IMG/VR virus record: IMGVR_UViG_3300032334_002567
Location: 1-64,000 of that record
Direction: 5' to 3' (one strand)
Length of the DNA stretch: 64,000 nt
Program-made: the position numbers and the translations under genes
Part shown: in pieces, positions 1-64,000 of the stretch
Layout: each line of letters begins with the position of its first letter
Position numbering within the stretch: the first letter of the stretch is position 1
The notes under the pieces: model-generated
Databases searched by the model: none
What the model was told of the DNA's origin: nothing
The model's input: the letters and a program-made list of their open reading frames with translations, nothing else

Positions 1-118
1 GTTGGTGTTGGTGTTGGTGTTGGTGTTGGTGTTGGTGTTGGTGTTGGTGTTGGTGTTGGTGTTGGTGTTGGTGTTGGTGTTGGTGTTGGTGTTGGTGTTG
101 GTGTTGGTGTTGGTGTTG
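1..118. repeat. Perfect (GTTGGT)n hexamer tandem repeat, ~19-20 copies, encoding (Thr-Pro)n on the minus strand
   Basis: Directly visible; in frame with the LamG ORF. Confidence 0.97.
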
Positions 119-1859
119 AACAATTAAAATCAGGTGCATCCGAGGACCATGTGACGCTTCCATTGTTTGTGGCTGATTTATTCAAACCACTAGAATCGTC
201 AAGATATGTTCCTGTAGTGTATGCTAACAGCAGCAATTTGGTGCCGCTGATAGCAGCAAGTGGTTCTGTGGGCACTGCTATGGTGGTTTGCGTTCCGTCG
301 TACACAGAATTTCCTTTGACCCATCTAAAGTTGGTTATTTTTCCATTCCACCAATTGCTGCTGCCAAATCCTATTTTTAAAGGATCAGTATTGTTGGTCA
401 CATCGTTGGGAGTAGAATAATTTATTATTCTAGATCCGTTTTGATATACAGAGGATGTTCCGCTTTGTCTTACCACCGCAAAGTGAACCCATTGATTTAA
501 ATAGTTTGCTAAACTTACTCCGCCATACAATTGAGTCCCGTTATTTACCCAAAATATGAAAGTTCCATTTTCAATACTTACGGCTATTGAGTGATTTGGA
601 TAATCTCCAACTTGAAAAAGTCTGCTATACAATGGAGGTGAGGCAGCGGTTTGATATTGCCACCATTCGATACAGAAGTCTCCCGTTCCTAGTGCCCAGT
701 CGTTGTCGCCAGCAAAAGAAACATACTTCTCGTTGGCACCAAAGACTAAGCTGCCGGTGTGACAGGGTAGATTGCTAAAACAAATATGATAGCCATATGC
801 AGCATTGCCACCAGCATTATATCCGCCAATTGTAAAAGAACTATCATATAAGATAAAAGTATAATTTACTGATCCTGCTAGGTTGTCTCTTCCTATTATG
901 CTTCCATTAACTACAAGATCATCATCTGCGACTCCGTTTATAGTAACTTGTGCTGGCAATGAAATACCGTTTGGTATGTCACTTATTGTTACTTCTCCAA
1001 ATGTTCCGTCAGGAAAACTAGATAAGAGAGGAAATTCTATATATATGCAATTTGGATCTGGTGTGGTGGTAATTGTGGGCGTGGGTGTGGGCGTGGGTGT
1101 GGGTGTGGGCGTTGGTGTAGGCACTAATCCTTGAGGGGCTTTAACAAATGAAATCTGCTCTGGTAGGTTGTATAAAGTTTTTTTCCAAAACCTATGAACA
1201 GCGCCTTTTGTTAGTTTATAGTGTCCGTGGGATCTGCTAAATTTATTGGGTAAATTAGTTTGTCCTTTAATAATCTTGAGTTCGTCAATATATCCTTCAA
1301 AATAACCATTCGGATTATTACTTGTACCACCTGCTCTTCCAACAGTAATAACACTGTTTGCATCCGTCATTTCATAAGAATCTTCTATACTCAAAATATC
1401 ATCTACATATATTTTTATATTTGTATAACCGCCTATTGGGTTGTCTCCAACCACTACTACATGATGCCATTCATTGCTCAAAATAAGTGCTGGTCCTACC
1501 AATCCATCGCCACCATTATGACCATAGAAGCCAATATGGTCGTCAGTAATACAAACAGCCCAAGACAAATTAAATCCCCATTGATCTTTGGCTATTATAC
1601 ATCCTTGTGGAACTTCTGATGTTGGATAGAACCAAGCTTCAATAGTAAATGGCGTATTAGATAAATCAAAAATAGGCGAATTAGGAATAATTAGATTTGA
1701 AGATCCATCAAAATACCCACTCGTTGCCCCCGACACGCTTTGAGAGTTGCTGATTACGGGCGATCCTTCTAAGGCTATATTATTAGAATAAGTAGAACTA
1801 TCCACAAATGTGTTACTTCCATTAGAAGCATCAAAATTAAGTAACAACGATGTTGGCAT
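1..1859 (-). CDS. Virion/tail-fibre-like protein with two LamG (concanavalin A-like) domains joined by Pro-Thr linkers; runs off the left edge; absent from the ORF track
   Basis: Hand translation from ATG at 1859: MPTSLLLNFDASNG...FTIEAWFYP...WHHVVVV...YFEGYIDELKIIKG...(PT)n...DFCIEWWQY...WVHFAVVRQSG...WNGKITNFRWVKG...(TP)n; no stop before position 1. Confidence 0.85.
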   Translation of the reverse strand, partial: MPTSLLLNFDASNGSNTFVDSSTYSNNIALEGSPVISNSQSVSGATSGYFDGSSNLIIPNSPIFDLSNTPFTIEAWFYPTSEVPQGCIIAKDQWGFNLSWAVCITDDHIGFYGHNGGDGLVGPALILSNEWHHVVVVGDNPIGGYTNIKIYVDDILSIEDSYEMTDANSVITVGRAGGTSNNPNGYFEGYIDELKIIKGQTNLPNKFSRSHGHYKLTKGAVHRFWKKTLYNLPEQISFVKAPQGLVPTPTPTPTPTPTPTPTITTTPDPNCIYIEFPLLSSFPDGTFGEVTISDIPNGISLPAQVTINGVADDDLVVNGSIIGRDNLAGSVNYTFILYDSSFTIGGYNAGGNAAYGYHICFSNLPCHTGSLVFGANEKYVSFAGDNDWALGTGDFCIEWWQYQTAASPPLYSRLFQVGDYPNHSIAVSIENGTFIFWVNNGTQLYGGVSLANYLNQWVHFAVVRQSGTSSVYQNGSRIINYSTPNDVTNNTDPLKIGFGSSNWWNGKITNFRWVKGNSVYDGTQTTIAVPTEPLAAISGTKLLLLAYTTGTYLDDSSGLNKSATNNGSVTWSSDAPDFNCSTPTPTPTPTPTPTPTPTPTPTPTPTPTPTPTPTPTPTP

Positions 1860-1889
1860 ATATTTTATTTTGAAAGAAGTATGTTTTAA

Positions 1890-2714
1890 TTATGGTGTAA
1901 CAAGATCACCATCTGTCAACACATATGGGATTTCTGTAACTTGTGAAGGATTTGAATTGCTTGAGGTATATGTGTAATTTATTTTTCTAGCAAATGCACC
2001 AGCTTTTGCACCGGCTGGATATTCTATAATTTCTGTGATTCTGTCACTTCCATCAACGGTTAGCTTTTGAAAGGTAAAAAGACCTGAGGCTCTTCCCTCT
2101 ATTAACTCCCAATCCTCTTTCATATCCCCTACAGAAAAACCTGCGTTTTCTATGTAAATTTGATCTGTGGAGTTTTCTTCGTCAAGAAGGATCAGCTGCC
2201 CTACAGAATCGGAATAATTAAATCTGTTTTCAATGGTGTGTCTAGCAAAATAAGAAGGTAACTCTGAGACTCCTGCTTTTAGGTTGAACCCCATAACAGC
2301 TTCTGCTCCGGTATTGCTTATCCACAACCTAACATCTTTCTTTATTCTATTGACTTTTTGAGTAATTAAAACCGTATTACCGTTTACATTCTCCTTAACG
2401 CTTGCAAAGAACATATCTGTGAATGTGGGGTTCGAATTTAAGGCGGAGCTTACTTCTTCGGGAGTAGTTGCCGCTGCATTGTCTCCTGTGACATTGATTT
2501 CTAGTGCGGCATAATTCTTAAAAGATTCGTCCCAAGCATAATTTAATGTTAAGGTTGCAGAGCCGCTTAAGTCCCAAGGGCCATTGTTATAAGCTAATTG
2601 ATAATTTGAGCTATTTAAATTTGGTGGACAGGCAAAAGTCAAAGAATATTGTCTATCACCTAAAACCCAGTTGCCCCTAAATTCTGTATTAAAAACATTT
2701 TGAAAAAAAGCCAT
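1890..2714 (-). CDS. Hypothetical protein, probably virion structural
   Basis: 274-aa ORF, SD-like GAGG upstream, beta-rich composition, directly upstream of the LamG gene. Confidence 0.6.
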   Translation of the reverse strand: MAFFQNVFNTEFRGNWVLGDRQYSLTFACPPNLNSSNYQLAYNNGPWDLSGSATLTLNYAWDESFKNYAALEINVTGDNAAATTPEEVSSALNSNPTFTDMFFASVKENVNGNTVLITQKVNRIKKDVRLWISNTGAEAVMGFNLKAGVSELPSYFARHTIENRFNYSDSVGQLILLDEENSTDQIYIENAGFSVGDMKEDWELIEGRASGLFTFQKLTVDGSDRITEIIEYPAGAKAGAFARKINYTYTSSNSNPSQVTEIPYVLTDGDLVTP

Positions 2715-2742
2715 TTTATCTCTACCTCATTGTTATAATGAC

Positions 2743-2790
2743 AAAAAACCCGCCAACCACTCATATCTAGAGTGATTAGCGGGTTTTTTT
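2743..2790. terminator. Bidirectional-type intrinsic terminator
   Basis: AAAAAACCCGCcAAcCACTC-atatcta-GAGTGaTTaGCGGGTTTTTTT; imperfect stem with A/T tracts on both sides. Confidence 0.8.
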
Positions 2791-2816
2791 ATATTACTAT
2801 TAATTATTTTAGATAA

Positions 2817-3116
2817 CTAAACCCCAGCTTCGATCAAATCCATCAAGGGACGTCTTACCAAAGTGCTTTTTGATGAAACAATCCTTCTTTTCTGGCTTGA
2901 ACGTAAATTGCTTTGTTTCGCAATCTTACTACGGTTATAGGTCTTTACAGGGGCTTTTGAGGCCACTCTAACAATATTTCCGTCCCTGAGTTCGTAACCC
3001 TTAATATGGTCCTTTGTGGACTCAATAACCAATACGGTTCTGCGAACCGGATGAGTGTGATTCCCCTTATACCAAAAACGAGCTACTGGGACATTTTCAA
3101 CTAAATCATACTTCAT
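2817..3116 (-). CDS. Small basic protein, possibly WYL/Sm-like fold
   Basis: VARFWY...RRTVLV...IKGYELR...KTYNRSKI loosely matches the WYL pattern; ATGA overlap with the upstream gene. Confidence 0.4.
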   Translation of the reverse strand: MKYDLVENVPVARFWYKGNHTHPVRRTVLVIESTKDHIKGYELRDGNIVRVASKAPVKTYNRSKIAKQSNLRSSQKRRIVSSKSTLVRRPLMDLIEAGV

Positions 3117-3655
3117 TTGTCAATCTCCTTTCTAATTTCTGTGAGTAACTGTGAAGCATATCGTGCATCTCCAAGTAATTTATTAGAAAATCGTGTGTCA
3201 GTCAAGGGGACTACATATAATAAATTTTCTTTCACAACATCAGGAGTGTCATGAGGCTCATATTGATCTTCTGGCAATTCGACTTCTGCTATTGCCATAT
3301 AAATATGCTCTTTATAATCTCTAAAGAAATCAATTTCCCAAGTATTTTCAAATGAATTAATTATATAACGGGTTTTTTCTAAACGGTTAAGAGCTATATT
3401 CCAAAGATCATCAAAATCTCGCTTATCTAACTTCTTTTCTACTTCTATAGCTCTACCACCTGTTGTAGCTTTTAAAGTAAAATAGTACTCAGTCTTTTGA
3501 TTGCTTAGTTTTACAGACTTACGAACACGTACCGTTATACCTCTTGTGGCTATAAGATAACCTTGGGATATGTCATACTGTGAGGATGAATTCTTTTTAA
3601 CTTCCGACTCACAGAGAGAATCTATGACATATTTTCTTTCATTTTCTGTAGGAAT
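3113..3655 (-). CDS. CYTH / triphosphate tunnel metalloenzyme (CyaB-like), 180 aa, ATT start; the ORF track shows only the last 61 aa
   Basis: (M)PTENERKY (ExExK), ISQGYL, VRVR, FTLK, EVE, EKTRY, WEIDFF, IAEVEL, DTRFSNKLL; AGGAGA 7 nt upstream of ATT. Confidence 0.88.
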   Translation of the reverse strand: MPTENERKYVIDSLCESEVKKNSSSQYDISQGYLIATRGITVRVRKSVKLSNQKTEYYFTLKATTGGRAIEVEKKLDKRDFDDLWNIALNRLEKTRYIINSFENTWEIDFFRDYKEHIYMAIAEVELPEDQYEPHDTPDVVKENLLYVVPLTDTRFSNKLLGDARYASQLLTEIRKEIDK

Positions 3656-3666
3656 GGATAAATCTC

Positions 3667-4092
3667 CTATTTTTTTAGTATCTGTCTATAGCTGTCTACA
3701 TCTTCTCTACTCTTCTGAACCTGTCCTTCTAAGAATATCTCTAGCCACTGTCCGTCTACGCCACCAAGCTCAACAGCATCTTTCATTCTTTGAACATAAT
3801 TTTCTACAACTTCTTCTTCCATCTTTAAAGCGTAGGCAAATATTTGCTCAGGATCTGTAAATTTTTCAAAGCTATTTCTTTCATCCGTAGCCGTACCGCC
3901 CAAACCAAGTATTACATCTGAGAATTCTGTGACATGGATCATTTCACCAGCAGCTTCTTTTAGAAAAAATTCTTTATATTCCTCACGGTTTAAGCCAGTC
4001 ACGGCACTTGCGTGATAAAGGTAGAAACAAAGATGTTTCCATTCATTTTTCAAGTCGTTCTTTAATAAATCTATCATTTTATCTTTATTCAT
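3667..4092 (-). CDS. Ferritin-like (bacterioferritin/Dps-type) four-helix protein
   Basis: DLKNEW...Y, EAAGEMIH (ExxH), ILGLGG, MEEEVVENY; final ExxH altered to SRED. Confidence 0.8.
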   Translation of the reverse strand: MNKDKMIDLLKNDLKNEWKHLCFYLYHASAVTGLNREEYKEFFLKEAAGEMIHVTEFSDVILGLGGTATDERNSFEKFTDPEQIFAYALKMEEEVVENYVQRMKDAVELGGVDGQWLEIFLEGQVQKSREDVDSYRQILKK

Positions 4093-4212
4093 AATTTACC
4101 TTTTATATTTTGTAAACAAGGCTAAAAACCATATATATTATGCGTATTTCGCCAAGTTGGACTATCTTATTTTAGTCAAAAGAAATTTTACTTCAAGTCA
4201 AAAAAGGTTCAA

Positions 4213-6039
4213 ATGTCAGAAAAATTTTGGATATCCACCCACGGTTCATTAAAGAAATTTTATGAAAGTGGTGGTATTGCAGATAGAAAAACTGGAAAAC
4301 TGCAGTATGATCCAAAATACTACACTTTTGATAAATATGAACTTGAAATTGATCCCACAGAAACACTAGAAGTTGTTGACCTTTATGATACTGCCAGACA
4401 ACAAAAAGAAATAATTAAATGTTGCAATTCTTTTCCTTATTTTTGTCACAAATATATAAGAATTCTTCATCCAATGAAAGGATTAATTCCTTTCGTATTA
4501 TTTAATTATCAAAGAAAAGTAATAAAAGATTATGAAAACAATAGATTCAATATTATTAGTAAATTTAGACAAGGAGGTTTGACGACAGTAACCTTACTTT
4601 GGGGTCTATGGAAGTGTATGTTTCAAATGGATCAACAAGTAATGTTAATCTCTAAAACAGATAGAGAGGCGACAGATACTGGGCTAATTATTGACAGAGC
4701 TTGTGAAAATTTACCTGCTTGGCTTAAGCCTAAAAAAGATGCAAAATGGAATGACCATTTAAAAATGTTTACAGATACAGGCTCTGCTATAAAGTTTTAT
4801 TCTCCAGAAGCTTCTCGTGGAAAAGCAGTAACTTTTTTAATAATAGACGAAGCTGCATTTATTGAAGATATGGACAAACACTGGAAAGCTATGTGGCCGG
4901 TTTTATCCACGGGTGGTTCTTGTACGCTGATATCAACGGTGAATGGTCTAGGAAATTGGTACGAACAAACGTATAGAGATGCCAAAGATAACAAAAATAA
5001 ATTCCACGTAATAGACCTAGATTTCTGGGAGCATCCTGATTACAACGATGACGACTGGATAGCCGAACAGAAAGCTCAGCTTGGAGAAAAAGGCTTTCTC
5101 CAAGAAGTAATGAGAGAGTTTCTAGGATCAGGAGAAACATATTTTCCAACTAAAACAATCACTCAATTAACCGAGCAAACTAGAAACAATTATCCTAATA
5201 GAAAGCTGTTTGCAAAATGGTGTAATAAAAATGGAAGAATGTCACAGCTAGAAGATGAATATTCTAAAGGTGCATTGTGGCTATGGAAAGAGCCGATAGA
5301 AGGCAGAGAATACATAATAGGAGCAGACTGTGCAGAGGGACAAGGCGAGAACAATGATAGTTCTTGTTTTCAAGTTATTGACACGAACAGTTTAGAACAA
5401 GTTGCTGAGTTTTATTCAAATACTATTTTACCTCATGAATTCGCACAAGTAATGAATGAGGTTGGAACATTTTACAACAATGCAATGTTGGCAATAGAAA
5501 ACATGGGTGCAGGAATGGCTGTTATTAGCAATCTTCAGCACACCCTTTATTATGATAATTTGTACTATGACACAACAAAAATTACAGCGAGCACAAAGCC
5601 CGGAATAAAGATGGGCCAAAATAATAGGTCATTATATCTCGAATGCCTTCAAAACAATATTATAAATCAATCTGTTCTAATTAATAGTATAAGATTTGTT
5701 ACAGAACTACAGACTTTCGAATATAATCCTACTACTAAAAAAGCACAGGCTCAAAAAGGAAAACATGATGATGCAATTATGGCAATGTCGATTGCTTTAT
5801 ACGTAAGAGAATCGTTAACTAGAGATTTGCCTATAGGAGCAGAGTCAAAAGATTCCGCAGCCTTAAAATCACAAGTTTACGATGAAATTAAAAAAGAACT
5901 AGAAGAAGGCATAGAAGATTTTATAAGTAATGAAGAAATAGATTTATTGGCTCCTAATATGGACACATTACACAACATAGATTTCTTCCCAAATGCCCAA
6001 AGAAAGAATGATAGCATAATAAAAGAATTTGGATGGTAA
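4213..6039 (+). CDS. Terminase large subunit, T4 gp17-like
   Basis: PFVLFNYQ, KFRQGGLTT, LIIDEAAF (Walker B), LISTVNG, QE..EFLG, YIIGADCAEG, AIEN, HDDAIMA (RNase H-like nuclease). Confidence 0.95.
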   Translation: MSEKFWISTHGSLKKFYESGGIADRKTGKLQYDPKYYTFDKYELEIDPTETLEVVDLYDTARQQKEIIKCCNSFPYFCHKYIRILHPMKGLIPFVLFNYQRKVIKDYENNRFNIISKFRQGGLTTVTLLWGLWKCMFQMDQQVMLISKTDREATDTGLIIDRACENLPAWLKPKKDAKWNDHLKMFTDTGSAIKFYSPEASRGKAVTFLIIDEAAFIEDMDKHWKAMWPVLSTGGSCTLISTVNGLGNWYEQTYRDAKDNKNKFHVIDLDFWEHPDYNDDDWIAEQKAQLGEKGFLQEVMREFLGSGETYFPTKTITQLTEQTRNNYPNRKLFAKWCNKNGRMSQLEDEYSKGALWLWKEPIEGREYIIGADCAEGQGENNDSSCFQVIDTNSLEQVAEFYSNTILPHEFAQVMNEVGTFYNNAMLAIENMGAGMAVISNLQHTLYYDNLYYDTTKITASTKPGIKMGQNNRSLYLECLQNNIINQSVLINSIRFVTELQTFEYNPTTKKAQAQKGKHDDAIMAMSIALYVRESLTRDLPIGAESKDSAALKSQVYDEIKKELEEGIEDFISNEEIDLLAPNMDTLHNIDFFPNAQRKNDSIIKEFGW

Positions 6040-6040
6040 A

Positions 6041-6967
6041 ATGTCAATTAAAGAATACTTAAAAAATCGTAAAAATGAGTCTAAAGTATCGCTAGAAAAT
6101 TACAAACAAAGTTTGTATGAAAACTTGGCAATTTTTCTAGGCACAAAAGAAGAATCTTTAGATATAAAAGAAAACCTAATAAATGAAATAGAAATCAAGG
6201 AAGAGACCGATAAACTCGGCTATCCCAACAGTAATTCATTAGTTTTATCTTTAAAAACACAAGATATAAAAGAAGTTATATTAGAAAGAAACAAACTCTT
6301 ACAGTGGGCTCAAAAAAATGAAAAAGAAATCGAAAAAATAAAAAAGACGATGGCAGTTTATGAGTCGTACATGTTGTCTAAAGAGGTTACCCGCTATGTA
6401 ATAGAAAAACTAGTTGAGTCTTGCTTAGCCAAAACAGAAATGAAGATAAATGAATTATCTTTAAAAATAGATAATATAAAAAATAAAATAAAATGGCCAT
6501 TTAAAAATATTCTCATAGAAGCCATTTATCCTGCACAAGGGCTTTTAGCTGTAGAAGCGGATGTAAGTCTGGGAGAAGAGAATGTTCAAAAAGTATTCTC
6601 TATAAATTTAGAGACAAAAGAAATTGAGCTAAATGATGAAATGCCACAAAGAATAAAAAACAAATGTTCTGAACTTGTTAGCAACTTGAATGAAAGAAAA
6701 AAAGAAAAAGTTAAATTTATAAATCTCTACATGCCAATTTTAGCCGAGAATGAAAATAAAATATTAGAATCAAAAAAAGAGATTATACTCGGAATGAAAC
6801 AATACTTACCACATGGTACTAAACTAATGAAAGAGCCTATAGATCAAGAGGGGGCAACCATTTGGAAAGTTCGAATCAATGAAAACCAATTAAAAAAAGA
6901 TGGTGAAGAATACTTAGTAATAGCCGAAAGGGCAGAGTTATTCTGGGTGGGTAAGCATGAAAAATAA
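6041..6967 (+). CDS. Hypothetical protein with capsid-targeting-like N-terminus
   Basis: MSIKEYLKNRKNES; begins immediately after the terminase stop. Confidence 0.6.
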   Translation: MSIKEYLKNRKNESKVSLENYKQSLYENLAIFLGTKEESLDIKENLINEIEIKEETDKLGYPNSNSLVLSLKTQDIKEVILERNKLLQWAQKNEKEIEKIKKTMAVYESYMLSKEVTRYVIEKLVESCLAKTEMKINELSLKIDNIKNKIKWPFKNILIEAIYPAQGLLAVEADVSLGEENVQKVFSINLETKEIELNDEMPQRIKNKCSELVSNLNERKKEKVKFINLYMPILAENENKILESKKEIILGMKQYLPHGTKLMKEPIDQEGATIWKVRINENQLKKDGEEYLVIAERAELFWVGKHEK

Positions 6968-7259
6968 CACAAATAAAGCAAAAAATCTGTTAGAACAGGC
7001 ACTTTTTAATCTTCCTCAGGATTTTTCACTAGAAACAGCCAGAAGATCTATAAAAATTGCACTATCAGAAATAATACAAATAGAAAATAAACGTGAAAAA
7101 AGAAACACACTAAAAGAAAACAGAAAAGAAATTAAAAACAAATTAATGCCTTCATCTATTAAAATAATAGATGAATTAATTAAACAAGAAAACAAAAAAA
7201 TAGAAAATAATAAAAATAGAAAAGAAAGCGAAGATATAGAGATCAACATATCCGAATGA
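6957..7259 (+). CDS. Hypothetical coiled-coil protein
   Basis: 100-aa ORF overlapping both neighbours. Confidence 0.55.
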   Translation: MKNNTNKAKNLLEQALFNLPQDFSLETARRSIKIALSEIIQIENKREKRNTLKENRKEIKNKLMPSSIKIIDELIKQENKKIENNKNRKESEDIEINISE

Positions 7260-7270
7260 AAGAAGGAAAA

Positions 7271-7801
7271 ATGAAAAAAGATTGGCATGGAATAATCAAA
7301 ATACTAGAGATTCAGCATTTAAGAAACTCAAAAGTTATATGGGAAGAAAAAAATATAAATAATATTCTTCATAGCGAGGGAGAGAACTTTTTTTTAAAAT
7401 GCTGCTTTGTCAATGATGGTTCATATCCTCCGGGTAATTATTACTTTGGACTAGACAATAGGTCGTCTGTTACAGCAGGAGACCTAATAGAAGATCTTAC
7501 GGAAGAACCATCTCTAAGCGGATATAGCAGAGTTGCAGTTGATTCAACTAGTGGATTTACCATAGAAAAAGTTAATCAAGTTTATAGAGCTGCGGGTAGC
7601 ATAATAACTTTTTCTGCTATAGGCGGTTCTTGGGGACCGGTTAGAAATCTATTTTTAACCACAAGCATTAGTTCTACATCTGATAATTTGGCATCTAGTA
7701 TTTTACTTGCGTCTGCCCAGCTGTCCAGCAGCCTTACACTAACGGATGGTGACTCCGTAAACATGAGAATGGCTTTATCTTTACAAGATACAAACGGTTA
7801 G
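7271..7801 (+). CDS. Putative tail/baseplate structural protein
   Basis: YYFGL...EEPSLSGYSRVAV...ITF...WGPVRNLFL pattern typical of phage tail-associated beta proteins. Confidence 0.55.
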   Translation: MKKDWHGIIKILEIQHLRNSKVIWEEKNINNILHSEGENFFLKCCFVNDGSYPPGNYYFGLDNRSSVTAGDLIEDLTEEPSLSGYSRVAVDSTSGFTIEKVNQVYRAAGSIITFSAIGGSWGPVRNLFLTTSISSTSDNLASSILLASAQLSSSLTLTDGDSVNMRMALSLQDTNG

Positions 7802-8211
7802 TCTAAAGTATCAAGTAAAATTTCTATAGGTTTTATTTCTATAAAATGAACGACGCTTATATCTTTATTATTTCTATCAATTTTACTGTACTGACGGTAG
7901 GTTAATTCCTCACATCCTCCGTCCTCAACATCCAAAAGCTTTTTTGCAGTAGTAGAATTGTCTTTACCATAAAAAGTTTGTGGCAAATTTAATAAATAAC
8001 CTTCATCAGTTTGTATTATTGATTTAAAACTTAAGTTATTTGTAATTATATACTTACAAAAAACTTCTTGTGCCGGTTCACTAGTATCGCCTTTTCTGAA
8101 CCAAACTGGAACACTAATTCCTGTTGTTTCTAATCTTTCACCTCTAAAAAGAGCATATCTTTCTTCTCGGGTTAAATATATGTAATGAGATATGGTAAGA
8201 GTAGCAGCCAT
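7798..8211 (-). CDS. Hypothetical protein
   Basis: 137-aa ORF, convergent with the previous gene. Confidence 0.55.
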   Translation of the reverse strand: MAATLTISHYIYLTREERYALFRGERLETTGISVPVWFRKGDTSEPAQEVFCKYIITNNLSFKSIIQTDEGYLLNLPQTFYGKDNSTTAKKLLDVEDGGCEELTYRQYSKIDRNNKDISVVHFIEIKPIEILLDTLD

Positions 8212-8275
8212 AATTGTTATCCAATATAATATATATTAGTAGGAAAAGATCTATTAATCAAGGCTAAGGAGGGCT

Positions 8276-9145
8276 ATGTATAAATTTTTAATTCTAATCT
8301 GCTTATTCTTTGCGGCATCTACAAATGTGAATGGGGTAGATTTTGATGCCCTAGATAAAATGCCAATTCTAGAGGCGTTGCCTACCGAATTAAGAGGGGC
8401 AGCTCCCGTAGAACAGAGAGGAACGGAGTACAGAAAGTTTTTAGCCCCCTCTGTAAAGATAAATGTGGGAAATGGAAGTGGATCAGGAACTATAATATTT
8501 TACGATAAAAAAGAAAATCTTGCATATGTGGCTTCTTGCGGACATTTATGGAATCCAGGTGTCCTAAACGCAGGAGAAGCTCTAAAGAAAAAATTAAAAT
8601 GCAAAGTAATATCATTCTATCAAAATGATAGCAAATTAGAGGAAGTTAAATCCTATGATGCAGATGTAATATTTTACAGTTATATTGATGGACAAGACAC
8701 ATCTTTAGTTGTATTCAAACCAGATTGGGTGCCTACGTATTTTCCTATAGCACCAAAAAACTATACTTATAACATAGGATCTTATTTACATTCATGTGGT
8801 TGTGACCATGGCAGTGAAGTCGCACATTATTCAGTAAAAACTTTAGAACTAAATCAAGACGTAGTTACAACGGAAAATAGTCCTAGACCGGGGAGATCGG
8901 GCGGTGGACTATTAGACGATGAAGGATATTATGTTGGAACTTGCTGGGGAACACAGTATGTGGACGGTAGTGGGAAAGGATTTTTTACACCCTTATCATC
9001 TATTCATAACTTTTGGTCAAAACAAAAAGGGTACGAATTTTTATTAAATCAAAAACCAAACAACATTTTGGCCAAGAATATTCCCATAAAGGACCGAACA
9101 GAAAAACAAAAAACATACACGCCAGACTATATTTTGGTGCCTTAA
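8276..9145 (+). CDS. Secreted trypsin-like (S1) serine protease
   Basis: Signal peptide; GSGSGTI, SCGH (His), QDTSL (Asp), PGRSGGGL (Ser); AGGAGG SD. Confidence 0.85.
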   Translation: MYKFLILICLFFAASTNVNGVDFDALDKMPILEALPTELRGAAPVEQRGTEYRKFLAPSVKINVGNGSGSGTIIFYDKKENLAYVASCGHLWNPGVLNAGEALKKKLKCKVISFYQNDSKLEEVKSYDADVIFYSYIDGQDTSLVVFKPDWVPTYFPIAPKNYTYNIGSYLHSCGCDHGSEVAHYSVKTLELNQDVVTTENSPRPGRSGGGLLDDEGYYVGTCWGTQYVDGSGKGFFTPLSSIHNFWSKQKGYEFLLNQKPNNILAKNIPIKDRTEKQKTYTPDYILVP

Positions 9146-9981
9146 AAGTTTTTTATAATTAACTCTTTGCCTTTTTGTTTGGTAGTGTTCTTACCATTAG
9201 CACTGGAAGTACCGCAATATGTCCATTTCTCTTCAATAATATTAAAACTTTTGTACATTTTACGAATAAAATTATTATTGTCGTAAGAAAGAACAATTTT
9301 ATGCTTAGATTGTTTTATATCTTCGCATAGTTTTTCATGATCCTTTTTTTCAAAGTTTTTTTCATAAAGCCTTGAAGAATTAGGTTGCTGTGTATTACAG
9401 AAATATGGGGGGTCTATATAAACTAAAACGTCTTTACCCTTTTCAAACAAAGGAACCTCATAGCTTTCACAGGTAACTTTTGTATCTTTTATTATTAAAG
9501 CTGCTCTTTCTAATTTATCAGTTTTTACTATATTCCATCCGCTAGGATTAGAGAAGTACATTCTTGATTTCATGCTATAGCGTACTCTACCACCCCATAC
9601 AGTTCGATGTATGAAAAGGTATCGAACTGCTTGATCCATCTCTGCGTCTTGAGAAAACTTATCAAAAGTATCTTTTAACTTAGAACTATAAATTGCCTTG
9701 CCTTTTCTTGCAGGTGCCAATATATCTTTGTTAGAAGCAGGCAATATTTTCTTGCACTTCTGAATGAACTGTTTTGGTCTATCTTTCAATGCTAAGTAGA
9801 CTGACATTAAATGCGGATCAGAGTCGTTTATCCATCTCTTGACATCTATGGGAATGTGGAAAAATATACCGCCTCCACCAACCATAATATCACGAAATTC
9901 GGCATAATTTTGCGGAAAATTAGCAACTATCTTTTCTCTAACAGACTTTCTACTTTTCCCGCCAGGATATCTAAAAATCAA
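9142..9981 (-). CDS. Dam-family (D12) DNA adenine methyltransferase
   Basis: FRYPGGKS, DIMVGGGG, WINDSD, YIDPPY, LSYD, ELII. Confidence 0.9.
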   Translation of the reverse strand: MIFRYPGGKSRKSVREKIVANFPQNYAEFRDIMVGGGGIFFHIPIDVKRWINDSDPHLMSVYLALKDRPKQFIQKCKKILPASNKDILAPARKGKAIYSSKLKDTFDKFSQDAEMDQAVRYLFIHRTVWGGRVRYSMKSRMYFSNPSGWNIVKTDKLERAALIIKDTKVTCESYEVPLFEKGKDVLVYIDPPYFCNTQQPNSSRLYEKNFEKKDHEKLCEDIKQSKHKIVLSYDNNNFIRKMYKSFNIIEEKWTYCGTSSANGKNTTKQKGKELIIKNF

Positions 9982-9992
9982 AAAGCACCTCT

Positions 9993-10769
9993 TTAGGTTA
10001 AACTATAAAAAGGACAAATAGGTCTGTATTCACAACGACGACATTGATCTCCCACCCGACCATAAACATCATTAGGGTGAGTAGAAATTATGTCCTTATA
10101 AGTTTCATGTAGCTCTGTCTGTGCCGAAGTTAAAGACTCTTCAGTAAACTTGGTGGCGACTAAATCAGCTCCATCTAAGTAGAAAAGGGCCGCTTTGATA
10201 TTTTCTGCCTTGGCACCAAATTCAAGTTGCACAACACGAGCATAACACCTCAACTGAATATCTTTTCTTATTGTATTTGAGTTCTTTCTCCAGCGACCTT
10301 TTTTAGTTGTTTTATAGTCTATAATAAAGAACTTATCGCCACGAATTATCAAACGATCCATGACGCCAGTTAAAAAATGATTATTTGGCGGGTCTAAATC
10401 AAAGTGAAAAAGATATTCAACTTTGCCATCAAACCCTATTCGATCATTGAAGTTTTTGATATTGTTAAGATGATCTCTAAATCTATTGCGATATTCTTTT
10501 TCTATTACAGGAGGCGGCTTGCCCTGTTCTACTTCGATTTTCCCAGACAAACAATCGTTAGCAATATCCTGAATTTTTGTTTGACCCTGATTTAAAACAT
10601 AAACTTCTGCAATTTTGTGCACAAGTTTTCCATAAACAAAATAAGGTTGAACAGGTTCATCGGATATTACTTTTAAGTGATATTTAAACCTATATTTTGC
10701 TTGACAATCTCGCCATATTTGCTGACGGGATACAGATATATGTTCACATAATAAATTATCATCTGACAT
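9993..10769 (-). CDS. PD-(D/E)XK RecB/Cas4-like exonuclease with putative Fe-S cysteines
   Basis: ISVS...DCQAKY, GKLVH, GVMDRL...IIDYKT, QLRCY, C-terminal CRRCEYRPIC. Confidence 0.88.
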   Translation of the reverse strand: MSDDNLLCEHISVSRQQIWRDCQAKYRFKYHLKVISDEPVQPYFVYGKLVHKIAEVYVLNQGQTKIQDIANDCLSGKIEVEQGKPPPVIEKEYRNRFRDHLNNIKNFNDRIGFDGKVEYLFHFDLDPPNNHFLTGVMDRLIIRGDKFFIIDYKTTKKGRWRKNSNTIRKDIQLRCYARVVQLEFGAKAENIKAALFYLDGADLVATKFTEESLTSAQTELHETYKDIISTHPNDVYGRVGDQCRRCEYRPICPFYSLT

Positions 10770-10803
10770 AAAAAACTTGCCTCAGTTGAATTTATTGAGT
10801 ATA

Positions 10804-10832
10804 TTGCAGCTGTTATTTTACGAGAATATAAT
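10804..10832 (+). promoter_or_regulatory. Sigma70-like promoter for primase
   Basis: TTGCAG-17 nt-TATAAT. Confidence 0.55.
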
Positions 10833-10851
10833 TTTCGTTCAAGAGAGAATC

Positions 10852-11910
10852 ATGTCAGTAAACTTTGATAAATTTGAAAGCTGGGCCCGTTTAAAATTCG
10901 GAGAAGATAATGTTGTAGTAAAAGGAAAAGAAATAAGAATCAATTCTATATTTGAGCCGGATGATACTGGTCATCATTTGTGGTGCAATCCAGAAGGTGG
11001 CAAAAAAAAGCACAAATATGGAGTTTTTCATTGCTTTAAAACCGATAATAAAGGGAGCCTTTTAAAGCTTGTTCAAATAGTTGAAAACTGTGATCGTGAA
11101 AGTGCTCTAGATCGAATAAAGGGTAGGACCCCTATCAGAGATCTAGAAAAAAAGCTTGAAGAGATATTTATTCAAGAAGAAGTAGAAATAAAAGAAGTAA
11201 AATCAGATCTTTCACTGCCTCCACAATGCTATTTAATTTCAGAATTAGGAACAAATAATTGGTGGAGAGAAAAAGCAGAAAATTATCTTCTTTCAAGAAA
11301 AATACCAATAGACGGTTTGTACATATGCACCGGGGATAGATATAAAGGAAGAATAGTTATTCCCTACTACGATAAACAAGAAAAATTAATTTATTTCAAC
11401 GGAAGAGCACTTGGAAGTTCTAAATGCAAGTATTTGGGTCCACCAAAAGAAGTTGGAGTTGGCAAAGAAGACGTAGTCTTTATGGCTGGTCGGTGGCCAA
11501 ACTCAGGAGAAACTGTTTATATCTGTGAAGGTGAATTTAATGCTTTGAGCCTTAAAATTGCTGAATTAAATGCTGCGGCTTGTGGTGGAAAAAACATGGG
11601 AGAAAAGCAAGCCATCCTATTGTCTGAGTATAAAGTTGTTTTATGCTTAGACAGAGACAAGGCTGGTAGAGCGGGTACTTTGAAAATGAGCTCTATCATG
11701 ACCTCTATGGAAACAGCAAAAAGCGGTAGTGGAAACAAGCTAATGTTTGTGTTCCCTCCTAAAGACTACAACGACTGGAATGAGTTTTTAGTGAGAAACA
11801 ATCCAGAGTTACTACACCATTATATAATCAAAAATCAAAAAAGCATCGATTACTCTGGGCCGAATGGAACAGCGTGTGACTTTTTTGGCTTTAGCGATAT
11901 ATGGAAGTAA
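10852..11910 (+). CDS. DnaG-type (Toprim) DNA primase
   Basis: RIVIPYY, YFNGR, KYLGP, ICEGEFNA, CLDRDKAG, DWNE; N-terminal Zn finger degenerate. Confidence 0.88.
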   Translation: MSVNFDKFESWARLKFGEDNVVVKGKEIRINSIFEPDDTGHHLWCNPEGGKKKHKYGVFHCFKTDNKGSLLKLVQIVENCDRESALDRIKGRTPIRDLEKKLEEIFIQEEVEIKEVKSDLSLPPQCYLISELGTNNWWREKAENYLLSRKIPIDGLYICTGDRYKGRIVIPYYDKQEKLIYFNGRALGSSKCKYLGPPKEVGVGKEDVVFMAGRWPNSGETVYICEGEFNALSLKIAELNAAACGGKNMGEKQAILLSEYKVVLCLDRDKAGRAGTLKMSSIMTSMETAKSGSGNKLMFVFPPKDYNDWNEFLVRNNPELLHHYIIKNQKSIDYSGPNGTACDFFGFSDIWK

Positions 11911-11912
11911 AA

Positions 11913-12320
11913 ATGAAAACACTAACAGTAAAAAAACTTCAAGGCTTTGTTGGACATGTATGCACAATACTTACAAACTCTGTTTGTAAGAGAGATTTTA
12001 CAGACACTCAATTCCCCGATTTTTTCTTGGGAATAGTAGAAAGCGTAGATGAAGACGGAGTTTTTTCAACACATCCTATTACTGGGTGCAAGAACTTCTA
12101 CTCTTGGCCCCATATTGTTGGGATATTTCAAGAACAGGTAATAGAAGAAACAAATCCAGAATATAAACAAATAGTAGAGGAAGCTAAAAAAGTACCTCAA
12201 CAACAGCAACCGAATATATTTCCCCTAGAAATAGATCCAAAGAAACAAAGTCCTTTTGTTAATCCAGATATGATGGCGGAACTCGCTAAACAAGCAAAAG
12301 AAATTCAAAGGAAAAATTAA
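11913..12320 (+). CDS. Hypothetical protein (possible Sm/SH3-like N-domain)
   Basis: ORF coupled to primase. Confidence 0.55.
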   Translation: MKTLTVKKLQGFVGHVCTILTNSVCKRDFTDTQFPDFFLGIVESVDEDGVFSTHPITGCKNFYSWPHIVGIFQEQVIEETNPEYKQIVEEAKKVPQQQQPNIFPLEIDPKKQSPFVNPDMMAELAKQAKEIQRKN

Positions 12321-15106
12321 CGAAGTTTTTCTTTAAAGTACTTGACTCTTTCGCTTATAGGAAGATCTTTAATATTTTCCCATTCCGTTGCCGGTTCTAT
12401 ATCTCCCGTTGGTTGCTCTGTTGATTGGCCCGTTCTTCTAAACCTTGAAAGAGGAGAAGAAGCTGTATTGGATGGTCTACTCACTGCTCTGGGAAGCGGT
12501 CTTGCTGTTGGAGTCAGCCTAGGGCGTACTCCAGCACGTTCCGCAGGTGGTACAGGAGAAGCTATTGCTGCTGAGGTTCCCTGTACGGTTGCGGGTGCCG
12601 TTGTTGCTGCTGCTTGTGGGGGGGTCGCCGCAAGTCTTTTTAGCTCTTTGTAATCGTCTCTCTCTTTAATATATTTTAATATACTTTGGGCGTCAACATT
12701 TTCGTCTTTCCACGACCTTAATTGAGCATTTATTTCTCTTTCTTTATCTCTCTTAGTAAGCAGTCCGGCAGGTCTTCGTCGTCTTGGATATCTATCTACC
12801 TGAGCTTGCCAAATAGCCCACAGCATTTGTTTTGCTAAATCATAGAATTCATCATTTGCCGCCTCTGCTCTTTGCACGGCTCCCATCAAATTGGTTTGAC
12901 CTCCTGCTTTGGCAGCTAGTTCTTTTAGATAATCTTCAAGTTTTTTATTTTGTTCTTCAGCAGAAAGTTGCGAATCATTTTCTGGATCGGGGCTGCCTTC
13001 AATATCTGTATCTTGGATTTCTCTCTCCGCTGCCTCAATCTCTTTTTCTTTTTCTTCTAGCTCACTAAAAATATCTTGAAAGTTTTTTGCGGTATGCGAC
13101 TGTCCTACTCCTACCCTCGCTGTTCTACCGCTACTTCTTGTGTAGCCAGTTGCAGATGGATCTGATGCTCTGCCTTCTGCGTCTTGTGAGATTGGTACAG
13201 TTGAAGTTGTGTAACCTTGTCGCCTAGTACCTTCTCCCCCCTCTCCCCAAGAAGTTCTAGGAATATTTTGAATAATGTCGGTAGTTCGATCTTTAGCCCA
13301 ATAAACCAAATTATTGTAGCCTGGTTCACCCGGTTCCATTCCTTGTTGACCCCACTTTTTAACTGAGCCAAGGTTGCTCAATAATTGCGTAAAAATAAAA
13401 TTGTGGACATCCAGTAATCTAGATTTTAGTAAATTTCTTAAACGAGCAGGAGCACCACCAGCACATTGTGAGCTGTTCAAACAATATAAAATTCCATAAT
13501 AAAGAGCTGGAATAACTTCGACCGTTCTTCCTGCATAGGATATGTTTTTTTTAGGAAGGTACATTTCCATTATTTTTTGACCACGATCTGTTAGATGATT
13601 TATAAAACTTTGACCTCTAGCATTTTTGTTCAGCGTTGGTGCGAAAGTTCTTATTCCTTCAGTCCCATGAAGCTTGTCATTGGGGTCAGTTGGCATCATA
13701 ACTGGTATTTCTGGTCTTTTTTGTGCACCCCATATTTGTTTTGATTTTTTAAGAGCATCTGCATATTTGGGGTTCGCAACTTTGTTACCTTCTTTGTCTA
13801 TTATCTCTTTTTTTATTGTCTTTAAGTAAGTGGATGGTTTCAATAAAAGCTTGTCATTTTCGTCAAATGGAAGATAAACAATTGGTTTAACTACCTCTCC
13901 GTTTACAATTTTGTACTTTCTTTCTTCTATATCAACTCCATCAACAGGTGGAGCATATAAACCTTCTTCTTCTATCTTACTTTTAAGAACGTTCTCTGCT
14001 GCTTTTTTTGCTTCTTTTTCTTGTTGTTTCGTCAGTTCCGGCACTTTTATTTTGTTTTTATCGCCACTAGCAATAGCAGCACGTTGTAGTTCCTCGTACA
14101 TAGTTTTTTTGATAATTTTCTCTTGTTTTTTTGCCTCTATTTCAAGCAGCCAATCATAAGTTGGATCTTCTAAATATGTGGGTATGCTATTCGAATTGGT
14201 TGAAAGTGTGATTGGTTTCCATGACGCTGAGTGCTCGTCAGGATGTGAGCCAAAATGACCATGTGAACTGTGCTGAAGGTATTTCCTTATGTCGCCAACC
14301 CATTGGCCTGCTCCGACCCAATTTGTTCCTCTTGCCAATTTTCTTGTTTCTCCTCCGGAAATCTGCTCTTTAGGATGAGACAAATCGTATCCATACCTTC
14401 CCACACCAGTATTTTCTGATTCTTCTGTATGGGGTTCACCTTCTGTTCTTTCTAAACGATGATACATTCTATTCAAAAATGGTTTAGCCTTTACTTTGGT
14501 AGTATTAGTATCACTAGTTCTTCCACGTTTACCTGGATGACGAAGAGAAAACTGAACCTCTTCATCTAAGCCTAAAGATTTTAGATTTTCTGTTTGTGGC
14601 TTTATGTATTCAAAAGCTTCATCTTCAGCTATGTGCCTTATTATTTTTAGTTTTTTTCTTTCTATATCACGCTCTCTATCGTTGGTGGCACGTTCACGAT
14701 CAGCAGCATCGGGGCTATCAGGAACTGGGATTGTGGAGCTAATATTTCTGAACTGGCTCTTGGAGTTCATGTCCACAGGTATAGGCCCATGATCAGACTT
14801 TAATCTTTCAATTAATTTTTCAGGTAAATCAGAAGGCGATCCAGTCCTTAAAAAGTTTTCTATTTTTTCTACTAGCCTACCTTCTTGTATCTTACTTTTC
14901 CTAATATCATGAAGTTTTTTTAATGCATCATGAAATAGATCCCATCTCTGGGCGATTGCAGCAGGCCAGAACTGGTGATCAAATTGATTTAGAAAATCTA
15001 AATCATCTTCATCAAAATTAAGTGTGTTCTTTGAAACGTCACCATGATATTCGCCTCTACCCATTTGTGCCATCTCAAGATAAATTTTGTAAGAAATTAA
15101 AGCCAT
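12317..15106 (-). CDS. Large (929 aa) hypothetical protein, probable internal head protein
   Basis: Long ORF, MALISYKIYLE N-terminus, low-complexity C-tail. Confidence 0.65.
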   Translation of the reverse strand: MALISYKIYLEMAQMGRGEYHGDVSKNTLNFDEDDLDFLNQFDHQFWPAAIAQRWDLFHDALKKLHDIRKSKIQEGRLVEKIENFLRTGSPSDLPEKLIERLKSDHGPIPVDMNSKSQFRNISSTIPVPDSPDAADRERATNDRERDIERKKLKIIRHIAEDEAFEYIKPQTENLKSLGLDEEVQFSLRHPGKRGRTSDTNTTKVKAKPFLNRMYHRLERTEGEPHTEESENTGVGRYGYDLSHPKEQISGGETRKLARGTNWVGAGQWVGDIRKYLQHSSHGHFGSHPDEHSASWKPITLSTNSNSIPTYLEDPTYDWLLEIEAKKQEKIIKKTMYEELQRAAIASGDKNKIKVPELTKQQEKEAKKAAENVLKSKIEEEGLYAPPVDGVDIEERKYKIVNGEVVKPIVYLPFDENDKLLLKPSTYLKTIKKEIIDKEGNKVANPKYADALKKSKQIWGAQKRPEIPVMMPTDPNDKLHGTEGIRTFAPTLNKNARGQSFINHLTDRGQKIMEMYLPKKNISYAGRTVEVIPALYYGILYCLNSSQCAGGAPARLRNLLKSRLLDVHNFIFTQLLSNLGSVKKWGQQGMEPGEPGYNNLVYWAKDRTTDIIQNIPRTSWGEGGEGTRRQGYTTSTVPISQDAEGRASDPSATGYTRSSGRTARVGVGQSHTAKNFQDIFSELEEKEKEIEAAEREIQDTDIEGSPDPENDSQLSAEEQNKKLEDYLKELAAKAGGQTNLMGAVQRAEAANDEFYDLAKQMLWAIWQAQVDRYPRRRRPAGLLTKRDKEREINAQLRSWKDENVDAQSILKYIKERDDYKELKRLAATPPQAAATTAPATVQGTSAAIASPVPPAERAGVRPRLTPTARPLPRAVSRPSNTASSPLSRFRRTGQSTEQPTGDIEPATEWENIKDLPISERVKYFKEKLR

Positions 15107-15140
15107 AATGTTTTCCTTGTTTGAATTACCTATATATAGT

Positions 15141-16013
15141 ATGAATCAGAATATACTTTATGTACCGAGACCAACAAAAGATGAATATGCACAATTATCA
15201 TGTGCTCAAAATTGTGGTAGTTTAGGGCCAACTGACCCTCTGGAGAGAATAGGACCGAGAAGAAAAAGGCAAAAAGTAAGGGAACAAATAAAGGATTATG
15301 TTCTTACCATGCTAGGAGCACCAGTTTTACCACTAGAATTAGACGATCAACAGGTAGAGAACGCAATAGACTTTGCTTTACAGGTTTTTGAAGATTATGC
15401 TCCAATGGAATATTTCCAATATTACACTTTTTACACAACTCCAGGTCAAAGTGTATACAACCTTCCAGCAGACGTAGGGTTTGTAAGAGATATATCATAT
15501 AAGGAAACTGCTAATTACGCATTTTCTGCCTCTGATTTAGGAGGTGTTATACCTTTAGAATATATGGGTGCCGGTGCTTATGGCTCAGTAGCAGGTGGTA
15601 TTAATCCACAACAACCAGTTTGGGGCAAAATGTCTGACTGGGTTATGTATAAGCAGTACGAAGATATGTACAACAGAATATCTGGGCAACAAGGTGGCTG
15701 GGAGTGGTTAGCGGGCTACAACACAATTAAATTGTATCCAGTACCATATAGAACATACCCTGTGGCTGTAAGATACTTACAAAGAAGACCTGATTTTGGG
15801 ATGGTCACACAGGCTATGCAAGAAGGAGCATTGGCTTTCGCAAAAATAATACTAGGTAGAATTAGAAGTAGGATACAAAATCCTCCGGGTCCAAATGGAG
15901 GAATTCAATTAGACGGCCAGCAAATACTACAAGAAGGCCTTGATGAAAAGAAACAGTGGCAAGAAGATTTAATTACTAGATACGGTGATATACTTGGCCC
16001 AAGAATGATGTAA
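15141..16013 (+). CDS. Neck/head-completion protein, T4 gp13-like
   Basis: IKDYVLTMLGAPVLPLELDDQQVENAIDFALQVF and C-terminal PNGGIQLDGQQILQEG. Confidence 0.88.
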   Translation: MNQNILYVPRPTKDEYAQLSCAQNCGSLGPTDPLERIGPRRKRQKVREQIKDYVLTMLGAPVLPLELDDQQVENAIDFALQVFEDYAPMEYFQYYTFYTTPGQSVYNLPADVGFVRDISYKETANYAFSASDLGGVIPLEYMGAGAYGSVAGGINPQQPVWGKMSDWVMYKQYEDMYNRISGQQGGWEWLAGYNTIKLYPVPYRTYPVAVRYLQRRPDFGMVTQAMQEGALAFAKIILGRIRSRIQNPPGPNGGIQLDGQQILQEGLDEKKQWQEDLITRYGDILGPRMM

Positions 16014-16070
16014 TTTAAAACTGTGTTTCGAGACATAAATAAAAAGGCCTACTAAAACGGAAATCTAAAC

Positions 16071-16535
16071 ATGAAAAGCTTTGAAGAGTGGAAACAAATA
16101 AACGAATCTGTTGAAGTATCTAGATACTCTGTAGAGGTCAACTTCAGAACTAACTTGGAAGAAGCTCTAGAAGGTTTCGCCAAAATTACTTTAGGCTACG
16201 TGAGTGCCGCTTTAAAGAAGCATGGATATCATACAAAGCATGTTTTCACAGAAAAGCCCCTAAGGTTATTAGTTTCTTCTAGAAACTGGGATGATGGAGA
16301 ATGGGTTGGTGCTGTTACTTATAACCCACAGTCACATTGCTTTTATCTAAGCAAAGGCTTCTACAACAAAAATCGTAGAAGCATATCAATAGAAAATTCT
16401 CAAAAGTGCGAAGGTAAATCAGCGGCAGAAATAACCAAAGAATTACATAACATGATGCATTCTTTAAAAGACGAACCAAACAAGCATGTAGAAAAATTAA
16501 AACCTGTACCACTAAAAAGAGGTCCCAAAAAATAA
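16071..16535 (+). CDS. Hypothetical protein with capsid-targeting-like N-terminus
   Basis: MKSFEEWKQINES; CATAAATA upstream. Confidence 0.65.
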   Translation: MKSFEEWKQINESVEVSRYSVEVNFRTNLEEALEGFAKITLGYVSAALKKHGYHTKHVFTEKPLRLLVSSRNWDDGEWVGAVTYNPQSHCFYLSKGFYNKNRRSISIENSQKCEGKSAAEITKELHNMMHSLKDEPNKHVEKLKPVPLKRGPKK

Positions 16536-16536
16536 A

Positions 16537-16764
16537 TTATTTTTGGTTCCATTCTTCATAGTTTCTAGCTTTTCTATTTTCGTAACCAAGTTTGTGTCCA
16601 TCGAAAAAAGCTTGTTTTACAAAACCTAAAAAAGCTTTATCGATACATTCTCCTCTTAGACTAAATTCTCCGTATGGTTCACCCATCCATTCTTTGAATG
16701 CTTCTTCTATTTTTTCGTAGTCTTCATTTAAGTCCAAATTTTTTTCTCCTTTTTTTCTTGCCAT
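16537..16764 (-). CDS. Hypothetical protein
   Basis: 75-aa ORF filling the gap between genes. Confidence 0.5.
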   Translation of the reverse strand: MARKKGEKNLDLNEDYEKIEEAFKEWMGEPYGEFSLRGECIDKAFLGFVKQAFFDGHKLGYENRKARNYEEWNQK

Positions 16765-17339
16765 CTAACATTATACAAAATATGGTCTGTCCAGTTGATC
16801 TCTCCACCCTTTTTTTCTATATTAACTAATAAGTCGAAATCTTCATATTGCCCATTATCAAACTTTATATCATTATTTTTTAAGAAATTAATATTCACAG
16901 CAAAGCTTATTCCTACATAAGATGACTTTACTTTTTTTTCAATTGGTAGCACAAAAGAGTTATCTTTGTTGTAAGTCATTCTAAACATATGAACTACTGA
17001 TTTAGAGCTACGTATTTCTTCATATAAAGTTTTAATATATGCATCTTTGAATGTATCATCATCGTCTAAAAAGCAAACCCAGTCTGTTTTTGCCATCTCA
17101 ATAAGATTATTACGAACTTTGCCAGCTTGTCCATGTTGTCCGTCAATTCCCAATTTATCTGGAAAGAAGATATATTCTATTCTTGGATCTTTTGGTAAAG
17201 GAAATTGTATTTTTTCAATAGAGTTAATTCCATCAAAACCAACCAAACATTTCCAATAAAGGTTTGACTGATTAATTAAAGATTTAAGACTATGGAGTAA
17301 TGTAGAGCGACCAATACTTGGAATTATTACTGTTACCAT
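16728..17339 (-). CDS. Glycosyltransferase family 2
   Basis: VTVIIPSIGR, LVGFDG, RNNLI, WVCFLDDDD, EDFD. Confidence 0.85.
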   Translation of the reverse strand: MVTVIIPSIGRSTLLHSLKSLINQSNLYWKCLVGFDGINSIEKIQFPLPKDPRIEYIFFPDKLGIDGQHGQAGKVRNNLIEMAKTDWVCFLDDDDTFKDAYIKTLYEEIRSSKSVVHMFRMTYNKDNSFVLPIEKKVKSSYVGISFAVNINFLKNNDIKFDNGQYEDFDLLVNIEKKGGEINWTDHILYNVRWQEKKEKKIWT

Positions 17340-17388
17340 TTGATTTATCCAGTTATGCCAAATATAATATAGATAGGTGAAATAAAAA

Positions 17389-18129
17389 ATGACAAAATCA
17401 ATAGTTTTAATGGGTGGAACTGGGAGTCGAATGGCCCCGGCCACCAGCTTTGTTAACAAGCACCTACTGCCCGTCTACTCTGGGCAAGGTGCCGTTCCGA
17501 TGCTTTACTATCCGATTGACACCCTAATCAAAACTGGGTCAAAAGAGATATTAGTTATTTCTTCCCGTGAGCACTGCGGCAGGATAATTGAGCACCTAGG
17601 GGATGGCTCACAGTGGGGAGCAGACTTTACCTATAAGATACAGGACACAACCAGAGTCCCTATGGGTATAGCTAGTGCCTTAAAATTGGCAGAAGATTTT
17701 ACCCGTGACGAACCATTCTTAGTAATTTTGGGAGACAACTTCTTTGAAGACTCATTTGCGAATGAATTAGAAAAAATATCTAAATCAAAAGTTAAAGCTG
17801 GCATATTCTTGAAAGAAGTAGAAGATCCAAAAAGATTTGGAGTATACGCAGATGGGGAAATACAAGAGAAGCCTAAGCGGCCAAAAAGTAATTTGGCAGT
17901 AACGGGCCTTTATTGGTACACGCCGCACGTATACGAAGTAGCTAACAAACTACAAGTTTCTGCTAGAGGAGAGCTAGAAATATCAGATATAAACCAACAT
18001 TACTGTAGGAACAAAGAAGTGAGTGTCGATTATATAAAAGGCTTTTGGAGCGATATGGGCACCCCTTTTAGCCTACAAAAAACACAAGAATTCATTCAAA
18101 AAAAGAATTACAGATTAAAACCTATTTAG
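17389..18129 (+). CDS. rmlA: Glucose-1-phosphate thymidylyltransferase (short RmlA type)
   Basis: GGTGSRMAPAT, NKHLLPVY, LGDN, EKP, AVTGLY, SARGELEISD, WSDMGT. Confidence 0.9.
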   Translation: MTKSIVLMGGTGSRMAPATSFVNKHLLPVYSGQGAVPMLYYPIDTLIKTGSKEILVISSREHCGRIIEHLGDGSQWGADFTYKIQDTTRVPMGIASALKLAEDFTRDEPFLVILGDNFFEDSFANELEKISKSKVKAGIFLKEVEDPKRFGVYADGEIQEKPKRPKSNLAVTGLYWYTPHVYEVANKLQVSARGELEISDINQHYCRNKEVSVDYIKGFWSDMGTPFSLQKTQEFIQKKNYRLKPI

Positions 18130-19342
18130 GCTCATTGAAGTTCTCTTCGGCTTTTTGAACCGCATACCAGTCTCTCTGATATGAACCGTCAAGAAGCCCG
18201 TCGCCTCCAGCTAAATAGCTACGAACTATTCTCGGGTCAGTGGCACCAAGTTTAGCTGCCAAGTCTACGGCTGGCTTAATCCAGTCATGGTTTCCACCCT
18301 TCTCCAAAATTTCTTTTTCCAAAATTTGGTAAAGGATATCTTGTGTAGGACGAGGATAGTAAATTTGCGTTACACAACGGCTTGACAAGGCACCGGCTTC
18401 TGAGCCATCTGATCCCATCATTTTGTCAAACAAAACCTTATTGTTAACAGTACAAATAAACAATATTTTCAAAGACCTAAGCTGGTTAACTCTAAAGTTA
18501 ACCTTTCTAATTTCACCACGATCATCTAAGGCTCCCAACCAAATTTTTAAAGCCTCTGGCTCTGCTTTCTCAGCTTCTTCCATAAAAACCAATGGAGGGA
18601 TCTCTGAGAGGTCAGAAAAGAAGAGTTTCTCTAAACCAGCCTTTGTTGTACTAGTTGCGTCAAGCTTTAAGACCGCATCCTTGCCGAACATTTGTTCAAG
18701 GCTGAACATGGTTGTGGTTTTCCCACATCCAGCGTGTCCAAAAAGAACAGCATGGTTTCTGCTGTCGCCATTTGTTTCATGTGCCCTTTTTATATTTCGA
18801 AGAATGAGTCGTATCTGGGGGTTCACGCCATAGAGGTGCTTCCAAGCAGGATGATTGCTAATATGATCATCGCTCTTGTCGCCTAAAAGCTCTTGGGGAA
18901 CCTTCAAATCACTCCAAGTTTTAACTTTGCCTAAAGGCTGAACTTCTCTGACGTTGTTAGCCATTTTTTCATTTTGTAAAACTTGTTGCAGAACTTGGTC
19001 GGGGACTTCGCTGCTGCCTTTGCTAGAATCCTCAACTACCACCCAAGGACTTTCACCAAATTTACTTGCAGACCCAGACTGCTGAATCATGGCTCTGATA
19101 TCTTGCCATTGTTTAAATTCAGCTTCGCCACCAACCTGTCCTGCTTCTTTTTTAAGGGTGATCTCGTAACGATAAACCCATTGACCATTTCTTTCAAATG
19201 GCTCTACAGTGGGAGCGTCTGCGGCCCATGTTTTACCACGGGCACCGGCAATCCCACGGGAAATAATATACTCAATTTGAGAAATTATCTTCGAATTACT
19301 TGGTCTTTTAGATAATGTGCGTTCTAAAACCAATTTATACAT
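18122..19342 (-). CDS. AAA+ ATPase with N-terminal extension (RuvB-like lid)
   Basis: GHAGCGKTT, LVFMEEAEK, CTVN, ALSSRC, TDPR. Confidence 0.8.
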   Translation of the reverse strand: MYKLVLERTLSKRPSNSKIISQIEYIISRGIAGARGKTWAADAPTVEPFERNGQWVYRYEITLKKEAGQVGGEAEFKQWQDIRAMIQQSGSASKFGESPWVVVEDSSKGSSEVPDQVLQQVLQNEKMANNVREVQPLGKVKTWSDLKVPQELLGDKSDDHISNHPAWKHLYGVNPQIRLILRNIKRAHETNGDSRNHAVLFGHAGCGKTTTMFSLEQMFGKDAVLKLDATSTTKAGLEKLFFSDLSEIPPLVFMEEAEKAEPEALKIWLGALDDRGEIRKVNFRVNQLRSLKILFICTVNNKVLFDKMMGSDGSEAGALSSRCVTQIYYPRPTQDILYQILEKEILEKGGNHDWIKPAVDLAAKLGATDPRIVRSYLAGGDGLLDGSYQRDWYAVQKAEENFNEPK

Positions 19343-19385
19343 TGTCTTTTGCGTCCTTGTGTATAATTAGCAGGAAACAAAGACA

Positions 19386-19413
19386 AGTATAGCAGAAAAA
19401 TTTGGCTTGTAAA
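19386..19413 (-). promoter_or_regulatory. Early sigma70-like promoter
   Basis: TTTACA-16 nt (ending TGC)-TATACT; same architecture as 51966-51993. Confidence 0.6.
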
Positions 19414-19436
19414 CCAACCCAAATTTTAACTTTAAA

Positions 19437-19922
19437 TTAGCCTAGAATAATTTCAAGACCATCTAAAGGAGATTCATTTAGCAAAACATCAGTTTTTGGA
19501 GATGAATCTGTGGAGTCGTTCATTGGTTGAACGGCAGAATTTCCATCTACAAGAACGTGTTCTACTTTTCCTTGATTTGTCACTGTATCTGGTTGGTCTA
19601 GAATCAACTTCTTTTCATTCATATTGCATTCCTCATTTATGATTGGATCTACATTATTAGTAGGGTTAGTTTTAGGTAGTATCTCTTCTACTAATTTTAA
19701 CAAATTCATTGGTGGTCCAACCCAATTCATGTAGTAACTATCTCCTTGAAATCTCTTTCTTGGAGAAACAGATCTAACCCCGCTGGATGTGGGTTTGGGT
19801 AAAGTCAGATCACCATCTGTGTTATTTTCATATATATAAATTCCGCTTCCGGTCATATTATTCTTGAATTTATCGGCTCGTAACTCTTTTTTTTGTTCTC
19901 TAGTTAATTTTTTTCTTCTCAT
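19437..19922 (-). CDS. Hypothetical protein
   Basis: 161-aa ORF. Confidence 0.6.
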   Translation of the reverse strand: MRRKKLTREQKKELRADKFKNNMTGSGIYIYENNTDGDLTLPKPTSSGVRSVSPRKRFQGDSYYMNWVGPPMNLLKLVEEILPKTNPTNNVDPIINEECNMNEKKLILDQPDTVTNQGKVEHVLVDGNSAVQPMNDSTDSSPKTDVLLNESPLDGLEIILG

Positions 19923-19991
19923 TTTATTTTCTTTTGGGGTTAAAGCGTATAATTATTATAGTACGAAACAAATAAAAGAGAAAGGGTAAAA

Positions 19992-20324
19992 ATGAGCAAG
20001 CAAAAGACTCCACCAAAGTGGATCGACGTATATCCACAAGGAACAAAAGAGGGAGATGAAGAACAAGGTGTTTTTATTTGCTTAGCAAGGAATCTTAAAT
20101 GGACTTATAGATCAGTTGCCCAGATAGCAAAAGAAACAAATCTTACGAAGGAAAGAGTAGAAGAAATACTATCAAAATACTGGAAAAGAAATATGGTCTT
20201 CCAGAATCCTACAAATGAAGACCATTGGGCGTATTGGGAGCGTGTACCTGAGTTATTGCCTAAAGAGCAAAAGTCGGTAACCAGAGAAGATCAAGACCAA
20301 AGAGTAAACAGCTTAAAGCCTTAA
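19992..20324 (+). CDS. Putative winged-HTH DNA-binding protein
   Basis: RSVAQIAKETNLTKERVEEILSKY. Confidence 0.55.
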   Translation: MSKQKTPPKWIDVYPQGTKEGDEEQGVFICLARNLKWTYRSVAQIAKETNLTKERVEEILSKYWKRNMVFQNPTNEDHWAYWERVPELLPKEQKSVTREDQDQRVNSLKP

Positions 20325-20325
20325 C

Positions 20326-20532
20326 TCAGCCCTTTCTATCAGGCTTATGATTTCCCATCTTCTGCATAGCATCGGCAGCTATTGGCATAAAGTAGGCATC
20401 TGGATATTGCTGGCGAGCATAAGCATCTGGGTATGCCCAGTGTGCGATACCAGCACGATGTGTCTTTTCTTCCACTTGGTACAAGGGAAGCTCTCTTTTT
20501 GATTCTCCAGCCCATTGAATGAATGTCTTCAT
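20326..20532 (-). CDS. Small protein with capsid-targeting-like N-terminus
   Basis: MKTFIQWAGES; internal YPDAY duplication; CATATATA upstream. Confidence 0.6.
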   Translation of the reverse strand: MKTFIQWAGESKRELPLYQVEEKTHRAGIAHWAYPDAYARQQYPDAYFMPIAADAMQKMGNHKPDRKG

Positions 20533-20597
20533 AATTTCCTTACTTTAAGTGTACTAGTACTAGTTTATTATATGTATGTTCTAACTTGAAATTTTAA

Positions 20598-21257
20598 ATG
20601 AATATTTCCAAAGTAAAATTAGAACCAATTGAACAGTCTCATATAAAAGAGCTTGCAGAAAGCTTTTTTATAAAATGTTCTTTTTGTGAAAAAAGATGCA
20701 AGAACACCTATGAAACTGCAGAATTATTAATAAGACTATCAGGGGACCAAGGATTTTTCTGCCCTTTTTGTATTAGAAATGGATTTAATACAAAAAATAG
20801 CAGAAATATATTGGTGCTAAGCTTTAGGAGCTTAGTAGGATATTGCTACCTAGAAAGAGGACAGATTAAAGACGAAAAAATAATTTCTAACCAAATTACA
20901 AAGCTTGTAGAAAAACACACAAAAATAGGTTTAATGAACCCTATTTTTTACTATGATTCAGAAACTATGCTTTGGTTTATTAATTTTGAAAAAGTAGGTA
21001 ATACAAGAAAAAAAGTTTCTATAGAAGAGATAAATCAAACAATACAAAAGATACTAGAATGTTTTTTGCAACAAGATTCTTTATCTGATGCCGATATAGA
21101 ATCTGTATACCAAAAGTACAAAAAAGCTATAGAGATATTTTACTCCAAAAGACGCAGACCAAACAAAAAAAGAATGCTGATACCTACTTTGGGGCTAGAG
21201 ATAAAATCTAATGTGAATATAAGAAATTTTACTTGGAATATAACAAAATGTTACTAG
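20598..21257 (+). CDS. Zinc-finger hypothetical protein
   Basis: CSFC...CPFC. Confidence 0.6.
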   Translation: MNISKVKLEPIEQSHIKELAESFFIKCSFCEKRCKNTYETAELLIRLSGDQGFFCPFCIRNGFNTKNSRNILVLSFRSLVGYCYLERGQIKDEKIISNQITKLVEKHTKIGLMNPIFYYDSETMLWFINFEKVGNTRKKVSIEEINQTIQKILECFLQQDSLSDADIESVYQKYKKAIEIFYSKRRRPNKKRMLIPTLGLEIKSNVNIRNFTWNITKCY

Positions 21258-21280
21258 ATTAAATCAAAGAAGGGGAAAAA

Positions 21281-21508
21281 ATGGACAACACACTATCAGT
21301 AAAAATAACACAAGCTAAGAATGGAACCTACGAAGGAACTGTGAGCATTTCTGGTCTGAGGCCAACAAAATTAATTAGAAAGTCAGATGGTAAGACTAAT
21401 TTTCCAAATAAGTCCTCTATAGGCGGGGCAGCTAGAAACCTAGCTAAGTCACTAGGGTTTACTGATGTGGAGATTTCAGACGGAACAAAAAAAGCAGCTT
21501 TACAATGA
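21281..21508 (+). CDS. Small basic hypothetical protein
   Basis: 75 aa, purine-rich RBS. Confidence 0.55.
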   Translation: MDNTLSVKITQAKNGTYEGTVSISGLRPTKLIRKSDGKTNFPNKSSIGGAARNLAKSLGFTDVEISDGTKKAALQ

Positions 21509-21784
21509 ATTTACAATTTCCAAACCCTTGACAGGATTAATTTCGTTCAAAAACTTCAAACTTCTTTTGGCTTCTTGCACATTTGGAAAGAATCTAAGTA
21601 TTTTTTCTGCTTTGTCATAGAGATTGTCTAATTGATTCTTTTCATATTGGTCTGAGTCGGGCGGATAAGCTGCTCTTTCTTGTTCATCGTAATAAAAAGC
21701 GTGAAATAGCATTCTTGCAACTTCTTCGATATCTTTTTGGTAGGCCAGGTTTTTATCTAGTATTTCTTGGTTCATATTTGCCAT
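21500..21784 (-). CDS. Hypothetical protein
   Basis: 94 aa, AAGGAG SD. Confidence 0.6.
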   Translation of the reverse strand: MANMNQEILDKNLAYQKDIEEVARMLFHAFYYDEQERAAYPPDSDQYEKNQLDNLYDKAEKILRFFPNVQEAKRSLKFLNEINPVKGLEIVNSL

Positions 21785-21838
21785 TATATCTCCTTTACAA
21801 TACCATAGTATATTTCATTTTTTTTTGATATATACAAT

Positions 21839-22003
21839 ATGGGAGAAAACAAAAAAAATGCAGTGGTAAAAAAAGGATGCGGCTGCGGCGGCAAGGCATT
21901 TAAGGCTTCTGAATTTTCTGTACAAGAGCACAAAAAGCAAGAATTATTAAATAGACTGAAAAAAAACAACATATATAAATCAAGAAACAAAATGTTTATG
22001 TGA
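21839..22003 (+). CDS. Small basic GCGC-motif protein (54 aa, below the ORF-track cut-off)
   Basis: MGENKKNAVVKKGCGCGGKAFK...; TATATA 4 nt upstream of ATG. Confidence 0.55.
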   Translation: MGENKKNAVVKKGCGCGGKAFKASEFSVQEHKKQELLNRLKKNNIYKSRNKMFM

Positions 22004-22011
22004 GGAAAAAA

Positions 22012-22263
22012 ATGGGATGTGGATGTAACAAATCAAGGCTGAGCAATAGAACAACTGGAATTAGAAGTGGATTAATTTCTAATAACACAAATAAGCAGAA
22101 CGCAGTAGTTGCTGGTGTACGAACTATAAATAATAGTGTTCAAACAAGAAACTCGGGCAAAGCTCCGAAAGCCCAAGTAAACAATAATGGAATTACATCA
22201 GAAAAAAGAAGGATACAGGCTCTTAGAAGAGAAGCTATACTTAAAAAATCTGGAAAAATTTAA
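22012..22263 (+). CDS. Small basic MGCGC protein
   Basis: MGCGCNKSR...; GAGG SD. Confidence 0.6.
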   Translation: MGCGCNKSRLSNRTTGIRSGLISNNTNKQNAVVAGVRTINNSVQTRNSGKAPKAQVNNNGITSEKRRIQALRREAILKKSGKI

Positions 22264-23090
22264 TTTTCTGCCATGTTGATTGATTGCTTGTAATAAGGTA
22301 ATTCCCAATTAGTTGGGTCTATACACAGATTAATTCCCACGCCAGACATATCCCATTCCATATAAATATTTTCTTCCGGCCATGTTATTCTTAAAGACGT
22401 TGGAATAATGACTCCGAACTTATCACATCTTTTAAATGACTTAAACTCTACACTAGCTAATAAGCTTCCATCCTCACGATAAAGATACTTTCCAGCTATG
22501 GCATTTATTTTAGGGTCCAATAAAGTAATTATAAATACGTTTTCACCTAAAGCACTCACTTTATACTGAATGATGCCTTGAAGAAATCCACACTTAACAA
22601 ATTCAATGTTTTTTTCTGGTAATTGAGTGATACCAAAAGATTCTAAAAGCCAGTCTGGGTTGAGCGGTGTTTTTAACATCGTCTTATCTAAATCTTTGTG
22701 GTGAGCATAAAACAATGCAGGCGGGTTCATTCTTTTAGACCAAAACCAAAAAAAGTCTTCATTAGAACCTATATCCATTTCTTGTCCGAACAGACCGTGA
22801 CTTATAAAAATCCTAAGAAATTTATCCTTTTGAAAAAATAATTTTCCCTTTGCCCTAATTGTGAGTTTTTGTGAAAATTGTATCTTTATATCCGTATAAT
22901 ATAAGCTTTTGACTCTTGAATTTGCATTATTAACAGACCTAATCAGTGACAAGGTGCCTAAGTCATCATTTTTAGAAGCCTCCGACAAATTCTCTAGAGG
23001 ATGATTATATTTATTTTTTAGGCTCAGACTCAAAAAAAGATAGATATAAACCAAGGAGAGCAATAGTGCTAATAGTTTAATTATTTTCAT
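22260..23090 (-). CDS. Membrane-anchored LolA/LppX-like fold protein
   Basis: N-terminal TM segment; EMDIGSNEDFFWFW..MNPPALFYAHH...PLNPDWLLESFG. Confidence 0.55.
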   Translation of the reverse strand: MKIIKLLALLLSLVYIYLFLSLSLKNKYNHPLENLSEASKNDDLGTLSLIRSVNNANSRVKSLYYTDIKIQFSQKLTIRAKGKLFFQKDKFLRIFISHGLFGQEMDIGSNEDFFWFWSKRMNPPALFYAHHKDLDKTMLKTPLNPDWLLESFGITQLPEKNIEFVKCGFLQGIIQYKVSALGENVFIITLLDPKINAIAGKYLYREDGSLLASVEFKSFKRCDKFGVIIPTSLRITWPEENIYMEWDMSGVGINLCIDPTNWELPYYKQSINMAEN

Positions 23091-23167
23091 TAATAAGCTT
23101 TAAAATATTTGGTAACAGACATATATAACGTACCACACCACATAATAGAAATAAGAAGAGAGGAAAA

Positions 23168-24493
23168 ATGTTATCTTACAAACAATGGAAATCAATAAAT
23201 GAATCCGTTCTACCGAGTTTTACTCTCGGACTATCAAACCCTTTGAACTTGGGCATAAAAGCACAAGGAGGAGTCGAACTTGATGAAGCCGGTCACGGCC
23301 ACCACAAAAAGAAAAAAGATAACAAAGAAGAACCAGAAGTCGAAGTAGATGTTAAAGAAGATGATGAAAAATGTAAGTGTGGTAAAAAATGTGGTATGAA
23401 ATGTGGAAAAATGTCTAAGAAGAAAATGTGGTCAGACGAAGATGATCAAGAAGATGAAGAAGAAGATCATGACGAAGATTCTGAAGAAGAATCCGAAGAA
23501 GAAGATCACGACGAAGATTCTGAAGAAGAATCCGAAGAAGAAGATCACGACGAAGATTCTGAAGAAGATGCTGAGGAGATGAAGTTCAGCAAAAAATCTA
23601 AGAAAAAAATGCTAAAAGGCAACCAGCACAAACTAGATGCCAATCATAATGGAAAAATAGATGCAGAAGATTTTAAGATTCTAAAAAGCAAGAAAAAGAA
23701 AATGGGTTCAGATAGCGTACAAAAACAAATAGACTACCATAAAGAAGTTGGATCTGATGGGATGCCCGATACTCCAGCAAAGGGTAAAACGATAAACAGC
23801 AATAAAAACTTCAGAGGCGGAAATGATTACCAACATCCATATGCCAAAAACATGAAGAAGATGAAGAATAAAATGAAAAAAGAAGAAACAGAATGGTGGA
23901 CAAGCGTACAAAATATGTTAGGGGCTGATCCCAACACCAAATTCAACGACGGATGGACAGAATATCAGTCTGACTCGCTGTTTACGCCAGTTGATACAAA
24001 TTCTTTAACACAAGCAATTAGACCAGACGGTGAGCCTGCTCCCGGCGAAGTAGGCTTTGCTCCACAAGGAAGAATGAATAGCTTTGCAAACGCAGAAGTT
24101 ACAGAAGCAATGGACTTGGATCTTGGAAAAGCTGAGGTGCCACACAGAAGGGCCCTAATACAAGATCCTAAACTAGGTGATCTAGTTAGCACTGCAACAG
24201 CACTAAAAGCTCATCAAAATAACTTAAGTAAAAATGATGATGGAATAGTTCATGATGAAAAGAAAAAACCAGTTTGGATAAAAACTGGTGATTCTGATCA
24301 TCGTGTTTTGGGTAACCCACTAACAAAAGAACCAGTATTATATCTAACTAGAAGTGATGCAAATGCAGCTGCAGCCTTAAAGGGCGGAAGAGCAATGAGA
24401 TCACATGGTGGTTACATATTAGTAAAACATGCCGTACCTGAAAAATCACAGTACGGCCTAGGATTCAGCTCAGATCAATGGGACTTGGCCTGA
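23168..24493 (+). CDS. Low-complexity putative internal head/core protein with acidic repeats and an EF-hand-like loop
   Basis: MLSYKQWKSINES; (EEEDHDEDSEEES)x3; KLDANHNGKIDAEDF. Confidence 0.65.
   Translation: MLSYKQWKSINESVLPSFTLGLSNPLNLGIKAQGGVELDEAGHGHHKKKKDNKEEPEVEVDVKEDDEKCKCGKKCGMKCGKMSKKKMWSDEDDQEDEEEDHDEDSEEESEEEDHDEDSEEESEEEDHDEDSEEDAEEMKFSKKSKKKMLKGNQHKLDANHNGKIDAEDFKILKSKKKKMGSDSVQKQIDYHKEVGSDGMPDTPAKGKTINSNKNFRGGNDYQHPYAKNMKKMKNKMKKEETEWWTSVQNMLGADPNTKFNDGWTEYQSDSLFTPVDTNSLTQAIRPDGEPAPGEVGFAPQGRMNSFANAEVTEAMDLDLGKAEVPHRRALIQDPKLGDLVSTATALKAHQNNLSKNDDGIVHDEKKKPVWIKTGDSDHRVLGNPLTKEPVLYLTRSDANAAAALKGGRAMRSHGGYILVKHAVPEKSQYGLGFSSDQWDLA
23456..23568 (+). repeat. 39-bp tandem repeat, ~3 copies
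   Basis: gaagaagaagatcaYgacgaagattctgaagaagaatcc. Confidence 0.9.
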
Positions 24494-25374
24494 TTTTTTA
24501 CAACAACTCTTTTGAGATCTTCGATACCATCCTCAACTAAATATTGAGGATGGTATTTTAGTTTATTCCTAGCTTTTTCAATATTTACAACTACCTCACC
24601 TTGGTACTTATCTGTATTGAGAGTGGGGTATTCTGGGCGAATGTTTTTCTTCATTTTTCTATTTATTATTTCTACAATTTTAGCGGCAGTTAAACTATTT
24701 CCTGATCCTATATTGAAGATGTCTACCCCCTTATACTTACTTGCCAAAAACATAGCATTAATAACATCTTTTACATACACCCAGTCCTTTACTATATCCT
24801 TGCCAAAAATCTTTACACTTTCATCTTTATAAATTGATTTAAAAAGTCTATTGACAAGGCTAGCAGATTTTCCTTTATGCGACTCATGAGTCCCAAAAAC
24901 CTCTGTGAGTCTCAATCCAACGCAACTAATTTTATTTCTATTTGAAAAATCACTTGCAAAATCTTCAAACATGGTTTTTGATTTTGCACAAAAGTTTATA
25001 GGATTTAAAGTCTGGGACTCTAGAAAAGGTGTTGGTGAATTACCATAGACAGAAACAGATGAAGCATAAATAAATTGAGTGCAACCTCTTTCTGCCGCTT
25101 TTTTAAACATAGAAATTGGCATATGATAATTAGCATAAAGAATATTGTCTTCTTTTTCATTTGGATCGTCTATTGATGCTAAATGAAAAAATGCATCAAT
25201 GTGTGAGATGTCTTCCCAAGATACTTTTGAACCTGTGTAAAATTCTTGGCAAGTAATTTTATTTTCGTCTTTTCTTCCAAGAGCAATTATTCTATAACCT
25301 TCTTGGTACAACTTGTTGCATAGGTGAAAACCAATGAATCCAGTTGCCCCAGTGACAAATACGTTTTTTATCAT
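24475..25374 (-). CDS. NAD-dependent nucleotide-sugar epimerase/dehydratase (HldD/GalE-like extended SDR) lacking the catalytic Tyr
   Basis: TGATGFIG, HLAS, YASSVSVYG, PINFCAKSK, ESHKG, DWVYVKDV, FNIGSG. Confidence 0.85.
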   Translation of the reverse strand: MIKNVFVTGATGFIGFHLCNKLYQEGYRIIALGRKDENKITCQEFYTGSKVSWEDISHIDAFFHLASIDDPNEKEDNILYANYHMPISMFKKAAERGCTQFIYASSVSVYGNSPTPFLESQTLNPINFCAKSKTMFEDFASDFSNRNKISCVGLRLTEVFGTHESHKGKSASLVNRLFKSIYKDESVKIFGKDIVKDWVYVKDVINAMFLASKYKGVDIFNIGSGNSLTAAKIVEIINRKMKKNIRPEYPTLNTDKYQGEVVVNIEKARNKLKYHPQYLVEDGIEDLKRVVVKNQAKSH

Positions 25375-25413
25375 TTGAAAACCCTTGTACTATCATTATA
25401 GCAAAAAACCGTC

Positions 25414-25572
25414 ATGAAGCTACGAAATTTTTGGCTAAACCGGATAAATGAGAAAAGTATTTTTAAAGTAATAGAATGGGCACACAAAAATAATAGAAAG
25501 ATTAAAACATTAGAAATTATGGAAATAATTGATGCTTTAAAGTCCTACATAAGGGATTCTTTGCACGCATGA
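25414..25572 (+). CDS. Small hypothetical protein (52 aa, below the ORF-track cut-off)
   Basis: MKLRNFWLNRINE...; stop overlaps the next ATG (ATGA). Confidence 0.5.
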   Translation: MKLRNFWLNRINEKSIFKVIEWAHKNNRKIKTLEIMEIIDALKSYIRDSLHA

Positions 25573-26270
25573 ATCAGTATTTAGATTATTTCGATAATTA
25601 CGTTTGCAAGGGTTTAATGCCCATAGCAATTCATAAAGGCACAAAAGTGCCTGTAGCACAAAAATGGAATATTGGCTGGAGTGCAAGGAAATGGCGTCAT
25701 TTTTTTTATGATGAAGAACATGAATTAGGTTTATTATGGAATGGAAATATAGTAGACGTAGAAGCGGACGATGAAACTTCAAATGCTTTTTTAAATAAAT
25801 TAATAGGAAACATAGACAGACCAATATACAAAAGTCATAGATCACACCACAATCTATTCATTACACCTAATCCAAAACTTACTAAGGTAAATCTATATGG
25901 TTCAAGAGGAGAAAAGATAGAAATATTTGGCAAAAAAACATTTACAATGGCCCCGCCTTCTAACCATATAAAAGAAGGTATAAAGTATGAATTTATAAAT
26001 GATTTTTGGCCTCCACCAAAGTTCCCAAATGCACTTAAAAGTTTATATTTTCAACAAAAGAAAATTAAACTATTAAACAAGGAAAAGAAAGAAAGTACTT
26101 GCACTGACTGTGGTGTTGGCTATTGCCTACACAAAAAAAGACTTACTTTAGAAGTCCGATCTTTTATTTCATTGGGGCTAGGATGGAAATGTATCAAGTG
26201 CAGAAAAAACTATGATATAGATATAAAAGAAGAATGCAGGAAGTTAAGAAAAACTATTGAAAAAATTTAA
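25569..26270 (+). CDS. Prim-Pol (AEP bifunctional primase/polymerase N-terminal) domain with C-terminal Zn finger
   Basis: TKVP...W, LGLL, VDVEAD, SHH.LF, APPS.H...YEF; CxxC...CxxC. Confidence 0.75.
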   Translation: MNQYLDYFDNYVCKGLMPIAIHKGTKVPVAQKWNIGWSARKWRHFFYDEEHELGLLWNGNIVDVEADDETSNAFLNKLIGNIDRPIYKSHRSHHNLFITPNPKLTKVNLYGSRGEKIEIFGKKTFTMAPPSNHIKEGIKYEFINDFWPPPKFPNALKSLYFQQKKIKLLNKEKKESTCTDCGVGYCLHKKRLTLEVRSFISLGLGWKCIKCRKNYDIDIKEECRKLRKTIEKI

Positions 26271-26852
26271 TGCTTGTTCAATATCTTCATTATCAACGTA
26301 GTGACCACCCTCATTCTTTTCAAGAAAACTGACTATGAAAGAGTTTTCTATTAAAAATTCTTTCATGGGAATGAATCGCTCATCCCAACTAAAGCATTCA
26401 TCATCACTACAGTGGATAACAAGAACAGGTGTTGTGTTTGATGTAGAGAGCTTATTCATATCTAAAATAGCACCATTATGGCAAACTATGCCTTTAAATA
26501 TGTCATCTGTACTTAACAAAATTTGAAGAGCGACAACGGCACCAGCCGAAAAACCTGATATGAAAAGATTTGATTCATGTAAATCATAAACTTCCCTCAG
26601 CTTATTTATCATGTTTTTAAGACGTGGGATTGTGTCCCTAAGACCTAAAACTGCTTCTTCTTGATCTCCAGTACCATTTGGTATCGGATACCATTCAGAA
26701 TATGGTTCTACAGATATCAACCTGTAATGGTCACTCTTTTGATTGTTTTTATATGCCACCAATAAATCATAGACTGAGTTGCCTCTGCCAGAGAGAAGCA
26801 ATATTGTGCCTTTATAATCTTTGCTAGGCTCTTCTGTTAAAACGTGATACAT
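26244..26852 (-). CDS. Alpha/beta hydrolase (phospholipase/carboxylesterase)
   Basis: LSGRG, GFSAGA nucleophile elbow, TPVLVIH..DD, GGH. Confidence 0.85.
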   Translation of the reverse strand: MYHVLTEEPSKDYKGTILLLSGRGNSVYDLLVAYKNNQKSDHYRLISVEPYSEWYPIPNGTGDQEEAVLGLRDTIPRLKNMINKLREVYDLHESNLFISGFSAGAVVALQILLSTDDIFKGIVCHNGAILDMNKLSTSNTTPVLVIHCSDDECFSWDERFIPMKEFLIENSFIVSFLEKNEGGHYVDNEDIEQALNFFNSFS

Positions 26853-27771
26853 TGTTTATCCCCCAAGCTGAGTAAGGGTCGGGTAGATATCTTTTTGAGC
26901 TTAACTTTTCAATAGAGTTTATTATTTCGTTTGGCAAATAATGACTAATAAAAGTCATAAACTTTTTGGCTAAGTCTATATCACATGAGTTTATACATTT
27001 CTTAAGCAGTTCTACATCATAACCAAAGCAGCAATAAGCCTTGCTTGGGTCCTCATCATCTAAAAATGAATCATCAACAGACCAAAATTTGTTATGAAGT
27101 TCATCTTGAACAAAATTCAAAACAAAATCACTCAAATCATATATCAAACCCATGTACTCCGGCGAAGCAAACCAAAAATTACCTAAAGACCTATATTCAA
27201 GCCCATAGTCCGTAACTCTGTGAGAACCAGCTTGTCCATAGACTTTTTTTCTTTTTTTTGTCATAGGGTCAACGTCTAAAAAGACTGCTGGGACGCCTAT
27301 AAATAAATCCATCATTCGAACTGTATTAAATATACTGAGTGGTTCACGTAAGAAACTGGCTCCTAGGTGAATATGACCACCAGCAGTTCTAAAAGGAGTT
27401 TTAGAAATAACTTCTTCTGGGGGTAGTATACATTGCAAACTATAGACATCCCATTCCGGGTTGCAGCCTGCTATCCTTGCCTCTTCATGCCTTAATTCTC
27501 TATCCGGATAGTCTTCGGCACAGCTTATATCAAACTTAATGGGATGAATAATTTCTGCTAAACGGGTTAATGATCTTTTGGTGTTTTCTATAAACTCTTG
27601 TTTGCTTTTGCCAGGCTTTATGGCTATTTCAGCAAGAACATTATCGTAATAAATAAAATTACCTTTAAAAGGAATTGCAGAGGTTTTTTTTGGCAATATT
27701 CCAATTGCACTTTTAGGGCAACTGTTGTTTGTTAGTATAAACTCTGGGTCGCTTCCAAATGTAAAACTCAT
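26824..27771 (-). CDS. phiEco32-like COOH-NH2 ligase (type 2)
   Basis: FGSDPEF, DNVLAE, GCNPEWDVY, RTAGGHIHLG, RK.VYGQAG, YGLEYRSLGNFW. Confidence 0.9.
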   Translation of the reverse strand: MSFTFGSDPEFILTNNSCPKSAIGILPKKTSAIPFKGNFIYYDNVLAEIAIKPGKSKQEFIENTKRSLTRLAEIIHPIKFDISCAEDYPDRELRHEEARIAGCNPEWDVYSLQCILPPEEVISKTPFRTAGGHIHLGASFLREPLSIFNTVRMMDLFIGVPAVFLDVDPMTKKRKKVYGQAGSHRVTDYGLEYRSLGNFWFASPEYMGLIYDLSDFVLNFVQDELHNKFWSVDDSFLDDEDPSKAYCCFGYDVELLKKCINSCDIDLAKKFMTFISHYLPNEIINSIEKLSSKRYLPDPYSAWGINNVSRFNRRA

Positions 27772-27780
27772 TCATTCACC

Positions 27781-28560
27781 TCATTTAAATTCATGCCAAG
27801 ATGGGACCGCAACAGGACTGCCTTGTGATTTGAGATTTATGTCTCCAGCAAATCCCATGATACCCAAGCGATTGTGTACGGTGTCCATCACCATATTGCT
27901 TGGGTAATTTTCTTTTATTCTTTTAGAGAATATCTTTTTATCGCCTAGTCTCAAGATTTTATCTAGAGCTTGTTGCGTATCTTGCAGCCATCTTTTATCA
28001 AATTTTTGATAAGGCTTGATTACACCTAGTTTTATACCTTCTATAGTAGAATAAAAAGGACAGCCTATATTATGTGAAAGGCCTACCCTTAACAACAAAG
28101 AGTATAAAGAAAGCATAGGTGGAGCATTTAGCCACCTTTTATTTGCCTCAAATAAAAATATACCATTTTTTTCATAACCAATTGGAGGATTAGAACACTT
28201 ACGAACCTTGGTTCTCTTTATTGTCAGCCTATCCTCTATTTGATTTATAAAATCTAAACAATCTATAATTTTAGAAGAAAACTTTTTATCTTTAGGGTTT
28301 GAAAGCAGTATTCTTAGGCTTTTTAAGCAAGGTTTAGGGCTTGTATTTGGATCGTATCTAAATTTATATATCTCAAAAGACCTATTGTTGATACAAGAAT
28401 AGACAACATCATGAAGAAAGTCTTTGCACCAAACGAAATCATGACATTGCTCAAAGTCGTCAGAAACCAAAGCGTATTCTAGACCTTTAGAATAAACCTG
28501 CAGAATTTTTTGTGTTAGAGGAGTTTTTTTCCATTTAATTTTTCGTTTATAGACGCTCAT
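27781..28560 (-). CDS. Hypothetical protein at the head of the ligase operon
   Basis: 259-aa ORF; CKDFLHD motif. Confidence 0.65.
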   Translation of the reverse strand: MSVYKRKIKWKKTPLTQKILQVYSKGLEYALVSDDFEQCHDFVWCKDFLHDVVYSCINNRSFEIYKFRYDPNTSPKPCLKSLRILLSNPKDKKFSSKIIDCLDFINQIEDRLTIKRTKVRKCSNPPIGYEKNGIFLFEANKRWLNAPPMLSLYSLLLRVGLSHNIGCPFYSTIEGIKLGVIKPYQKFDKRWLQDTQQALDKILRLGDKKIFSKRIKENYPSNMVMDTVHNRLGIMGFAGDINLKSQGSPVAVPSWHEFK

Positions 28561-28583
28561 TTTTGGTCCTTCGAAAAGCCCTC

Positions 28584-28591
28584 TATTTATA
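28584..28591 (-). promoter_or_regulatory. T4-type late promoter TATAAATA
   Basis: Exact consensus upstream of the gene starting at 28560. Confidence 0.6.
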
Positions 28592-28635
28592 GTTTAGTTG
28601 AATCAATAATTTTAGACAAGGGCAATACATAAAAT

Positions 28636-28920
28636 ATGTACGGATTTTATAAATTCATTCAAAATAACCCTTTGGATAGAGAGATTATTGGATTATATTA
28701 TCATAATCCTCATATGAATTTATCAGAAATTTCAAAAAAAACAAATGTATCAATAGGAGAGATTTATCGAATATTACATGCAAATGAAATTAATCCTAAT
28801 AGATTAAAAAATAATCATCAAAAAGTTCACAATCTATCTAACTTAGGATGGGGGATTAGCGAAATAGCAAGCTTTACCGGCTACACTCCAAGAAATATAA
28901 GATACATACTTAAGAAATAA
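28636..28920 (+). CDS. Tandem HTH DNA-binding protein
   Basis: [20 protein letters not shown] and [20 protein letters not shown]. Confidence 0.75.
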
Positions 28921-28922
28921 AA

Positions 28923-30686
28923 ATGACACCAATAGAATTATCTCCTACAGATACACCAACTCCAACACCAACGGATACTCCACCTACAGATACTCCTACT
29001 CCTACTCCTACTCCTACTCCAACACCAACGGATACTCCACCTACAGATACACCAACCCCAACACCAATTCCACCTACAGATACTCCTACTCCAACACCAA
29101 TTCCACCTACAGATACACCAACTCCAACACCAATTCCACCTACAGATACTCCAACTCCAACACCAATTCCACCAACAGATACTCCTACTCCAACTCCAAC
29201 GCCAATTCCACCAACAGATACTCCTACTCCAACTCCAACACCAATTCCACCAACAGATACTCCTACTCCAACACCAATCCCACCAACAGATACTCCTACT
29301 CCAACACCTACCAATACACCTACCAATACACCCACCAATACACCTACCAATACACCTACCAATACACCCACCAATACACCTACCAATACACCCACCAATA
29401 CACCTACCAATACACCTACCAATACACCTACCCCTACTCCAACTCCTGCTCCTCAATTAATTAAATCAGGAGAAATTGTTCTTCTACTTTCTGGTTCGGG
29501 TGTTACCAGTCCAGGTCAGTCTTTGGGTGGAGAACCTTCTAATACTTTTGTGTCTCAGAGACTTTTTTCAGATATATCTGCTGATCAGGCACAAGAAGGC
29601 AAGACAGACTACAGATGCATATACGTTAGCAATGCAAGTAACGAAGGAACTCTTTATGGTGCAAAAGTTTATATACTTTACAAAGAAACAAGTGACGTAA
29701 CAGTAAATTTGGGATTCGTGGCTAGAAATGAAGTTCAACAGATAATAATATCAAAAGTAAAATCCATATGCAGTGGTACTTTTAAAATAATATACACAGA
29801 CACTTATTTAGGAAATATACGACAACAAGTTACATCAGAAATAGATCTATTCACAGAAGCCGGTGAAGCAAAAAGCATTGAAGAGATATCTTCTTCTATA
29901 AAAGAAAAACTCTCAGAACTAAATGGTTTAGAAACTGTTAATTCTATTGATTCAATATCAGTAGGTGGAAGCCAAGATGTAGGCGAAGAACAAAACGTTG
30001 TAAACGAAAATAGTCAAACAAATTCGGGAAGTTCAAGTATTTCAGAATTCACTCTCAGACATTCCCCTATAACTAGTAATTCTATATCAGGAACAATATA
30101 CTTAAATAGCAACCCAATACAAACATTCGTAATGCAGGAATCCGGAACAAGCGGTGAATGTGGAATAAACTATAATTTAATCTTTACAAGTATAGGTTCT
30201 CAAGCAATAAAAGCAACTAGTGGAACAATAAATCTAACAAGTGGAAATTTGACTTTAAATTGGAACAATAGTTCTCCTGGTGTTAACTACGTACGGACTA
30301 ATTACACCTATAAAAACACTACCTTTACTTTTAATATAACTTTTCAAGGACAAGTAGGAAATCGTTTTAATGATGAATTGGCTGTTAGTGATGTTAATCT
30401 TGATTCAATAGAAAGTCCTACAATTCAAACATATAGATTGTTTTCAGGAGGACCTGTTAATACAGAAGCAGATATCATAGACGTAGAAACAACTACGCCA
30501 AATGGTGTAGAATTTTGTAGAAATACAAGTTGCTCAAGTGAAGGGTACGATAACGCTTTTTATCTAGGAGATCTACATCCTTTAGATGTAGCTCCTATTT
30601 GGATAGAAAGAATAGCACCAGCAGATTCAAACGCTATTGAAAATGATGGATTTACTTTAAAAATTGACGGCACAACTTCGAGATAG
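28923..30686 (+). CDS. Virion structural protein with an N-terminal mucin-like Pro-Thr tract
   Basis: ~170-aa PT/PTDT/PTNT tract; SLGG...LFSD...DYRCIYVSN and PIWIER tail-protein-like segments. Confidence 0.7.
28944..29453 (+). repeat. Compound coding tandem repeats: [11 protein letters not shown] units, then 10 x 12-bp PTNT units (29307-29426)
   Basis: Directly visible. Confidence 0.95.
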
Positions 30687-30693
30687 GTGAAAA

Positions 30694-30996
30694 ATGGAAT
30701 TCTGTCCTTTGAATAATAAAAATTGTGAAAAAGAAAAAATTATAAATATAATACAACTTAAAAAAGGAAAAATAAAAGAAATAAACGTCTGTAATGATTG
30801 TGTTTGTGATTATGCAGAAAATAATTTGTTAGATGATATTGGGCCTCTAAAAAACCTAGTAGAAACAATAGAAGAAAGCCCAGAATATAAACTGAGTAAT
30901 CTAAAAAACAAAATGGCTGCTGCTATAGAAATTGAAGACTATGAAGCAGCAGCCATTATCAAGAAAAAGATTGAAGATTTGACTAAAAAATCTTGA
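30694..30996 (+). CDS. Mini McsA-like protein (one Zn site plus UVR motif)
   Basis: C..C...IIQLKKGKIKEINVCNDC and LKNKMAAAIEIEDYEAAAIIKKKI. Confidence 0.7.
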   Translation: MEFCPLNNKNCEKEKIINIIQLKKGKIKEINVCNDCVCDYAENNLLDDIGPLKNLVETIEESPEYKLSNLKNKMAAAIEIEDYEAAAIIKKKIEDLTKKS

Positions 30997-31912
30997 CCCA
31001 TTCTTCCATTTTTCTGGGATCAATTATACCAAAACCTTCAAAGGCATGTTGGCCAGCAAATTGATTTGTAGATATTGTGTATTTCTTTAAAAAGTTTATA
31101 TAATCTTGAGCATTATTTAACTTTAGATCTAAACCCTTCTTCCTCTTGTAAGAAAGTAATAAACAACCTATACCAACAGCGAATGGATTAGCCATGCTGG
31201 TGCCAGAAAGTATTGCGTACCAATTTTTTGGAACCGTACTGAGTATTTTGACTCCCGGTGCTAGAAAGTCTAAATCAGGGCCTGTGCAGCTAAAACTAGC
31301 ACGATCAAAGCTCTCGTTTATGGCTCCTATTCCTATGGTTTCTGGATGGGCTGCTGGGTAAAAGATATTATGAGTCTTTCCCGCATTTCCAGCAGCACAC
31401 CAGACTACAACTCCTTTGGAAGATGCATACTTGATGGCATCGTGAAGAATTTTAGATGGATTAGGAGAACCTAAAGACATAGTTATAAAATCTACACCTT
31501 GATCCGCTGCCCAGATCACTCCATTTGAAACATCAGAAAGTTTTCCAGAACCTTTATTGTCTAAAACCTTAACAGGAACGACCTTTGTTTTTGGAGCTAC
31601 GCCTACAACACCTAGTTTGTTATTTGAGGCACATATAGTGCCCGTTACGTGGCTACCATGTCCTTGATCATCTTGAGGAGGCAACTTAGGATTAACAAAG
31701 TTTTTACCGGGAAGCAAATTATCAACTAGATCTTCATGTTCAAGATCAGCTCCTGTATCTAATACAGCTACAGTAACTCCTTCACCTTGAGTCCACTCCC
31801 AAGTTTTGGGAAGATTAAAAGCAGTTATTTCCCAACCAATTTTCTGTTCTACGTCTTGTACACTTAGAACCTCTTCTCTTTCATGAGGCAGTAGTTTTAT
31901 TCTTTTTGTCAT
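30983..31912 (-). CDS. Subtilisin-like S8 serine protease
   Basis: VAVLDTG, HGSHVTG, AAGN, SGTSMANP; GGAGG SD. Confidence 0.95.
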   Translation of the reverse strand: MTKRIKLLPHEREEVLSVQDVEQKIGWEITAFNLPKTWEWTQGEGVTVAVLDTGADLEHEDLVDNLLPGKNFVNPKLPPQDDQGHGSHVTGTICASNNKLGVVGVAPKTKVVPVKVLDNKGSGKLSDVSNGVIWAADQGVDFITMSLGSPNPSKILHDAIKYASSKGVVVWCAAGNAGKTHNIFYPAAHPETIGIGAINESFDRASFSCTGPDLDFLAPGVKILSTVPKNWYAILSGTSMANPFAVGIGCLLLSYKRKKGLDLKLNNAQDYINFLKKYTISTNQFAGQHAFEGFGIIDPRKMEEWVKIF

Positions 31913-32325
31913 ATTCCTCCTTGATTTGCAGTCACTCTCCAAGATCCATCACGATATTTAGAAACTATAAATTCAATTAATTGGCTCACTATAACACCTA
32001 CAATTATTTGTTTTACTACTGGTGTCAATGGTATCAGCCAAGCCGGAAAACTATTAGTAGCTACATAGTCAAAAATTTTAGAGATAACCAGTAGTACTAC
32101 GGCTTTCTTATCAGATCCTTTAGGTATGTTTTCTTGTACAAATAAAATTAAGTCATCTAAAGCACAGATTAAAAACTTAGTACACTCAGCAATTTGAGTT
32201 TGGTGGATCGTAAACCAAGATTTTTTTGGTGGGGCAGTTTCATCCCATTTTGTCTTCAAGTCTTCTAGATAAAAATCAAGCTTGAGCAAGACATCTTTAT
32301 CAATGTTTTCTACATTCATAGACAC
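31909..32325 (-). CDS. Hypothetical protein, possibly membrane-associated
   Basis: AGGAGG SD; hydrophobic C-terminal half; CATATATA upstream. Confidence 0.6.
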   Translation of the reverse strand: MSMNVENIDKDVLLKLDFYLEDLKTKWDETAPPKKSWFTIHQTQIAECTKFLICALDDLILFVQENIPKGSDKKAVVLLVISKIFDYVATNSFPAWLIPLTPVVKQIIVGVIVSQLIEFIVSKYRDGSWRVTANQGGI

Positions 32326-32363
32326 CTCCTTTTGTCTATTGTATATATGAAAATTAAAGCCAA

Positions 32364-32660
32364 TTATTCAGGCAAGCCAGTTTTTAAAAGTTTTTGTCTT
32401 TCTTTTGGAACTAATCGCTCATCAGCTTGATTAACTTTTGCAACATTATTTTTTATTCTTTCTGTCCAAGCTGAGACTTTTTCAAATGGTATATCTAATA
32501 AATCTGCAACTCCTTTAGAGTCATTTAGCAAAGAGAGAAAATCATCCCAAAATTCACTCCTAATGCCTATTCCGTTCCTAATTGCCGACATAGCAGAATC
32601 TTCAGAATTGTTTTCATCATCTTGTCTTACTTTTTCCCATAGTTTCTGAAAAGATTTCAT
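32364..32660 (-). CDS. Hypothetical protein with capsid-targeting-like N-terminus
   Basis: MKSFQKLWE. Confidence 0.6.
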   Translation of the reverse strand: MKSFQKLWEKVRQDDENNSEDSAMSAIRNGIGIRSEFWDDFLSLLNDSKGVADLLDIPFEKVSAWTERIKNNVAKVNQADERLVPKERQKLLKTGLPE

Positions 32661-32694
32661 TAAATCGCCTTTATTAATTTGAACTTTATTACCT

Positions 32695-32719
32695 TATTTA
32701 TACTTTATGTGCATAAATA
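32695..32719. promoter_or_regulatory. Divergent late promoter pair
   Basis: TATAAATA on the minus strand (32695-32702) and CATAAATA on the plus strand (32712-32719). Confidence 0.6.
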
Positions 32720-32724
32720 AATAT

Positions 32725-33600
32725 ATGAATTTTAAAGAGTGGCTAACAATTTTAGAAGCAACAGATTTGGAAACAGCTCCTAGTGAAGCCATCCATATTC
32801 ATAAGACCCATGATGGAGATGGAGGAACCCAATACGTAGCCACCTTTCAAATAAACAAAGGATCAGAAAGAGTAGGGTTTAAAGTAGCTGCAGAATTATT
32901 AGAAGATGAAAAAATTAGAAAAAGAGACCAAAATGGAAAAATCTATTCCATTCCTTTGAAAGGGGTTCTTTCTATAGTTTTTGGCCCCGACAAAGGATAT
33001 GGAGATCCTTCTTATGACGTTTCTAATATTTGGGGGTCTAACGCAAAATATATCTATACAAATGTAATGGTGGCAGTAAATAAAATTATTGATAGTGTGA
33101 CAGAAACTGATGTGGATGGCCTTGTTTTTACAGCCTATGATCAACGAACAGAACCAATATATCATAGGATATATTTAACGCAATTAAAACCAAGGGGCTT
33201 TATAAAAGTAGCTGACGATATGTATGCTAAGAAGGAAGTACTAGAGGCTGGGTTAAAAAAATTCCCTCCGGATGTTCAAGAATTTATAAAAAATGATGTA
33301 GAGTCCGCAGAGAGAAAGACTGTAAACAGATTAGATGCCGTGAGAAGAGAAAAAATAGAATCCAGACAAAAAACAGTACAAGCAGAAAATTTAAAAAGAT
33401 TAATTGGAAAAATAGTTTTATATAAAAATAATCCTAAGTTTGAGGGCACTGTATCTTCTGGATTGCTTTGGTCTGTGGATATGTCGCAGCACTATGCTTT
33501 AATAAAAAATAAAAAATTACCTGCGGGGCGTGAAGAAGATGCTTCATCGTGGTATGGTTCCATACAGGTTCCGGTAATGGATGTTATTGGATTAAGCTAA
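32725..33600 (+). CDS. Hypothetical protein with capsid-targeting-like N-terminus
   Basis: MNFKEWLTILEA. Confidence 0.65.
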   Translation: MNFKEWLTILEATDLETAPSEAIHIHKTHDGDGGTQYVATFQINKGSERVGFKVAAELLEDEKIRKRDQNGKIYSIPLKGVLSIVFGPDKGYGDPSYDVSNIWGSNAKYIYTNVMVAVNKIIDSVTETDVDGLVFTAYDQRTEPIYHRIYLTQLKPRGFIKVADDMYAKKEVLEAGLKKFPPDVQEFIKNDVESAERKTVNRLDAVRREKIESRQKTVQAENLKRLIGKIVLYKNNPKFEGTVSSGLLWSVDMSQHYALIKNKKLPAGREEDASSWYGSIQVPVMDVIGLS

Positions 33601-34346
33601 AAATTTTTCCAAATAACTTCTACTTTTTTTGTTTTACTCTTTATCTTTGATTTGCAAAAGTTCCAATTTTTATAAAGTCTGCTATAGAGGGGGGAAGTAG
33701 CTCCACTTATCACAACTTTGCCTCTAAAAGAATTTAGCAAATGTGACAATTGAATATGAGCATCTGTCGTTATTTCGGAACTATAAACGGTTTTACTCTT
33801 TTTATTTTCATAAAGATAAGGAGGACAACAATACAGCAGACTATCTGCAGAATTGAAAGTTGTAATTATTTCTAAAGGCTTATTGTTAAAGATAAAAACT
33901 TCTTGAAGACGGTCAGAAGTATCTTTCAAATCTTTTATAGATTCTTTCCAATCATCTGTACTAGATTTTGCAAATGTTTTTTTCAACTCTCCTCTACTCA
34001 TTTTTCTTAAAACATACTCATTCACAGCACCATCTAAATAGTCATCATTTGATTGCTTTTTTTGAAGCTTTAAAAAAGTATCTTCACAATACTTAAAACG
34101 AGTAAGCTTTTTAGTCATTTCCTTAGGCTCATCTCTTAGAGCTCTATAAACATCAATTAAAGAAGCATCGACGTAATTTAAAACTTCTAAGTAAGACTTA
34201 TTTTTTACGAAAAGAACATTGGGTTCAACACAATACGGCTCTACATAAACCAATTCACAATAGTTTTCTGGAAATTGTGATGCTATCCATTTAGCTAGTG
34301 ATCTTTTGCTGTTACCTGATTTTGAAATAGTCTTAAGCGTTTTCAT
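33597..34346 (-). CDS. Dam-like methyltransferase homologue with degenerate catalytic and SAM-binding motifs
   Basis: Dam layout (KRSLAKWI..FP, YVEP, EVLN, LSHLLNSFRGKVVISG, EVIWKNF) but CPPY replaces DPPY. Confidence 0.8.
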   Translation of the reverse strand: MKTLKTISKSGNSKRSLAKWIASQFPENYCELVYVEPYCVEPNVLFVKNKSYLEVLNYVDASLIDVYRALRDEPKEMTKKLTRFKYCEDTFLKLQKKQSNDDYLDGAVNEYVLRKMSRGELKKTFAKSSTDDWKESIKDLKDTSDRLQEVFIFNNKPLEIITTFNSADSLLYCCPPYLYENKKSKTVYSSEITTDAHIQLSHLLNSFRGKVVISGATSPLYSRLYKNWNFCKSKIKSKTKKVEVIWKNF

Positions 34347-34560
34347 TTTTTTCCTTAGTCGGACTGTATATCTCGTGTCCGCACACGCAACAAATAAACT
34401 CAAATGGTCCGTAACCAAGCTTAGAACCCTCCCAAAACCAACCGGCTTCGGAAATCTTGTCCCTACCACATTTTTGACAAAATACACTGATCTTCTGATT
34501 GTCAGTTTTTTGATGTGGATCTACCCAAAAGTAACAATCTTCTAGCATTTGTCGCTCCAA
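34333..34560 (-). CDS. Small Zn-ribbon protein
   Basis: CQKC...CCVCG. Confidence 0.6.
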   Translation of the reverse strand: MERQMLEDCYFWVDPHQKTDNQKISVFCQKCGRDKISEAGWFWEGSKLGYGPFEFICCVCGHEIYSPTKEKNENA

Positions 34561-34646
34561 CGTGCCTACATTATATTAGCGATATTCTTCAAATTCTAAA
34601 AAAGACCACTAAATACTACAGACAAATATTTAATTAGGAGAATAAA

Positions 34647-35063
34647 ATGGCTAATTCACTTTATGACATTGGAAGAAACGGATTTTTAAATGGCGATATA
34701 GATTTTTTAAATGACACAATAAAAATGGCATTGGTAAAAGATTCTTATTCTCCTGATTTGTCTATGGATGAGTATTACAGCGACGTATCCTCCAATATTA
34801 TTTCTACACCACAAGCACTATCAGGAAAAACCACAAGTGCGGGTGTTGCAAATTGCTCAGACGTAACTTTTACAGCAGTCCCAGCAGGGGCTCCCACGCC
34901 AAACACAATAGGATACATTTTAATATTTAAATACACAGGAAATGATGCCACATCTCCTTTAATAGCATTATATGATACAGCTTCCGGCTTACCTATAATT
35001 ACAAGTAATGCAGATATTACAATAAAAATTGATACGGGCGTTAATAAACTATTTAAGCTATAA
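34647..35063 (+). CDS. Phage tail-associated structural protein
   Basis: MANSLYD.GR..FL.GDIDF..DTIKMALV...DVTFTAV...SPLIALYD...GLPI; AGGAG SD; CTAAATA upstream. Confidence 0.7.
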   Translation: MANSLYDIGRNGFLNGDIDFLNDTIKMALVKDSYSPDLSMDEYYSDVSSNIISTPQALSGKTTSAGVANCSDVTFTAVPAGAPTPNTIGYILIFKYTGNDATSPLIALYDTASGLPIITSNADITIKIDTGVNKLFKL

Positions 35064-35118
35064 CATTTAACCACTAGATTTAATTTTAGCGATATACTAA
35101 AATAATCATGAGGCAAAA

Positions 35119-35517
35119 ATGAAACAAGAATGGTATGAAATAATAGATCTTTTTGGATTTACTTCAAGTTTAAGAGAAATGATAATAGAAGATTTCTACT
35201 CTGAGGAAGAGAAGTTTAAAAAAAATAAATTTGGTGGGCTATTTAAAGAACAAAAAGAACAAATAGAAAAAAGACTATCACTACAAGAGGCAGAAAACAT
35301 AGTTTCTTCTTTTGTAAAAACTAAAAAAGATAACCTTGGTAATCAATTCTATACTATTTCAAAAAAATCTCTGGCCAAAGCCCTTAAAGATTTAAATACT
35401 AGAATAACAAGTAATATATTAAAAGATTTAGTTTCCAAGGGTGTTATAGATACCGCTTATGATAATGAAAAAAATGATTTTATATTTTGGATTAAAGACC
35501 AAGATAATTTGGAATAA
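35119..35517 (+). CDS. Hypothetical protein
   Basis: 132 aa; winged-helix-like C-terminus. Confidence 0.6.
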   Translation: MKQEWYEIIDLFGFTSSLREMIIEDFYSEEEKFKKNKFGGLFKEQKEQIEKRLSLQEAENIVSSFVKTKKDNLGNQFYTISKKSLAKALKDLNTRITSNILKDLVSKGVIDTAYDNEKNDFIFWIKDQDNLE

Positions 35518-36589
35518 AAGATTCTTCTGCGGCCCAAATTAAACTATTTACAGCTCTAGAAGCGGCTGTATACGCCCAGCGGGTGTGGTCCCACTTGTTA
35601 CATCTTTGCTCAAAAACAATTAAAGAGCCAAATTGATCACCTTGTGCTTTATGACATGTTATACAATATGCATAGTCAAAAGGTTCAGATTCACTAGAGA
35701 AAGAAAATTTGTTAGTCTCTTGACCAAACTGGTCTGGATCGTATCTAATCTGTTCAAATTGCTGTCCATCGGAAATAAAATCAAAATGTTCATTTTTTCT
35801 AATTTTTGTAACAACACCCTGCATACCGTTGAATAAACCTTTTAGTCTATTGTTTTTAAGGCATATAATCTTCTCTCCAACTGCGACATATGTGTAGTGT
35901 ATATTCTTTTCTTTTCTAGCTCTTTCATTTACTATAACTCTAGTTTTGTTATAAGCACAAATTACTTGATCGACTAGAGCTATGTGCTTGTCTTCAACAG
36001 CATTATGTTTAACAACCTGTACCTTATGTGATCCTTTAAATAAAGTTGCCATCTTTCCTTGTCTTAGATGTTCTGCGAAGTGGGCTATTTCCCCTGCATT
36101 TCTGTGAACTGTTTCTAATTTATATTTGGGGTCTTTCATCAAGTTAAATTCTGTGCCGATTGGTTCTAATTGGCCGTGATCTCCAATATAGATGATTGGA
36201 AGACCAAAAGAACAAAGATCGTTATGAATTTCTTTACTAACCATTGATGCTTCATCAACAATAAACCCATCAATTATTCCATCAAAATAATCTCTCTCAA
36301 CTAATTGCCAAAAAGTTTCATCTTTTTCATCTTTAAAGGGCCTATAGATTGAACTATGAATAGTACAGGCCTTAGAAATACCCTTTTTTCTTAAAACATT
36401 TGCTGCTTTTCCCGTGTAGGCACAAGGGAGAAAATTTAGGTTCTTTTTTTCTAATATATTAAGAAGAACACGTATAAGAGTGGATTTACCAGTGCCTGCA
36501 TAACCGCCTAAAGTAGTAATTAGTTCGTTACTTATATCTTTAACAATATATCTAATAATATTTTTTTGTTCTTCGGTAAGCTGGGGCAT
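35492..36589 (-). CDS. SF1B helicase, Dda/RecD-like
   Basis: GYAGTGKST, TGKAA, DEASMV, GDHGQL, YCITCHKAQG, YTAASRA. Confidence 0.92.
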   Translation of the reverse strand: MPQLTEEQKNIIRYIVKDISNELITTLGGYAGTGKSTLIRVLLNILEKKNLNFLPCAYTGKAANVLRKKGISKACTIHSSIYRPFKDEKDETFWQLVERDYFDGIIDGFIVDEASMVSKEIHNDLCSFGLPIIYIGDHGQLEPIGTEFNLMKDPKYKLETVHRNAGEIAHFAEHLRQGKMATLFKGSHKVQVVKHNAVEDKHIALVDQVICAYNKTRVIVNERARKEKNIHYTYVAVGEKIICLKNNRLKGLFNGMQGVVTKIRKNEHFDFISDGQQFEQIRYDPDQFGQETNKFSFSSESEPFDYAYCITCHKAQGDQFGSLIVFEQRCNKWDHTRWAYTAASRAVNSLIWAAEESFIPNYLGL

Positions 36590-36609
36590 TTGCAGGCTCT
36601 GACTAGAGG

Positions 36610-36981
36610 TTATTGATTACGTTGCCTAGTTTGAACATAAAAAACATAAGATTTTTTCAGATTTCCAGCTTCAACCTGACTTGGCGATTGAGTTTCTCTA
36701 TATGAGACGACTAACTTCGTACTTTCTGTTTCATAAGCCAATATACTTTTTAATTTGCCTAAAACCGATGCTACAAATTCTGGTCTTCCTGTAATTCTGA
36801 TGCCGTCTTCGCCGTATGTTGAACCTTTGTGATCATAGCTTATCGGTGCCATTTGTATAGGGGAATCAATCCTTAGAGTTTTCCAAAAGTCAATAATTTG
36901 ATCTTTAGTCGCTCTCCATTCTGATTTTTTTCCCAATTCTTTTTGGGATTCTCTATCACTAATCCAATTTTTAAATTCCAT
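36610..36981 (-). CDS. Hypothetical protein with capsid-targeting-like N-terminus
   Basis: MEFKNWISDRES; CTAAATA 4 nt upstream of ATG. Confidence 0.65.
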   Translation of the reverse strand: MEFKNWISDRESQKELGKKSEWRATKDQIIDFWKTLRIDSPIQMAPISYDHKGSTYGEDGIRITGRPEFVASVLGKLKSILAYETESTKLVVSYRETQSPSQVEAGNLKKSYVFYVQTRQRNQ

Positions 36982-37001
36982 ACGATATTTAGTGTAAAAA
37001 C

Positions 37002-37036
37002 AAAAAAAATATAGAGTGGGTTTCCCCACTCTATAT
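37002..37036 (-). terminator. Intrinsic terminator
   Basis: ATATAGAGTGGG-GAAA-CCCACTCTATAT followed by a T run. Confidence 0.85.
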
Positions 37037-37286
37037 AACTATTCTTATCTTATGTGCATTCAAGGAAGTACGATAAAAACAGTAAAAAGGAACCTTTTGG
37101 AACTTTGCAATTTACTGTGGTTCGTATATATCCTGCCTATTTTTTTAGGTTTTTTCATTTTAAATTCAGCCAAACAACTAAGCTACCACGTTTGGTGGGT
37201 CGCCTCTATGCAATCCATTACATTAGATTGTTGTTTTTCCTCAAGAGTCCTTCTCTTGTTCTTTCAGAGTCTTCATTTCTTTTTCT
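37002..37286 (-). ncRNA. Candidate structured non-coding RNA, family unknown
   Basis: Late-promoter motif CTAAATA (37291-37297) at the 5' end, terminator at the 3' end, no substantial ORF on this strand, several nested stems. Confidence 0.45.
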
Positions 37287-37351
37287 ACTATATTTAGTAA
37301 AATGAAATTTAAATTGAACAAATATTTGGTGAAAAACGACTAAATATGAAT

Positions 37352-37660
37352 ATGATAACTTTTAAAGGGTTTTTAGAATCCAAAGTAATAATAGAAGCAG
37401 ACGCACCACCACCCGCTGGTGGGCCTCCAACGCCTCCCAGTGGTGGACCTGCCGCAGGAGGAGCCGGTGGCATATCTTCGCCTGCTTCATTGCCTGGTGG
37501 GCCTCCAATGCCACCTCCTGCTATGGGTGGAGGTATGGGAGGTGGTCCTGCTATGGGTGGGCCTCCAACAGGAGATGCATCAAGTCAAAATAAATCTATG
37601 AAATTAAAAGCTTATAACGTTTGGGACGTAATAGAAAAATTAATTACCAAAGATAGCTGA
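37352..37660 (+). CDS. Pro/Gly-rich protein with capsid-targeting-like N-terminus
   Basis: MITFKGFLESKVIIEA then PPPAGG repeats; CTAAATA 5 nt upstream. Confidence 0.65.
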   Translation: MITFKGFLESKVIIEADAPPPAGGPPTPPSGGPAAGGAGGISSPASLPGGPPMPPPAMGGGMGGGPAMGGPPTGDASSQNKSMKLKAYNVWDVIEKLITKDS

Positions 37661-37724
37661 TTCCTGCCTTGATTTTTTTCTAATTTTCTGAATAATCGAA
37701 CTCTCCAACAATTCAGGCAAATTT

Positions 37725-38789
37725 ATGAACAAAATTCTTTTATTTTCTGATATTCATATTTTCCCACACAAACGTAAAAATGAACGGCTAGAGGACTGCC
37801 TCTCTGCGTTGCGGTGGGTTTTTAAAACAGCCGAGTCTAGAGGGATTAAAAACTTACTTTTTGGCGGTGATTTTTTTCATGATAGACAAAAAATAGACGT
37901 ATATACCTATCAAAAAACCTTTGAAATACTCCAAGAACAAATGAATAATTCTGACATAGAATTGTTTCTTTTACTTGGAAACCATGATATATGGTTCAAC
38001 GATAATACAAGTATTAGCAGCGTATTCCCGTTATCTGCCCTAAGGGGTGTGCATTTAATTGCAAAGCCAGAAAGAATAAAAATAGAAGGACATAATTGGG
38101 ATTTTATACCATTCACACACAATCCAATAGAAGCATTAAAACAATTAAAAGAAAAAGACGGAAGTCCTGAGTTTGCATTGGGTCATATTGCAATAGATGG
38201 CGCAATATTACACCACAACCAATATTCTGATGTTTGCGTTGAACACGATGGGGACATGGTTCCTATTAACTCTTCCTTATTTGAGGAATATAAACACACA
38301 TTTCTGGGTCATTACCACGCAGAACAAAGAGTGAGCAAAAAAGTCGAATACATCGGCTCTCCTCTGCAACTTAGCTTTGGAGAAGCATTTCAAGAAAAGC
38401 ATATAATTATATTTGACGGTGACAAAAATGAAAGAGAATACATAAAAAATGAATTCTCTCCCAAACATCTAATTTTAAACATAGAAGAATGCAAAAACCA
38501 TTCTTTAGATGGTAATTTTGTTCAAATAAAAGTAGATGAAGATAAAATTGGAACAACAGACCTGATCGCCTTGAAAAAAGAACTAATACAAACAAATAAA
38601 ATTGGAAGTTTGGAGATCAGACATCAGAAGAAAAAAATAGAAGAGCATGTGATAAAAGACGCTAAAGCTATACTTCTTAAAGGAGAAGAAATGCTATCAA
38701 AATACGTAGAAGAAGTTGGTTCAAATGAACTAGACAAAAAAATACTAATAGAAGTAGGAAAGAAAATTTGCAGAAAGGCAGAAAAATGA
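37725..38789 (+). CDS. SbcD/Mre11 nuclease (T4 gp47-like)
   Basis: SDIH, GGDFFH, LGNHD, GH, LGHYH, YIGSPLQLSFGE. Confidence 0.93.
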   Translation: MNKILLFSDIHIFPHKRKNERLEDCLSALRWVFKTAESRGIKNLLFGGDFFHDRQKIDVYTYQKTFEILQEQMNNSDIELFLLLGNHDIWFNDNTSISSVFPLSALRGVHLIAKPERIKIEGHNWDFIPFTHNPIEALKQLKEKDGSPEFALGHIAIDGAILHHNQYSDVCVEHDGDMVPINSSLFEEYKHTFLGHYHAEQRVSKKVEYIGSPLQLSFGEAFQEKHIIIFDGDKNEREYIKNEFSPKHLILNIEECKNHSLDGNFVQIKVDEDKIGTTDLIALKKELIQTNKIGSLEIRHQKKKIEEHVIKDAKAILLKGEEMLSKYVEEVGSNELDKKILIEVGKKICRKAEK

Positions 38790-39502
38790 ATTACGTTGTA
38801 ACTGGAATCAATGAAGGATATTGGCAAAATTGGGGTTCTTCTTGGATATTGTCTCTCAGAGATGTAGCAAAGTACCAAGGTAAGGTGCTTGTAGTTGCTC
38901 ACAATCTGTCTGACTCTACAAAAAATAAACTAAAAAGCAAAGAAGTAGAAATAGTTGAATGTGAAAAAGATGAAGCTAGTGTGCGAACTTCTACTATAAG
39001 AAAAATAATAGAAAGAGCAGAAAAAGGAAACAATAAATTTGTGTATTGGGATGCTGATGTTTTCTTTCAAGAAGAAATAGATAGCATATTTGATTTAATT
39101 GAAGATAAGTTTTTGGTCACAAAAAATCTGAACAAAGGGTTCATTGCCGCTCAGGGCAAAAGATGGAACACATTAGAAGACATTGAAAAGTTCATGGAGT
39201 TAGCCAAAGATAACATTGTTTATGAAAAAATGTTTGATCTGTTGGTTAAAAATATGGAAAGGCTAACAACTAAAATTGAAGATACTTGGAACTTCATAGA
39301 AATACAAGAAGCTAAAAAGAATGAACTAGGGTTAATTACACATAAAGAAATTTTACAAAAAGCAATACACCCTACAGGAAATATTAAGCATACAATTTCT
39401 GGGGGTGGTTTTCTCTTTTTTGAAAAAGAAAAAGAAAAACACCAGAACTTCATTTCTTCAAAAAATCAAACTACAAGAAAACTCTTAACAAAAAAGCACT
39501 AA
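38786..39502 (+). CDS. GT-A fold glycosyltransferase-like protein
   Basis: YVVTGINEGY, SLR, FVYWDADVFFQ (DxD), WNF. Confidence 0.65.
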   Translation: MNYVVTGINEGYWQNWGSSWILSLRDVAKYQGKVLVVAHNLSDSTKNKLKSKEVEIVECEKDEASVRTSTIRKIIERAEKGNNKFVYWDADVFFQEEIDSIFDLIEDKFLVTKNLNKGFIAAQGKRWNTLEDIEKFMELAKDNIVYEKMFDLLVKNMERLTTKIEDTWNFIEIQEAKKNELGLITHKEILQKAIHPTGNIKHTISGGGFLFFEKEKEKHQNFISSKNQTTRKLLTKKH

Positions 39503-39509
39503 GAGAAAA

Positions 39510-41543
39510 ATGAGAAATCTTGATTTTAAGTATGCCGGGGCTTGGAATTTTTTACCATTTGGCCCCGAAGGCGTAGAAATTAAATTTAAGGACTATGGAA
39601 ACATAGTCCTTATAGAAGGACTGAATAAAGACGCCAAGCCTATAGACGAGCCATTAGATGACTTGAAAATGAGCAGTAATGGAACTGGGAAAAGTAGCAT
39701 ACAGGAAATTATAGTTTTTACTTTATATGGAAAAACAATAAAACGACCAGAAAAAATAAACATTGACGATGTAGTTCACAACAAGATTGGCAAGGACTGC
39801 CGCTGTGTTGTTGAGTTCGACAAATATCGCATTGTCAGAACAAGGATAGAAGGTGGTAAAAAGAATAAGAATAGTCTTCGCTTGTGGGAAAGCGAAGAAG
39901 CAAAATGGGACGACTCGACAGAGCTCACTTTAGGAAGCATGTCGAACACACAAAAAAAGATAGAAGAAATTATTGGTTTATCTTATGAAAGTTTTGTAAA
40001 CATTTGTATTTTTACAGATGACCAAAGATCCTGTTTCTTAGAATGTGATAAAAACACAAAAAGAGAAATTGTAGAAAACTTATTATCTTTGGGAGAGTAT
40101 AGGGAGTGGTTTGAGAACGCAAAGTCTATTAAAAAAGAAACAAAAAATAAAATAGATTTTCAGTCTAAAGAATATTCTTTATTTTTAAGAAATAAAGAAG
40201 ATGCAGAAAAAAGACTAACTCTCACGGAGAGTAAAAAAGATCAATGGATTAGACAAAAAAAAGAAGAACAAATTCAACTGGAGAACAATATAGAGTTTAA
40301 AAAGAAAGAACTTAAGAACTCGGACACGGGAGCAGCACTTGTTCTATACCAAGAAGCACAAGAACTTATATCTAAAATAAACGAAGATACACCCGAGATA
40401 GAGAAAGAAAGAAAAGAGCTTGTTGATAGAATTATTTTAATAGAAGGAAAAGAAGAAACGCAGAAAGAAGCGGCCCAAAAGGTATCAGAACAGCTTAAAG
40501 ACTGTTCCAGAGAAATTAAATACAAACTTGAAGAAAGAAAGCAAAAAGAAAAAGAAATAGAAGAGCTCCAAAAAGAAGTTCCAGGATCCAAATGCAATAA
40601 ATGCAAAAGTACAGTTGAATCAAAAAATATAGAAGAATATGTAAAAGAACTACAAAAAGAATTAAATGATATCAATGATTATATTAAGGGTCAAGCAAAG
40701 GTTGTAGAAGATACAAAAGAAAAAGTAGAAAACGTAAAAGCAAACCAAGAAAAATTAAGCAAGTTGAGATCTCAAACAGAGATTAAAATAAAAGAAATAG
40801 ACAAAAAACTTGCTGATCTTCGGGCAAAATTTGCAGAGGCAAGCAAAATAAAAGAACCAAAGACAGAAAATCGTGAACTAATTATTCAACAAAAAATAGA
40901 AGAACTTAAAAACCAGCTATCGGCTAAAAAAGATGAACAAAAAAATGGTTCGCCTTTTGAGGATATATTACAAAACGGCAAAGAAGAACTAAAAGAAATA
41001 AATAAAGTTACGGAAGAAAAAAAGAAAGAAATAGAAGTTTTAGAAAAAGAATTGCCTTACTACGACTATTGGATTTCTGGGTTTGGTGAACAAGGAATAA
41101 GAAAATGGATAATAGAAGGTATAATACCAGATTTAAACAAAAAGATAAATTATTGGCTTCAATTCCTCATTGAAGGAATGGTGTCTTTGTCTTTTGATAA
41201 TGAGCTACAAGAGAAGATTGAAAGAAGCCCACCAGACGGAGATCCCTACATTTATTATGCAATGAGCACAGGCCAAAGAAGAAGATTAAATTTAGCCGTT
41301 GGTCACTCTTTTGCATATATTACAGAATTAAGTTCTGATGCGATTCCGAGCTTGATTTTCTTAGACGAAGTGACTACAAATGTCGATCCTCTTGGAGTAC
41401 ATGGGATATACAACATGATTAGAGAGCTTGCAGAAAATAAACAAGTTTTTATAACTACGCACGATCCCGATTTAGTAAAAATGTTAGATGATTCATCAAA
41501 AATAAAACTTGTTCATGAGAACGGTTTTACTAAAAAGGTTTGA
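39510..41543 (+). CDS. SbcC/Rad50 ATPase (T4 gp46-like)
   Basis: NFLPFG, SNGTGKSS, coiled coil with CNKC hook, MSTGQRRR, FLDE, ITTH. Confidence 0.94.
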   Translation: MRNLDFKYAGAWNFLPFGPEGVEIKFKDYGNIVLIEGLNKDAKPIDEPLDDLKMSSNGTGKSSIQEIIVFTLYGKTIKRPEKINIDDVVHNKIGKDCRCVVEFDKYRIVRTRIEGGKKNKNSLRLWESEEAKWDDSTELTLGSMSNTQKKIEEIIGLSYESFVNICIFTDDQRSCFLECDKNTKREIVENLLSLGEYREWFENAKSIKKETKNKIDFQSKEYSLFLRNKEDAEKRLTLTESKKDQWIRQKKEEQIQLENNIEFKKKELKNSDTGAALVLYQEAQELISKINEDTPEIEKERKELVDRIILIEGKEETQKEAAQKVSEQLKDCSREIKYKLEERKQKEKEIEELQKEVPGSKCNKCKSTVESKNIEEYVKELQKELNDINDYIKGQAKVVEDTKEKVENVKANQEKLSKLRSQTEIKIKEIDKKLADLRAKFAEASKIKEPKTENRELIIQQKIEELKNQLSAKKDEQKNGSPFEDILQNGKEELKEINKVTEEKKKEIEVLEKELPYYDYWISGFGEQGIRKWIIEGIIPDLNKKINYWLQFLIEGMVSLSFDNELQEKIERSPPDGDPYIYYAMSTGQRRRLNLAVGHSFAYITELSSDAIPSLIFLDEVTTNVDPLGVHGIYNMIRELAENKQVFITTHDPDLVKMLDDSSKIKLVHENGFTKKV

Positions 41544-41776
41544 TTGTGAAAAGAGAAATCAGCATTGTTTCTGTTGTTTTTGTATTGGTTGGATTCTTTT
41601 TTATAATTGGTTATGTATCAAAGGAACAAGCAAAAAATATTTCAAATTTTCCATGCACAACTTGGCATAAAAACCATTGTAGGCTTTGCGGAAAAATATT
41701 TTTATGCGAAGAAGGAGTAAAAATGCTCAAAATAGATGTAAAAAACAACAATAATTCACAACAAAAAAATTTTTGA
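41540..41776 (+). CDS. Small membrane protein with Cys/His cluster
   Basis: One TM segment, then C..WH..HCRLC. Confidence 0.45.
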   Translation: MIVKREISIVSVVFVLVGFFFIIGYVSKEQAKNISNFPCTTWHKNHCRLCGKIFLCEEGVKMLKIDVKNNNNSQQKNF

Positions 41777-41824
41777 ACCGACAAACATTAGATAAGTTTC
41801 ATGCAAAAAGAAGAAAGGTGAAAA

Positions 41825-44098
41825 ATGTCAAAGCAACACAAGAAAACGAGAAACTTTCACGCTGGAATGGGTCAAGCTGTAGCGGAGAGAACGATTCTCA
41901 GAAAGAAAGAAGATGGTAAGTGGGAAACATGGGCAGATGTTGCCAATCGTGTTGCACTAGGAAATTCACTTCTATGCAAAGAATCAAAAGAACAAGAGTC
42001 AGAATATGAGGCTTTACAAAAGCATTTAATAAACGCAACAACTCTTATGAGCGGTAGACATCTACAGCACGGAGATGAGTCGCAACCAGAAAGAAACATG
42101 GAAGTTTACACCAACTGTTCAACTTCCAGCACTAGCTTCATGCTTTTTTACTTATTAATGAACGGTTCTGGTGTGGGTAGAAGTTATGACGACGACATGA
42201 TGCTTGTTGATTGGGATAACGCTCCAGCTCTTAGGTGTGTTTTAAGTGAAACTCATGCAAATTTTGATTTTTCGGCTCACGAATCTGTGAGAGATGCAAA
42301 ACACAAATATGGCAGCGGCAAAGACGTTTTATGGCATCTCGTTGAAGATACAAGAGAGGGATGGGCAAAAGCACTAGAAATATGGGAAAATGCAGCTTTT
42401 GAAAAAATCCATAAAGATAAATTGTTCATACTTGACTTTTCAAACGTTCGACCAAAAGGTGCTCCTATAAATGGAATGCAGAAACGTCCAGCTAGCGGAC
42501 CTGTTCCCTTGATGAACGCATTCAACAAAGCTGCAACTCTAAAAGCAACTGGTTTGCCCCGGTGGATGCAGACAATTTATATTGATCATTATTTTGCCGA
42601 ATGTGTTTTGGTCGGTGGGGCCAGAAGAGCAGCAAGAATGTCTACTAAGACATGGAGAGATGATAGTGTGTTAGAATTTATTACTATCAAAAGACCAATT
42701 GAATTTGCCAATAAAGGGGTAGATGAAATAACAGAGCTAAGAAAGCAAATAAGTCCAATGGGATTCTTGTGGTCTTCAAACAATAGCATTACTGTTGACC
42801 AAGAATTCTGGAAGCTCTTGAATGTAAAAAAAGGTAGTGAAGAATATAGTTCTGAATTAGCCAAACATGCAAGGAATGTTTATAAACTTGCAGTTTCTGC
42901 TTCTTATGGTGATGGCACTGGTGAGCCTGGATTTATCAATGTTGACAAACTAAATCAAGATAAGCTCGGAACTGAGAAGCTTGTTAAAGAAAGTGACTCA
43001 CTTGTTGGTAGCAAAAAATATAGCTTAAATGAAGACACAGGACTTTATATTAATAGGCTTTTGAAGAAAGCTGTTAAAAAACAGCATTTCATGATAACCA
43101 ATCCATGTGGTGAAATTTCTATTGCTGTGTGGGGTGCTTTTTGCACTATTGCGGATGTGGTTCCTTATCATGCTGAAACCTTGGAAGAAGCAGAAGACGC
43201 ATTTAGGTGTGTTACAAGAGCTTTAATCAGGGTAAACACCATGGATAGTGTTTATAAAAAAGAAGTTAAAAGAACTAACAGAATAGGAGTTGGAATAACT
43301 GGGATTCATGAATTTGCATGGAAGTTCTTTGGATTAGGATTTAAAGATCTAATAAATGAAGAAAAGTCCAAGGAATTTTGGATGACTATGGCAAGATTTA
43401 AAAGAGCCGTGCAAGACGAAGCCAGAGAATACTCAAAGAAAATTGGCGTAAATGTTCCTCATTCTGACACGACAATTAAGCCTGCTGGCACAACGAGTAA
43501 ATTATTTGGCCTCACAGAGGGATGGCATCTACCGTCTATGAGATGGTACATGAGATGGGTTCAATTCAGTAAATCAGATCCATTGGTCAAAAAGTATAGT
43601 GAATCTGGTTACCCTGTGAAAGAACTGACTAGCTACCAGAATACTGTTATTATCGGATTTCCAACTACCCCAGTTATAACTGAGCTTGGGATGGAAGACG
43701 CCCTGATTACAGCCGGTGAAGCTTCACCAGAAGAGCAGTACAAGTGGTTAATGCTCGGTGAAAAATACTGGATTCGTGGCGTAGATGTTGACGGAAATCC
43801 ACTAGATAAAGATACGGGAAACCAAATTAGCTACACGTTAAAGTACAACCCCAATAAGGTTGATTTTAAGACTTTCTGTGACACGCTAAAAAATAGTCAG
43901 AGCCTAATTAAATGTTGTTCGGTAATGCCACAAGAAGATCGTAGCAGTTATGAATATTTACCAGAGGAATCGGTGACAAAAGCAGAATACGAAAACGTTG
44001 TAAGAAAAATTACTTCTTCTTTGCAGGAAGACGTAGATCGTACACACGTAGATTGTGCAGGCGGTGCATGTCCCGTTGACTTTAAGAAAGAATCATGA
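41825..44098 (+). CDS. nrdJ: Class II (adenosylcobalamin-dependent) ribonucleotide reductase
   Basis: TNCS, GSGVG, GGARRAA, GEPG, TNPCGE, RIGVG, TTIKPAGTTS, C-terminal CAGGACP; no beta-subunit gene in the window. Confidence 0.88.
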   Translation: MSKQHKKTRNFHAGMGQAVAERTILRKKEDGKWETWADVANRVALGNSLLCKESKEQESEYEALQKHLINATTLMSGRHLQHGDESQPERNMEVYTNCSTSSTSFMLFYLLMNGSGVGRSYDDDMMLVDWDNAPALRCVLSETHANFDFSAHESVRDAKHKYGSGKDVLWHLVEDTREGWAKALEIWENAAFEKIHKDKLFILDFSNVRPKGAPINGMQKRPASGPVPLMNAFNKAATLKATGLPRWMQTIYIDHYFAECVLVGGARRAARMSTKTWRDDSVLEFITIKRPIEFANKGVDEITELRKQISPMGFLWSSNNSITVDQEFWKLLNVKKGSEEYSSELAKHARNVYKLAVSASYGDGTGEPGFINVDKLNQDKLGTEKLVKESDSLVGSKKYSLNEDTGLYINRLLKKAVKKQHFMITNPCGEISIAVWGAFCTIADVVPYHAETLEEAEDAFRCVTRALIRVNTMDSVYKKEVKRTNRIGVGITGIHEFAWKFFGLGFKDLINEEKSKEFWMTMARFKRAVQDEAREYSKKIGVNVPHSDTTIKPAGTTSKLFGLTEGWHLPSMRWYMRWVQFSKSDPLVKKYSESGYPVKELTSYQNTVIIGFPTTPVITELGMEDALITAGEASPEEQYKWLMLGEKYWIRGVDVDGNPLDKDTGNQISYTLKYNPNKVDFKTFCDTLKNSQSLIKCCSVMPQEDRSSYEYLPEESVTKAEYENVVRKITSSLQEDVDRTHVDCAGGACPVDFKKES

Positions 44099-44646
44099 AT
44101 TTCAAAGATTTTTTAGTTTGCGAACAACAAGTAAGTTTGAGCCAAAAAATTGGCCCGATCCTAGGGGACGCACAACAGTTGCGTGATCAGGCCAATAAGC
44201 TTGCTGTAAAGCATTTAGCCCAATTTTCTGGGGATGTGGTGAGAAAGATAAGGGATATACTTCATAGCCATTGGTCGGATGAACAAGTTAAATATTTAGA
44301 AAGGCTAAGAATTGTAGCTTTTAATATAGCTGATGCTATAAAAGAAAAAGGAGACCTACCAGGAATCATAGCTGCATCTGTGGAAGAATTAGATAAAATT
44401 GTTAAGGACATTGGTTCTCCAATAAACTCACTTGCAGTTGATCCAGGAACCGATAATAAAGAAACGGATTCAAAGGGCACAAGTCCCGCAATTAAGAACG
44501 TACCAAATAAGGACCAGTCCAAGCCGCCAGCACAAACTAAAACTGTTGATTCGGCCGTAACAGCTACAAATCCACTTAGCAACGATCCTGAGTCGGTTGT
44601 AAGCCCTCCTTTGGGAGGCAGCTCTGGTACTTTAGATGCGTTTTAA
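44095..44646 (+). CDS. Hypothetical protein with capsid-targeting-like N-terminus
   Basis: MNFKDFLVCEQ. Confidence 0.6.
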   Translation: MNFKDFLVCEQQVSLSQKIGPILGDAQQLRDQANKLAVKHLAQFSGDVVRKIRDILHSHWSDEQVKYLERLRIVAFNIADAIKEKGDLPGIIAASVEELDKIVKDIGSPINSLAVDPGTDNKETDSKGTSPAIKNVPNKDQSKPPAQTKTVDSAVTATNPLSNDPESVVSPPLGGSSGTLDAF

Positions 44647-44648
44647 CA

Positions 44649-44677
44649 TTGATTTTCTTAAATAATTTAAATATAAT
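44649..44677 (+). promoter_or_regulatory. Sigma70-like promoter for guaC and the GATase
   Basis: TTGATT-17 nt-TATAAT. Confidence 0.6.
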
Positions 44678-44713
44678 CCTAAGCACCTTCCCCAATTAAT
44701 TAGGATAGAAAAA

Positions 44714-45757
44714 ATGAAAGTTGAAAGCGAAATAAAGCTAGATTTCAACGATGTGTTAATAAAGCCAAAAAGAAGTAGTCTCGAAAGCAGATCTCAAGTA
44801 GACCTGAATAGAGAATACAAATTTAGAAATTCTTCCATAAAAATTGAGGTTGGTGTGCCTCTCGTAGCAGCCAACATGGATACAATTGCTACGTTTGAAA
44901 TGGCCCGAGCTTTGTCAAAAAGAAACATATGGACAGCCTTACATAAATTTTACTCTATCAATGAGATTGAAAAATTTTTTAAAGAAGAAGCAGACGTAGC
45001 TTCTAAGTGCTTTTATTCTCTAGGAATAAATGAAGATGATTTTGATAAGATAAAAAAACTTCAAGGATTAGGTGTAAAGCTTCCGTTCATTTGTGTTGAC
45101 GTTGCAAACGGCTATAGCCAAAAGTTCGTAAATGAATGTGGTTATTTAAGAAAGCTATTCCCAAATGCAGTAATATTGGCTGGGAACGTATGTACACCAG
45201 AAATGGTACAAGAGCTACTGATTTCGGGCGGAGTGGACATAATTAAAGTAGGGATAGGTGGTGGAAGTGGATGTATCACTAGGCATACAACGGGCATAGG
45301 ATTTCCACAACTTAGTGCCGTAATAGAATGCGGCGATGCTGCTCATGGTCTAGGCGGGCATATCTGCTCTGATGGTGGTTGTAGGGCTCCTGGCGACATA
45401 GCCAAAGCATTTGCTGCTGGTGCTGACTTTGTGATGATGGGAGGCATGTTAGCGGGGCATGATGAATGTGGAGGTGAATTTAAACTAAATGAAAATGGCG
45501 AAAGAAAATCCATGTGTTTTTATGGAATGAGCTCTGAGCTTGCTATGAAAAAATACTATGGAGGCAAAGCTAGCTATAGAGCAAGTGAAGGAAGAGTAAT
45601 AGAAGTCCCCTATAAAGGCCATGTAGATCAGACTATAGAACAAATATTGGGTGGGTTAAGAAGCACTTGCACTTATGTTGGTACAGATAAATTAAAAGAC
45701 TTATCAAAGTGCACTACATTTATAAGAGTGAATAGAGTACACGATAATATGAATTAA
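44714..45757 (+). CDS. guaC: GMP reductase
   Basis: KLDFNDVLIKPKRS, AANMD, DVANGY, KVGIGGGSGCITR, SDGG, FYGMSS, YRASEG, GGLRSTCTYVG. Confidence 0.93.
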   Translation: MKVESEIKLDFNDVLIKPKRSSLESRSQVDLNREYKFRNSSIKIEVGVPLVAANMDTIATFEMARALSKRNIWTALHKFYSINEIEKFFKEEADVASKCFYSLGINEDDFDKIKKLQGLGVKLPFICVDVANGYSQKFVNECGYLRKLFPNAVILAGNVCTPEMVQELLISGGVDIIKVGIGGGSGCITRHTTGIGFPQLSAVIECGDAAHGLGGHICSDGGCRAPGDIAKAFAAGADFVMMGGMLAGHDECGGEFKLNENGERKSMCFYGMSSELAMKKYYGGKASYRASEGRVIEVPYKGHVDQTIEQILGGLRSTCTYVGTDKLKDLSKCTTFIRVNRVHDNMN

Positions 45758-45768
45758 GAGGTGAAAAT

Positions 45769-46911
45769 ATTTGTGGAATAGCAGGTTTTATAGGTTTATC
45801 TAAAAAACCTATCTTTAGTTACCAGCTTACAACTAAACTATTTGAAATAAGTGAATCCAGAGGAATTGATGCCGCAGGATTTTGGGCCGTGCGTCCTGAT
45901 GGTGGCGTTATATACCATAAAAAACCCATTAGATCATCTAGGTTTGTAAAGAGAGATGAATGGAGGGATGTTTTTAAATATAATCCTAATTTATTATTAG
46001 CACACGCAAGAGGAGCTTCTAAAGGTGTAGGAGAGCCTATGTTTAATAAAAACAATCATCCTTTCACAAGCTTAGACAAGTCTATTGGTCTTATCCACAA
46101 TGGCAGGGTAGAAGACTCTGAGTATCGGTCTTTAAAAAAAGCATATGAAGTATCAAGTGATTGCGATTCTGAAGTTATCCTTAGAATAATAGAAGCTGGC
46201 TCGCACTATCATCCGCATGAGATTACAGAGTTTATAAATCTGGATTATCCAAATAGATTAGCAGGGATTAGGGACGTTTATTCCTTTATAAACTCTGGTC
46301 ATTTAGCTGTGGCTGTGGGTGAGAGGAATGACGAAAACAATAGATCCCTGTGGCTTTTTAGAAACGCTTATAGACCTCTTTGGATTGTGGATATGCGTGA
46401 GCTACTAGGACAAATATTCTTTGTCTCAGAGCCGGGAATATGGGAGGAGTCAATAAATGAATGTCCTTCTATTAGAGGACATTCTAAATTTCAAAAATTA
46501 ATAGAGTTGCCACCGGAAGAAGTTTGGTTGATAGAATCAACAAAAGAAGAACCAACTCCAAATAAAATAAAAAAATACAAAGTTTCTAAAAGCAAAGAAA
46601 TAAGTGCTAATGAAATAAACAAATATTTTCCATTGATAGAAAAGCAGCCGTCGTTTGAAGTAATAAGCACAATAAGCGAAGAAAAAGAAACCCACCAATT
46701 TTTCGAAAATAATGATTGGGAAGAATTAGAATTAAAAGAGCTTGAAAGTAAATGCAACAAAGTTTCAGAAACTGTTCAAGAAATTAAAAATTGGGTAAAA
46801 GAAAAAACTACAAAACAGTCTATAGGCAAGGACGAAATAGATAGAATCTCTAATTTAATGAATAATCAAATCGATGATATGAACAAAATAGTTTCAATAC
46901 TGGAGAATTAG
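45769..46911 (+). CDS. Class II (Ntn) glutamine amidotransferase, ATT start
   Basis: (M)CGIAGFIG, SRGIDAAG, LAHARGAS, NNHPF, HNG, CDSE; GAGGTG SD 5 nt before ATT. Confidence 0.88.
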   Translation: MCGIAGFIGLSKKPIFSYQLTTKLFEISESRGIDAAGFWAVRPDGGVIYHKKPIRSSRFVKRDEWRDVFKYNPNLLLAHARGASKGVGEPMFNKNNHPFTSLDKSIGLIHNGRVEDSEYRSLKKAYEVSSDCDSEVILRIIEAGSHYHPHEITEFINLDYPNRLAGIRDVYSFINSGHLAVAVGERNDENNRSLWLFRNAYRPLWIVDMRELLGQIFFVSEPGIWEESINECPSIRGHSKFQKLIELPPEEVWLIESTKEEPTPNKIKKYKVSKSKEISANEINKYFPLIEKQPSFEVISTISEEKETHQFFENNDWEELELKELESKCNKVSETVQEIKNWVKEKTTKQSIGKDEIDRISNLMNNQIDDMNKIVSILEN

Positions 46912-46942
46912 TAACTATATAAGATATAGAAATGAGGTTTCT

Positions 46943-47482
46943 ATGTCTTATAATTTTGAAGATTTTGAAGATTTTGTTACAGACGAAGATTTCTTAAATA
47001 AGAAGAAAAAGAAAAAAGTTAATGGAAAGAAAAAAGGCAATAGGACTGAGCTTGAACTAACTAAAATACTCAATAAGAGATTCGGAACAGGATTCAGCAG
47101 ATCAGTTGGCTCCGGAAATCGTTGGTCACAAACTAACCACTTGCCAAAACACGCCCAAGAAATATTTTCTGGGGACCTGATTGTTCCTTTGGGGTTTAAG
47201 TTTGTATTAGAAAGCAAGGGCGGCTACGAAGACATAGACATAAATGGTCTATTTGTACGAGGCAACAAAGAACTTGATGGATTCTTGGACCAAGTTTCAA
47301 GAGATGCCAAAAGATGTGACAAAAAACCAATGCTATGCTGGAAGAAAAACAGAAAACCGTGGTTGGTTGCTATTTTGACTAAAGACATGACACGGGAGTT
47401 CAAATATGAACTTCGCTACGGAAAATGGTCTATTCTAGCACTTGAAGAACTTCTAGGTTTAGAGGACGAGTTTTTCATCTAA
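46943..47482 (+). CDS. Holliday junction resolvase (Hjc-like PD-(D/E)XK)
   Basis: KKKGNRTE, RSVGSG, GDL, VLESK, Q..RDA, PML.WK. Confidence 0.8.
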   Translation: MSYNFEDFEDFVTDEDFLNKKKKKKVNGKKKGNRTELELTKILNKRFGTGFSRSVGSGNRWSQTNHLPKHAQEIFSGDLIVPLGFKFVLESKGGYEDIDINGLFVRGNKELDGFLDQVSRDAKRCDKKPMLCWKKNRKPWLVAILTKDMTREFKYELRYGKWSILALEELLGLEDEFFI

Positions 47483-47883
47483 ATGTCCCTAGAAGAAGGT
47501 CTGATTTCTCTTACCTTCTTGCCTTCAAGATAGTTGCGTAACGCATAAACAACACTAGGATATAGATTTGAAGGGTTTTTATCAGCCCTTTTAAGAAAAC
47601 GCCATAGTAGGAACACAGGGTCATTAGGCCCGCTAAAATTCTTATTGCAAAAGTCATCACAGAACTTGATGACCTTTTCTCGGTCATGTTTAGCAAGAGC
47701 TTTCGCAATAACAGCGATCATGGAAGTTGGTCTTTGAGGCATAAGTCTCATTGCTTCGATAATTTCTTCTTCATACATGATCTTAAAATCGAGCCTTTGA
47801 TTTGAAGTAGCCCGTAGTTTTTTTGCACTACCGGACTTCATCATTTGATTTGTAACGCTTTCTACAATTTTTTCTTTGTTCAT
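47479..47883 (-). CDS. Stand-alone paralogue of the C-terminal domain of the ParB-like protein at 50890-51918
   Basis: Shared AV..K...FCD...F...DP..L...Y...A....KK/RK...DI/DV pattern. Confidence 0.6.
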   Translation of the reverse strand: MNKEKIVESVTNQMMKSGSAKKLRATSNQRLDFKIMYEEEIIEAMRLMPQRPTSMIAVIAKALAKHDREKVIKFCDDFCNKNFSGPNDPVFLLWRFLKRADKNPSNLYPSVVYALRNYLEGKKVREIRPSSRDI

Positions 47884-47894
47884 ACCAAGCCTTT

Positions 47895-49118
47895 CTATTC
47901 AAAATCCGACAAGTTGAAGAAATTGCATTCTTCTGAAATAAACTTTTTAGTCGAGAAATCAGTTAGAAACCAGTACCAATTCTTGGGTTTCTCTGGCTCA
48001 ACTGCTTCTCCATAGCCATCCGTTATGACGAAAACGCCGTCTGGGTACTTTTCACCATTTTGGATATGCTGCTGGATTGTTTGCTCCAATACAGCTAAAG
48101 AAGTGCCTCCACCACCATAAACAGAGACTTTCCCATTCTGCTTTGGACTAACTTCTGCCACCTTAGTATCGAAGCAAAATAGACGAACGTCAAATTTTTC
48201 GGAAGGCAATGAAGAAACTGCGGAGAAAAACCTATCTTTGTATCCCCAGCAAGACCCAGAGGTGTCAAGAAAGAAGTAAATTTTAATTTTAGATTTGCTC
48301 TTTTCAAGATGTTCAACTTCCATTTCTGACGGGATAAAGATTTCATCTAAGGCGGTAAGTCCTGATAAACGTCGATTAATTCTAGCCCATTGATCTATTT
48401 CTTTAAATTTACTTTGGTATTTGGCGTGGCACCATTTCTTGATTACAGTTTCCCATTTTCTTTTTTTTGTTTTAACTTCAAAATTTAAAACCTGCCAGAT
48501 TCCTTCCCCTAGCCCAATATGTTTTTGTATAGCATCAGAGAGACTCTTTTTTTCTTCTTTTGACATGCCTTCCAAAATATTGTTAGGAAGGTCGTTTTTA
48601 AAGGCGTGTTCGTCTACAGTGGATATTTCACCTTCACCTGGACCACCATCTCCGAATGACTTTTCAAACAAACTGTAGTAAAACTCATATGTTTCAGAAT
48701 TGGAAAGGTTAACTTTTTCTGCGAAAACGGTGTCCACCCAACAATAACTTTCCCAATTAAGTATGCTTTCTCTCTTAAAACCAAATTTTTCCACTAAAAG
48801 ATGGTTGACAACCACATCTAGGCATTGGTTACAGGCCAACATATTCACAGAGTCTTTAGTTCTTTTGCCGTGATTCAAAATCAAGTGCAAAGATTCATGG
48901 CAAATTACAAAGAGTTTATTGTAATAATCTAAAGAGTTCCAGAAATCCTCATTAAAAAGAAAGACAACAAACTCTCCTTCTTTGTCAAATTGAACGGCGG
49001 CCGTGTTGACTCTATTGGTAAAATGAGGTTTACCAATTTGCCATATTTTATAAAATATGGCATGGTGTTCTTCTAAACTCCTACTAATCTCTATCCACTC
49101 TTTATTTGTAATGCTCAT
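47895..49118 (-). CDS. Metallopeptidase (HExxH) plus VWA domain protein (DUF2201-like)
   Basis: TAAV, CHESLH, D..VN, VDEH; LDTSGS (MIDAS), FDT, GGGT, VITDG. Confidence 0.88.
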   Translation of the reverse strand: MSITNKEWIEISRSLEEHHAIFYKIWQIGKPHFTNRVNTAAVQFDKEGEFVVFLFNEDFWNSLDYYNKLFVICHESLHLILNHGKRTKDSVNMLACNQCLDVVVNHLLVEKFGFKRESILNWESYCWVDTVFAEKVNLSNSETYEFYYSLFEKSFGDGGPGEGEISTVDEHAFKNDLPNNILEGMSKEEKKSLSDAIQKHIGLGEGIWQVLNFEVKTKKRKWETVIKKWCHAKYQSKFKEIDQWARINRRLSGLTALDEIFIPSEMEVEHLEKSKSKIKIYFFLDTSGSCWGYKDRFFSAVSSLPSEKFDVRLFCFDTKVAEVSPKQNGKVSVYGGGGTSLAVLEQTIQQHIQNGEKYPDGVFVITDGYGEAVEPEKPKNWYWFLTDFSTKKFISEECNFFNLSDFE

Positions 49119-49128
49119 TTTAGTTGCT

Positions 49129-50820
49129 CTAGGCGTAGAAGTTCTCTATAGCATAATTAAAGTGCTCCTGAGTTCTCACTACCTTATGAATATTTCCAGA
49201 TAATCTTATTGCAGAAAAAAGAGTAGTGAAGATTCTTGAATTATCAACCAAAAAACTACTAAAGTCTTTTGGAGTAGGAACTAACTTGGCAACCCAATCG
49301 GCGTTAGACAGCCAACTTTTCTCTTTGCTGGAGAATTTTCTATTCTGTACGCCAGATACAATACAATGGTTAACTATCGAAATAAAGTTTGCCCAAGGGT
49401 CTCTAGGATCTAATAAACCCTGTGAAACTTCTGTGGGCGAAAGCTCCATATTACATAATATTTCCAAGCAATTCATTGCTTCTTCACCCGTCATTAATTT
49501 GGGAATAGATTTCACTATATTCTGAAACTCTCCCAACCGTAACTTTGAAAGATCGGCATTTTTTTGTATTTTTTCTAAAGTGGTTCCCCACATTACACTC
49601 ATAGCCTTCTTGTTATAAAAAGGCTGTGCTAGATTTATCAGGTCTCCTTCATTATCTTCAAACTTAATAGCCTGCAACTCTGTGAAATACTTTCTAATTT
49701 TCTTTACCACGCTACTGTTGGTGTTGGCCTTTAGTATCTCTTCACAAACTTCTTTAAATACAGAAACCTTGTCGATTTTTCCAATAATGTACGTAGAAGT
49801 CTTGCTGTTTTCAGAAATTAAAGAAGATATTTTTTCTTTTGGAACAAGTGGCAAAAAGTAATCTTTTAATGCGTCTGACTTAAGAACGTACTTCATGGCA
49901 GATGCATAGTTGTTCTCATTTGAAAGAAAAACTTTTGCTTGATCTGTATCTTTGGCAGACATCAAAGATTCAAGCTTTTCTAAAATAGGACCGCTACTTA
50001 GAGAAGAATAAAGCTTTGAAATATTACTAGATGAAGGGAGTATGTCTCTCATATCCCCCTTACAGCAATATGTATCCAGAGCATATTGCAGCCTTCTGGG
50101 TGATACCTTGCCTTTTTCTTCTGTTGAAAGGTCTTCCCACCATTGAATAGCCGAGTCGGCTGTTCTCTGTCCGTATCTAGTGCGAAACCAGTCAACACTA
50201 GGCGAGTAGGGAACTTCCACAGATACATGGAAACGATCTTTTTGTGCTGGGTCTAGCCTTTCAACGTCATAAGTTTGATCTTCATCATCTGGATTGATTG
50301 CAGCCCAGATCATTTTTAATTTAGGAAATTTGTATCCGTTAATGGATTTAAATTGCAGCAGCTCCATTACCGCATTTCTAACTTTTTTAGGGCTGCGGTT
50401 AAACTCATCAAAAAATAACGCCTCTATTTCCCCTGTGGCGAAAACAAGAGGACGGATCAAGTCCAAATATGCCAAGCCCTGTTCTCTGCCTATCGCATGA
50501 TCTACGATCTTTGATGCAGATGATTCTGACATTTTCCAATTAGAAACAACCCAATCAACAGCAAGTTGCCGGTCGATTGTTGAAAGCTCTTTCAAAATTA
50601 AGAATTGTTCTGGGACTTTATTCTCTATTTTCTCTTTTGGAACACCAACAAAGTCAACCCAAGGGTCCATTGTAGAGGCACTAAAATACCTGTAATTTAT
50701 TGAGCGACGTTCAAAAGCATCTTTTACCATGGCTGTTTTACCAACGCCATGCCTGCCGATGAACAAAACATTCTGGCTATTTTCAATCCAGAATTCAATT
50801 TTTTTGTCGATTTGATTCAT
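49129..50820 (-). CDS. MoxR-type AAA+ ATPase with long C-terminal extension
   Basis: GRHGVGKT, DFVGVP, FFDEFNR, AAINP, LDPAQKDRF, SPRR. Confidence 0.88.
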   Translation of the reverse strand: MNQIDKKIEFWIENSQNVLFIGRHGVGKTAMVKDAFERRSINYRYFSASTMDPWVDFVGVPKEKIENKVPEQFLILKELSTIDRQLAVDWVVSNWKMSESSASKIVDHAIGREQGLAYLDLIRPLVFATGEIEALFFDEFNRSPKKVRNAVMELLQFKSINGYKFPKLKMIWAAINPDDEDQTYDVERLDPAQKDRFHVSVEVPYSPSVDWFRTRYGQRTADSAIQWWEDLSTEEKGKVSPRRLQYALDTYCCKGDMRDILPSSSNISKLYSSLSSGPILEKLESLMSAKDTDQAKVFLSNENNYASAMKYVLKSDALKDYFLPLVPKEKISSLISENSKTSTYIIGKIDKVSVFKEVCEEILKANTNSSVVKKIRKYFTELQAIKFEDNEGDLINLAQPFYNKKAMSVMWGTTLEKIQKNADLSKLRLGEFQNIVKSIPKLMTGEEAMNCLEILCNMELSPTEVSQGLLDPRDPWANFISIVNHCIVSGVQNRKFSSKEKSWLSNADWVAKLVPTPKDFSSFLVDNSRIFTTLFSAIRLSGNIHKVVRTQEHFNYAIENFYA

Positions 50821-50823
50821 AAT

Positions 50824-50867
50824 AAAAAAGTAGCTCCGTTGAGAAGGCAAACCTCTCAACGGAGCTA
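50824..50867 (-). terminator. 14-bp perfect hairpin plus U-tract (terminator/attenuator)
   Basis: TAGCTCCGTTGAGA-9 nt-TCTCAACGGAGCTA-CTTTTTT. Confidence 0.8.
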
Positions 50868-50889
50868 AGTTGGAATTTAGCCTAAGAGG

Positions 50890-51918
50890 TCAAGCGTCTT
50901 TTCTATACCACCAAGAGTTCTTGGGTGCAAGCCATTCGCCATCTTCGTGACGCCATTCAAAAACATCGCTCTGAACTTCACGCAAAACCTTGATCTTGCG
51001 ATTGTTGACCAAGCTATTCATGGCAGAAAGGGCCAATCGGTACTTCTTTAAGTCTTCACATCTGGTGAGTCTGTCCAATGCCAGATACAAAGCCTTAGCT
51101 GGATCTCCCTCGTCTACGAATCGCACATTCTTAATGCGATCACAGAAATCAGAAAGCAAAGCCGGTCCATAGAAGATATACATTTTTCCTACAGCCGCCT
51201 GCACTTCTGCTTGGGCCTTGGGAATGTGAGTCATCACCCAATCGATCACTTCTGACCACTGGATTGCAAACTCTGTGATTTCTGATGGTGTGTAGGAGAG
51301 CTTGGCATCAAGTCCACGCATAATCGCCTTGCAGAAACCAGCGGTTTTATTGCCCCAACGACGATCAACGACCATCTGCATCTTCTCACCAACACTTCTT
51401 TTCGATCCTGAGTCGATGGCAAACTTGCTCTCTGGAAGCACTCCAAAAGTGAAGTAAAAACAAACCTCTTGCTTTTTGCTTGCCAAGAAGGCGTTGATTC
51501 GATGTTGGCCATCACCAGCTTGTCCGTTGGTATCAATCGCAATGCTTTCATGAGTAGGAAGCCAGCGATCAGACTCAATGTCTCTTTGCAAAGCTTCAAC
51601 GTGCATTCTTTTAACACGCCGATTACCCTCGCTAATCGACCAAATTGCTCCAAGCAATTCTTCTGCCATTGGTCGAGTCAACATAATGAATTCACTGTAT
51701 TGGGTGCTCTTCTTCACGCATGTGAACCAAGGCTTTCCGCTACGGTGAGCTTCGCTGAGATAGTGGTTTCGGTTTTCAATCGCTTCTGCTTCGATGAGCT
51801 TGATTTGCTCTTCGCTGCTGCTTGAGACGATTGATTCTTTTGGAGTGACACCAGGAATGCTGGGCTTCAACTTCGAACCAGCAATGATTAAATCAGCGAC
51901 CGAGCCTACCTTACCCAT
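50890..51918 (-). CDS. ParB/Srx-like (DGQHR) domain protein
   Basis: TRPMAEELL...NRR...DIESDRW...IAID..G...DGQHRINA...IDSG..RS; AAGGAG SD. Confidence 0.8.
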   Translation of the reverse strand: MGKVGSVADLIIAGSKLKPSIPGVTPKESIVSSSSEEQIKLIEAEAIENRNHYLSEAHRSGKPWFTCVKKSTQYSEFIMLTRPMAEELLGAIWSISEGNRRVKRMHVEALQRDIESDRWLPTHESIAIDTNGQAGDGQHRINAFLASKKQEVCFYFTFGVLPESKFAIDSGSKRSVGEKMQMVVDRRWGNKTAGFCKAIMRGLDAKLSYTPSEITEFAIQWSEVIDWVMTHIPKAQAEVQAAVGKMYIFYGPALLSDFCDRIKNVRFVDEGDPAKALYLALDRLTRCEDLKKYRLALSAMNSLVNNRKIKVLREVQSDVFEWRHEDGEWLAPKNSWWYRKDA

Positions 51919-51965
51919 GGATTAGCTCCTTTGTTAGGGTTGTTTTGGTTATTGATCTGTCAGCT

Positions 51966-51993
51966 ATGTTAGCACGACTTATTCGGTTGTAAA
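51966..51993 (-). promoter_or_regulatory. Early sigma70-like promoter
   Basis: TTTACA-16 nt (ending TGC)-TAACAT. Confidence 0.6.
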
Positions 51994-52090
51994 GGGGGCC
52001 ACAATCAACTTCTTCTATTTCAAAATTAGCACAAAAGACACTAAATAAAGTGGCGAGTTAAGGATAACTTTTGCTTTTACAAGGAGGTAA

Positions 52091-52759
52091 ATGATTTGGC
52101 ACTCCCCCAAAATTTTAATTTGTTTGCCTACATTTCACTCAGAAATAGCATGGCTTGAACGATCTACAGAATCAGTTTCAAAGCAAACTTACGCAAACTT
52201 TGATTGCTATCTAGTCAAAGATTCTTGTACCAAGGCAGGCACTCCATGCCTTGAGTGCGACAACTGCAGGGCGACTGTGTCTTTTTGCCAGAAGCTTGCA
52301 CAAAAGGATAAAAGATTCAAGTTTTTTAATTTGCCTCTTAATTGTGCAGGTGCAGGTTGGGGGCCGAGAAATTTTGCTATACAAAATACTAAGCATGATT
52401 TAATAGCCTACCTAGATGATGATAATTGGTATGAGCCAAATCATCTAGAACTGTTGCTAGAAGCTTTAAAATCTAAAGATTCAGATATGGCATACACAGG
52501 CACTAGGTTAATTAAAAAAGATGGAACAATAGAAGGCATAAGAATTCATCCGTATGAGCCAAAGCAAGGGTACATAGATACATCTGAAATACTACACAAG
52601 AGGTTTTTAATAGAAAAATATGGAGGGTGGAGATGGGTAAAAAAAGGAAATGATTGGGATATAGTCTCTAGGTGGGTTCCGGGGTTAAAATGGAGCCACA
52701 CAAATCAAATCACCTTAAATTTTTACCTTCGTGAAGGATGTGGAATACACAGAACTTAA
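52091..52759 (+). CDS. Glycosyltransferase family 2
   Basis: LPTF, SVSKQTY, PRNFAI, IAYLDDDN, IDTS, NDW; AAGGAGG SD; CTAAATA upstream. Confidence 0.88.
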   Translation: MIWHSPKILICLPTFHSEIAWLERSTESVSKQTYANFDCYLVKDSCTKAGTPCLECDNCRATVSFCQKLAQKDKRFKFFNLPLNCAGAGWGPRNFAIQNTKHDLIAYLDDDNWYEPNHLELLLEALKSKDSDMAYTGTRLIKKDGTIEGIRIHPYEPKQGYIDTSEILHKRFLIEKYGGWRWVKKGNDWDIVSRWVPGLKWSHTNQITLNFYLREGCGIHRT

Positions 52760-53166
52760 AAGAACTTCCAGAATTTTGATTTTTCTTTTGGTTTTTGCTC
52801 TGGCTCTTCTTTTATTTTTTGAGCTAACATTTTTTGCTTTTCTTTTTTTCTTGCATTGTGTATGGCTCTTTTCACAAGTAGTTTGGCTGCGATTGGAATA
52901 AAAGGTAGATTCCTTTTATCCGACTCTTCTTTGAGCCAATCAACCACTCTATCAATGTTTTGTTCTGTCCATTCGCTTCCATTTTGATCCATTATTGCAG
53001 CTCTTTCGTTACATTTACAACTTGGAGTAGGAACTATGCCTACTTTTGCTAAAAGAGCTTTTAGTTCAGTGCCGGGACCTTCAGGGTTTTCTAGATAATT
53101 TTGTAGATTTTCTATGTATCTGGTTCTTAGATTTTGTACGTCTTCTATGTTGAAAGATTTACGCAT
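52756..53166 (-). CDS. Conserved-looking phage protein with a CxC motif
   Basis: GPGTELKALL..VGI...CKCNERA..MD..G..W...N...VDWLKEE...R.LPF. Confidence 0.65.
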   Translation of the reverse strand: MRKSFNIEDVQNLRTRYIENLQNYLENPEGPGTELKALLAKVGIVPTPSCKCNERAAIMDQNGSEWTEQNIDRVVDWLKEESDKRNLPFIPIAAKLLVKRAIHNARKKEKQKMLAQKIKEEPEQKPKEKSKFWKFF

Positions 53167-53739
53167 TTAATTTGCCTCTTTACGTAATCTAAAATTATTT
53201 CTACTAATCATAGCACGAGTTTGATGTGCAAAAGAAACTATATCTGCCCTGTGTTCGGTGATTGTTTCTTTAGCAGGCAAACCAGAATCTAATTTATCCA
53301 AGCAAACTACTAAAGGTATTCTAGCAACCGGACCAAAGTGAAAACATCCATCTTTTAGTATCGCTCCACATTGCTTTGCTGCTTCCCAAGCATCTTCTTT
53401 GCTAACATTTGGAAACTCAACAAAGCTATTCTCTAAATTTTCTATTGTTATTCTTTCTGGTTCTTGACTTGGAGGCTCAAACAAAGAGTCAAGCGGAGTA
53501 GTATAGGTGCAACAATCCTCAGCATTAATATCACAACAATCAAAACACTCTGTGTAGCATCGTCTATCACAAAAACAGCCGTCGTCTTGTGGTGATCCAG
53601 TTGGAACACAAAGAGGTCCTGGACCACCGAGGGCACAAGTCCAGTTAGGATTTTGATCGTCTGGTGGGTAACAGCAACCTTCTGCTTTTGCCAACATTAC
53701 AAATAAAATATCGTCTTCTTCTTGTTTTTCTTGGCTCAT
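53167..53739 (-). CDS. Cys-rich protein with somatomedin-B-like spacing in the N-terminal half
   Basis: GCC...C...C...CFCDRRC...CFDCC....DCC. Confidence 0.6.
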   Translation of the reverse strand: MSQEKQEEDDILFVMLAKAEGCCYPPDDQNPNWTCALGGPGPLCVPTGSPQDDGCFCDRRCYTECFDCCDINAEDCCTYTTPLDSLFEPPSQEPERITIENLENSFVEFPNVSKEDAWEAAKQCGAILKDGCFHFGPVARIPLVVCLDKLDSGLPAKETITEHRADIVSFAHQTRAMISRNNFRLRKEAN

Positions 53740-54950
53740 TCTTCCACCTTAAAAGTAAAATCAATGTCTAAAAACTTATCACTTATTCTTTTTTTGTCTT
53801 CTTCGCTTATTTCTTTGCTAGAAATGATTAAAATACTTTCTACTTGACATCTAACTTGTTTTATACCTATTATATTTAAACTTAGTAATTCTTGTTTAAT
53901 TTTATTTATAGATTCACCTTTAATTGTAAAAGGTCTACTATCTAAAAATTCAAATTGACGATAAAGCCTTCCGCAATCACAACGAGAATATTCTTGCTCT
54001 ATTTTACAATAATCTCCATTCCAATATCTTATAAAAGGACTTGGTAACGAAAAATAATCAGTGCTAAGTAATTTTTTGTCTTTTTCTTCGCACCAACTTA
54101 AATTATCTAATAGATGTTGTCTTCTTTCTTTACAAGTGATAAATGTAGATCCGCCATCCCAGCAACGCATATGGTCACAAAATTTATCTATAAAACCAGA
54201 TTCCAATAAAAAGCTTACATCTTTTTTGAGTATTTTTTCATTTGTATTGCTTAAAAGTGTACAAATTTTACCCTTAAAATTAAACTTTTTAATATAGTGA
54301 CACAAAGAGTTTATAGTAGAACCGGGACCTAACAAAACATCTATTTTATTTTCAGATAAAAATTTCAGCAAATCACGATAAAAAACATCTGGTTGATATT
54401 TGAGTAATTCTAAACTAGCACAATGCGATGTGGATTGATACTTTTCGCCATGCTTCTCCATAAAATTAGGGGGGTTTTTAAAAGTCTCCACGGCATTGTT
54501 AGACACTACCCTATTCTTAAAAAGATAAAGAACATGTGGATTAAAAATATTAAATTCGTCTAAAATCAAATCATAATGATTTTCACATTCTATGAATTTT
54601 AAGAATGGATCCCACCTAAGATACTCAAATCCAACGCCGGTTGTGCTTCCACTACTACGCATTATTTGAGATTCAGATGATAACTCACTAACATACCAAT
54701 CCTTTTTATTCAACAAATCGTCTTTTGAAAAATAAAATTGATTTTTATCTCTATAAACCTTGCTGTTTTTAAAAGCCCAAAGCTCAATATTTTTCTTTAA
54801 AACATTAACAACATCTAAAAGAACTTCTTGATCTTCATAAAGCAAGCCAGAACAAAAACTTTTGTAATCGTACAATACTTGTTTATTAGGTAAGTTATTT
54901 TTCCATTTAACTAGAAATTCTTTAGTTTTTTTATAACCTAGTTTTAGCAT
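53736..54950 (-). CDS. PaaK/CapK-like adenylate-forming (ANL) ligase
   Basis: RSSGSTTG P-loop, CWDGG, LLSTD, PFIRYWNGD, CDCGR. Confidence 0.8.
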   Translation of the reverse strand: MLKLGYKKTKEFLVKWKNNLPNKQVLYDYKSFCSGLLYEDQEVLLDVVNVLKKNIELWAFKNSKVYRDKNQFYFSKDDLLNKKDWYVSELSSESQIMRSSGSTTGVGFEYLRWDPFLKFIECENHYDLILDEFNIFNPHVLYLFKNRVVSNNAVETFKNPPNFMEKHGEKYQSTSHCASLELLKYQPDVFYRDLLKFLSENKIDVLLGPGSTINSLCHYIKKFNFKGKICTLLSNTNEKILKKDVSFLLESGFIDKFCDHMRCWDGGSTFITCKERRQHLLDNLSWCEEKDKKLLSTDYFSLPSPFIRYWNGDYCKIEQEYSRCDCGRLYRQFEFLDSRPFTIKGESINKIKQELLSLNIIGIKQVRCQVESILIISSKEISEEDKKRISDKFLDIDFTFKVEE

Positions 54951-54952
54951 AG

Positions 54953-55513
54953 CTATAACATAAAATCTGGTGTTTTTGGAGTAATGTATTTTAGGAACTC
55001 CACAGTTCCATTATTTGTAAAAACTACCTCATATCGACCTCTACATTGATGAGTGCTGCATTCGCAGTCCAAAGATCTAAAGTACTCTGCAATTGTTTCG
55101 CTTCCAGTTTTCCCAAATTTTTGTGTTCTAAGATAACATTTTCTTTTGCTTCTTCTGCCTGAGTCTAAAAACCAAACCATCCAAGACTCATCTGTCAAAA
55201 CCTCTAAAGTTTCCCGAGCTATTATCTTCGATGAGTCTTTATAAAAAATGTTATGTATGTCATTAAAGATAGGATATGCTACACTATAAACTCTATAAGT
55301 ATTTTTATCTTTTTTTATAGTATTCTTATCTATCTTAAAAAAATTACTTAACATATCAACTTTATAAGACAGCCAGTCTTTATTTTTATCTCGCATGGCC
55401 AAGTAGCAGTTCTTACCTTTGGATGGTCTTATAATAGAAGAACCTCCCAAGATAGTACCATAAAGCACTTGCTTTTGTTTTTCTGTAAATTTTGGACCAA
55501 TTTGGTAAGTCAT
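54953..55513 (-). CDS. Free-standing double-motif LAGLIDADG protein with catalytic acidic residues altered
   Basis: VLYGTILGGS and WMVWFLDSG in place of GxLLGDG and WFMDDG. Confidence 0.75.
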   Translation of the reverse strand: MTYQIGPKFTEKQKQVLYGTILGGSSIIRPSKGKNCYLAMRDKNKDWLSYKVDMLSNFFKIDKNTIKKDKNTYRVYSVAYPIFNDIHNIFYKDSSKIIARETLEVLTDESWMVWFLDSGRRSKRKCYLRTQKFGKTGSETIAEYFRSLDCECSTHQCRGRYEVVFTNNGTVEFLKYITPKTPDFML

Positions 55514-55516
55514 AAA

Positions 55517-56056
55517 TTAATCTTTGTCTTTAAAAAATTGCATATTTTTATCTGCCCATTCTATAACCATGTGCGTTCCTCTGGACAACAGTCCTACCAA
55601 TTGGGTGGGGTTTCCAGAACCCTCTATTGATATGTTTTCTCTTTCATTATTCTCGATCCAAACCAAAGAAAATATTAAACTTTTTCTTTTCTTAAGTTCT
55701 TCTACCATTTGGTGAATAGTAACTAGAGATAAATCTGGGATGCCTAGTTCTTGATATTTTTTCTTTAGTTTTTCTTCTTGGGACTCAATTATTAGCAATA
55801 AATTATCAGAAAGAGCTTTTAAACCAGCTTCTAAATTTGCTCCACTAAAAAATATTTTACATAAGTTTGAATCAACTTTGGTTAATTTGGCTTCGAAACT
55901 TGTCGTTTCATTAGCATTTTTTACCATGTATTCTATTTCTTCTTGCACTCCCCTAGACAGTATTTCATAAAAAACAAAGAAAGGTCCGTCTTTTGTTTCT
56001 ACTAATTTAACCCCGTCTATTCTTTTAAAAATATTTATAAAATCTTCAAAATTCAT
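55517..56056 (-). CDS. Hypothetical protein
   Basis: 179-aa ORF. Confidence 0.6.
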   Translation of the reverse strand: MNFEDFINIFKRIDGVKLVETKDGPFFVFYEILSRGVQEEIEYMVKNANETTSFEAKLTKVDSNLCKIFFSGANLEAGLKALSDNLLLIIESQEEKLKKKYQELGIPDLSLVTIHQMVEELKKRKSLIFSLVWIENNERENISIEGSGNPTQLVGLLSRGTHMVIEWADKNMQFFKDKD

Positions 56057-56063
56057 TTAATTC

Positions 56064-56579
56064 CTATCTAATCATTGATTTTGGAAGAACCCTATAGAGT
56101 TTGATAATATGCTTACAAAGCATAGGATCATTGTTTGGATTCACAGAAGGTCTATTACCAGTGGGTGTGTATGAAGACCTTTTTCTTCCAAACAAGGATT
56201 TGTCTAGGTGGTCGGCATAATTGCCTCGCCAATAAAAATCCTTACAATTGCAGCGAACTAAAACATGACTATTTGGATCAATTTTATTAAATTCATAGCT
56301 TTTACCATTATTTGCAACTATTTTAACATTAAGTCCCGCACCATATTTGACATTTTTAAACAATATAGAAGGCATATATTCTTTGCCATTTTCTGTATTT
56401 TGAGCCAAACCTTTCAGGTATAGAGTTTTTAATCCTAAATAAGGGACCCAGTGTAGTTTTGATATCTTTATTGGGTCTATTGCGTATTGTCTTCTAGTGG
56501 CCTTAGGAAAAGCCTTCACGGTACTTGTGTACAAGTCGTTTAAACTGCTCTCTGCTATAAACCATTGTTCGAAATTCAT
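56064..56579 (-). CDS. SWIM-type zinc-finger protein with capsid-targeting-like N-terminus
   Basis: MNFEQWFIAES; VRCNCKDF...LCKH. Confidence 0.75.
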   Translation of the reverse strand: MNFEQWFIAESSLNDLYTSTVKAFPKATRRQYAIDPIKISKLHWVPYLGLKTLYLKGLAQNTENGKEYMPSILFKNVKYGAGLNVKIVANNGKSYEFNKIDPNSHVLVRCNCKDFYWRGNYADHLDKSLFGRKRSSYTPTGNRPSVNPNNDPMLCKHIIKLYRVLPKSMIR

Positions 56580-56633
56580 ACTATATTTATTATCATAATG
56601 TTCAAAACTTAACTATAATAAATCGGAGGAATA

Positions 56634-56930
56634 ATGGAAAAAGAAGAAAAAGAAGAGATTATAAAGTTTGAGAATAGAAAGACTTTTGAAGTCAAAATGA
56701 GACCTGCCAATGGAGGGGGAATAGAAAAAGCAATTTTTATAGATGGTGAACTACTAGATTGGCAAGTAGATATAAACTCTTTGGTAGATGCTATGAAAAT
56801 GGGGCCACAGTACATGAGAGAAATTCAAAGGGACATAGAAAAGCACTTTGTAGAATCTGTGTCTGATACTGTTGGAAGAAAAGTCACAGCAGAAGATATT
56901 AAACAAGCAATTAAAGTTGGATATATCTGA
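56634..56930 (+). CDS. Hypothetical protein
   Basis: 98 aa; GGAGG SD. Confidence 0.65.
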   Translation: MEKEEKEEIIKFENRKTFEVKMRPANGGGIEKAIFIDGELLDWQVDINSLVDAMKMGPQYMREIQRDIEKHFVESVSDTVGRKVTAEDIKQAIKVGYI

Positions 56931-56931
56931 T

Positions 56932-58206
56932 ATGAGTATGGTACATGATATACTGTGTAAACACACTATAGGCGATGGAGAAAAAATCGTCATAGACCCA
57001 GTTAAAAGCAATGGTGTGTATCTTGTAGACTTAATTGATGGAAAAAAATACCTAGACTGTTCAAGTCAATATGCCAGCATGGCTCTTGGTTGGAATAATC
57101 CAACATTAAAAAAATACCTAGAAGAAAACAAAGAAAGTCTAAATTTCTGTAATTTGCATAAAATTGCAAACTGTGATTTTTACACAACAGTGTATGCAGA
57201 ATTTGTAAGCAAGTTTTCTGAAATTACAAGTGATTTCAAACATTTGTTTTTTGTAGAAGGTGGAACTTTAGGTGTAGAAAACGCAATAAAAGCAGCCTTT
57301 GATTGGAAAGCTAAGAAACTCGGGCTGACTCATAAAGCTTCTAATTCTATAGTTAACAAGTTCGATGTTATACATTTACAGCAGGCGTTTCATGGAAGAA
57401 GCGGATATTGTTTGTCTATAACTAACACAATAGCAAACAAAGTTTCATTGTTCCCAAAGTTTAATTGGACAAGAATAAAAAATCCAAAGTTAGAATTTCC
57501 TATCGTTGAAAGCAAAGTCGCAATAGATGAAGAGCTAAGCTTGTTGCAGGCCGAAAATGCTCTGAAATCGAATAATGTGGCTGCAATAGTTCTGGAAACC
57601 ATTCAAGGTGAAGGAGGTGATAATCACTTTAGAACAGAATATTTCAAAGCTTTGCGTAAACTTGCAGATCAATATGAGGCATTACTTATATTGGACGAGG
57701 TTCAAACTGGTGTTGGACTTACGGGTAAAATGTGGGCTTACCAACATTCTGGGATAATCCCAGATATAATAGCTTTTGGAAAAAAGACACAAGTTTGCGG
57801 CTTTGCTTCCACCGATAGGATTGATGAAGTTTCTGATAATGTTTTTCGTGAATCAAGTAGAATAAGTTCTACTTGGGGCGGTAATATAATTGATATGTAC
57901 AGATTTACTCAAATAATAGAAATATTACAAGAACAAAGATTGGTTGATAATGCCAAAGAAGTGGGCGAATATTTTTTAAATAAACTTTATGAAGTAAAAA
58001 ATATAAAGAATGTTAGGGGCAAAGGATTAATGATTGCCTTTGATCTAAATACAACCCAAGAAAGAAATGAAGTTCTAAAAAAGCTTCAGTCAGATATGGC
58101 TATATTGCCTTGTGGAGAAAAGTCAATTCGTTTAAGGCCACATCTCATCTTCTCTAAAGATAATGTAGATGAAGCCATATATTATATAAATAAATCTGTT
58201 TCTTAA
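56932..58206 (+). CDS. lat: L-lysine 6-aminotransferase (class III PLP)
   Basis: FFVEGG.LGVENAIKAAFDWK, AFHGRSGY, IQGEGGDNHFR, DEVQTG, AFGKKTQV, SSRISSTWGGN. Confidence 0.9.
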   Translation: MSMVHDILCKHTIGDGEKIVIDPVKSNGVYLVDLIDGKKYLDCSSQYASMALGWNNPTLKKYLEENKESLNFCNLHKIANCDFYTTVYAEFVSKFSEITSDFKHLFFVEGGTLGVENAIKAAFDWKAKKLGLTHKASNSIVNKFDVIHLQQAFHGRSGYCLSITNTIANKVSLFPKFNWTRIKNPKLEFPIVESKVAIDEELSLLQAENALKSNNVAAIVLETIQGEGGDNHFRTEYFKALRKLADQYEALLILDEVQTGVGLTGKMWAYQHSGIIPDIIAFGKKTQVCGFASTDRIDEVSDNVFRESSRISSTWGGNIIDMYRFTQIIEILQEQRLVDNAKEVGEYFLNKLYEVKNIKNVRGKGLMIAFDLNTTQERNEVLKKLQSDMAILPCGEKSIRLRPHLIFSKDNVDEAIYYINKSVS

Positions 58207-59568
58207 TCAACCAAACCAAGTAAATTTGTTATCTTTACCACGACCTAATATGGAATTTAAAAATTCTTGGTCTGGTATGTTGTGATCTCCATACACGCCA
58301 CCTGTAGGATTGCCTCCCGAACTTACGTCTGAGCTGTAGTTGATGTTAGGAGGGGCAACATCTGAACTGCCTGTTCCAAAAGGCTCTTTTCTCTTTGTGA
58401 ATGAACCCTTTTCTCTAAGAGGCGGAGCTTTTAATGGCTTGTTTTTTCCTACATATTGATATGTTGCATGATCTGCTGCAGCTGAGTCTGGGCCCATGTC
58501 TGATACGCTTCCTGTTTGAGGACCAGCACCAACAAAAGACTGATAACTTTCTGGAGGCTGTTGTGCTGATTGTGTATTTTGTGGTGTTTGATTTCCCATA
58601 TTTCCTAATTTATCAACTACAGCATTTAAAGTCTTGGTAAAATCTTGATTAACATTAGTATTGCCTAGTTTAGACTGTAAATCACGTAGTGCAGACATTG
58701 CAAGAGTTATAGACTGCAGATCTCTTTCAGCGTCTACTCCAGCTTGTCTTTGTTGTCCAGCCTTGCCCCAATTTGACCAAGCAGATTTTACATTGGCCCA
58801 TTGATTGCCTATCCAATCACCTGCTTTTTGCAACCAATTCTCTGAGTAATTATCTACATACCACTCTGTGAAAGCTACAATATCTATTCCTTGATTTTGC
58901 AATTCAAATAGTTGCTTTTTTATTTCTAGGTCTTCATCAAAAAACTCTGTTTGAACAGATTCATCTAAACTATTTTTAAGTAAACCAATTAAATTAATTA
59001 TATTTTTATGAAACTCTGGATCTGCTACTTTATTTTGTAGATCTTTTGAAACCCCTAACCTTTTGGACAAAGTATCTAATGCATGTCTGGCAACCGCTTG
59101 GGATTTTTGAAGGGGTGTCATTTGTGGTTGTGGTTGTCCATTAGTAGTTGTAGAACCTTGCTGTGCTTGGGCTTGGTTTTGATTTTGTTGTGGTTGATCT
59201 CCTATGACACCCTTTGTAAAACTATCTCCGGCTCCTTTTGCAGAACTTGCCCAAGAACCGATTCTTTTGGCTAAACCTTGTGCTGCTGAGCCTAGGGCAC
59301 TTCCCATATATTCTGCACTTGCTGATGGCTTTTCTACAGAAGAACCGGCTGAGTAACCTTGACTGGCTCTGTTAGCCAAACCTGCTGCTGTCGGGAACCA
59401 TTTGTTCAAAAATTCATTTAAAATAAGTTTATCTTCAAATTGACCATCTTCAACATACCAATTGATGAATTTTTCTGGGTCTATACCCTTGTCTGCCATT
59501 ATAACCAGTGCTTGTTCTAGCAATTTAATGTTTTTGGTGATTCTAAGACTTTCAGAAAAACTTCTCAT
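58207..59568 (-). CDS. Hypothetical putative internal head protein with a duplicated module
   Basis: AGGAG SD; GIDPEKFINWYVE and GIDIVAFTEWYVD; Gln-rich linkers. Confidence 0.65.
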   Translation of the reverse strand: MRSFSESLRITKNIKLLEQALVIMADKGIDPEKFINWYVEDGQFEDKLILNEFLNKWFPTAAGLANRASQGYSAGSSVEKPSASAEYMGSALGSAAQGLAKRIGSWASSAKGAGDSFTKGVIGDQPQQNQNQAQAQQGSTTTNGQPQPQMTPLQKSQAVARHALDTLSKRLGVSKDLQNKVADPEFHKNIINLIGLLKNSLDESVQTEFFDEDLEIKKQLFELQNQGIDIVAFTEWYVDNYSENWLQKAGDWIGNQWANVKSAWSNWGKAGQQRQAGVDAERDLQSITLAMSALRDLQSKLGNTNVNQDFTKTLNAVVDKLGNMGNQTPQNTQSAQQPPESYQSFVGAGPQTGSVSDMGPDSAAADHATYQYVGKNKPLKAPPLREKGSFTKRKEPFGTGSSDVAPPNINYSSDVSSGGNPTGGVYGDHNIPDQEFLNSILGRGKDNKFTWFG

Positions 59569-59648
59569 ACTTTCTCCTAAATTATTCAAAATATCTCTCT
59601 TTTATATAGAGAAGACCTGTATTTTTTACCAATAACCAAGGAAATAAC

Positions 59649-60908
59649 ATGACAATGCTCCAAGAAGCTAAAAAACAACTAGAAGCAGCGTATGGGTTTG
59701 CACAAATAGACAAAGAAAGCTGGGAGCGTCTTCAATATCCACAAAAAACACTACAAGTCTCTATCCCAATACGTCACGATGATGGCACCTTAAAGGTTTA
59801 CCAGGCGTACAGATGCCAGTATGACAGCACACTTGGGCCATATAAAGGAGGGATAAGATATCATCCAAATGTAGATCGTGATCACTGTGAGGCTCTTGCT
59901 TTTTGGATGACTTTTAAATGTGGTTGTTTAAAACTTCCTTACGGAGGTGCAAAAGGTGGTATAAGTGTAGATGCAACAAAATTATCGCACAGAGAGCTAG
60001 AAAGAATCAGCAAGGCATATATTGCTTCAATAATGGACTTTATAGGCCCCGATTCAGATATACCTGCTCCTGATCTTTACACAGATGAAAGAATAATGGG
60101 ATGGATGTATTCTGAGTACAAAAGAATCAAAGGAGGCCATCCAAAAGACATTATAACCGGCAAGCCAGTGGCGTTAGGAGGAATAGAAGGAAGAAGCTCC
60201 GCTACAGGTCACGGTGGTTATTATGTTTTAGAAAATATTTTGAAAAGCAATGTGAAAGATATTTCAACTAATCCAGAAGATATTAAAATAGCAATACAAG
60301 GTTTCGGCAAAGTAGGTTACTGGCTTGCAGAGAAGTGCTTTAGATCAGGTATGAGAGTAGTGGCAGTTACGAACGAATTTGGTGGAGTTTATAACAAGAA
60401 TGGATTAAATATAATTTCTTGTAAAAAATGTATAGAAAATAGCTCTGGACAAGAGTGGGGTGAAGGAGAAAAAATTACAAATGAAGAAATTTGGGATTTA
60501 GATGTAGACGTAATTGCTCCTTCTGCGGTGGAAAATGTGATTACTAAAGATATAGCATCTAAGATTAAAGCTAAAATAGTTTTAGAAATGGCTAATGGAC
60601 CAACTACAAATGAAGGGGATGCAATTTTAAATGATCGTGATATTTTAGTTGTCCCAGATATATTGGCAAATGGCGGAGGAGTAGTTGTTAGCTATTTTGA
60701 ATGGCTCCAGAACAGAAATGCTATTACAAGGTCCTTAGAAAAAGTGGAAGCAGACCTAAAAGAAATGATGGTCTATGCAACAGAAAGAGTTTTAGGGTTA
60801 CACACAAAACACAATATACCAGCAAGAACTGCTGCTTATGTTTTAGCACTCAAAAGAATAAACGATTCAAATGTTTGTTTAGGAATAAAAGACTACTTTC
60901 AAAAATAA
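59649..60908 (+). CDS. gdhA: Glutamate dehydrogenase (Glu/Leu/Phe/Val family)
   Basis: GPYKGGIRYHP, MTFK, GGAKGG, DIPAPD, TGKP..LGG..GR..ATG, QGFGKVG, EMANGP, PDILANGGGV.VSYFEW. Confidence 0.93.
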   Translation: MTMLQEAKKQLEAAYGFAQIDKESWERLQYPQKTLQVSIPIRHDDGTLKVYQAYRCQYDSTLGPYKGGIRYHPNVDRDHCEALAFWMTFKCGCLKLPYGGAKGGISVDATKLSHRELERISKAYIASIMDFIGPDSDIPAPDLYTDERIMGWMYSEYKRIKGGHPKDIITGKPVALGGIEGRSSATGHGGYYVLENILKSNVKDISTNPEDIKIAIQGFGKVGYWLAEKCFRSGMRVVAVTNEFGGVYNKNGLNIISCKKCIENSSGQEWGEGEKITNEEIWDLDVDVIAPSAVENVITKDIASKIKAKIVLEMANGPTTNEGDAILNDRDILVVPDILANGGGVVVSYFEWLQNRNAITRSLEKVEADLKEMMVYATERVLGLHTKHNIPARTAAYVLALKRINDSNVCLGIKDYFQK

Positions 60909-61234
60909 GTGGGCACTGTATAAGATAGAGTGAGACCGTCATCAAAAGACACACAAACTTCTCTTGTTCTTGGATTAAAAGCTTTTACACTCCAATTTGG
61001 ATTGTCTAAAAGTATTTTTCTTGGATAAGATTTCTCAATTGGACGATATTTATTTTTATAAAGTCCATTTTTGAGATCTAAAGGTTTGGCTGCTGAGTTG
61101 ATTGAATCTATTCTTATTTTTTCCCCAGAAGCAACTTCGATAATATACGTAGGATCAGGATATGTTGGCAAAATAGCCAATAAAGTTTCTCTTCTCATTC
61201 TTTGAAGATTTAGACACGCTCTTTTTTGATTCAT
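60899..61234 (-). CDS. Hypothetical protein
   Basis: 111-aa ORF. Confidence 0.5.
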   Translation of the reverse strand: MNQKRACLNLQRMRRETLLAILPTYPDPTYIIEVASGEKIRIDSINSAAKPLDLKNGLYKNKYRPIEKSYPRKILLDNPNWSVKAFNPRTREVCVSFDDGLTLSYTVPTYF

Positions 61235-61291
61235 CTTGATTTTTTTTCCAATACATGTAAGATAAGTTATTTAGTGGGCTCAAATTGCAAA

Positions 61292-61666
61292 ATGCAAAGA
61301 AAAAGCTATATTGATAGAATTCATATTTCTACTTTTGGAAACAACAAAACTTTGTTTTTCACCAAAAACAAACTTAGAATTGCCAATGGCTATGAAAAGA
61401 TAATTATAGAAGAAAAGCCTTTCTGCGTGTTTTTGCACAAACAAATTTGCCATGAAAACATTGCTATTCCCTTTAAGCAAATTTGGAGAGAAGAAAGTGA
61501 AAAGTCCGATTACATTGAGTATAGAAGCAAAGATTATTGCAACATAAAACTAAAGTACGACAAGAAAACGCTAAGATTTTTCGTTTCATTATTTGACTTA
61601 TCCACAGAAGAAATACAAACACTGGTAGAACCGCTGCTCAGGACCAAAACAATTCAAAGGATGTAA
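61292..61666 (+). CDS. Hypothetical protein
   Basis: ORF abutting the exonuclease gene. Confidence 0.5.
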   Translation: MQRKSYIDRIHISTFGNNKTLFFTKNKLRIANGYEKIIIEEKPFCVFLHKQICHENIAIPFKQIWREESEKSDYIEYRSKDYCNIKLKYDKKTLRFFVSLFDLSTEEIQTLVEPLLRTKTIQRM

Positions 61667-61667
61667 T

Positions 61668-62264
61668 ATGAAATACGTGTCAATTGATATCGAAACAACT
61701 GGGTTGGATTTTCAAAAGTGTGATATCATTCAATTTGCAGCTGTTATAGATGATTTATCCGAAAGAGAGCCTATAAAGGAACTGCCTAAGCTAAATGTAT
61801 ATTTTACGAAGGATCATTATGTTGGAGAGCCCATAGCTCTTTCCATGCACTCAGATATATTCAAGAAAATAGCCCTTGCTCGTAAAAACAAAGTTGAATA
61901 TGACGAAGTAAGCGAGTCGCATTTTGCCAACATAGAAGATTTGCCTTCTATATTTAGAAATTTTCTGACCAAAAATGGAATAGAAGAAAACATAAGAACG
62001 GGTGCAATCGTTATCAATGTCGCCGGTAAAAATATTGGCGGGTTTGACATACCATTTTTAAAAGAAAAAATTAAAGACTGGGAACAAGTTTATTTCAGAC
62101 AAAGAGTTTTAGATCCATCTATTTTGTATATGAACATAGAAACGGATAAAGAAATTCCAGATAGTAAAACCTGCATGGAAAGAGCAGGAATAAAAGGTGC
62201 TGTGTCTCACACTGCACTTGAAGATGCAATGGTTATTGTAGAGTTAATTAGATATAAGTTTTAA
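61668..62264 (+). CDS. DEDDh 3'-5' exonuclease (DnaQ-like)
   Basis: SIDIETTG, GKNIGGFD, LDP, HTALEDA. Confidence 0.9.
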   Translation: MKYVSIDIETTGLDFQKCDIIQFAAVIDDLSEREPIKELPKLNVYFTKDHYVGEPIALSMHSDIFKKIALARKNKVEYDEVSESHFANIEDLPSIFRNFLTKNGIEENIRTGAIVINVAGKNIGGFDIPFLKEKIKDWEQVYFRQRVLDPSILYMNIETDKEIPDSKTCMERAGIKGAVSHTALEDAMVIVELIRYKF

Positions 62265-64000
62265 AAGGCTTTTGTATCACTAGTTCTTTTGCAAGTTTTG
62301 AACAGTTCTCTTTTTCATCTTTATATTTATTATAAAGATCATTATATTCTGGATATTTTTCTAGTTCTTCTTCTAACTCTAAAGCATCTTTGTCTTTAGT
62401 GTTTTCGTTTTTTTTACACCAACTTCTGGCCCCGTAGTGTCTTCTTGTATTAGGGTCGAACATTTCCACAACGTAATCTGAATTTAAAATTTTTGGTAAA
62501 ATAAAAGCACCCACATCTAAACTCAAAAGTCTAAATTCATTATTTGGGTCATAAACATCTTTATACAAAGAGTTTTGTTCATGTTCTAAAAGTCTTTTTC
62601 CTCGCCAATACTCTAGAAAAGCAGATGAACTAGTAAAATTGTCTATCTTGAACCTTTTTTCTATGTCTACATGATATCCAACCCAATTTGCTTTAATTCT
62701 TTTCATTAATGGTAGGCTACATAAGAGAAAATCTGTGCTTGTTACATGCGGCATTCTAAGTTGATCTTCACTCTTGGGATATGCAAGTACACCTACAGCA
62801 CTCAGAGGAGCGGCTGTCTTCATTATTGCATTTTTATTGCTAAAAAAAGATTTAAGTTGACTTTCCCAATCACGACTTAGAACTATAACATCATCGTGCA
62901 TTAGAAGATAATACTCTGTGTGAACCCAAGAAATACATTGTTCTATAATCTGTGAATGACCTACACGACTCCAAGTTCTACTAATCGTGATTGGCATAGG
63001 TTTATCCCATGCCCCATTAATATCTACCCAATTTAGAGATCTAAGCTCTTCTAAAAACTTTTGTTTCTTATCCTGTAATTCTGGGGGATTATTTTTATCT
63101 CTATCATCTCCTCCATTAATGCCAACTATAAAATGTTCTAAAGTTTCTGGGGTGGTTCTGAGCAGTAAAGAAAAAATACATCTCATAAAAGTATTAATGT
63201 CACAATTATATGTTGGGATAATTGCTGTCATTTTGTTAGGTACTTTAGTTATTTTCTCACACTCATACTCAGTCAAAATTGTATACGGGTCAGATTCTAC
63301 ATCGAGTTTTTCTATAGATTTAAATTGATCCTCATAAACATCCCAGTATTGTTTCCATTCACCCAACAAATGACAATCCCACATCCAGTCTAAAAAAGAA
63401 GTCCAATGTACATAATTAAGACTATCTATTTTTGAATGGGTTAATTGAACATCATGTCCCATTTTTCTGACTTGTTCTAAAATATGATTGTCCCCATGTT
63501 CAAATATTTCCCGAGCGGTTAGACGAAAAGGATTCGTCGCAGACCAAGCTGGTCGTGTGCCTATTTGAAGCTCACCTTCTTTTGGAAAAGTTAATTTTCT
63601 TGCTACTTCACTTGTAATTCCATACGCCACAGTTCTTATGTGACCACCTTCTCTGTGCGGGGTTTTTGGTTCATAACATTGAGCAACAAGGCCAACTTTT
63701 GGATTAAAAAACTTTTCAATAAAAGGGACCAAAAAGTTTTTTCTCATAGGGAGCATATCATCTGAAAACCAAAACATTTTTTTCCACTTTAATAAGTGCA
63801 ACATTTCCCCACATGCATAAATTAAAGCTTTAAGATCCATCAAAGATGAATTTTCAAACTGAATGTAGAAGTCGGGATTATACTTTAGTATGTTTTCTTT
63901 TTCTTCTTCTAAAGAATTATGATTCGAATCAATAGAGTGAAAAACAAAAAGTTTACAATTGCATTTATTTGCATTGTTCCAAGCCCTAAGCCATTTATCG
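62248..64000 (-). CDS. Multi-domain GT2-like glycosyltransferase; 5' end beyond the window
   Basis: WFSDD and AIIPTYN...LLMHDD modules; frame stays open from 63843 to the window edge. Confidence 0.75.
   Translation of the reverse strand, partial: DKWLRAWNNANKCNCKLFVFHSIDSNHNSLEEEKENILKYNPDFYIQFENSSLMDLKALIYACGEMLHLLKWKKMFWFSDDMLPMRKNFLVPFIEKFFNPKVGLVAQCYEPKTPHREGGHIRTVAYGITSEVARKLTFPKEGELQIGTRPAWSATNPFRLTAREIFEHGDNHILEQVRKMGHDVQLTHSKIDSLNYVHWTSFLDWMWDCHLLGEWKQYWDVYEDQFKSIEKLDVESDPYTILTEYECEKITKVPNKMTAIIPTYNCDINTFMRCIFSLLLRTTPETLEHFIVGINGGDDRDKNNPPELQDKKQKFLEELRSLNWVDINGAWDKPMPITISRTWSRVGHSQIIEQCISWVHTEYYLLMHDDVIVLSRDWESQLKSFFSNKNAIMKTAAPLSAVGVLAYPKSEDQLRMPHVTSTDFLLCSLPLMKRIKANWVGYHVDIEKRFKIDNFTSSSAFLEYWRGKRLLEHEQNSLYKDVYDPNNEFRLLSLDVGAFILPKILNSDYVVEMFDPNTRRHYGARSWCKKNENTKDKDALELEEELEKYPEYNDLYNKYKDEKENCSKLAKELVIQKPFKTYI

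What the first reader, a model, noticed from the sequence alone, without database searches (positions are those of the whole stretch)
3113..3670. CYTH gene apparently starts at ATT behind a strong Shine-Dalgarno
Seen: on the minus strand, AGGAGA-7 nt-ATT CCT ACA GAA AAT GAA AGA AAA gives (M)PTENERK. There is no in-frame ATG/GTG/TTG between the upstream stop (3686-3688) and this point. Known: the CYTH ExExK motif lies in the first few residues, so the track's 61-aa ORF cannot be the enzyme. AUU starts are rare in bacteria (infC, pcnB) and are repressed by IF3. Inference: deliberate IF3-sensitive translational control.
Basis: partly seen in the sequence, partly recalled or inferred. Interest (0 to 1): 0.7.

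Follow-up and report, generated by a model that had tools for sequence, protein, structure and literature searches.

The report
Phage triphosphatase gene starting at ATT
A huge freshwater phage starts its CYTH/triphosphate-tunnel enzyme gene at the rare codon ATT, as do about a fifth of its relatives, so this is a real weak start that standard gene callers miss, cutting off the catalytic motif.

Summary
On the minus strand, AGGAGA (3668-3663), a 7-nt spacer and ATT (3655-3653) open a 180-codon frame. No ATG/GTG/TTG lies between the in-frame TAG (3688-3686) and the ATT. The first canonical start (ATG 3298) would give only the last 61 residues.

The product is a triphosphate tunnel metalloenzyme (CYTH) with ExExK at residues 4-8.

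The ATT codon aligns with codon 1 of about 70 homologues, all beginning (M/I/L)PTENE[RK]K. ATG is commonest, but ATT with a Shine-Dalgarno recurs in at least 13 independent assemblies. It needs at least 4-6 switches on the tree. GTG never appears. About 20 of 117 database clusters are N-truncated gene calls, and all 4 that I could check are ATT starts. Coding sequence is under purifying selection (dN/dS 0.04-0.2).

ATT starts are not genome-wide, but this is not the only one. The same 381-kb phage has two more ATT-start genes: a class-II glutamine amidotransferase at window 45769 and an FmdB zinc-ribbon gene. It also has its own full-length IF3 gene, which starts at ATG.

IF3 sensitivity follows from E. 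coli knowledge and was not tested. "Deliberate control" is only partly supported. The best reading is a weak, coupling-assisted start that limits the enzyme's level, as in pcnB.

The parts
3653..3655 (-). ATT initiation codon of the TTM/CYTH gene
   Evidence: It aligns with codon 1 (ATG, ATT, TTG or ATA) of about 70 homologues, all followed by PTENE[RK]K.
3663..3668 (-). Shine-Dalgarno AGGAGA, 7 nt upstream of ATT; it overlaps the TAG stop of the upstream gene
   Evidence: Duplex energy with the anti-SD is -7.3 kcal/mol. ATT members of the family average -8.0 against -6.5 for ATG members (p=0.037, not corrected for phylogeny).
3113..3655 (-). TTM/CYTH coding sequence: 180 codons plus TGA stop at 3113-3115
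   Evidence: PDB NeuTTM 2FBL/3TYP, E 2e-6 with the single sequence and 2e-9 with a profile. AlphaFold model pLDDT 93. Foldseek top hits are all TTM/CYTH proteins. Also phrog_6660.
3632..3646 (-). ExExK motif (E4-N-E6-R-K8) in the first beta strand
   Evidence: Invariant in the 31-sequence alignment. The strand spans residues 5-11 in the model. Query residue 3 aligns with residue 4-5 of the deposited NeuTTM chains, so the motifs align.
3686..3688 (-). In-frame TAG that closes the frame upstream of ATT
   Evidence: TAA, TAG and TGA all occur further upstream in this frame, so stop-codon recoding does not explain the frame.
3296..3298 (-). First in-frame canonical start (ATG), giving only the C-terminal 61 residues
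   Evidence: This ORF lacks the ExExK motif and most of the barrel strands.
3667..4092 (-). Upstream ferritin-like gene (141 aa, stop TAG 3667-3669), 11 nt before ATT; conserved partner of the TTM gene
   Evidence: Pfam PF00210, 57 bits, profile positions 1-137 of 142. The same family lies directly upstream in 22 of 33 loci with an identifiable upstream ORF (38 examined) and in L152, L154 and L155.
3670..3676 (-). A7 run, an A_AAA_AAA heptamer in the ferritin frame; a -1 slip here would enter the TTM frame (rival explanation, rejected)
   Evidence: Read. Not conserved in relatives, for example L001 and L016.
2817..3116 (-). Downstream 99-aa gene of unknown function; its ATG overlaps the TTM stop (ATGA)
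   Evidence: A 100-aa gene follows the TTM gene in L152, L153 and L155. No Pfam or PHROG hit and no lead from the Atlas.
45769..46911 (+). Second ATT-start gene in the window: a class-II (Ntn) glutamine amidotransferase, (M)CGIAGF..., behind GAGGTGA, 11 nt after the stop of the upstream ORF
   Evidence: NCBIfam GlmS profiles align position 1 to residue 1 or 2. Pfam GATase_6 also hits. The next canonical start lies 40 codons in.

Best explanation
ATT at 3655-3653 is the true initiation codon of a 180-aa triphosphate tunnel metalloenzyme (CYTH superfamily). The gene is the second cistron of a conserved phage cassette: ferritin-like gene, TTM gene, then a 100-aa gene. Shown here: the position is the family's start codon; ATT recurs there behind good Shine-Dalgarno sequences; no canonical start could give a functional enzyme; the gene is under purifying selection. 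Inferred from established E. coli work (infC, pcnB, all-64-codon reporters): host fMet-tRNA reads AUU with a third-position mismatch, so initiation runs at roughly 1-15% of AUG and is the class of event that IF3 rejects. The strong SD and the 11-nt gap after the ferritin stop would partly compensate, through de novo binding and through termination-reinitiation coupling. The net effect would be a low, fixed ratio of TTM to its upstream partner. This limits an enzyme that destroys triphosphates or NTPs, in the manner of pcnB rather than the feedback loop of infC. Output should fall when IF3 activity rises, which is relevant because this phage brings its own IF3, but that link is untested.
For: Anatomy. 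TTM identity with ExExK at residues 4-8. Start-codon table: codon 1 before PTENE[RK]K is ATG in about 55 distinct loci, ATT in 10, ATA in 1, TTG in 2 and GTG in 0. Nine of the ten ATT loci lack any in-frame canonical start after the upstream stop, and all have an SD at 4-9 nt. In the viral scan, whose search pattern did not include the start codon, 6 of 23 distinct loci (counting the window) have ATT. Of 117 protein clusters, 90 begin (M/L/V)PTENE and about 20 are N-truncated calls. All 4 truncated calls with retrievable DNA have SD plus ATT at the family start. Trees: ATT needs 7-10 changes, at least 6 forced by well-supported branches. ATT and ATG lie side by side in near-identical sequences (L008 next to L010/L011). 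dN/dS is 0.04-0.2, including ATT copies. The window and L152 both keep ATT at dS about 1.5. A genome-wide scan of the 381-kb phage finds only 3 convincing ATT starts among about 570 genes, so ATT is gene-specific rather than general. All three lie 7-11 nt after an upstream same-strand stop. The Logan contig at depth 57 confirms ATT. Literature: AUU gives 0.1-3% of AUG (bioRxiv 10.1101/063800). It gives 6-8 fold less than AUG with an SD, and 4 fold less in the infC junction, where coupling doubles it (PMC3592434).
Against: There is no direct evidence of translation: no proteomics, ribosome profiling or reporter. The host is unknown, so AUU efficiency and IF3 stringency in it are unknown. ATG and ATT alternate between near-identical proteins (L008 versus L011), which could mean the codon is nearly neutral rather than tuned. 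Part of the apparent recurrence may be one event moved by recombination: L008, L012 and L040 share an HNH-like upstream gene that overlaps the start. The SD-strength difference is weak (p=0.037, uncorrected). The metagenome scan pattern was [IM]PTENE, which favours ATN starts, so only the viral scan and the protein-database counts are unbiased.
Confidence: 0.78

Rival explanations
1. ATT is the start codon but has no regulatory purpose. In these phages or hosts the TTM gene tolerates a very wide range of expression, so ATG and ATT drift back and forth under AT-biased mutation.
For: ATG/ATT flips occur between almost identical proteins (L008 versus L011; dN 0.005, dS 0.13). The genomes are AT-rich (36.5% GC), so G-to-T changes are favoured. 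One ATA start also exists (L068).
Against: If expression level did not matter, GTG and TTG should be at least as common, since A-to-G is a transition. GTG is absent and TTG occurs twice. ATT is retained at saturated synonymous divergence (the window and L152). ATT members keep SDs that are as strong or stronger. Only 3 of about 570 genes in the genome use ATT.
Confidence: 0.2
2. Programmed -1 frameshifting or transcriptional slippage on the A7 run (A_AAA_AAA, 3676-3670) fuses the ferritin-like protein to the TTM domain, so no separate start is needed.
For: The heptamer is in the correct register of the ferritin frame. A -1 shift enters the TTM frame with no stop before ATT (read).
Against: The run is not conserved. 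L001 ends ...AAA GGG AGA ATA A and L016 ends ...AGG TGA. Relatives with other upstream genes, or with gaps, keep the same N-terminus. The ferritin domain is complete, covering profile positions 1-137 of 142. An SD at correct spacing precedes ATT in all ATT lineages. No stimulatory structure is predicted (z +0.94). A minor by-product cannot be excluded.
Confidence: 0.03
3. The gene is a decaying pseudogene that has lost its start codon.
For: There is no canonical start. The database gene call for the window's own copy is truncated (P0002).
Against: All 21 invariant family residues are intact. dN/dS is 0.07-0.2 against relatives. The SD is retained. The same ATT occurs in 13 or more other assemblies.
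Confidence: 0.02
4. Sequencing or assembly error: the true codon is ATG.
For: Only one sample covers the site.
Against: An independent assembler at word depth 57 gives ATT with no variant. The same codon appears in many unrelated assemblies of relatives.
Confidence: 0.01

Closest known systems
E. coli pcnB (poly(A) polymerase I), translation limited by an AUU start (Binns and Masters 2002, cited in PMC3592434 and bioRxiv 10.1101/063800)
   Same: An AUU start behind an SD on an NTP-consuming enzyme whose level must stay low. The start codon varies among orthologues.
   Different: An unrelated protein family. The gene here is phage-borne, is the second cistron of a conserved cassette, and shows ATT in about a fifth of the family rather than in one species. 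Toxicity of this TTM has not been tested.
E. coli infC (IF3), AUU start used for IF3 autoregulation
   Same: An AUU codon a few nucleotides after the stop of the upstream gene, with an SD. This is the class of start discriminated by IF3, and coupling contributes to its use (PMC3592434).
   Different: There is no feedback logic, because the product is a triphosphatase-like enzyme. The phage's own infC, and that of its relatives, starts at ATG.
NeuTTM / NE1496 inorganic triphosphatase of Nitrosomonas europaea (PDB 2FBL, 3TYP)
   Same: The best sequence and fold match (E 2e-9 by profile; Foldseek E 1e-8, TM up to 0.67 by target). ExExK lies at the extreme N-terminus. It is a single-domain protein of similar size.
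   Different: Only 23-27% identity. The phage protein is about 30 residues longer, with a C-terminal helix at 164-179. It is not matched by Pfam CYTH. Its substrate is unknown.
CYTH triphosphatases of jumbo phages (Iyer et al. 2021, PMC7824862)
   Same: CYTH enzymes are reported scattered across jumbo phages and proposed to degrade NTPs. The relatives found here are mostly on contigs of 60-670 kb.
   Different: As far as my term search showed, that survey notes neither the start codon nor the ferritin-like partner gene ('ferritin' occurs 0 times).

Membership tests
CYTH / triphosphate tunnel metalloenzyme superfamily | ExExK motif in the first beta strand near the N-terminus | tested here: met
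   E4-N-E6-R-K8 is invariant in 31 homologues, lies in strand 5-11 of the model, and aligns with the NeuTTM motif.
CYTH / triphosphate tunnel metalloenzyme superfamily | Antiparallel beta-barrel (tunnel) fold | tested here: met
   The AlphaFold model has pLDDT 93.1 and pTM 0.87, with 9 strands. The 38 Foldseek PDB hits at E<=1e-3 are TTM/CYTH proteins: NeuTTM, AtTTM3, class IV cyclases, SaTTM, ThTPase, YgiF, Vtc4 and the vaccinia capping triphosphatase. This rests on a predicted structure, not a solved one.
CYTH / triphosphate tunnel metalloenzyme superfamily | Conserved basic (Arg/Lys) and acidic (Glu/Asp) residues on barrel strands for triphosphate and metal binding | tested here: met
   Invariant R45, K62, K94, R96, E71, E73, E124, E126 and D109; nearly invariant R43 and R68. 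That they point into the tunnel was not inspected residue by residue.
CYTH / triphosphate tunnel metalloenzyme superfamily | Match to the curated Pfam CYTH profile | tested here: not met
   Pfam-A gives no CYTH hit even at E<=10, and NCBIfam gives none. This is a divergent phage subfamily (phrog_6660). JGI labels several homologues 'CYTH domain-containing protein'.
CYTH / triphosphate tunnel metalloenzyme superfamily | Metal-dependent hydrolysis or cyclisation of a triphosphate substrate | not testable with these tools
   Needs an enzyme assay.
AUU-initiated bacterial genes (infC / pcnB type) | AUU at the position that is the start codon in homologues, with no usable canonical start | tested here: met
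   The next canonical start removes 119 residues.
AUU-initiated bacterial genes (infC / pcnB type) | Shine-Dalgarno at functional spacing | tested here: met
   AGGAGA with a 7-nt spacer. The same holds for the other ATT family members.
AUU-initiated bacterial genes (infC / pcnB type) | Protein demonstrably initiated at AUU with (f)Met | not testable with these tools
   No proteomic or ribosome-profiling data exist for this uncultured phage.
AUU-initiated bacterial genes (infC / pcnB type) | Expression inversely dependent on IF3 level or fidelity | not testable with these tools
   Inferred from E. coli only (PMC9723500 abstract; PMC3592434).
infC-type autoregulatory circuit | The AUU-started product is itself IF3, closing a feedback loop | tested here: not met
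   The product is a TTM. The phage infC (TIGR00168, 163.9 bits) starts at ATG, and so do those of its relatives.

The most novel reading that the evidence does not exclude
The phage combines a small set of AUU-started genes (TTM, Ntn-amidotransferase, FmdB zinc ribbon) with its own ATG-started IF3, whose C-domain differs from E. coli IF3 at R112, R116 and R129. By changing IF3 dosage or stringency in the infected cell, the phage would switch these AUU genes, and host AUU or leaky starts, on or off in time. That would be a virus-encoded start-codon-fidelity programme. The recurrent ATT in the TTM and zinc-ribbon families would be its evolutionary footprint.
Probability: 0.1. Interest if true: 0.8.

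Novelty: new member of a known kind. Interest (0 to 1): 0.5.

Why it matters
First, annotation. Callers restricted to ATG/GTG/TTG cut 9-119 residues, including the catalytic ExExK motif, from roughly a sixth of this phage enzyme family. Function and structure predictions for those entries are therefore wrong. The window's own database entry lacks its first 9 residues.

Second, biology. Confirmed AUU starts are very few (infC and pcnB in E. coli). Here one enzyme family in huge phages shows ATT at the start in about 17-25% of members, with repeated ATG/ATT switches and no GTG. A second family, the FmdB zinc ribbon, behaves similarly. This gives a natural comparative data set on why AUU rather than GUG or UUG is chosen.

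Third, the co-occurrence of AUU-start genes and a phage-encoded IF3 in one genome makes a concrete hypothesis testable with reporters: that phages manipulate start-codon stringency.

Tried and rejected
- **Close DNA relatives:** megablast of 2800-4300 against GenBank phages found no match.
- **Family profiles:** Pfam and NCBIfam give no CYTH hit for the TTM.
- **Stop-codon recoding:** rejected. All three stop codons occur upstream in the frame, and standard code 11 gives 93% coding density.
- **Other upstream non-canonical starts:** ATA 3670-3668 has no SD and lies outside the family N-terminus.
- **-1 frameshift on the A7 run:** rejected, see the rival explanations.
- **Regulatory RNA structure around the start:** none predicted. 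MFE is -11.3 kcal/mol, z +0.94. A weak SD:AUUCCUA hairpin appears only in the MFE structure, not in the centroid.
- **Phage initiator tRNA reading AUU:** rejected. The phage has 10 tRNAs. The single tRNA-Met(CAT) has a paired 1-72 end and lacks the three G-C pairs, so it looks like an elongator. None has an AAU or GAU anticodon.
- **Genome-wide relaxed start usage:** rejected. There are 3 convincing ATT starts in G000. The other SD-plus-ATT sites are simply ATT followed directly, or within a few codons, by a canonical start. In G002 (390 kb, ATT-start TTM) the strict scan found no further convincing case.
- **Link between ATT-start TTM and phage IF3:** rejected. IF3_C is absent from 5 other TTM-bearing records, two of them at least 98% complete.
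- **Relatives of the ATT-start amidotransferase:** none found in viral contigs.
- **Independent read support:** runs X2, X3 and X5 do not cover 3556-3719.
- **Structure-job restriction:** the GenBank-derived locus L004 was not accepted for the structure job, so it was left out of the alignment used.
- **Downstream 99-aa gene:** the Atlas look-up gave no usable lead.
Full report
**1. Where the window lies**

The window is the first 64 kb of a 381,443-bp IMG/VR virus record. CheckV estimates it 79% complete, and its GC content is 36.5%. The runs that hold this sequence are lake and freshwater metagenomes.

Coding density under the standard bacterial code is about 93%, and all three stop codons are in use. 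There is no sign of an alternative genetic code.

**2. The observation**

One search shows the following on the minus strand:
- the upstream gene ends ...AAA AAA TAG (TAG at 3669-3667);
- AGGAGA lies at 3668-3663;
- the spacer TTTATCC follows;
- ATT lies at 3655-3653, followed by CCT ACA GAA AAT GAA AGA AAA.

In the ATT frame the nearest upstream stop is TAG 3688-3686. None of the ten codons in between is ATG, GTG or TTG. Further upstream this frame holds stops of all three kinds.

The first canonical in-frame start is ATG 3298, 119 codons downstream. It gives the 61-aa ORF that a standard ORF list reports. The frame ends at TGA 3115-3113, which overlaps the ATG of the next gene (ATGA).

An independent Logan assembly of run X1, probably the source sample, has word depth 57 and matches 2900-4100 exactly. 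Three other runs hold relatives or parts of the region but do not cover 3556-3719. The codon is therefore confirmed only within one sample.

**3. What the gene is**

Pfam and NCBIfam do not recognise the protein. PHROGs places it in phrog_6660, of unknown function.

Sequence searches against solved structures do identify it. The best match is NE1496/NeuTTM, the inorganic triphosphatase of Nitrosomonas (2FBL, 3TYP). The E-value is 2e-6 with the single sequence, and query residue 3 aligns to residue 4-5 of the deposited chains. A profile of 32 homologues gives 2e-9.

An AlphaFold model built on 31 homologues is confident (pLDDT 93.1, pTM 0.87). Its 38 Foldseek PDB hits at E<=1e-3 are triphosphate tunnel metalloenzymes or CYTH proteins.

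E4, E6 and K8 (the ExExK motif) are invariant. So are R45, K62, E71, E73, K94, R96, D109, E124 and E126. The 61-aa ORF would keep only the last barrel strand or two and the C-terminal helices, so it cannot be the enzyme.

Iyer et al. (PMC7824862) already note that CYTH triphosphatases are scattered across jumbo phages.

**4. Is ATT the start?**

I collected relatives from IMG/VR (26 loci) and from JGI, ENA and NCBI metagenomes (69 loci). I then tabulated the codon aligned with the window's ATT.

Every full-length homologue begins (M/I/L)PTENE[RK]K. The codon before Pro is the first sensible start in all of them. Counts among non-duplicate loci:

| Codon 1 | Distinct loci |
|---|---|
| ATG | about 55 |
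| ATT | 10, counting the window |
| ATA | 1 |
| TTG | 2 |
| GTG | 0 |

All ATT loci except one (L058) lack any in-frame canonical start after the upstream stop. All have an SD 4-9 nt upstream, for example TAAGGAGGTG in L017 and AAGGAGA in L008 and L040.

The metagenome scan used the pattern [IM]PTENE, which is biased towards ATN codons. The viral scan used PTENE[RK]K and is unbiased. There, 6 of 23 distinct loci (counting the window) have ATT, 2 have TTG and none has GTG.

An independent sample comes from the protein database. Of 117 clusters at E<=1e-5, 90 begin (M/L/V)PTENE and about 20 are N-terminally truncated gene calls that lack the motif. I retrieved DNA for four of the truncated calls. 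All four have SD plus ATT at the family start (L152-L155). L155 encodes the same protein as L014.

The window's own database entry is also truncated: P0002 has 171 aa and begins VIDSL.

**5. Evolution of the codon**

On a tree of 70 homologues, ATT needs 7 changes, at least 6 of them forced by well-supported branches. All fall within one 37-member clade.

With the four extra loci added, the window's immediate 17-member clade has 9 ATT, 7 ATG and 1 TTG. ATT/ATG neighbours on the tree can be almost identical in protein: L008 versus L011 has dN 0.005 and dS 0.13.

One caution applies. L008, L012 and L040 share an HNH-like upstream gene that overlaps the start, so these three may represent one event moved by recombination. 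I therefore claim at least 4-6 independent switches rather than 7-10. The direction of change cannot be inferred.

Selection on the protein is clearly purifying, with dN/dS 0.04-0.2. The window and L152 both have ATT, a ferritin-like upstream gene and near-identical SD regions, although their dS is about 1.5.

SD pairing energy is slightly stronger in ATT members than in ATG members (mean -8.0 versus -6.5 kcal/mol; p=0.037, not corrected for phylogeny).

**6. Context**

The upstream gene (4092..3667) is a complete ferritin-like domain (PF00210). The same family lies directly upstream of the TTM gene in 22 of the 33 loci where an upstream ORF could be identified, out of 38 examined. It also does so in three of the extra loci.

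A gene of about 100 aa with unknown function usually follows. Ferritin-like, TTM and 100-aa genes therefore form a conserved cassette. The 11-nt gap leaves no room for a promoter, so the TTM is a downstream cistron.

**7. Is ATT use general in this phage?**

I scanned the whole record for near-cognate codons that met three conditions:
- they lie behind an SD;
- they lie at the 5' end of a long frame;
- no canonical start follows for at least 20 codons.

Apart from a tandem-repeat region, three convincing cases emerged: the TTM gene and the following two.
- **Window 45769 (+):** GAGGTGA-AAAT-ATT TGT GGA ATA GCA GGT encodes (M)CGIAGF.... This is a class-II (Ntn) glutamine amidotransferase. GlmS profiles align position 1 to residue 1 or 2. 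From general knowledge of GlmS, PurF and AsnB, the Cys must become residue 1 after Met removal.
- **G000 114505 (+):** AGGTGA-CTC-ATT CCA AGA TAT GAT TTT CAT TGT encodes (M)PRYDFHCKDC.... This is an FmdB-type zinc ribbon (TIGR02605 positions 2-49). The whole 111-codon frame has no canonical start codon.

All other SD-plus-ATT sites have a canonical start codon directly or a few codons after the ATT. The rate is therefore about 3 in 570 genes. That is far below the 17-25% seen in the TTM family.

All three ATT genes begin 7-11 nt after the stop of an upstream same-strand ORF.

In the zinc-ribbon family, ATT is again recurrent. It appears in the three closest relatives with a conserved TAGGTGATTTATT, and in a distant one. 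Others have GTG, TTG or ATG.

A second huge phage with an ATT-start TTM (G002, 390 kb) showed no other convincing ATT start under the strict scan.

**8. Translation factors**

The phage encodes a full-length IF3, with IF3_N plus IF3_C and an infC equivalog score of 163.9 bits, at G000 149285-149815. Its start is ATG. Three relatives that share the zinc-ribbon gene also carry IF3, and where I read the start (G006 and G007) it is ATG.

Five other TTM-bearing records lack IF3_C. They include one that is 98% complete with an ATT start and one that is 100% complete with ATG. ATT use in the TTM family therefore does not depend on a phage IF3.

I aligned the phage IF3 with E. coli IF3. It keeps Y75, R99, D106, R133 and E134, but has S, D, M and K at R112, R116, R129 and R131. 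From memory of IF3 C-domain mutagenesis (unverified here), some of these arginines matter for 30S binding and fidelity. I record this as a lead only.

The phage has 10 tRNAs. None could serve as an AUU-reading initiator.

**9. Mechanism**

*Shown:* ATT is the family's start position. It has an SD. No alternative start yields an enzyme. The gene is under selection. ATT is enriched in this family and is not genome-wide.

*Inferred from E. coli:*
- AUU is read by fMet-tRNA at 0.1-3% of AUG (bioRxiv 10.1101/063800).
- In SD-containing reporters it gives 6-8 fold less than AUG.
- In an infC-type junction it gives 4 fold less, with coupling contributing about twofold (PMC3592434).
- IF3 is the factor that rejects such complexes (PMC9723500 abstract).
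- IF3 excess also lowers re-initiation (PMC2268962).

The most economical reading is that ATT sets a low TTM output relative to the ferritin-like partner. This resembles pcnB, where an AUU start limits a potentially harmful NTP-using enzyme. IF3 sensitivity comes as an automatic property.

The absence of GTG and near-absence of TTG fit selection for a very weak start rather than for any non-ATG start. Near-neutral drift remains a serious rival, which I put at about 0.2.

**10. Rejected rivals**

- **-1 frameshift.** The A7 run 3676-3670 is a perfect A_AAA_AAA heptamer in the ferritin frame, and a -1 slip would enter the TTM frame. However, it is not conserved, the ferritin domain is complete, and no stimulatory structure is predicted.
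- **Pseudogene.** Excluded by the conservation and selection data above.
- **Sequencing error.** Excluded by the independent assembly and by the many relatives with ATT.
- **Recoding.** Excluded by the stop-codon usage above.

**11. Verdict**

This is a new member of a known kind, AUU-initiated genes. It has two added points of interest: family-wide recurrence that systematically breaks gene calls, and co-occurrence with a phage-encoded IF3.

Noticed in passing
window 45769-46911 (+): A second ATT-start gene: a class-II (Ntn) glutamine amidotransferase, (M)CGIAGF..., behind GAGGTGA and 11 nt after the stop of ORF 44714..45757. The canonical call (GTG 45889) removes the nucleophile Cys and 40 residues.
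   Followed up: partly
G000 114505-114840 (+) = L102:1006-1341: A third ATT-start gene: an FmdB-type CxxC zinc-ribbon protein of 111 codons, with no ATG/GTG/TTG anywhere in the frame. ATT is conserved in the close relatives L104-L106 (TAGGTGATTTATT) and also occurs in L118.
   Followed up: yes
G000 149285-149815 (+) = L101:1243-1773: A phage-encoded full-length IF3 (infC equivalog) that starts at ATG with a weak SD. Relative to E. coli IF3 it has S, D, M and K at R112, R116, R129 and R131. IF3 is also present in the related fragments G006, G007 and G008.
   Followed up: partly
window 2817-4092 (-) and loci L152-L155: A conserved three-gene cassette: ferritin-like gene, TTM gene, then a gene of about 100 aa with unknown function. 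The functional link between an iron-binding-type four-helix protein and a triphosphatase is unexplained.
   Followed up: partly
L008 about 820-1523, L012 745-1395, L040 about 820-1511: In three ATT lineages an HNH-like gene (motif CCxxCNxxKNHFF) replaces the ferritin gene as the upstream neighbour and overlaps the TTM start by 11-23 nt. It may be a mobile endonuclease that carries the 5' end, including ATT, between phages.
   Followed up: no
window 3670-3676 (-): An A7 run forming an in-register A_AAA_AAA slippery heptamer just before the ferritin stop. A -1 slip would enter the TTM frame. It is not conserved, so it is judged incidental.
   Followed up: yes
G000 about 379,600-381,400 (-): A long glycine-rich tandem-repeat coding region (IGGxxIGG...DTGG units). 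One of its frames (about 380,100-380,380) runs more than 160 codons without any canonical start codon. It produced many false SD-like AGGTG hits.
   Followed up: no
G000 190782-190138 (-): A 214-codon stop-to-stop frame without a single ATG/GTG/TTG in a 36% GC genome. Its composition looks non-coding or antisense. Not examined further.
   Followed up: no
G002 (record of L017) 21,700-74,500 and 170512-170586: This 390-kb relative carries 48 tRNAs, including one with anticodon CTA (called tRNA-Pyl by ARAGORN, that is, a TAG suppressor). This hints at possible TAG reassignment in that phage.
   Followed up: no
protein database clusters P0002, P0010, P0045, P0046, P0059, P0068, P0069, P0075-P0077, P0081, P0082, P0084, P0085, P0090, P0093, P0094, P0101, P0102, P0104: About 20 of 117 homologue clusters are N-terminally truncated gene calls lacking ExExK. 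All four checked are ATT starts, which implies a systematic annotation error for this family.
   Followed up: partly

What the first reader, a model, noticed from the sequence alone, without database searches (positions are those of the whole stretch)
6041..59568. About 13 scattered proteins share a T4 internal-protein-like capsid-targeting N-terminus
Seen: MKSFEEWKQINES (16071), MLSYKQWKSINES (23168), MNFKEWLTILEA (32725), MNFEQWFIAES (56579), MKTFIQWAGES (20532), MEFKNWISDRES (36981), MITFKGFLES (37352), MNFKDFLVCEQ (44095), MALISYKIYLEM (15106), MSIKEYLKNRKNES (6041), MKSFQKLWE (32660), and weaker cases at 25414 and 59568. Most follow a late box. Known: T4 internal proteins carry a capsid-targeting sequence (MKTYQEFIAE) removed by the gp21 protease after I/L-x-E. 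Inference: a large unannotated set of packaged, injected effectors, potentially anti-defence like T4 IPI.
Basis: partly seen in the sequence, partly recalled or inferred. Interest (0 to 1): 0.7.

Follow-up and report, generated by a model that had tools for sequence, protein, structure and literature searches.

The report
Shared capsid-targeting-like leader on phage proteins
About forty otherwise unrelated proteins of this uncultured huge T4-like phage (eleven to thirteen in this window) begin with the same short leader peptide. It looks like the tag that phage T4 uses to load proteins into its head and then cuts off, so this phage may carry an unusually large protein cargo, though packaging was not shown.

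Summary
All 13 N-termini are at the stated coordinates. Eleven fit a motif model trained only on genes outside the window, and two do not (15106, 32660).

**Motif and enrichment.** The motif is M-x(0-3)-F-x-x-[W/F]-[L/I]...[L/I]-x-E.
- It occurs at about 40 of 567 N-termini in the genome, against 1-2 of 1768 internal Met positions.
- M.{1,2}F..W occurs at 23/567 N-termini against 1/1903 internal Met (p=3e-14).

**What carries it.** The carrier proteins are mostly unrelated to each other.

**Evidence for a cleavable leader.**
- In three families aligned with metagenomic homologues, the leader is followed by an essentially invariant Glu (120/120, 97/101, 70/70). P3 is L/I in two families and hydrophobic in the third, which is the T4 gp21 cleavage rule.
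- The stretch before that Glu is short in the window's proteins but varies from 3 to 75 residues in homologues.
- AF2 models leave the leader outside the fold.
- Seven relatives sharing TerL or the motif encode a T4-type gp21 protease, nine a gp23 capsid protein. The five closest relatives' capsid and scaffold proteins start with [L/I]-x-E-A.
- This record is cut at a repeat just where the two 65%-TerL relatives place those head genes.
- Motif genes are enriched for TAAATA/TATATA boxes and are absent from a putative early region.

**Verdict.** The leader is most likely a capsid-targeting propeptide. Packaging is unproven, and the "anti-defence effector" reading is speculative.

The parts
36610..36981 (-). 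123-aa protein with leader MEFKNWISDRE|S. This is the best motif score in the window.
   Evidence: Scores 18.9 bits on the outside-trained matrix, above all 1768 null positions. TAAATA lies 4 nt before the ATG. No Pfam or PHROG match. The G002 orthologue is 56% identical but has a different N-terminus.
32725..33600 (+). 291-aa protein with leader MNFKEWLTILE|A. It is a paralogue of two other tagged proteins, at 223592 and 243387 in the genome.
   Evidence: Scores 15.3 bits. TAAATA lies 5 nt before the ATG. Paralogy shown.
20326..20532 (-). 68-aa protein with leader MKTFIQWAGE|S. It belongs to a small HWAYPD family with a tagged paralogue at 221186-221443.
   Evidence: Scores 11.3 bits. Two tandem G002 orthologues keep MKTFLNWAGE and MKSFIQWAW with synonymous codon changes.
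56064..56579 (-). 171-aa protein with leader MNFEQWFIAE|S. The mature part has a CxC...CxH signature.
   Evidence: Scores 10.5 bits. Alignment A3 of 101 homologues: Glu 97/101, P3 hydrophobic in 99%. AF2 mean pLDDT is 88.7, but residues 1-10 average 51. TAAATA lies 4 nt before the ATG.
16071..16535 (+). 154-aa protein with leader MKSFEEWKQINE|S, from a very conserved family with more than 1000 homologues.
   Evidence: Scores 9.7 bits. Alignment A4 of 120 homologues: Glu 120/120, P3 L/I 111/120, P1' A/S/G in all, pre-Glu stretch 12-75 residues, and MKxFxxW kept at the extreme N-terminus. In the AF2 model residues 1-20 have pLDDT about 60, with a short helix at 4-10 followed by coil.
37352..37660 (+). 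102-aa protein with leader M(NM)ITFKGFLE|S, followed by a Pro/Gly/Ala-rich stretch.
   Evidence: Scores 8.5 bits, 0.06% of the null. TAAATA lies 5 nt before the ATG.
44095..44646 (+). 183-aa protein with leader MNFKDFLVCE|Q. Its start overlaps the end of the ribonucleotide reductase gene.
   Evidence: Scores 7.7 bits. In alignment A5 (70 representatives, mean column identity 24%) the only invariant column is this Glu. F3 is kept in at least 90%, P3 is L/I in 64/70, and P2 is N in 53/70.
6041..6967 (+). 308-aa protein directly after the terminase gene, with a degenerate leader MSIKEYLKNRKNE|S.
   Evidence: Scores 6.1 bits, 0.2% of the null. The orthologue in relative L004 starts MSFKNFVENK.
23168..24493 (+). 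441-aa protein with leader MLSYKQWKSINE|S.
   Evidence: Scores 5.9 bits, 0.4% of the null. The G002 orthologue starts MLSYKQWKMLNE|S with synonymous codon changes.
58207..59568 (-). 453-aa protein starting MRSFSESLRITKN. Weak candidate.
   Evidence: Scores 5.4 bits, 0.7% of the null. The G002 orthologue starts MRSFAQHIG.
25414..25572 (+). 52-aa protein starting MKLRNFWLNRINE|K. Weak candidate.
   Evidence: Scores 5.3 bits, 0.7% of the null. The G002 orthologue starts MKLRNYWLDKTRE.
1890..2714 (-).
   Evidence: Scores 9.3 bits. The G002 orthologue MPFYQNPFDEDF lies beside that phage's head-gene region.
47895..49118 (-). 407-aa HNH-endonuclease-like protein starting MSITNKEWIEISRS.
   Evidence: Scores 8.4 bits. 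Matches phrog_1314, HNH endonuclease.
55517..56056 (-). 179-aa protein starting MNFEDFINIFKR. It fits the regular expression only and has no nearby Glu.
   Evidence: Found. Scores 2.3 bits on the matrix.
32364..32660 (-). 98-aa protein starting MKSFQKLWE.
   Evidence: Scores 1.4 bits, 5% of the null. The G002 orthologue conserves SFQKLWE.
12317..15106 (-). 929-aa protein starting MALISYKIYLEM.
   Evidence: Scores 0.8 bits, 6% of the null.
32714..32719 (+). TAAATA box 5 nt before the ATG at 32725. Similar boxes lie at 37341-37346(+), 56584-56589(-) and 36986-36991(-). Boxes farther upstream lie at 16036-16041(+) and 32695-32700(-).
   Evidence: There is no Shine-Dalgarno sequence between box and ATG.
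4213..6039 (+). T4 gp17-type large terminase, which places the phage in its clade.
   Evidence: Matches phrog_2 at 7e-46. Clade relatives have 50-73% TerL identity.
1..118 (.). Perfect (GTTGGT)x19.7 repeat at the record's left end, where the assembly stops.
   Evidence: In G002 the portal, protease, scaffold and capsid genes lie just past the stretch that matches window positions 11 kb down to 1 kb.

Best explanation
The shared N-terminus is most likely a cleavable capsid-targeting propeptide.

**Proposed parts of the leader.**
- A short amphipathic helix at the extreme N-terminus (aromatic, aromatic at +3, aliphatic at +4, typically F-x-x-W-L) docks the protein to the scaffolding core of the assembling prohead.
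- A spacer follows. It is short in the window's proteins and up to 75 residues in homologues.
- An [L/I]-x-E site follows the spacer. The phage's T4 gp21-type prohead protease would cut after the Glu, releasing the mature protein inside the head, from where it could enter the cell with the DNA.

**Shown.**
- The motif and its enrichment at N-termini.
- Selection acting at the peptide level.
- The invariant Glu, with L/I or another hydrophobic residue at P3.
- A leader that sits outside the predicted folds.
- T4-type head genes in relatives.
- Association with TAAATA/TATATA boxes.

**Inferred.** Docking, cleavage, packaging, injection and any role in counter-defence.
For: 1. **Enrichment.** 23/567 N-termini against 1/1903 internal Met. 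About 40 N-termini score at or above 8-10 bits, against 1-2 of 1768 null positions. The window's members are recovered by a matrix trained only outside the window.
2. **Carriers are mostly unrelated.** Only three small paralogue groups exist. Domains and folds differ: a PolyA_pol enzyme whose domain starts at residue 39, and two different AF2 folds.
3. **Selection on the peptide, not the DNA.** Orthologues in a phage with 53% GC keep the residues through synonymous changes.
4. **Cleavage-site signature.** The Glu is kept in 120/120, 97/101 (one Asp) and 70/70 homologues. In the third family it is the only invariant column at 24% mean identity. P3 is L/I in 93% and 91% of two families and hydrophobic in 99% of the third. 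The pre-Glu length varies widely. For T4, Asp at that position blocks processing (PMC9026906).
5. **Match to T4's mapped determinants.** Residues 4 and 7 carry targeting and residues 8 and 10 carry processing in IPIII MKTYQEFIAE.
6. **Leader outside the fold.** pLDDT is 51 for residues 1-10 in one model and about 60 for residues 1-20 in the other, against 85-89 overall.
7. **T4-type head genes in the clade.** All 5 TerL relatives searched have Peptidase_S77 (1e-26 to 1e-29) and Gp23 (about 1e-85). Their capsid proteins start M-N-A-N-x-K-F-L-N-E-A and their scaffolds MDK[I/L]xE-A. The G002 protease keeps T4's QLLIE.
8. **Expression class.** TAAATA/TATATA boxes precede 25/41 motif genes against 89/526 others (p=2e-9). 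None of the 114 genes in the TGTACCCT-box region carries the motif (p=1.4e-4).
9. **Spread.** An IMG/VR scan for the MNFKEWL coding pattern gave 87 matches. 76 open a frame of at least 40 aa, and most go on to [L/I]-x-E.
Against: - No protease, scaffold, portal or capsid gene is present in this record. Their presence is inferred from synteny with relatives and from the repeat at the contig end.
- Three of five other large contigs that carry an MNFKEWL N-terminus gave no Pfam S77 hit, and one of these gave no capsid or terminase hit either.
- T4's own leaders score only 1.6-4 bits on this matrix.
- Carriers are not basic or small like T4 internal proteins, and several are highly conserved.
- One carrier is a tRNA nucleotidyltransferase, an unexpected head cargo.
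- T4 proteins not known to be in virions (57B/Acb1, gp61.1) also start with a similar peptide, so the motif alone does not prove packaging.
- The co-folding test gave no answer.
- No proteomic or RNA data exist.
Confidence: 0.6

Rival explanations
1. The leader is a docking peptide for some other common partner, not the prohead. Candidates are a phage chaperone, a different protease, or a replication or transcription compartment. In this reading the conserved Glu is part of that binding site or of another processing step.
For: - The motif is a short amphipathic helix that could bind many partners.
- Carriers include a tRNA nucleotidyltransferase and an HNH-like protein, which are ordinary cytoplasmic enzymes.
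- T4 57B/Acb1 and gp61.1, not known as virion proteins, start alike.
- Some motif-bearing contigs gave no S77 hit.
Against: - The [L/I]-x-E rule with near-total exclusion of Asp matches gp21-type specificity.
- Capsid and scaffold proteins of relatives carry the same site at their N-termini.
- No alternative partner was identified.
Confidence: 0.2
2. The shared start reflects translation or transcription signals rather than a peptide function. Genes with a TAAATA box 4-5 nt before the ATG would give leaderless or nearly leaderless mRNAs, and their first codons would be constrained at the nucleotide level or copied along with a mobile promoter cassette.
For: - TAAATA lies within 12 nt of the ATG in 8/30 motif genes against 11/537 other genes.
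- The same arrangement appears in many IMG/VR matches.
Against: - Most motif genes have ordinary Shine-Dalgarno leaders or are coupled to an upstream gene.
- Residues are kept through synonymous changes across 35% and 53% GC genomes.
- Trp has a single, G-rich codon, yet it is among the best-kept positions in the window's members and in family A4.
- In family A4 the motif and the Glu are separated by up to about 60 variable residues.
Confidence: 0.05
3. The motif is real, but it marks only proteolytic processing. In this reading the proteins are prohead core or assembly factors that are degraded and expelled like T4 gp22, gp67 and gp68, not retained and injected cargo.
For: - Several carriers are as conserved as core genes (50-68% identity to G002; more than 1000 homologues at 66-82% identity).
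- Scaffold proteins of relatives carry the same N-proximal site.
Against: - About 40 different proteins, including enzymes, is far more than any known scaffold set.
- The mature domains are predicted as compact folds without obvious further sites. Internal sites were not analysed systematically.
Confidence: 0.12

Closest known systems
Capsid targeting sequences of T4 internal proteins IPI, IPII and IPIII (Mullaney and Black 1996, as reviewed in PMC9026906)
   Same: - An N-terminal leader of 10-19 residues on unrelated cargo proteins.
- Aromatic residues three positions apart (T4 Y4/F7; here F/Y and W/F), followed by an aliphatic residue and a Glu where the gp21 protease cuts.
- The phage clade has T4-type terminase, gp21 protease, scaffold and gp23 capsid genes.

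Sources.
   Different: - Trp-Leu is strongly preferred here in the window's members, whereas T4 has Phe-Ile. T4 leaders score only 1.6-4 bits on this phage's matrix.
- About 40 carriers here (7% of genes) against about 3 in T4.
- Spacers of up to 75 residues occur in homologues.
- Many cargos are conserved rather than hypervariable, and they are not basic.
- Nothing has been shown experimentally.
Propeptides of head, inner-body and ejection proteins of giant phages phiKZ, 201phi2-1 and SPN3US, cut after Glu by gp175/gp245-type proteases (PMC9026906, PMC5694885)
   Same: Giant phages in which many head-internal proteins are processed after a Glu by a distant gp21 relative, and which deliver a large protein cargo.
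   Different: - From my own knowledge, those sites have small residues at P3 (S/A/G-x-E) and long propeptides, with no shared short N-terminal motif.
- Their capsid lineage differs.
- Here P3 is L/I or another hydrophobic residue, as in T4.
T4 head proteins gp22, gp23, gp67, gp68 and Alt, processed at [L/I]-x-E
   Same: The same cleavage rule. Relatives' capsid and scaffold proteins start with F-L-N-E-A and I-V-E-A.
   Different: Those proteins are structural or core components and lack the aromatic targeting helix. Here the helix is the shared feature.
Encapsulin cargo-loading peptides (analogy only)
   Same: A short peptide that directs diverse cargo into an HK97-fold shell.
   Different: From my own knowledge, encapsulin peptides are usually C-terminal, are not cleaved, and bind the shell protein directly.

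Membership tests
T4-type capsid targeting sequence (CTS) propeptide | Lies at the extreme N-terminus of the precursor. | tested here: met
   The motif is 40-80 times more frequent at N-termini than after internal Met. In family A4 it stays at the N-terminus even when a 45-residue spacer is inserted.
T4-type capsid targeting sequence (CTS) propeptide | Two aromatic or hydrophobic targeting residues three apart (IPIII residues 4 and 7). | tested here: met
   F/Y at residue 3-4 and W/F three residues later are the best-conserved leader positions. The T4 determinants are taken from PMC9026906.
T4-type capsid targeting sequence (CTS) propeptide | Ends in a gp21 site, [L/I]-x-E, with Glu required and Asp not processed. 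| tested here: met
   This holds at sequence level only. Glu is kept in 120/120, 97/101 and 70/70 homologues, with a single Asp. P3 is L/I in 93% and 91% of two families and hydrophobic in 99% of the third.
T4-type capsid targeting sequence (CTS) propeptide | The same genome encodes a gp21-type prohead protease and scaffolding core. | tested here: inconclusive
   - Neither is found in this record. The record is a fragment ending in a repeat, cut where G002 and G012 place the head genes.
- All 5 TerL relatives searched have both.
- 3 of 5 other motif-bearing contigs gave no S77 hit.
T4-type capsid targeting sequence (CTS) propeptide | The precursor is incorporated into proheads and the leader is removed, so the mature form is in virions. 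| not testable with these tools
   There is no cultured relative: the best cultured terminase match is 32% identical. No RNA or proteome data exist. Co-folding gave no answer.
T4-type capsid targeting sequence (CTS) propeptide | Sequence likeness to T4's own leaders. | tested here: not met
   T4 leaders fit the loose regular expression: all three internal proteins are among its 8 hits in 268 T4 frames. On this phage's matrix they score only 1.6-4.0 bits, below the 6-bit level. The pattern is shared, but the peptide is not the same.
T4 internal proteins as anti-restriction cargo (IPI-like) | Small, basic, fast-evolving mature proteins with a counter-defence function. | tested here: not met
   - Length and pI do not differ from the rest of the proteome.
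- Several carriers are 50-68% identical to orthologues in a phage with 65% TerL identity.
- No defence-related domain is found in the window's carriers.
- Only relatives have tagged Acb1-like and cREC proteins.
phiKZ-type propeptides | Small residue at P3 (S/A/G-x-E) and a phiKZ-type protease. | tested here: not met
   P3 is L/I or another hydrophobic residue. The clade's protease matches Pfam Peptidase_S77, and the G002 protease aligns with T4 gp21.

The most novel reading that the evidence does not exclude
A clade of uncultured huge T4-like phages tags about 7% of its proteome for loading into the head. The tagged set includes conserved proteins of unknown fold and enzymes: a CCA-adding enzyme here, and Acb1-like and cREC cyclic-nucleotide-processing proteins in relatives. 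The virion would then deliver a ready-made early proteome, with counter-defence and tRNA-repair activities, together with the DNA. Many of these genes would be read from late promoters placed directly on the start codon, as leaderless mRNAs.
Probability: 0.3. Interest if true: 0.8.

Novelty: new variant of a known kind. Interest (0 to 1): 0.6.

Why it matters
- **Predicting cargo from sequence.** If the leader is a capsid-targeting propeptide, the packaged and injected protein cargo of an entire uncultured huge-phage clade could be predicted from sequence alone. That cargo would be about ten times more diverse than T4's.
- **A route to function.** It would give a handle on dozens of proteins with no annotation. 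It would also suggest that enzymes such as a CCA-adding enzyme, or in relatives an Acb1-like nuclease of cyclic-nucleotide signals, act from the first moment of infection.
- **A practical rule.** A conserved aromatic helix plus [L/I]-x-E is a rule that annotation pipelines could apply, and it offers a candidate tag for loading foreign proteins into large capsids.
- **If it is not capsid targeting.** A 10-residue leader shared by 40 unrelated proteins would still mark an unknown sorting or processing system.

Tried and rejected
- **Head genes in the record.** Pfam Peptidase_S77 and Gp23 searches of the own record found nothing. phmmer with the portal, protease and capsid proteins of Flavobacterium phage immuto also found nothing. 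The head module is missing from the record.
- **Domains in carriers.** Pfam and PHROG scans of 29 carrier and candidate proteins gave only these:
  - PolyA_pol / tRNA nucleotidyltransferase for the protein at 226185.
  - A DUF5872-like match for the protein at 177503.
  - phrog_18980 for the protein at 56064.
- **Fold searches.** Foldseek PDB searches with both AF2 models gave no match at E <= 0.001, so the mature folds remain unassigned.
- **Co-folding.** The G002 protease, scaffold and 75 N-terminal residues of a tagged protein gave no answer: score 0.00, partner pLDDT below 40. This is neither support nor evidence against.
- **Scoring T4 leaders.** They fall below threshold on this phage's matrix.
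- **Physical properties.** Length and pI of carriers do not differ from other proteins.
- **Sequencing runs.** Only DNA runs from one study hold the window, and no RNA run does.
- **Nearby phage records.** megablast of 8 kb against phage records found nothing.
- **TTGTACCCTA box.** It is not present in the window above chance. It belongs to another part of the genome.
- **Chance or simple paralogy.** Rejected.

Full report
**Context**

The window is the first 64 kb of a 381,443-bp IMG/VR virus record. The record is linear, and CheckV estimates it is 79% complete. GC is about 35%. The gene at 4213-6039(+) is a T4 gp17-type large terminase (phrog_2, 7e-46).

- The best match in phage records is an unannotated 595-kb uncultured phage (49% identity). 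Cultured T4-like phages of Microcystis, Flavobacterium and cyanobacteria follow at about 30%.
- IMG/VR holds a clade with 50-73% terminase identity, on contigs up to 572 kb.

So this is an uncultured huge phage with T4-like packaging genes.

**Checking the observation**

A simple gene call gives 567 genes in the record.

- The pattern ^M.{1,2}F..W occurs at 23 of 567 predicted N-termini but after only 1 of 1903 internal Met (Fisher p=2.7e-14).
- 23 of the 106 F..W in the whole proteome sit at residues 3-4.

To avoid circularity I built a position matrix from 20 motif N-termini outside the window and scored the window's 80 genes against a null of 1768 internal Met positions.

| Claim | Result |
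|---|---|
| 36981, 32725, 20532, 56579, 16071 | beat every null position |
| 37352, 44095 | top 0.06% of the null |
| 6041, 23168, 59568, 25414 | 0.2-0.7% of the null |
| 32660, 15106 | 5-6% of the null, not supported |

Genome-wide, 39-42 N-termini (about 7% of genes) score at or above 8-10 bits, against 1-2 of 1768 null positions.

**What the motif is**

Anchored on the first aromatic residue, the consensus is F-[K/S/E/Q]-[E/Q/N/D]-[W/F]-[L/I/F]. A Glu follows 1-5 residues later, usually with a hydrophobic residue two positions before it and Ser, Ala or Gly after it.

- The carriers are mostly unrelated. BLAST finds only three small paralogue groups.
- One genome-wide member is a tRNA nucleotidyltransferase whose Pfam domain starts at residue 39.
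- None of the window's members has a Pfam domain. The only PHROG match among them is one unnamed family, for 56064-56579.

The conservation acts on the peptide, not the DNA. Orthologues in relative G002 (532 kb, 53% GC, 65% terminase identity) keep the residues through synonymous changes. For example, MLSYKQWKSINES here is MLSYKQWKMLNES there.

**Comparative evidence for a cleavable leader**

I aligned homologues for three window proteins.

| Family | Window gene | Sequences | Conserved Glu | P3 residue | Pre-Glu length |
|---|---|---|---|---|---|
| A4 | 16071 | 120, from more than 1000 hits | 120/120 | L/I 111/120 | 12-75 residues |
| A3 | 56064 | 101 | 97/101, one Asp | hydrophobic 99% | mostly 3-12 residues |
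| A5 | 44095 | 70 cluster representatives | 70/70 | L/I 64/70 | 10-23 residues |

- **A4.** The residue after the Glu is Ala, Ser or Gly in every sequence. MKxFxxW stays at the extreme N-terminus in 94 of the 120. A highly conserved domain begins right after the Glu.
- **A3.**
- **A5.** Mean column identity is only 24%, and the Glu is the only invariant column. The Phe is kept in at least 90% of sequences, and P2 is Asn in 53/70.

A conserved N-terminal element, a pre-Glu stretch of variable length, an invariant Glu that almost never becomes Asp, and a conserved domain starting directly after it together describe a propeptide.

The AF2 models agree.
- The 56064 protein folds with mean pLDDT 88.7, but residues 1-10 average 51.
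- In the 16071 protein, residues 1-20 are at about 60, with a short isolated helix at 4-10 followed by coil.

**Link to T4**

From the T4 record, IPII and IPIII start MKTYQEFIAE|A and IPI starts MKTFKEF. A review of T4 head assembly reports three points (PMC9026906):
- In the IPIII leader, targeting depends mainly on residues 4 and 7, and processing on residues 8 and 10.
- Asp at position 10 blocks processing.
- Related phages use such leaders to load varied proteins.

The positions conserved here map onto those residues. The match is one of pattern, not of peptide: T4 leaders score only 1.6-4.0 bits on this phage's matrix, which strongly prefers Trp-Leu.

**Head genes**

The record has no detectable gp21 protease, gp23 capsid protein or portal. 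All five terminase relatives searched have Pfam Peptidase_S77 (E between 1e-26 and 1e-29) and Gp23 (about 1e-85), 10-20 kb from the terminase.

The record appears to be cut just where the head genes should be.
- In G002, the stretch matching window positions 11 kb down to 1 kb is followed by portal (335258), protease (337220), scaffold (337906) and capsid (338843) genes. G012 has the same layout.
- The record's left end is a perfect (GTTGGT)x19.7 repeat inside a truncated frame, a typical assembly break.

In the relatives:
- The capsid proteins start M-N-A-N-x-K-F-L-N-E-A.
- The scaffolds start MDK[I/L]xE-A.
- The G002 protease keeps T4's QLLIE. Three other relatives have [L/F]-I-D at that position instead.

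The [L/I]-x-E-A rule therefore seems to operate in this clade.

One caveat: of five other large contigs found through an MNFKEWL start, only two gave an S77 hit, and one gave no capsid or terminase hit.

**Expression class**

- TAAATA or TATATA lies within 60 nt upstream of 25/41 motif genes against 89/526 others (p=2e-9).
- In four window genes TAAATA ends 4-5 nt before the ATG with no ribosome-binding site between, which would give leaderless or nearly leaderless mRNAs. The same layout recurs in IMG/VR matches.
- A different box, TTGTACCCTA, occurs 84 times, almost all on one strand between 272 and 323 kb. None of the 114 genes there carries the motif (p=1.4e-4).

This fits a late class that contains the tagged genes and an early class that does not, but the timing is inferred.

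**Spread**

A scan of IMG/VR for the DNA pattern encoding MNFKEWL gave 87 matches.
- 76 open a frame of at least 40 aa, and 56 of these have no upstream in-frame ATG.
- Most continue with [L/I]-x-E.
- Many lie on contigs of 200-527 kb from the same samples as the terminase relatives.

Near the terminase, 19/901 frames in clade loci carry the motif, against 0/505 in the cyanophage-like loci with about 30% terminase identity.

**Are they anti-defence effectors?**

Evidence is thin for the window.
- The carriers have no known domains.
- They are no smaller or more basic than other proteins.
- Several are as conserved as the terminase.

In relatives, a protein matching Pfam Acb1 (29.2 bits, cut-off 27) and a cREC-domain protein (3.6e-18) carry the tag. 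Both are absent from this genome. T4's own Acb1 (57B) and gp61.1 start MMEFKDF and MKTFKEFIKED. That either widens the set of possible T4 cargo or warns that the peptide alone does not prove packaging.

**Verdict**

- The best explanation is a capsid-targeting propeptide removed after Glu by a gp21-type protease (confidence about 0.6).
- The rivals are another docking partner, processing without retention, and a translation or promoter artefact. The last is largely excluded.
- It is a new variant of a known kind. The mechanism is T4's, but the scale, the Trp-Leu form, the long spacers in homologues, the conserved cargos and the promoter-on-start-codon layout are new.

Noticed in passing
window 1-118: A perfect hexamer repeat, (GTTGGT)x19.7, forms the left end of the record, inside the truncated frame 1-1859(-). 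It is probably the reason the assembly stops 4 kb before the terminase and lacks the head genes.
   Followed up: partly
window 32714-32719(+), 37341-37346(+), 56584-56589(-), 36986-36991(-): TAAATA boxes end 4-5 nt before the ATG, with no Shine-Dalgarno sequence between. If they are T4-type late promoters, the mRNAs would be leaderless or nearly so. The same layout is common among IMG/VR genes that start MNFKEWL.
   Followed up: partly
G000 about 272,000-323,000 (outside the window): The box TTGTACCCTA(T/A) occurs 84 times, nearly all on the + strand, about one per gene over 50 kb. It looks like a phage-specific promoter class for a block of 114 small genes. None of those genes has the leader.
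   Followed up: partly
L004 6480-7031; L006 13183-13761; L024 12969-13562; L033 3885-4433; G002 315003-315551: In relatives, downstream of the terminase, a 184-aa 2H phosphoesterase matches Pfam Acb1 (anti-CBASS) just over the cut-off and starts with the leader (MEFKQFL...). It is absent from this genome.
   Followed up: partly
L029 2997-3374: A 126-aa protein in a relative starts MQTFNQFLIE|N and has a cREC_REC (cyclic-phosphate processing receiver) domain from residue 14.
   Followed up: no
T4 record NC_000866: 73952-74410 (57B/Acb1) and 18966-19130 (61.1): T4 Acb1 starts MMEFKDF and gp61.1 starts MKTFKEFIKED. Both are close to the leaders of IPI-III, although I know of no report of either protein in virions.
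   Followed up: no
window 56064-56579(-): The mature part has invariant C110, C112, C155 and H157 (CxC...CxH), reminiscent of a SWIM-type zinc finger. Pfam does not detect one, and the AF2 model has no PDB match.
   Followed up: partly
G000 226185-227420(+): A tRNA nucleotidyltransferase (PolyA_pol, phrog_2244) carries the leader on a 38-residue N-terminal extension. Its G002 orthologue has a motif-like start followed by a Gly/Ser-rich linker.
   Followed up: partly
window 36610-36981(-) against G002 485478-485948: The orthologue of the best-scoring window member has a different N-terminus without the motif, so the tag may be gained and lost. A mis-called start was not excluded.
   Followed up: no
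window 39510-41543(+), 41825-44098(+), 47895-49118(-): SbcC-like nuclease subunit, ribonucleotide reductase and HNH endonuclease genes lie among the tagged genes.
   Followed up: no
G000 348024-361238(+): A single 4404-aa open frame lies in what appears to be the tail or baseplate block at the right end of the record.
   Followed up: no

What the first reader, a model, noticed from the sequence alone, without database searches (positions are those of the whole stretch)
15125..56595. Late genes look leaderless: TAnATA box only 4-5 nt before ATG
Seen: CTATATA-TAGT-ATG (15141, neck), TATATA-CAAT-ATG (21839), TACATA-AAAT-ATG (28636), CATAAATA-AATAT-ATG (32725), CTAAATA-TCGT-ATG (36981), CTAAATA-TGAAT-ATG (37352) and TAAATA-TAGT-ATG (56579), none with an evident SD. 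Known: T4 gp55 promoters (TATAAATA) initiate about 6 nt downstream, so +1 would fall at or near the AUG. Leaderless and AUU initiation are both antagonised by IF3. Inference: this phage may lower IF3 fidelity or exploit 70S initiation as a translation-takeover strategy. This is my top candidate for an undescribed system.
Basis: partly seen in the sequence, partly recalled or inferred. Interest (0 to 1): 0.8.

Follow-up and report, generated by a model that had tools for sequence, protein, structure and literature searches.

The report
Promoter boxes fused to start codons
In this huge freshwater phage and its relatives, a promoter box like those of T4 late genes sits 4-5 bases before the start codon of a class of virion genes that have no ribosome-binding site, so their mRNAs very probably begin at the AUG. 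The layout is real and conserved, but no RNA ends have been mapped, and leaderless phage late genes are already a known kind of thing.

Summary
All seven sites exist as written. They lack Shine-Dalgarno pairing: median dG +0.4 against -5.2 kcal/mol for the other 69 genes. All have T at -1. The box-to-ATG spacing is enriched: 7 of 87 candidate starts against 0.78% of all ATGs, P=6e-6.

It is not a quirk of this window.
- In a 595-kb relative, LR756511, an unbiased hexamer-by-distance scan puts TAAATA at 4-5 nt just behind the SD hexamers. That is 43 of 945 gene starts, P=8e-35.
- Twenty-two orthologues of the neck gene keep only the box. It lies either 2-7 nt from the ATG without SD, or 31-41 nt away with SD.
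- T4 itself never places TATAAATA closer than 13 nt.
- Relatives encode a gp55-like late sigma.
- Most box-ATG genes encode proteins with a T4-like capsid-targeting N-terminus, or virion parts.

Best reading: a gp55-type, -10-only late promoter is fused to the AUG and gives leaderless mRNAs for about 5-9% of genes.

No 5' ends could be mapped. The IF3 idea is untested. Phage phiYS40 and the Deinococcus-Thermus bacteria are precedents, so this is a new variant of a known kind.

The parts
15131..15138 (.). Palindromic TATATATA box in the 34-nt divergent spacer between the 929-aa gene (start 15106, minus) and the neck gene. It is 2-4 nt before ATG 15141 on the plus strand and 24 nt before ATG 15106 on the minus strand, whose leader carries AAGGAA.
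   Evidence: the box is conserved in 22 non-redundant orthologous loci while the flanks are diverged
15141..16013 (+). Neck / head-tail adaptor gene (T4 gp13-like). Predicted to be leaderless.
   Evidence: PHROG 211 'head-tail adaptor Ad2', E 8e-16, the same product name that the T4 record gives gp13. Orthologue alignments start at this Met. SD dG +0.4.
21829..22003 (+). TATATA box (21829-21834), spacer CAAT, then a 54-codon ORF from ATG 21839. It lies in a 54-nt divergent spacer. This is the weakest of the seven: a short ORF with no homology tested.
28626..28920 (+). TACATA box (28626-28631), spacer AAAT, then a 94-codon ORF from ATG 28636. The N-terminus [10 protein letters not shown] is CTS-like.
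   Evidence: weak SD-like match (dG -4.0) 13 nt upstream
32714..33600 (+). TAAATA box (32714-32719), spacer AATAT, then ATG 32725. The 291-aa protein begins MNFKEWLTILE (CTS-like).
   Evidence: only its own contig was found in IMG/VR
36610..36991 (-). TAAATA box (36991-36986), spacer TCGT, then ATG 36981. The 123-aa protein begins MEFKNWISDRE (CTS-like).
37001..37036 (-). Intrinsic-terminator-like hairpin (12-bp stem, then U8) ending about 19 nt upstream of ATG 36981. Only the TAAATA box fits between it and the start codon.
   Evidence: dG -19.2 kcal/mol, z -4.95
37341..37660 (+). TAAATA box (37341-37346), spacer TGAAT, then ATG 37352. The 102-aa protein begins MITFKGFLES (CTS-like).
56064..56589 (-). 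TAAATA box (56589-56584), spacer TAGT, then ATG 56579. The 171-aa protein begins MNFEQWFIAE (T4 ipII/ipIII begin MKTYQEFIAE).
   Evidence: two orthologues at 66% identity keep TAAATA-TATC-ATG
8230..8235 (.). Example of the same box used with a leader. TATATA lies 40 nt before ATG 8276, which has the SD AAGGAGG, and 18 nt before ATG 8211 on the minus strand.
   Evidence: The other leadered examples are TATATA boxes: 23122 (40 nt to 23168), 59603 (40 nt to 59649), 4137-4132 minus (39 nt to 4092), 46916 (21 nt to 46943), 32347-32342 minus (22 nt to 32319). 28590-28583 minus is a full TATAAATA octamer 23 nt before 28560.

Best explanation
The box (A/C)TA(A/T)ATA is the -10-type, -35-less promoter element of this phage lineage's late transcription. 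It is the counterpart of T4's TATAAATA and is most likely read by host RNA polymerase core carrying a phage gp55-like sigma.

In most transcription units the box lies about 17-41 nt before the ATG, and the leader carries a Shine-Dalgarno sequence. In a specific class of genes the box lies 4-5 nt (range 2-8) before the ATG. Initiation about 5-6 nt downstream of the box then falls on the A of the AUG, after a pyrimidine at -1. This class includes the neck/adaptor gene, several virion parts and above all many small proteins with a T4-like capsid-targeting N-terminus.

These mRNAs would be leaderless and would have to be translated through recognition of the 5'-terminal AUG (the 70S/IF2-favoured route), not through SD pairing.

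Shown here: the layout, its statistical excess, its conservation, the lack of SD, the gene class, and the presence of the sigma in relatives.
Inferred: the transcription start point, which sigma reads the box, late timing, and the mode of translation.
For: (1) Window: 7 of 87 candidate starts against 0.78% of all ATGs, P=6e-6. SD dG is +0.4 against -5.2 kcal/mol, T at -1 in 7 of 7, and ATG in 7 of 7.

(2) Independent complete genome LR756511 (TerL 49% identical). In an annotation-light hexamer-by-distance scan, TAAATA at 4 nt (13 genes) and 5 nt (12 genes) is the strongest non-SD signal. There are 43 box-ATG starts among 945, against 0.31% of all ATGs, P=8e-35; 62% of all such sites in the genome are gene starts. 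SD dG is -1.5 against -5.8 (P=2e-11). Pyrimidine at -1 occurs in 40 of 43 against 425 of 902 (P=5e-10). No -35 conservation is seen. The signal is orientation-specific: the reverse complement TATTTA shows no peak.

(3) Neck gene orthologues at 69-88% amino-acid identity have unalignable upstream DNA except for the box. Thirteen have it 2-7 nt from the ATG with SD dG +0.4. Nine have it 31-41 nt away with SD dG -4.0. None lies between (P=1e-4). LR756511's neck orthologue has TAAATA-ACTAC-ATG, so TATATA and TAAATA are variants of one element.

(4) Orthologues of the 56579 gene keep TAAATA-N4-ATG.

(5) There is no room for any other promoter. The divergent spacer at the neck gene is 34 nt. A strong terminator ends about 19 nt before ATG 36981.

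(6) Geometry matches T4: the box occupies -13 to -6 and there is no -35 element (PMC2988020).

(7) gp55-like sigma: the LR756511 protein hits PHROG 234 'late sigma' (the family of T4 gp55) at E 2.9e-7 and Pfam Sigma70_r2 at 31 bits, above the cutoff. Orthologues lie on at least 9 contigs that also carry the neck orthologue, and on a second contig from the window's own metagenome.

(8) Gene class: CTS-like N-termini in 5 of 7 window genes and 27 of 43 LR756511 genes. T4 ipII/ipIII begin MKTYQEFIAE. Of the larger non-CTS box genes with any PHROG hit, 4 of 5 are virion, tail or baseplate proteins.

(9) Class specificity: 446 kb around the sigma gene in 72 relatives almost lacks the layout.
Against: No 5' end was mapped; no RNA run holding this sequence was listed.

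No sigma was found in the window or on its 381-kb contig, so its presence in this genome is inferred from relatives.

The consensus is not T4's octamer. With a fixed T4 geometry, a 4-nt spacer would put +1 on the U of the AUG, so some flexibility in start-site choice must be assumed.

TATATA is palindromic. In divergent spacers it may primarily serve the opposite gene.

Many box-ATG genes are paralogues sharing an N-terminal motif, so the counts are not independent events.

Gene calls were made with a crude home-made caller. Terminator enrichment upstream of box genes was not significant (3 of 50 against 16 of 895, P=0.07).
Confidence: 0.66

Rival explanations
1. The layout is the same and the mRNAs are leaderless, but the box is read by the host's primary sigma as a -10 element, as in the leaderless genes of Deinococcus-Thermus or actinobacteria. 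On this reading the phage simply follows a host habit and no phage late sigma is involved.
For: The layout of a -10 motif 6-7 bp before the ORF is validated as a host-sigma promoter in Deinococcus (PMC12340547). The host is unknown. No sigma was found on the window's contig.
Against: The box ends in ATA, not in the T that is near-invariant in TANNNT. The spacing is 4-5 nt, not 6-7. There is no TG extension and no -35 element. The box resembles T4's late octamer, and relatives encode a gp55-family sigma. The genes are virion genes. Nearly half of the relative's genes have strong SD sequences, so the host is not SD-poor.
Confidence: 0.15
2. The genes are translated from longer transcripts that start upstream. 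The A/T box next to the AUG is a translation signal (an unstructured A/U-rich, S1-type or other SD-independent enhancer), or merely the promoter of the neighbouring divergent gene.
For: TATATA is palindromic, and several sites lie in divergent spacers (15131, 21829). A/U-rich upstream regions are known to favour initiation. No TSS data exist.
Against: The commonest form, TAAATA, is not palindromic and is orientation-specific. The same box lies 17-41 nt upstream of SD-led genes, too far from the AUG to act as a translation signal. The same gene toggles between near-box-without-SD and far-box-with-SD. A pyrimidine at -1 followed by A at +1 is a transcription-start signature. A terminator stands directly upstream of the box at 36981.
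Confidence: 0.12
3. Chance matches in A/T-rich intergenic DNA combined with a free choice among alternative start codons.
For: The genome is 35% G+C. Three of the seven ATGs are not the first in their ORF.
Against: The strict first-ATG test is still significant (P=0.002-0.006). The result replicates at P=8e-35 in another genome. The box is conserved in orthologues whose flanks have diverged. T4 and the sigma-gene neighbourhoods serve as negative controls.
Confidence: 0.02

Closest known systems
T4 late promoters (TATAAATA, gp55/gp33/gp45)
   Same: An A/T-only box of the -10 type with no -35 element. The box ends about 5 nt before +1. Transcription runs in both polarities. It drives virion genes. 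A small, region-2-only sigma of the gp55 PHROG family is encoded by relatives.
   Different: The consensus is a 6-7-mer, (A/C)TA(A/T)ATA, not the octamer. In 88 kb of T4, including the late region, TATAAATA lies 13-28 nt before the ATG and never closer, always with an SD leader. Here a whole class has the box 4-5 nt from the ATG with no SD. gp33 was not looked for, and gp45 was not found by a single-sequence search.
Leaderless genes with a -10 motif adjacent to the ORF (Deinococcus-Thermus; also actinobacteria)
   Same: A -10-like motif a few bp before the start codon, no SD, and a two-class genome of RBS-type and -10-type upstreams (PMC12340547).
   Different: There the motif is TANNNT at 6-7 bp, read by the host RpoD, and covers about a third of host genes. 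Here it is a phage box ending in ATA at 4-5 bp, covers 5-9% of genes, and is tied to virion and CTS proteins.
Thermus phage phiYS40 middle/late transcription
   Same: A large myovirus reported to make leaderless middle and late mRNAs, with a proposed shift in initiation factors (IF2 up, IF3 down) favouring them (review PMC3594737).
   Different: In phiYS40 most middle and late transcripts are said to be leaderless, in a host where leaderless mRNAs are common. Here only a minority class is, alongside many strong SD genes. The primary paper could not be read.
Lambda cI mRNA from PRM
   Same: A phage mRNA that starts at the AUG and is translated without a leader (PMC10491246 abstract).
   Different: That is a single regulatory gene expressed in lysogens from a sigma-70 promoter, not a late structural class.
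T4 internal proteins with a capsid targeting sequence
   Same: The N-termini of the box-ATG proteins (for example MNFEQWFIAE and, in the relative, MKTFKEF...) match T4 ipII/ipIII MKTYQEFIAE and ipI MKTFKEF. The CTS is a 10-residue targeting and cleavage signal (PMC9026906).
   Different: T4 has a handful, all with SD leaders. LR756511 has about 38-67 candidates, and most are in the box-ATG class. Packaging and cleavage were not tested.

Membership tests
T4-type late transcription (gp55 system) | The promoter is a single A/T box at the -10 position with no conserved -35 element | tested here: met
   Logos of 43 LR756511 sites and 22 neck orthologues show nothing conserved upstream of the box.
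T4-type late transcription (gp55 system) | Box sequence TATAAATA | tested here: not met
   The consensus is (A/C)TA(A/T)ATA. The full octamer precedes only 2 window starts and is not the form found at 4-5 nt.
T4-type late transcription (gp55 system) | The phage encodes a gp55-family sigma | tested here: inconclusive
   Met in LR756511 (PHROG 234 at E 2.9e-7; Sigma70_r2 at 31 bits) and in at least 9 contigs that also carry the neck orthologue. Not found in the window or on its contig. A candidate lies on another contig of the same metagenome.
T4-type late transcription (gp55 system) | gp33 co-activator and gp45 sliding-clamp activator | tested here: inconclusive
   phmmer with T4 gp45 found nothing in LR756511 or the window, but a single-sequence search is insensitive. 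gp33 was not searched for.
T4-type late transcription (gp55 system) | Transcription starts about 6 nt downstream of the box, late in infection | not testable with these tools
   No RNA run was listed.
Leaderless mRNA genes | A promoter -10 element within a few nt of the start codon | tested here: met
   The box is 4-5 nt from the ATG (range 2-8).
Leaderless mRNA genes | No Shine-Dalgarno sequence | tested here: met
   dG +0.4 against -5.2 kcal/mol in the window; -1.5 against -5.8 in LR756511.
Leaderless mRNA genes | AUG as the start codon at the 5' end | tested here: met
   All seven are ATG, each preceded by T. That the AUG is the 5' terminus is inferred.
Leaderless mRNA genes | Mapped primary 5' end at the start codon | not testable with these tools
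   No RNA run was listed.
phiYS40-type translational takeover (IF2 up, IF3 down) | Most middle and late transcripts are leaderless | tested here: not met
   Only 7 of 76 window genes and 43 of 945 LR756511 genes have the layout (78 with spacings of 4-8 nt).
phiYS40-type translational takeover (IF2 up, IF3 down) | Changed levels or fidelity of initiation factors during infection | not testable with these tools
   The only fact gathered is that LR756511 encodes an IF3 homologue. None is in the window.
T4 capsid-targeting-sequence (CTS) internal proteins | An N-terminal motif of about 10 residues resembling MKTYQEFIAE and ending in Glu | tested here: met
   The strict motif is found at 38 of 945 N-termini against 12 of 3100 internal Met.
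T4 capsid-targeting-sequence (CTS) internal proteins | Cleavage by a gp21-type prohead protease and packaging in the head | not tested
   The protease was not searched for. Proteomics is needed.

The most novel reading that the evidence does not exclude
A widespread lineage of T4-related huge freshwater phages has fused its gp55-type late promoter to the start codon of dozens of genes, chiefly capsid-targeted cargo proteins. These genes would then form a separate, SD-independent translational regulon. Its output could be set by initiation-factor balance, including the phage's own IF3 in some members, and its members switch between leaderless and SD-led forms over evolutionary time.
Probability: 0.2. 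Interest if true: 0.8.

Novelty: new variant of a known kind. Interest (0 to 1): 0.6.

Why it matters
If 5' ends confirm it, this would be a family-wide case in which a T4-type late promoter and the start codon form one module. That would give a defined set of leaderless mRNAs in phages whose other genes use strong SD sequences.

It would make three things directly testable:
- how far gp55-type polymerases can be pushed toward the coding start;
- whether leaderless translation is used to time or dose virion cargo proteins;
- whether the initiation factors carried by huge phages (IF3, IF1) relate to that class.

In practice the box-ATG rule corrects start-codon calls (15141, 32725, 37352). Together with the N-terminal motif, it flags dozens of likely capsid-packaged proteins in unannotated huge-phage genomes.

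Tried and rejected
- **Nucleotide similarity.** Megablast of 22 kb against GenBank phages gave no match.
- **Bacteroidota host.** I first suspected an SD-less Bacteroidota host as the trivial explanation. This is rejected: many window genes carry AGGAG-type SD sequences, and 47% of LR756511 genes have dG of -6 kcal/mol or lower.
- **Multisubunit-RNAP jumbo phages.** PhiKZ/AR9-type late promoters were considered. Their reported UTRs are 26-491 nt (AR9), no leaderless transcripts were detected among the mapped phiKZ TSSs, and the motifs differ. No such polymerase was seen.
- **RNA evidence.** No RNA run was listed.
- **Sigma search.** phmmer with T4 gp55 alone was not significant (E 0.48). The candidate was confirmed only by PHROG and Pfam profiles.
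- **Sigma on the window's contig.** Not found among the 80 best of 261 relatives.
- **IF3 in the window's lineage.** An IMG/VR scan with the LR756511 IF3 gave only distant hits on other contigs. This method needs exact 8-mers, so the result is inconclusive.
- **Host inference.** The best cellular matches to the glutamate dehydrogenase are 45-49% identical and spread over several phyla, so this is uninformative.
- **Terminators.** Enrichment upstream of box genes in LR756511 was 3 of 50 against 16 of 895, P=0.07, not significant with a strict finder.
- **Rfam.** No family was found in the window.
- **phiYS40 primary paper.** PMC1885378 is not held.
- **Literature.** A search combining leaderless, gp55, T4-like and late promoter found no prior description in the held library. 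The library is limited, so this is weak evidence of novelty.

Full report
**What the window is.** The 64 kb are the first 64 kb of IMG/VR contig IMGVR_UViG_3300032334_002567, which is 381,443 bp long, and window coordinates equal contig coordinates. G+C is 35.4%. DNA runs holding it are lake and freshwater metagenomes. There is no nucleotide match among GenBank phages. The large terminase is 49% identical to that of LR756511.1, a 595-kb uncultured huge phage, and about 30% identical to T4-like terminases. I called 76 genes with a simple codon-usage caller. They change strand very often and leave tiny divergent spacers. Recognisable functions include TerL, a baseplate-like protein, a gp13-type neck/adaptor (PHROG 211), primase, SbcCD, a class II ribonucleotide reductase, methylases and others.

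**Checking the observation.** All seven strings are present exactly as written. Many other genes in the window have clear Shine-Dalgarno sequences, for example at 8276, 21784, 31912, 32319, 34647, 41825, 52091 and 56634. The host therefore uses SD, and an SD-less host is not the explanation. The seven genes stand out in several ways.
- Their median anti-SD duplex energy is +0.4 kcal/mol, against -5.2 for the other 69 genes (P=3e-4).
- All have T at -1, against 29 of 69 with a pyrimidine there.
- All start with ATG.

TA[ACT]ATA at 4-5 nt precedes 0.78% of all 2051 ATGs but 7 of 87 candidate start ATGs (P=6e-6). With a strict first-ATG rule it precedes 4 of 76 starts (Fisher P=0.002; local-shuffle P=0.0055). 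The other ATGs with such a box open only short ORFs inside or antisense to the called genes or between them. TATATA is 9.9-fold enriched in intergenic DNA. In the window no box lies 7-13 nt from a start. Other boxes lie 14-44 nt upstream of SD-led genes, four of them at 39-40 nt.

**Comparative evidence for the neck gene.** IMG/VR holds 39 loci with orthologues of the neck gene at 69-88% identity. In 22 non-redundant loci the upstream DNA is unalignable except for a TATATA box. Thirteen have the box 2-7 nt before the ATG (mode 5) with no SD (median dG +0.4). Nine have it 31-41 nt upstream with an SD-like leader (median dG -4.0). None falls between (P=1e-4). One gene has therefore switched between two layouts while keeping the box. 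A promoter would behave this way; a translation signal would not. In the window the box is palindromic and sits in a 34-nt spacer. On the other strand it lies 24 nt before the 929-aa gene, whose leader contains AAGGAA. Two orthologues of the 56579 gene at 66% identity keep TAAATA-TATC-ATG. Other genes in these loci show the same layout.

**Replication in a whole genome.** I fetched all of LR756511 and called 998 genes crudely. I then tabulated every hexamer at every distance before the first ATG of 945 genes. After the SD hexamers (AAGGAG at 6 nt, n=24), the strongest signal is TAAATA at 4 nt (13) and 5 nt (12), which is 25 of its 75 occurrences within 60 nt. TATATA peaks at 5 nt. Across all TA[ACT]ATA the histogram reads 22, 26, 11, 10 and 9 at 4-8 nt, on a baseline of about 3.
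- 43 of 945 starts have the box at 4-5 nt, against 0.31% of all 21,970 ATGs (P=8e-35).
- 62% of all such sites in the genome are gene starts.
- The excess holds without the paralogous family described below (16 of 878, P=4e-8).
- These genes lack SD (dG -1.5 against -5.8, P=2e-11).
- They have C or T at -1 in 40 of 43 cases, against 425 of 902 (P=5e-10).
- They show no conserved -35 element, only A or C just before the box.
- The signal is strand-specific, because TATTTA shows no peak.
- LR756511's own neck orthologue has TAAATA-ACTAC-ATG, so TATATA and TAAATA are variants of one element.

**Controls.** In 88 kb of T4, including the late region, TATAAATA lies 13-28 nt before first ATGs and never closer. 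The T4 ip, e, 4 and 53 genes all have SD leaders. In 446 kb around the sigma gene of 72 non-redundant relatives the box-ATG layout is almost absent. It is therefore specific to a gene class and is not a compositional effect.

**Which genes carry the layout.** Five of the seven window proteins and 27 of the 43 in LR756511 begin with M-x(1-3)-F-x-x-(W/F)...E. Examples are MNFEQWFIAE, MNFKEWLTILE and, in the relative, MKTFKEF and MKTFNQWLE. T4 ipII and ipIII begin MKTYQEFIAE and ipI begins MKTFKEF, as read from the T4 record. This is the 10-residue capsid targeting sequence, which is removed by the prohead protease (PMC9026906; PMC10229621). The strict motif marks 38 of 945 N-termini against 12 of 3100 internal Met. 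Among the larger non-CTS box genes of LR756511 that had any PHROG hit, 4 of 5 are virion, tail or baseplate proteins. The class therefore consists of virion genes, and I presume they are expressed late. It is not all virion genes, since TerL and others have leaders.

**Which polymerase.** T4 late promoters are an 8-bp TATA box at -13 to -6 with no -35 element, read by gp55 (PMC2988020). With that geometry a 5-nt spacer puts +1 on the A of the ATG, and a 4-nt spacer needs one nucleotide of flexibility. LR756511 encodes a 186-aa protein that matches PHROG 234 'late sigma transcription factor', which is T4 gp55's family, at E 2.9e-7. It also matches Pfam Sigma70_r2 at 31 bits, above the cutoff. 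It has 266 relatives in IMG/VR. Nine or more of the contigs also carry the neck orthologue, including the closest relatives of the window's phage. One is a second contig of the window's own metagenome. The window's contig itself is not among them. In the two contigs whose coordinates I compared, the sigma gene lies 13 and 50 kb upstream of the neck gene. In this contig that would place it off the 5' end. Its presence in this genome is therefore inferred.

**Room for a leader.** At 36981 a 12-bp hairpin followed by U8 (dG -19.2 kcal/mol, z -4.95) ends about 19 nt before the ATG, and only the TAAATA box lies between them. Three similar cases exist in LR756511, but the overall enrichment was not significant.

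**The IF3 idea.** No IF3, sigma or obvious translation factor was found in the window, either among 20 small proteins scanned with Pfam or by phmmer with E. coli IF3 over all six frames. LR756511 does encode a full-length IF3 homologue (E 2.6e-39) with an SD-led ATG. That huge phages carry IF1 and IF3 is already reported (PMC7162821). A scan for it in the window's lineage was inconclusive. Established knowledge from E. coli is that IF3 disfavours leaderless mRNAs and IF2 favours them. Whether a phage IF3 relaxes or enforces this cannot be told from sequence.

**Comparison with what is known.** The layout of a -10 box adjacent to the ORF giving a leaderless mRNA has been experimentally validated in Deinococcus-Thermus, where the motif is TANNNT at 6-7 bp and is read by the host sigma (PMC12340547). 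Thermus phage phiYS40 is reported to make mostly leaderless middle and late mRNAs, with IF2 raised and IF3 lowered (PMC3594737). Lambda cI is the classic single case. What I did not find described (limited library) is this architecture on a T4-type late promoter in T4-related huge phages, restricted to a class of virion and CTS genes, and toggling evolutionarily with SD-led forms.

**Verdict.** The leaderless reading is well supported by comparative and statistical evidence, but no RNA 5' ends support it. The generalisation to all late genes and the IF3 mechanism are not supported. This is a new variant of a known kind, with moderate-to-high interest.

Noticed in passing
window 16071, 20532(-), 23168, 28636, 32725, 36981(-), 37352, 44095, 56056(-), 56579(-): About ten proteins begin with a motif like the T4 capsid targeting sequence (T4 ipII/ipIII MKTYQEFIAE). 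Examples are MKSFEEWKQINE, MKTFIQWAGE and MNFEQWFIAE. LR756511 has 38-67 such proteins of 58-1076 aa. They are probably head-packaged cargo proteins cleaved after the Glu.
   Followed up: partly
window 37001-37295 (minus strand): A possible non-coding transcript of about 280 nt. A CTAAATATAGT box lies near 37294-37284, only a 10-codon ORF follows, and the unit ends in the 12-bp hairpin plus U8 at 37036-37001. There is no Rfam match.
   Followed up: partly
L052:25966-26550 (minus), i.e. LR756511 325966-326550: The 595-kb relative encodes a full-length IF3 homologue (E 2.6e-39 against E. coli IF3) that starts at an SD-led ATG. No counterpart was found in the window.
   Followed up: partly
L055:14260-14817 (LR756511); L132, L143 and about 260 other IMG/VR loci: A 186-aa sigma with region 2 only, belonging to the gp55 PHROG family, is widely conserved in this huge-phage lineage. 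One copy lies on contig 3300032334_002673 from the same metagenome as the window and may belong to the same genome.
   Followed up: partly
L017, L027, L030, L035 (upstream of position 3001): The four SD-led neck-gene orthologues listed share a conserved leader, a T-run followed by AGCAGGGC or AGCAAGG, just before the ATG. It may be a regulatory leader element.
   Followed up: no
window, whole: Gene orientation switches very often for a phage, and divergent spacers are as short as 34 nt (15107-15140) and 54 nt (21785-21838; 56580-56633). Each holds box elements for both directions.
   Followed up: partly
window 28923-30686: A 587-aa protein whose first ~190 residues are Pro-Thr repeats ([13 protein letters not shown] and TNTP units). 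It is preceded by a TACATA box 14 nt from the ATG and has no SD, so it may have a very short leader.
   Followed up: no
window 54953-55513 (minus): A LAGLIDADG homing endonuclease (Pfam PF03161, E 1e-25) sits inside a run of minus-strand genes.
   Followed up: no
window 56872-58206, 59649-60908, 44714-45757: Host-like metabolic genes: a class III aminotransferase (by eye), a glutamate dehydrogenase and a GMP reductase (by eye). The best cellular matches to the dehydrogenase are only 45-49% identical and spread over Latescibacterota, Cyanobacteria and Planctomycetota, so the host stays unknown.
   Followed up: partly
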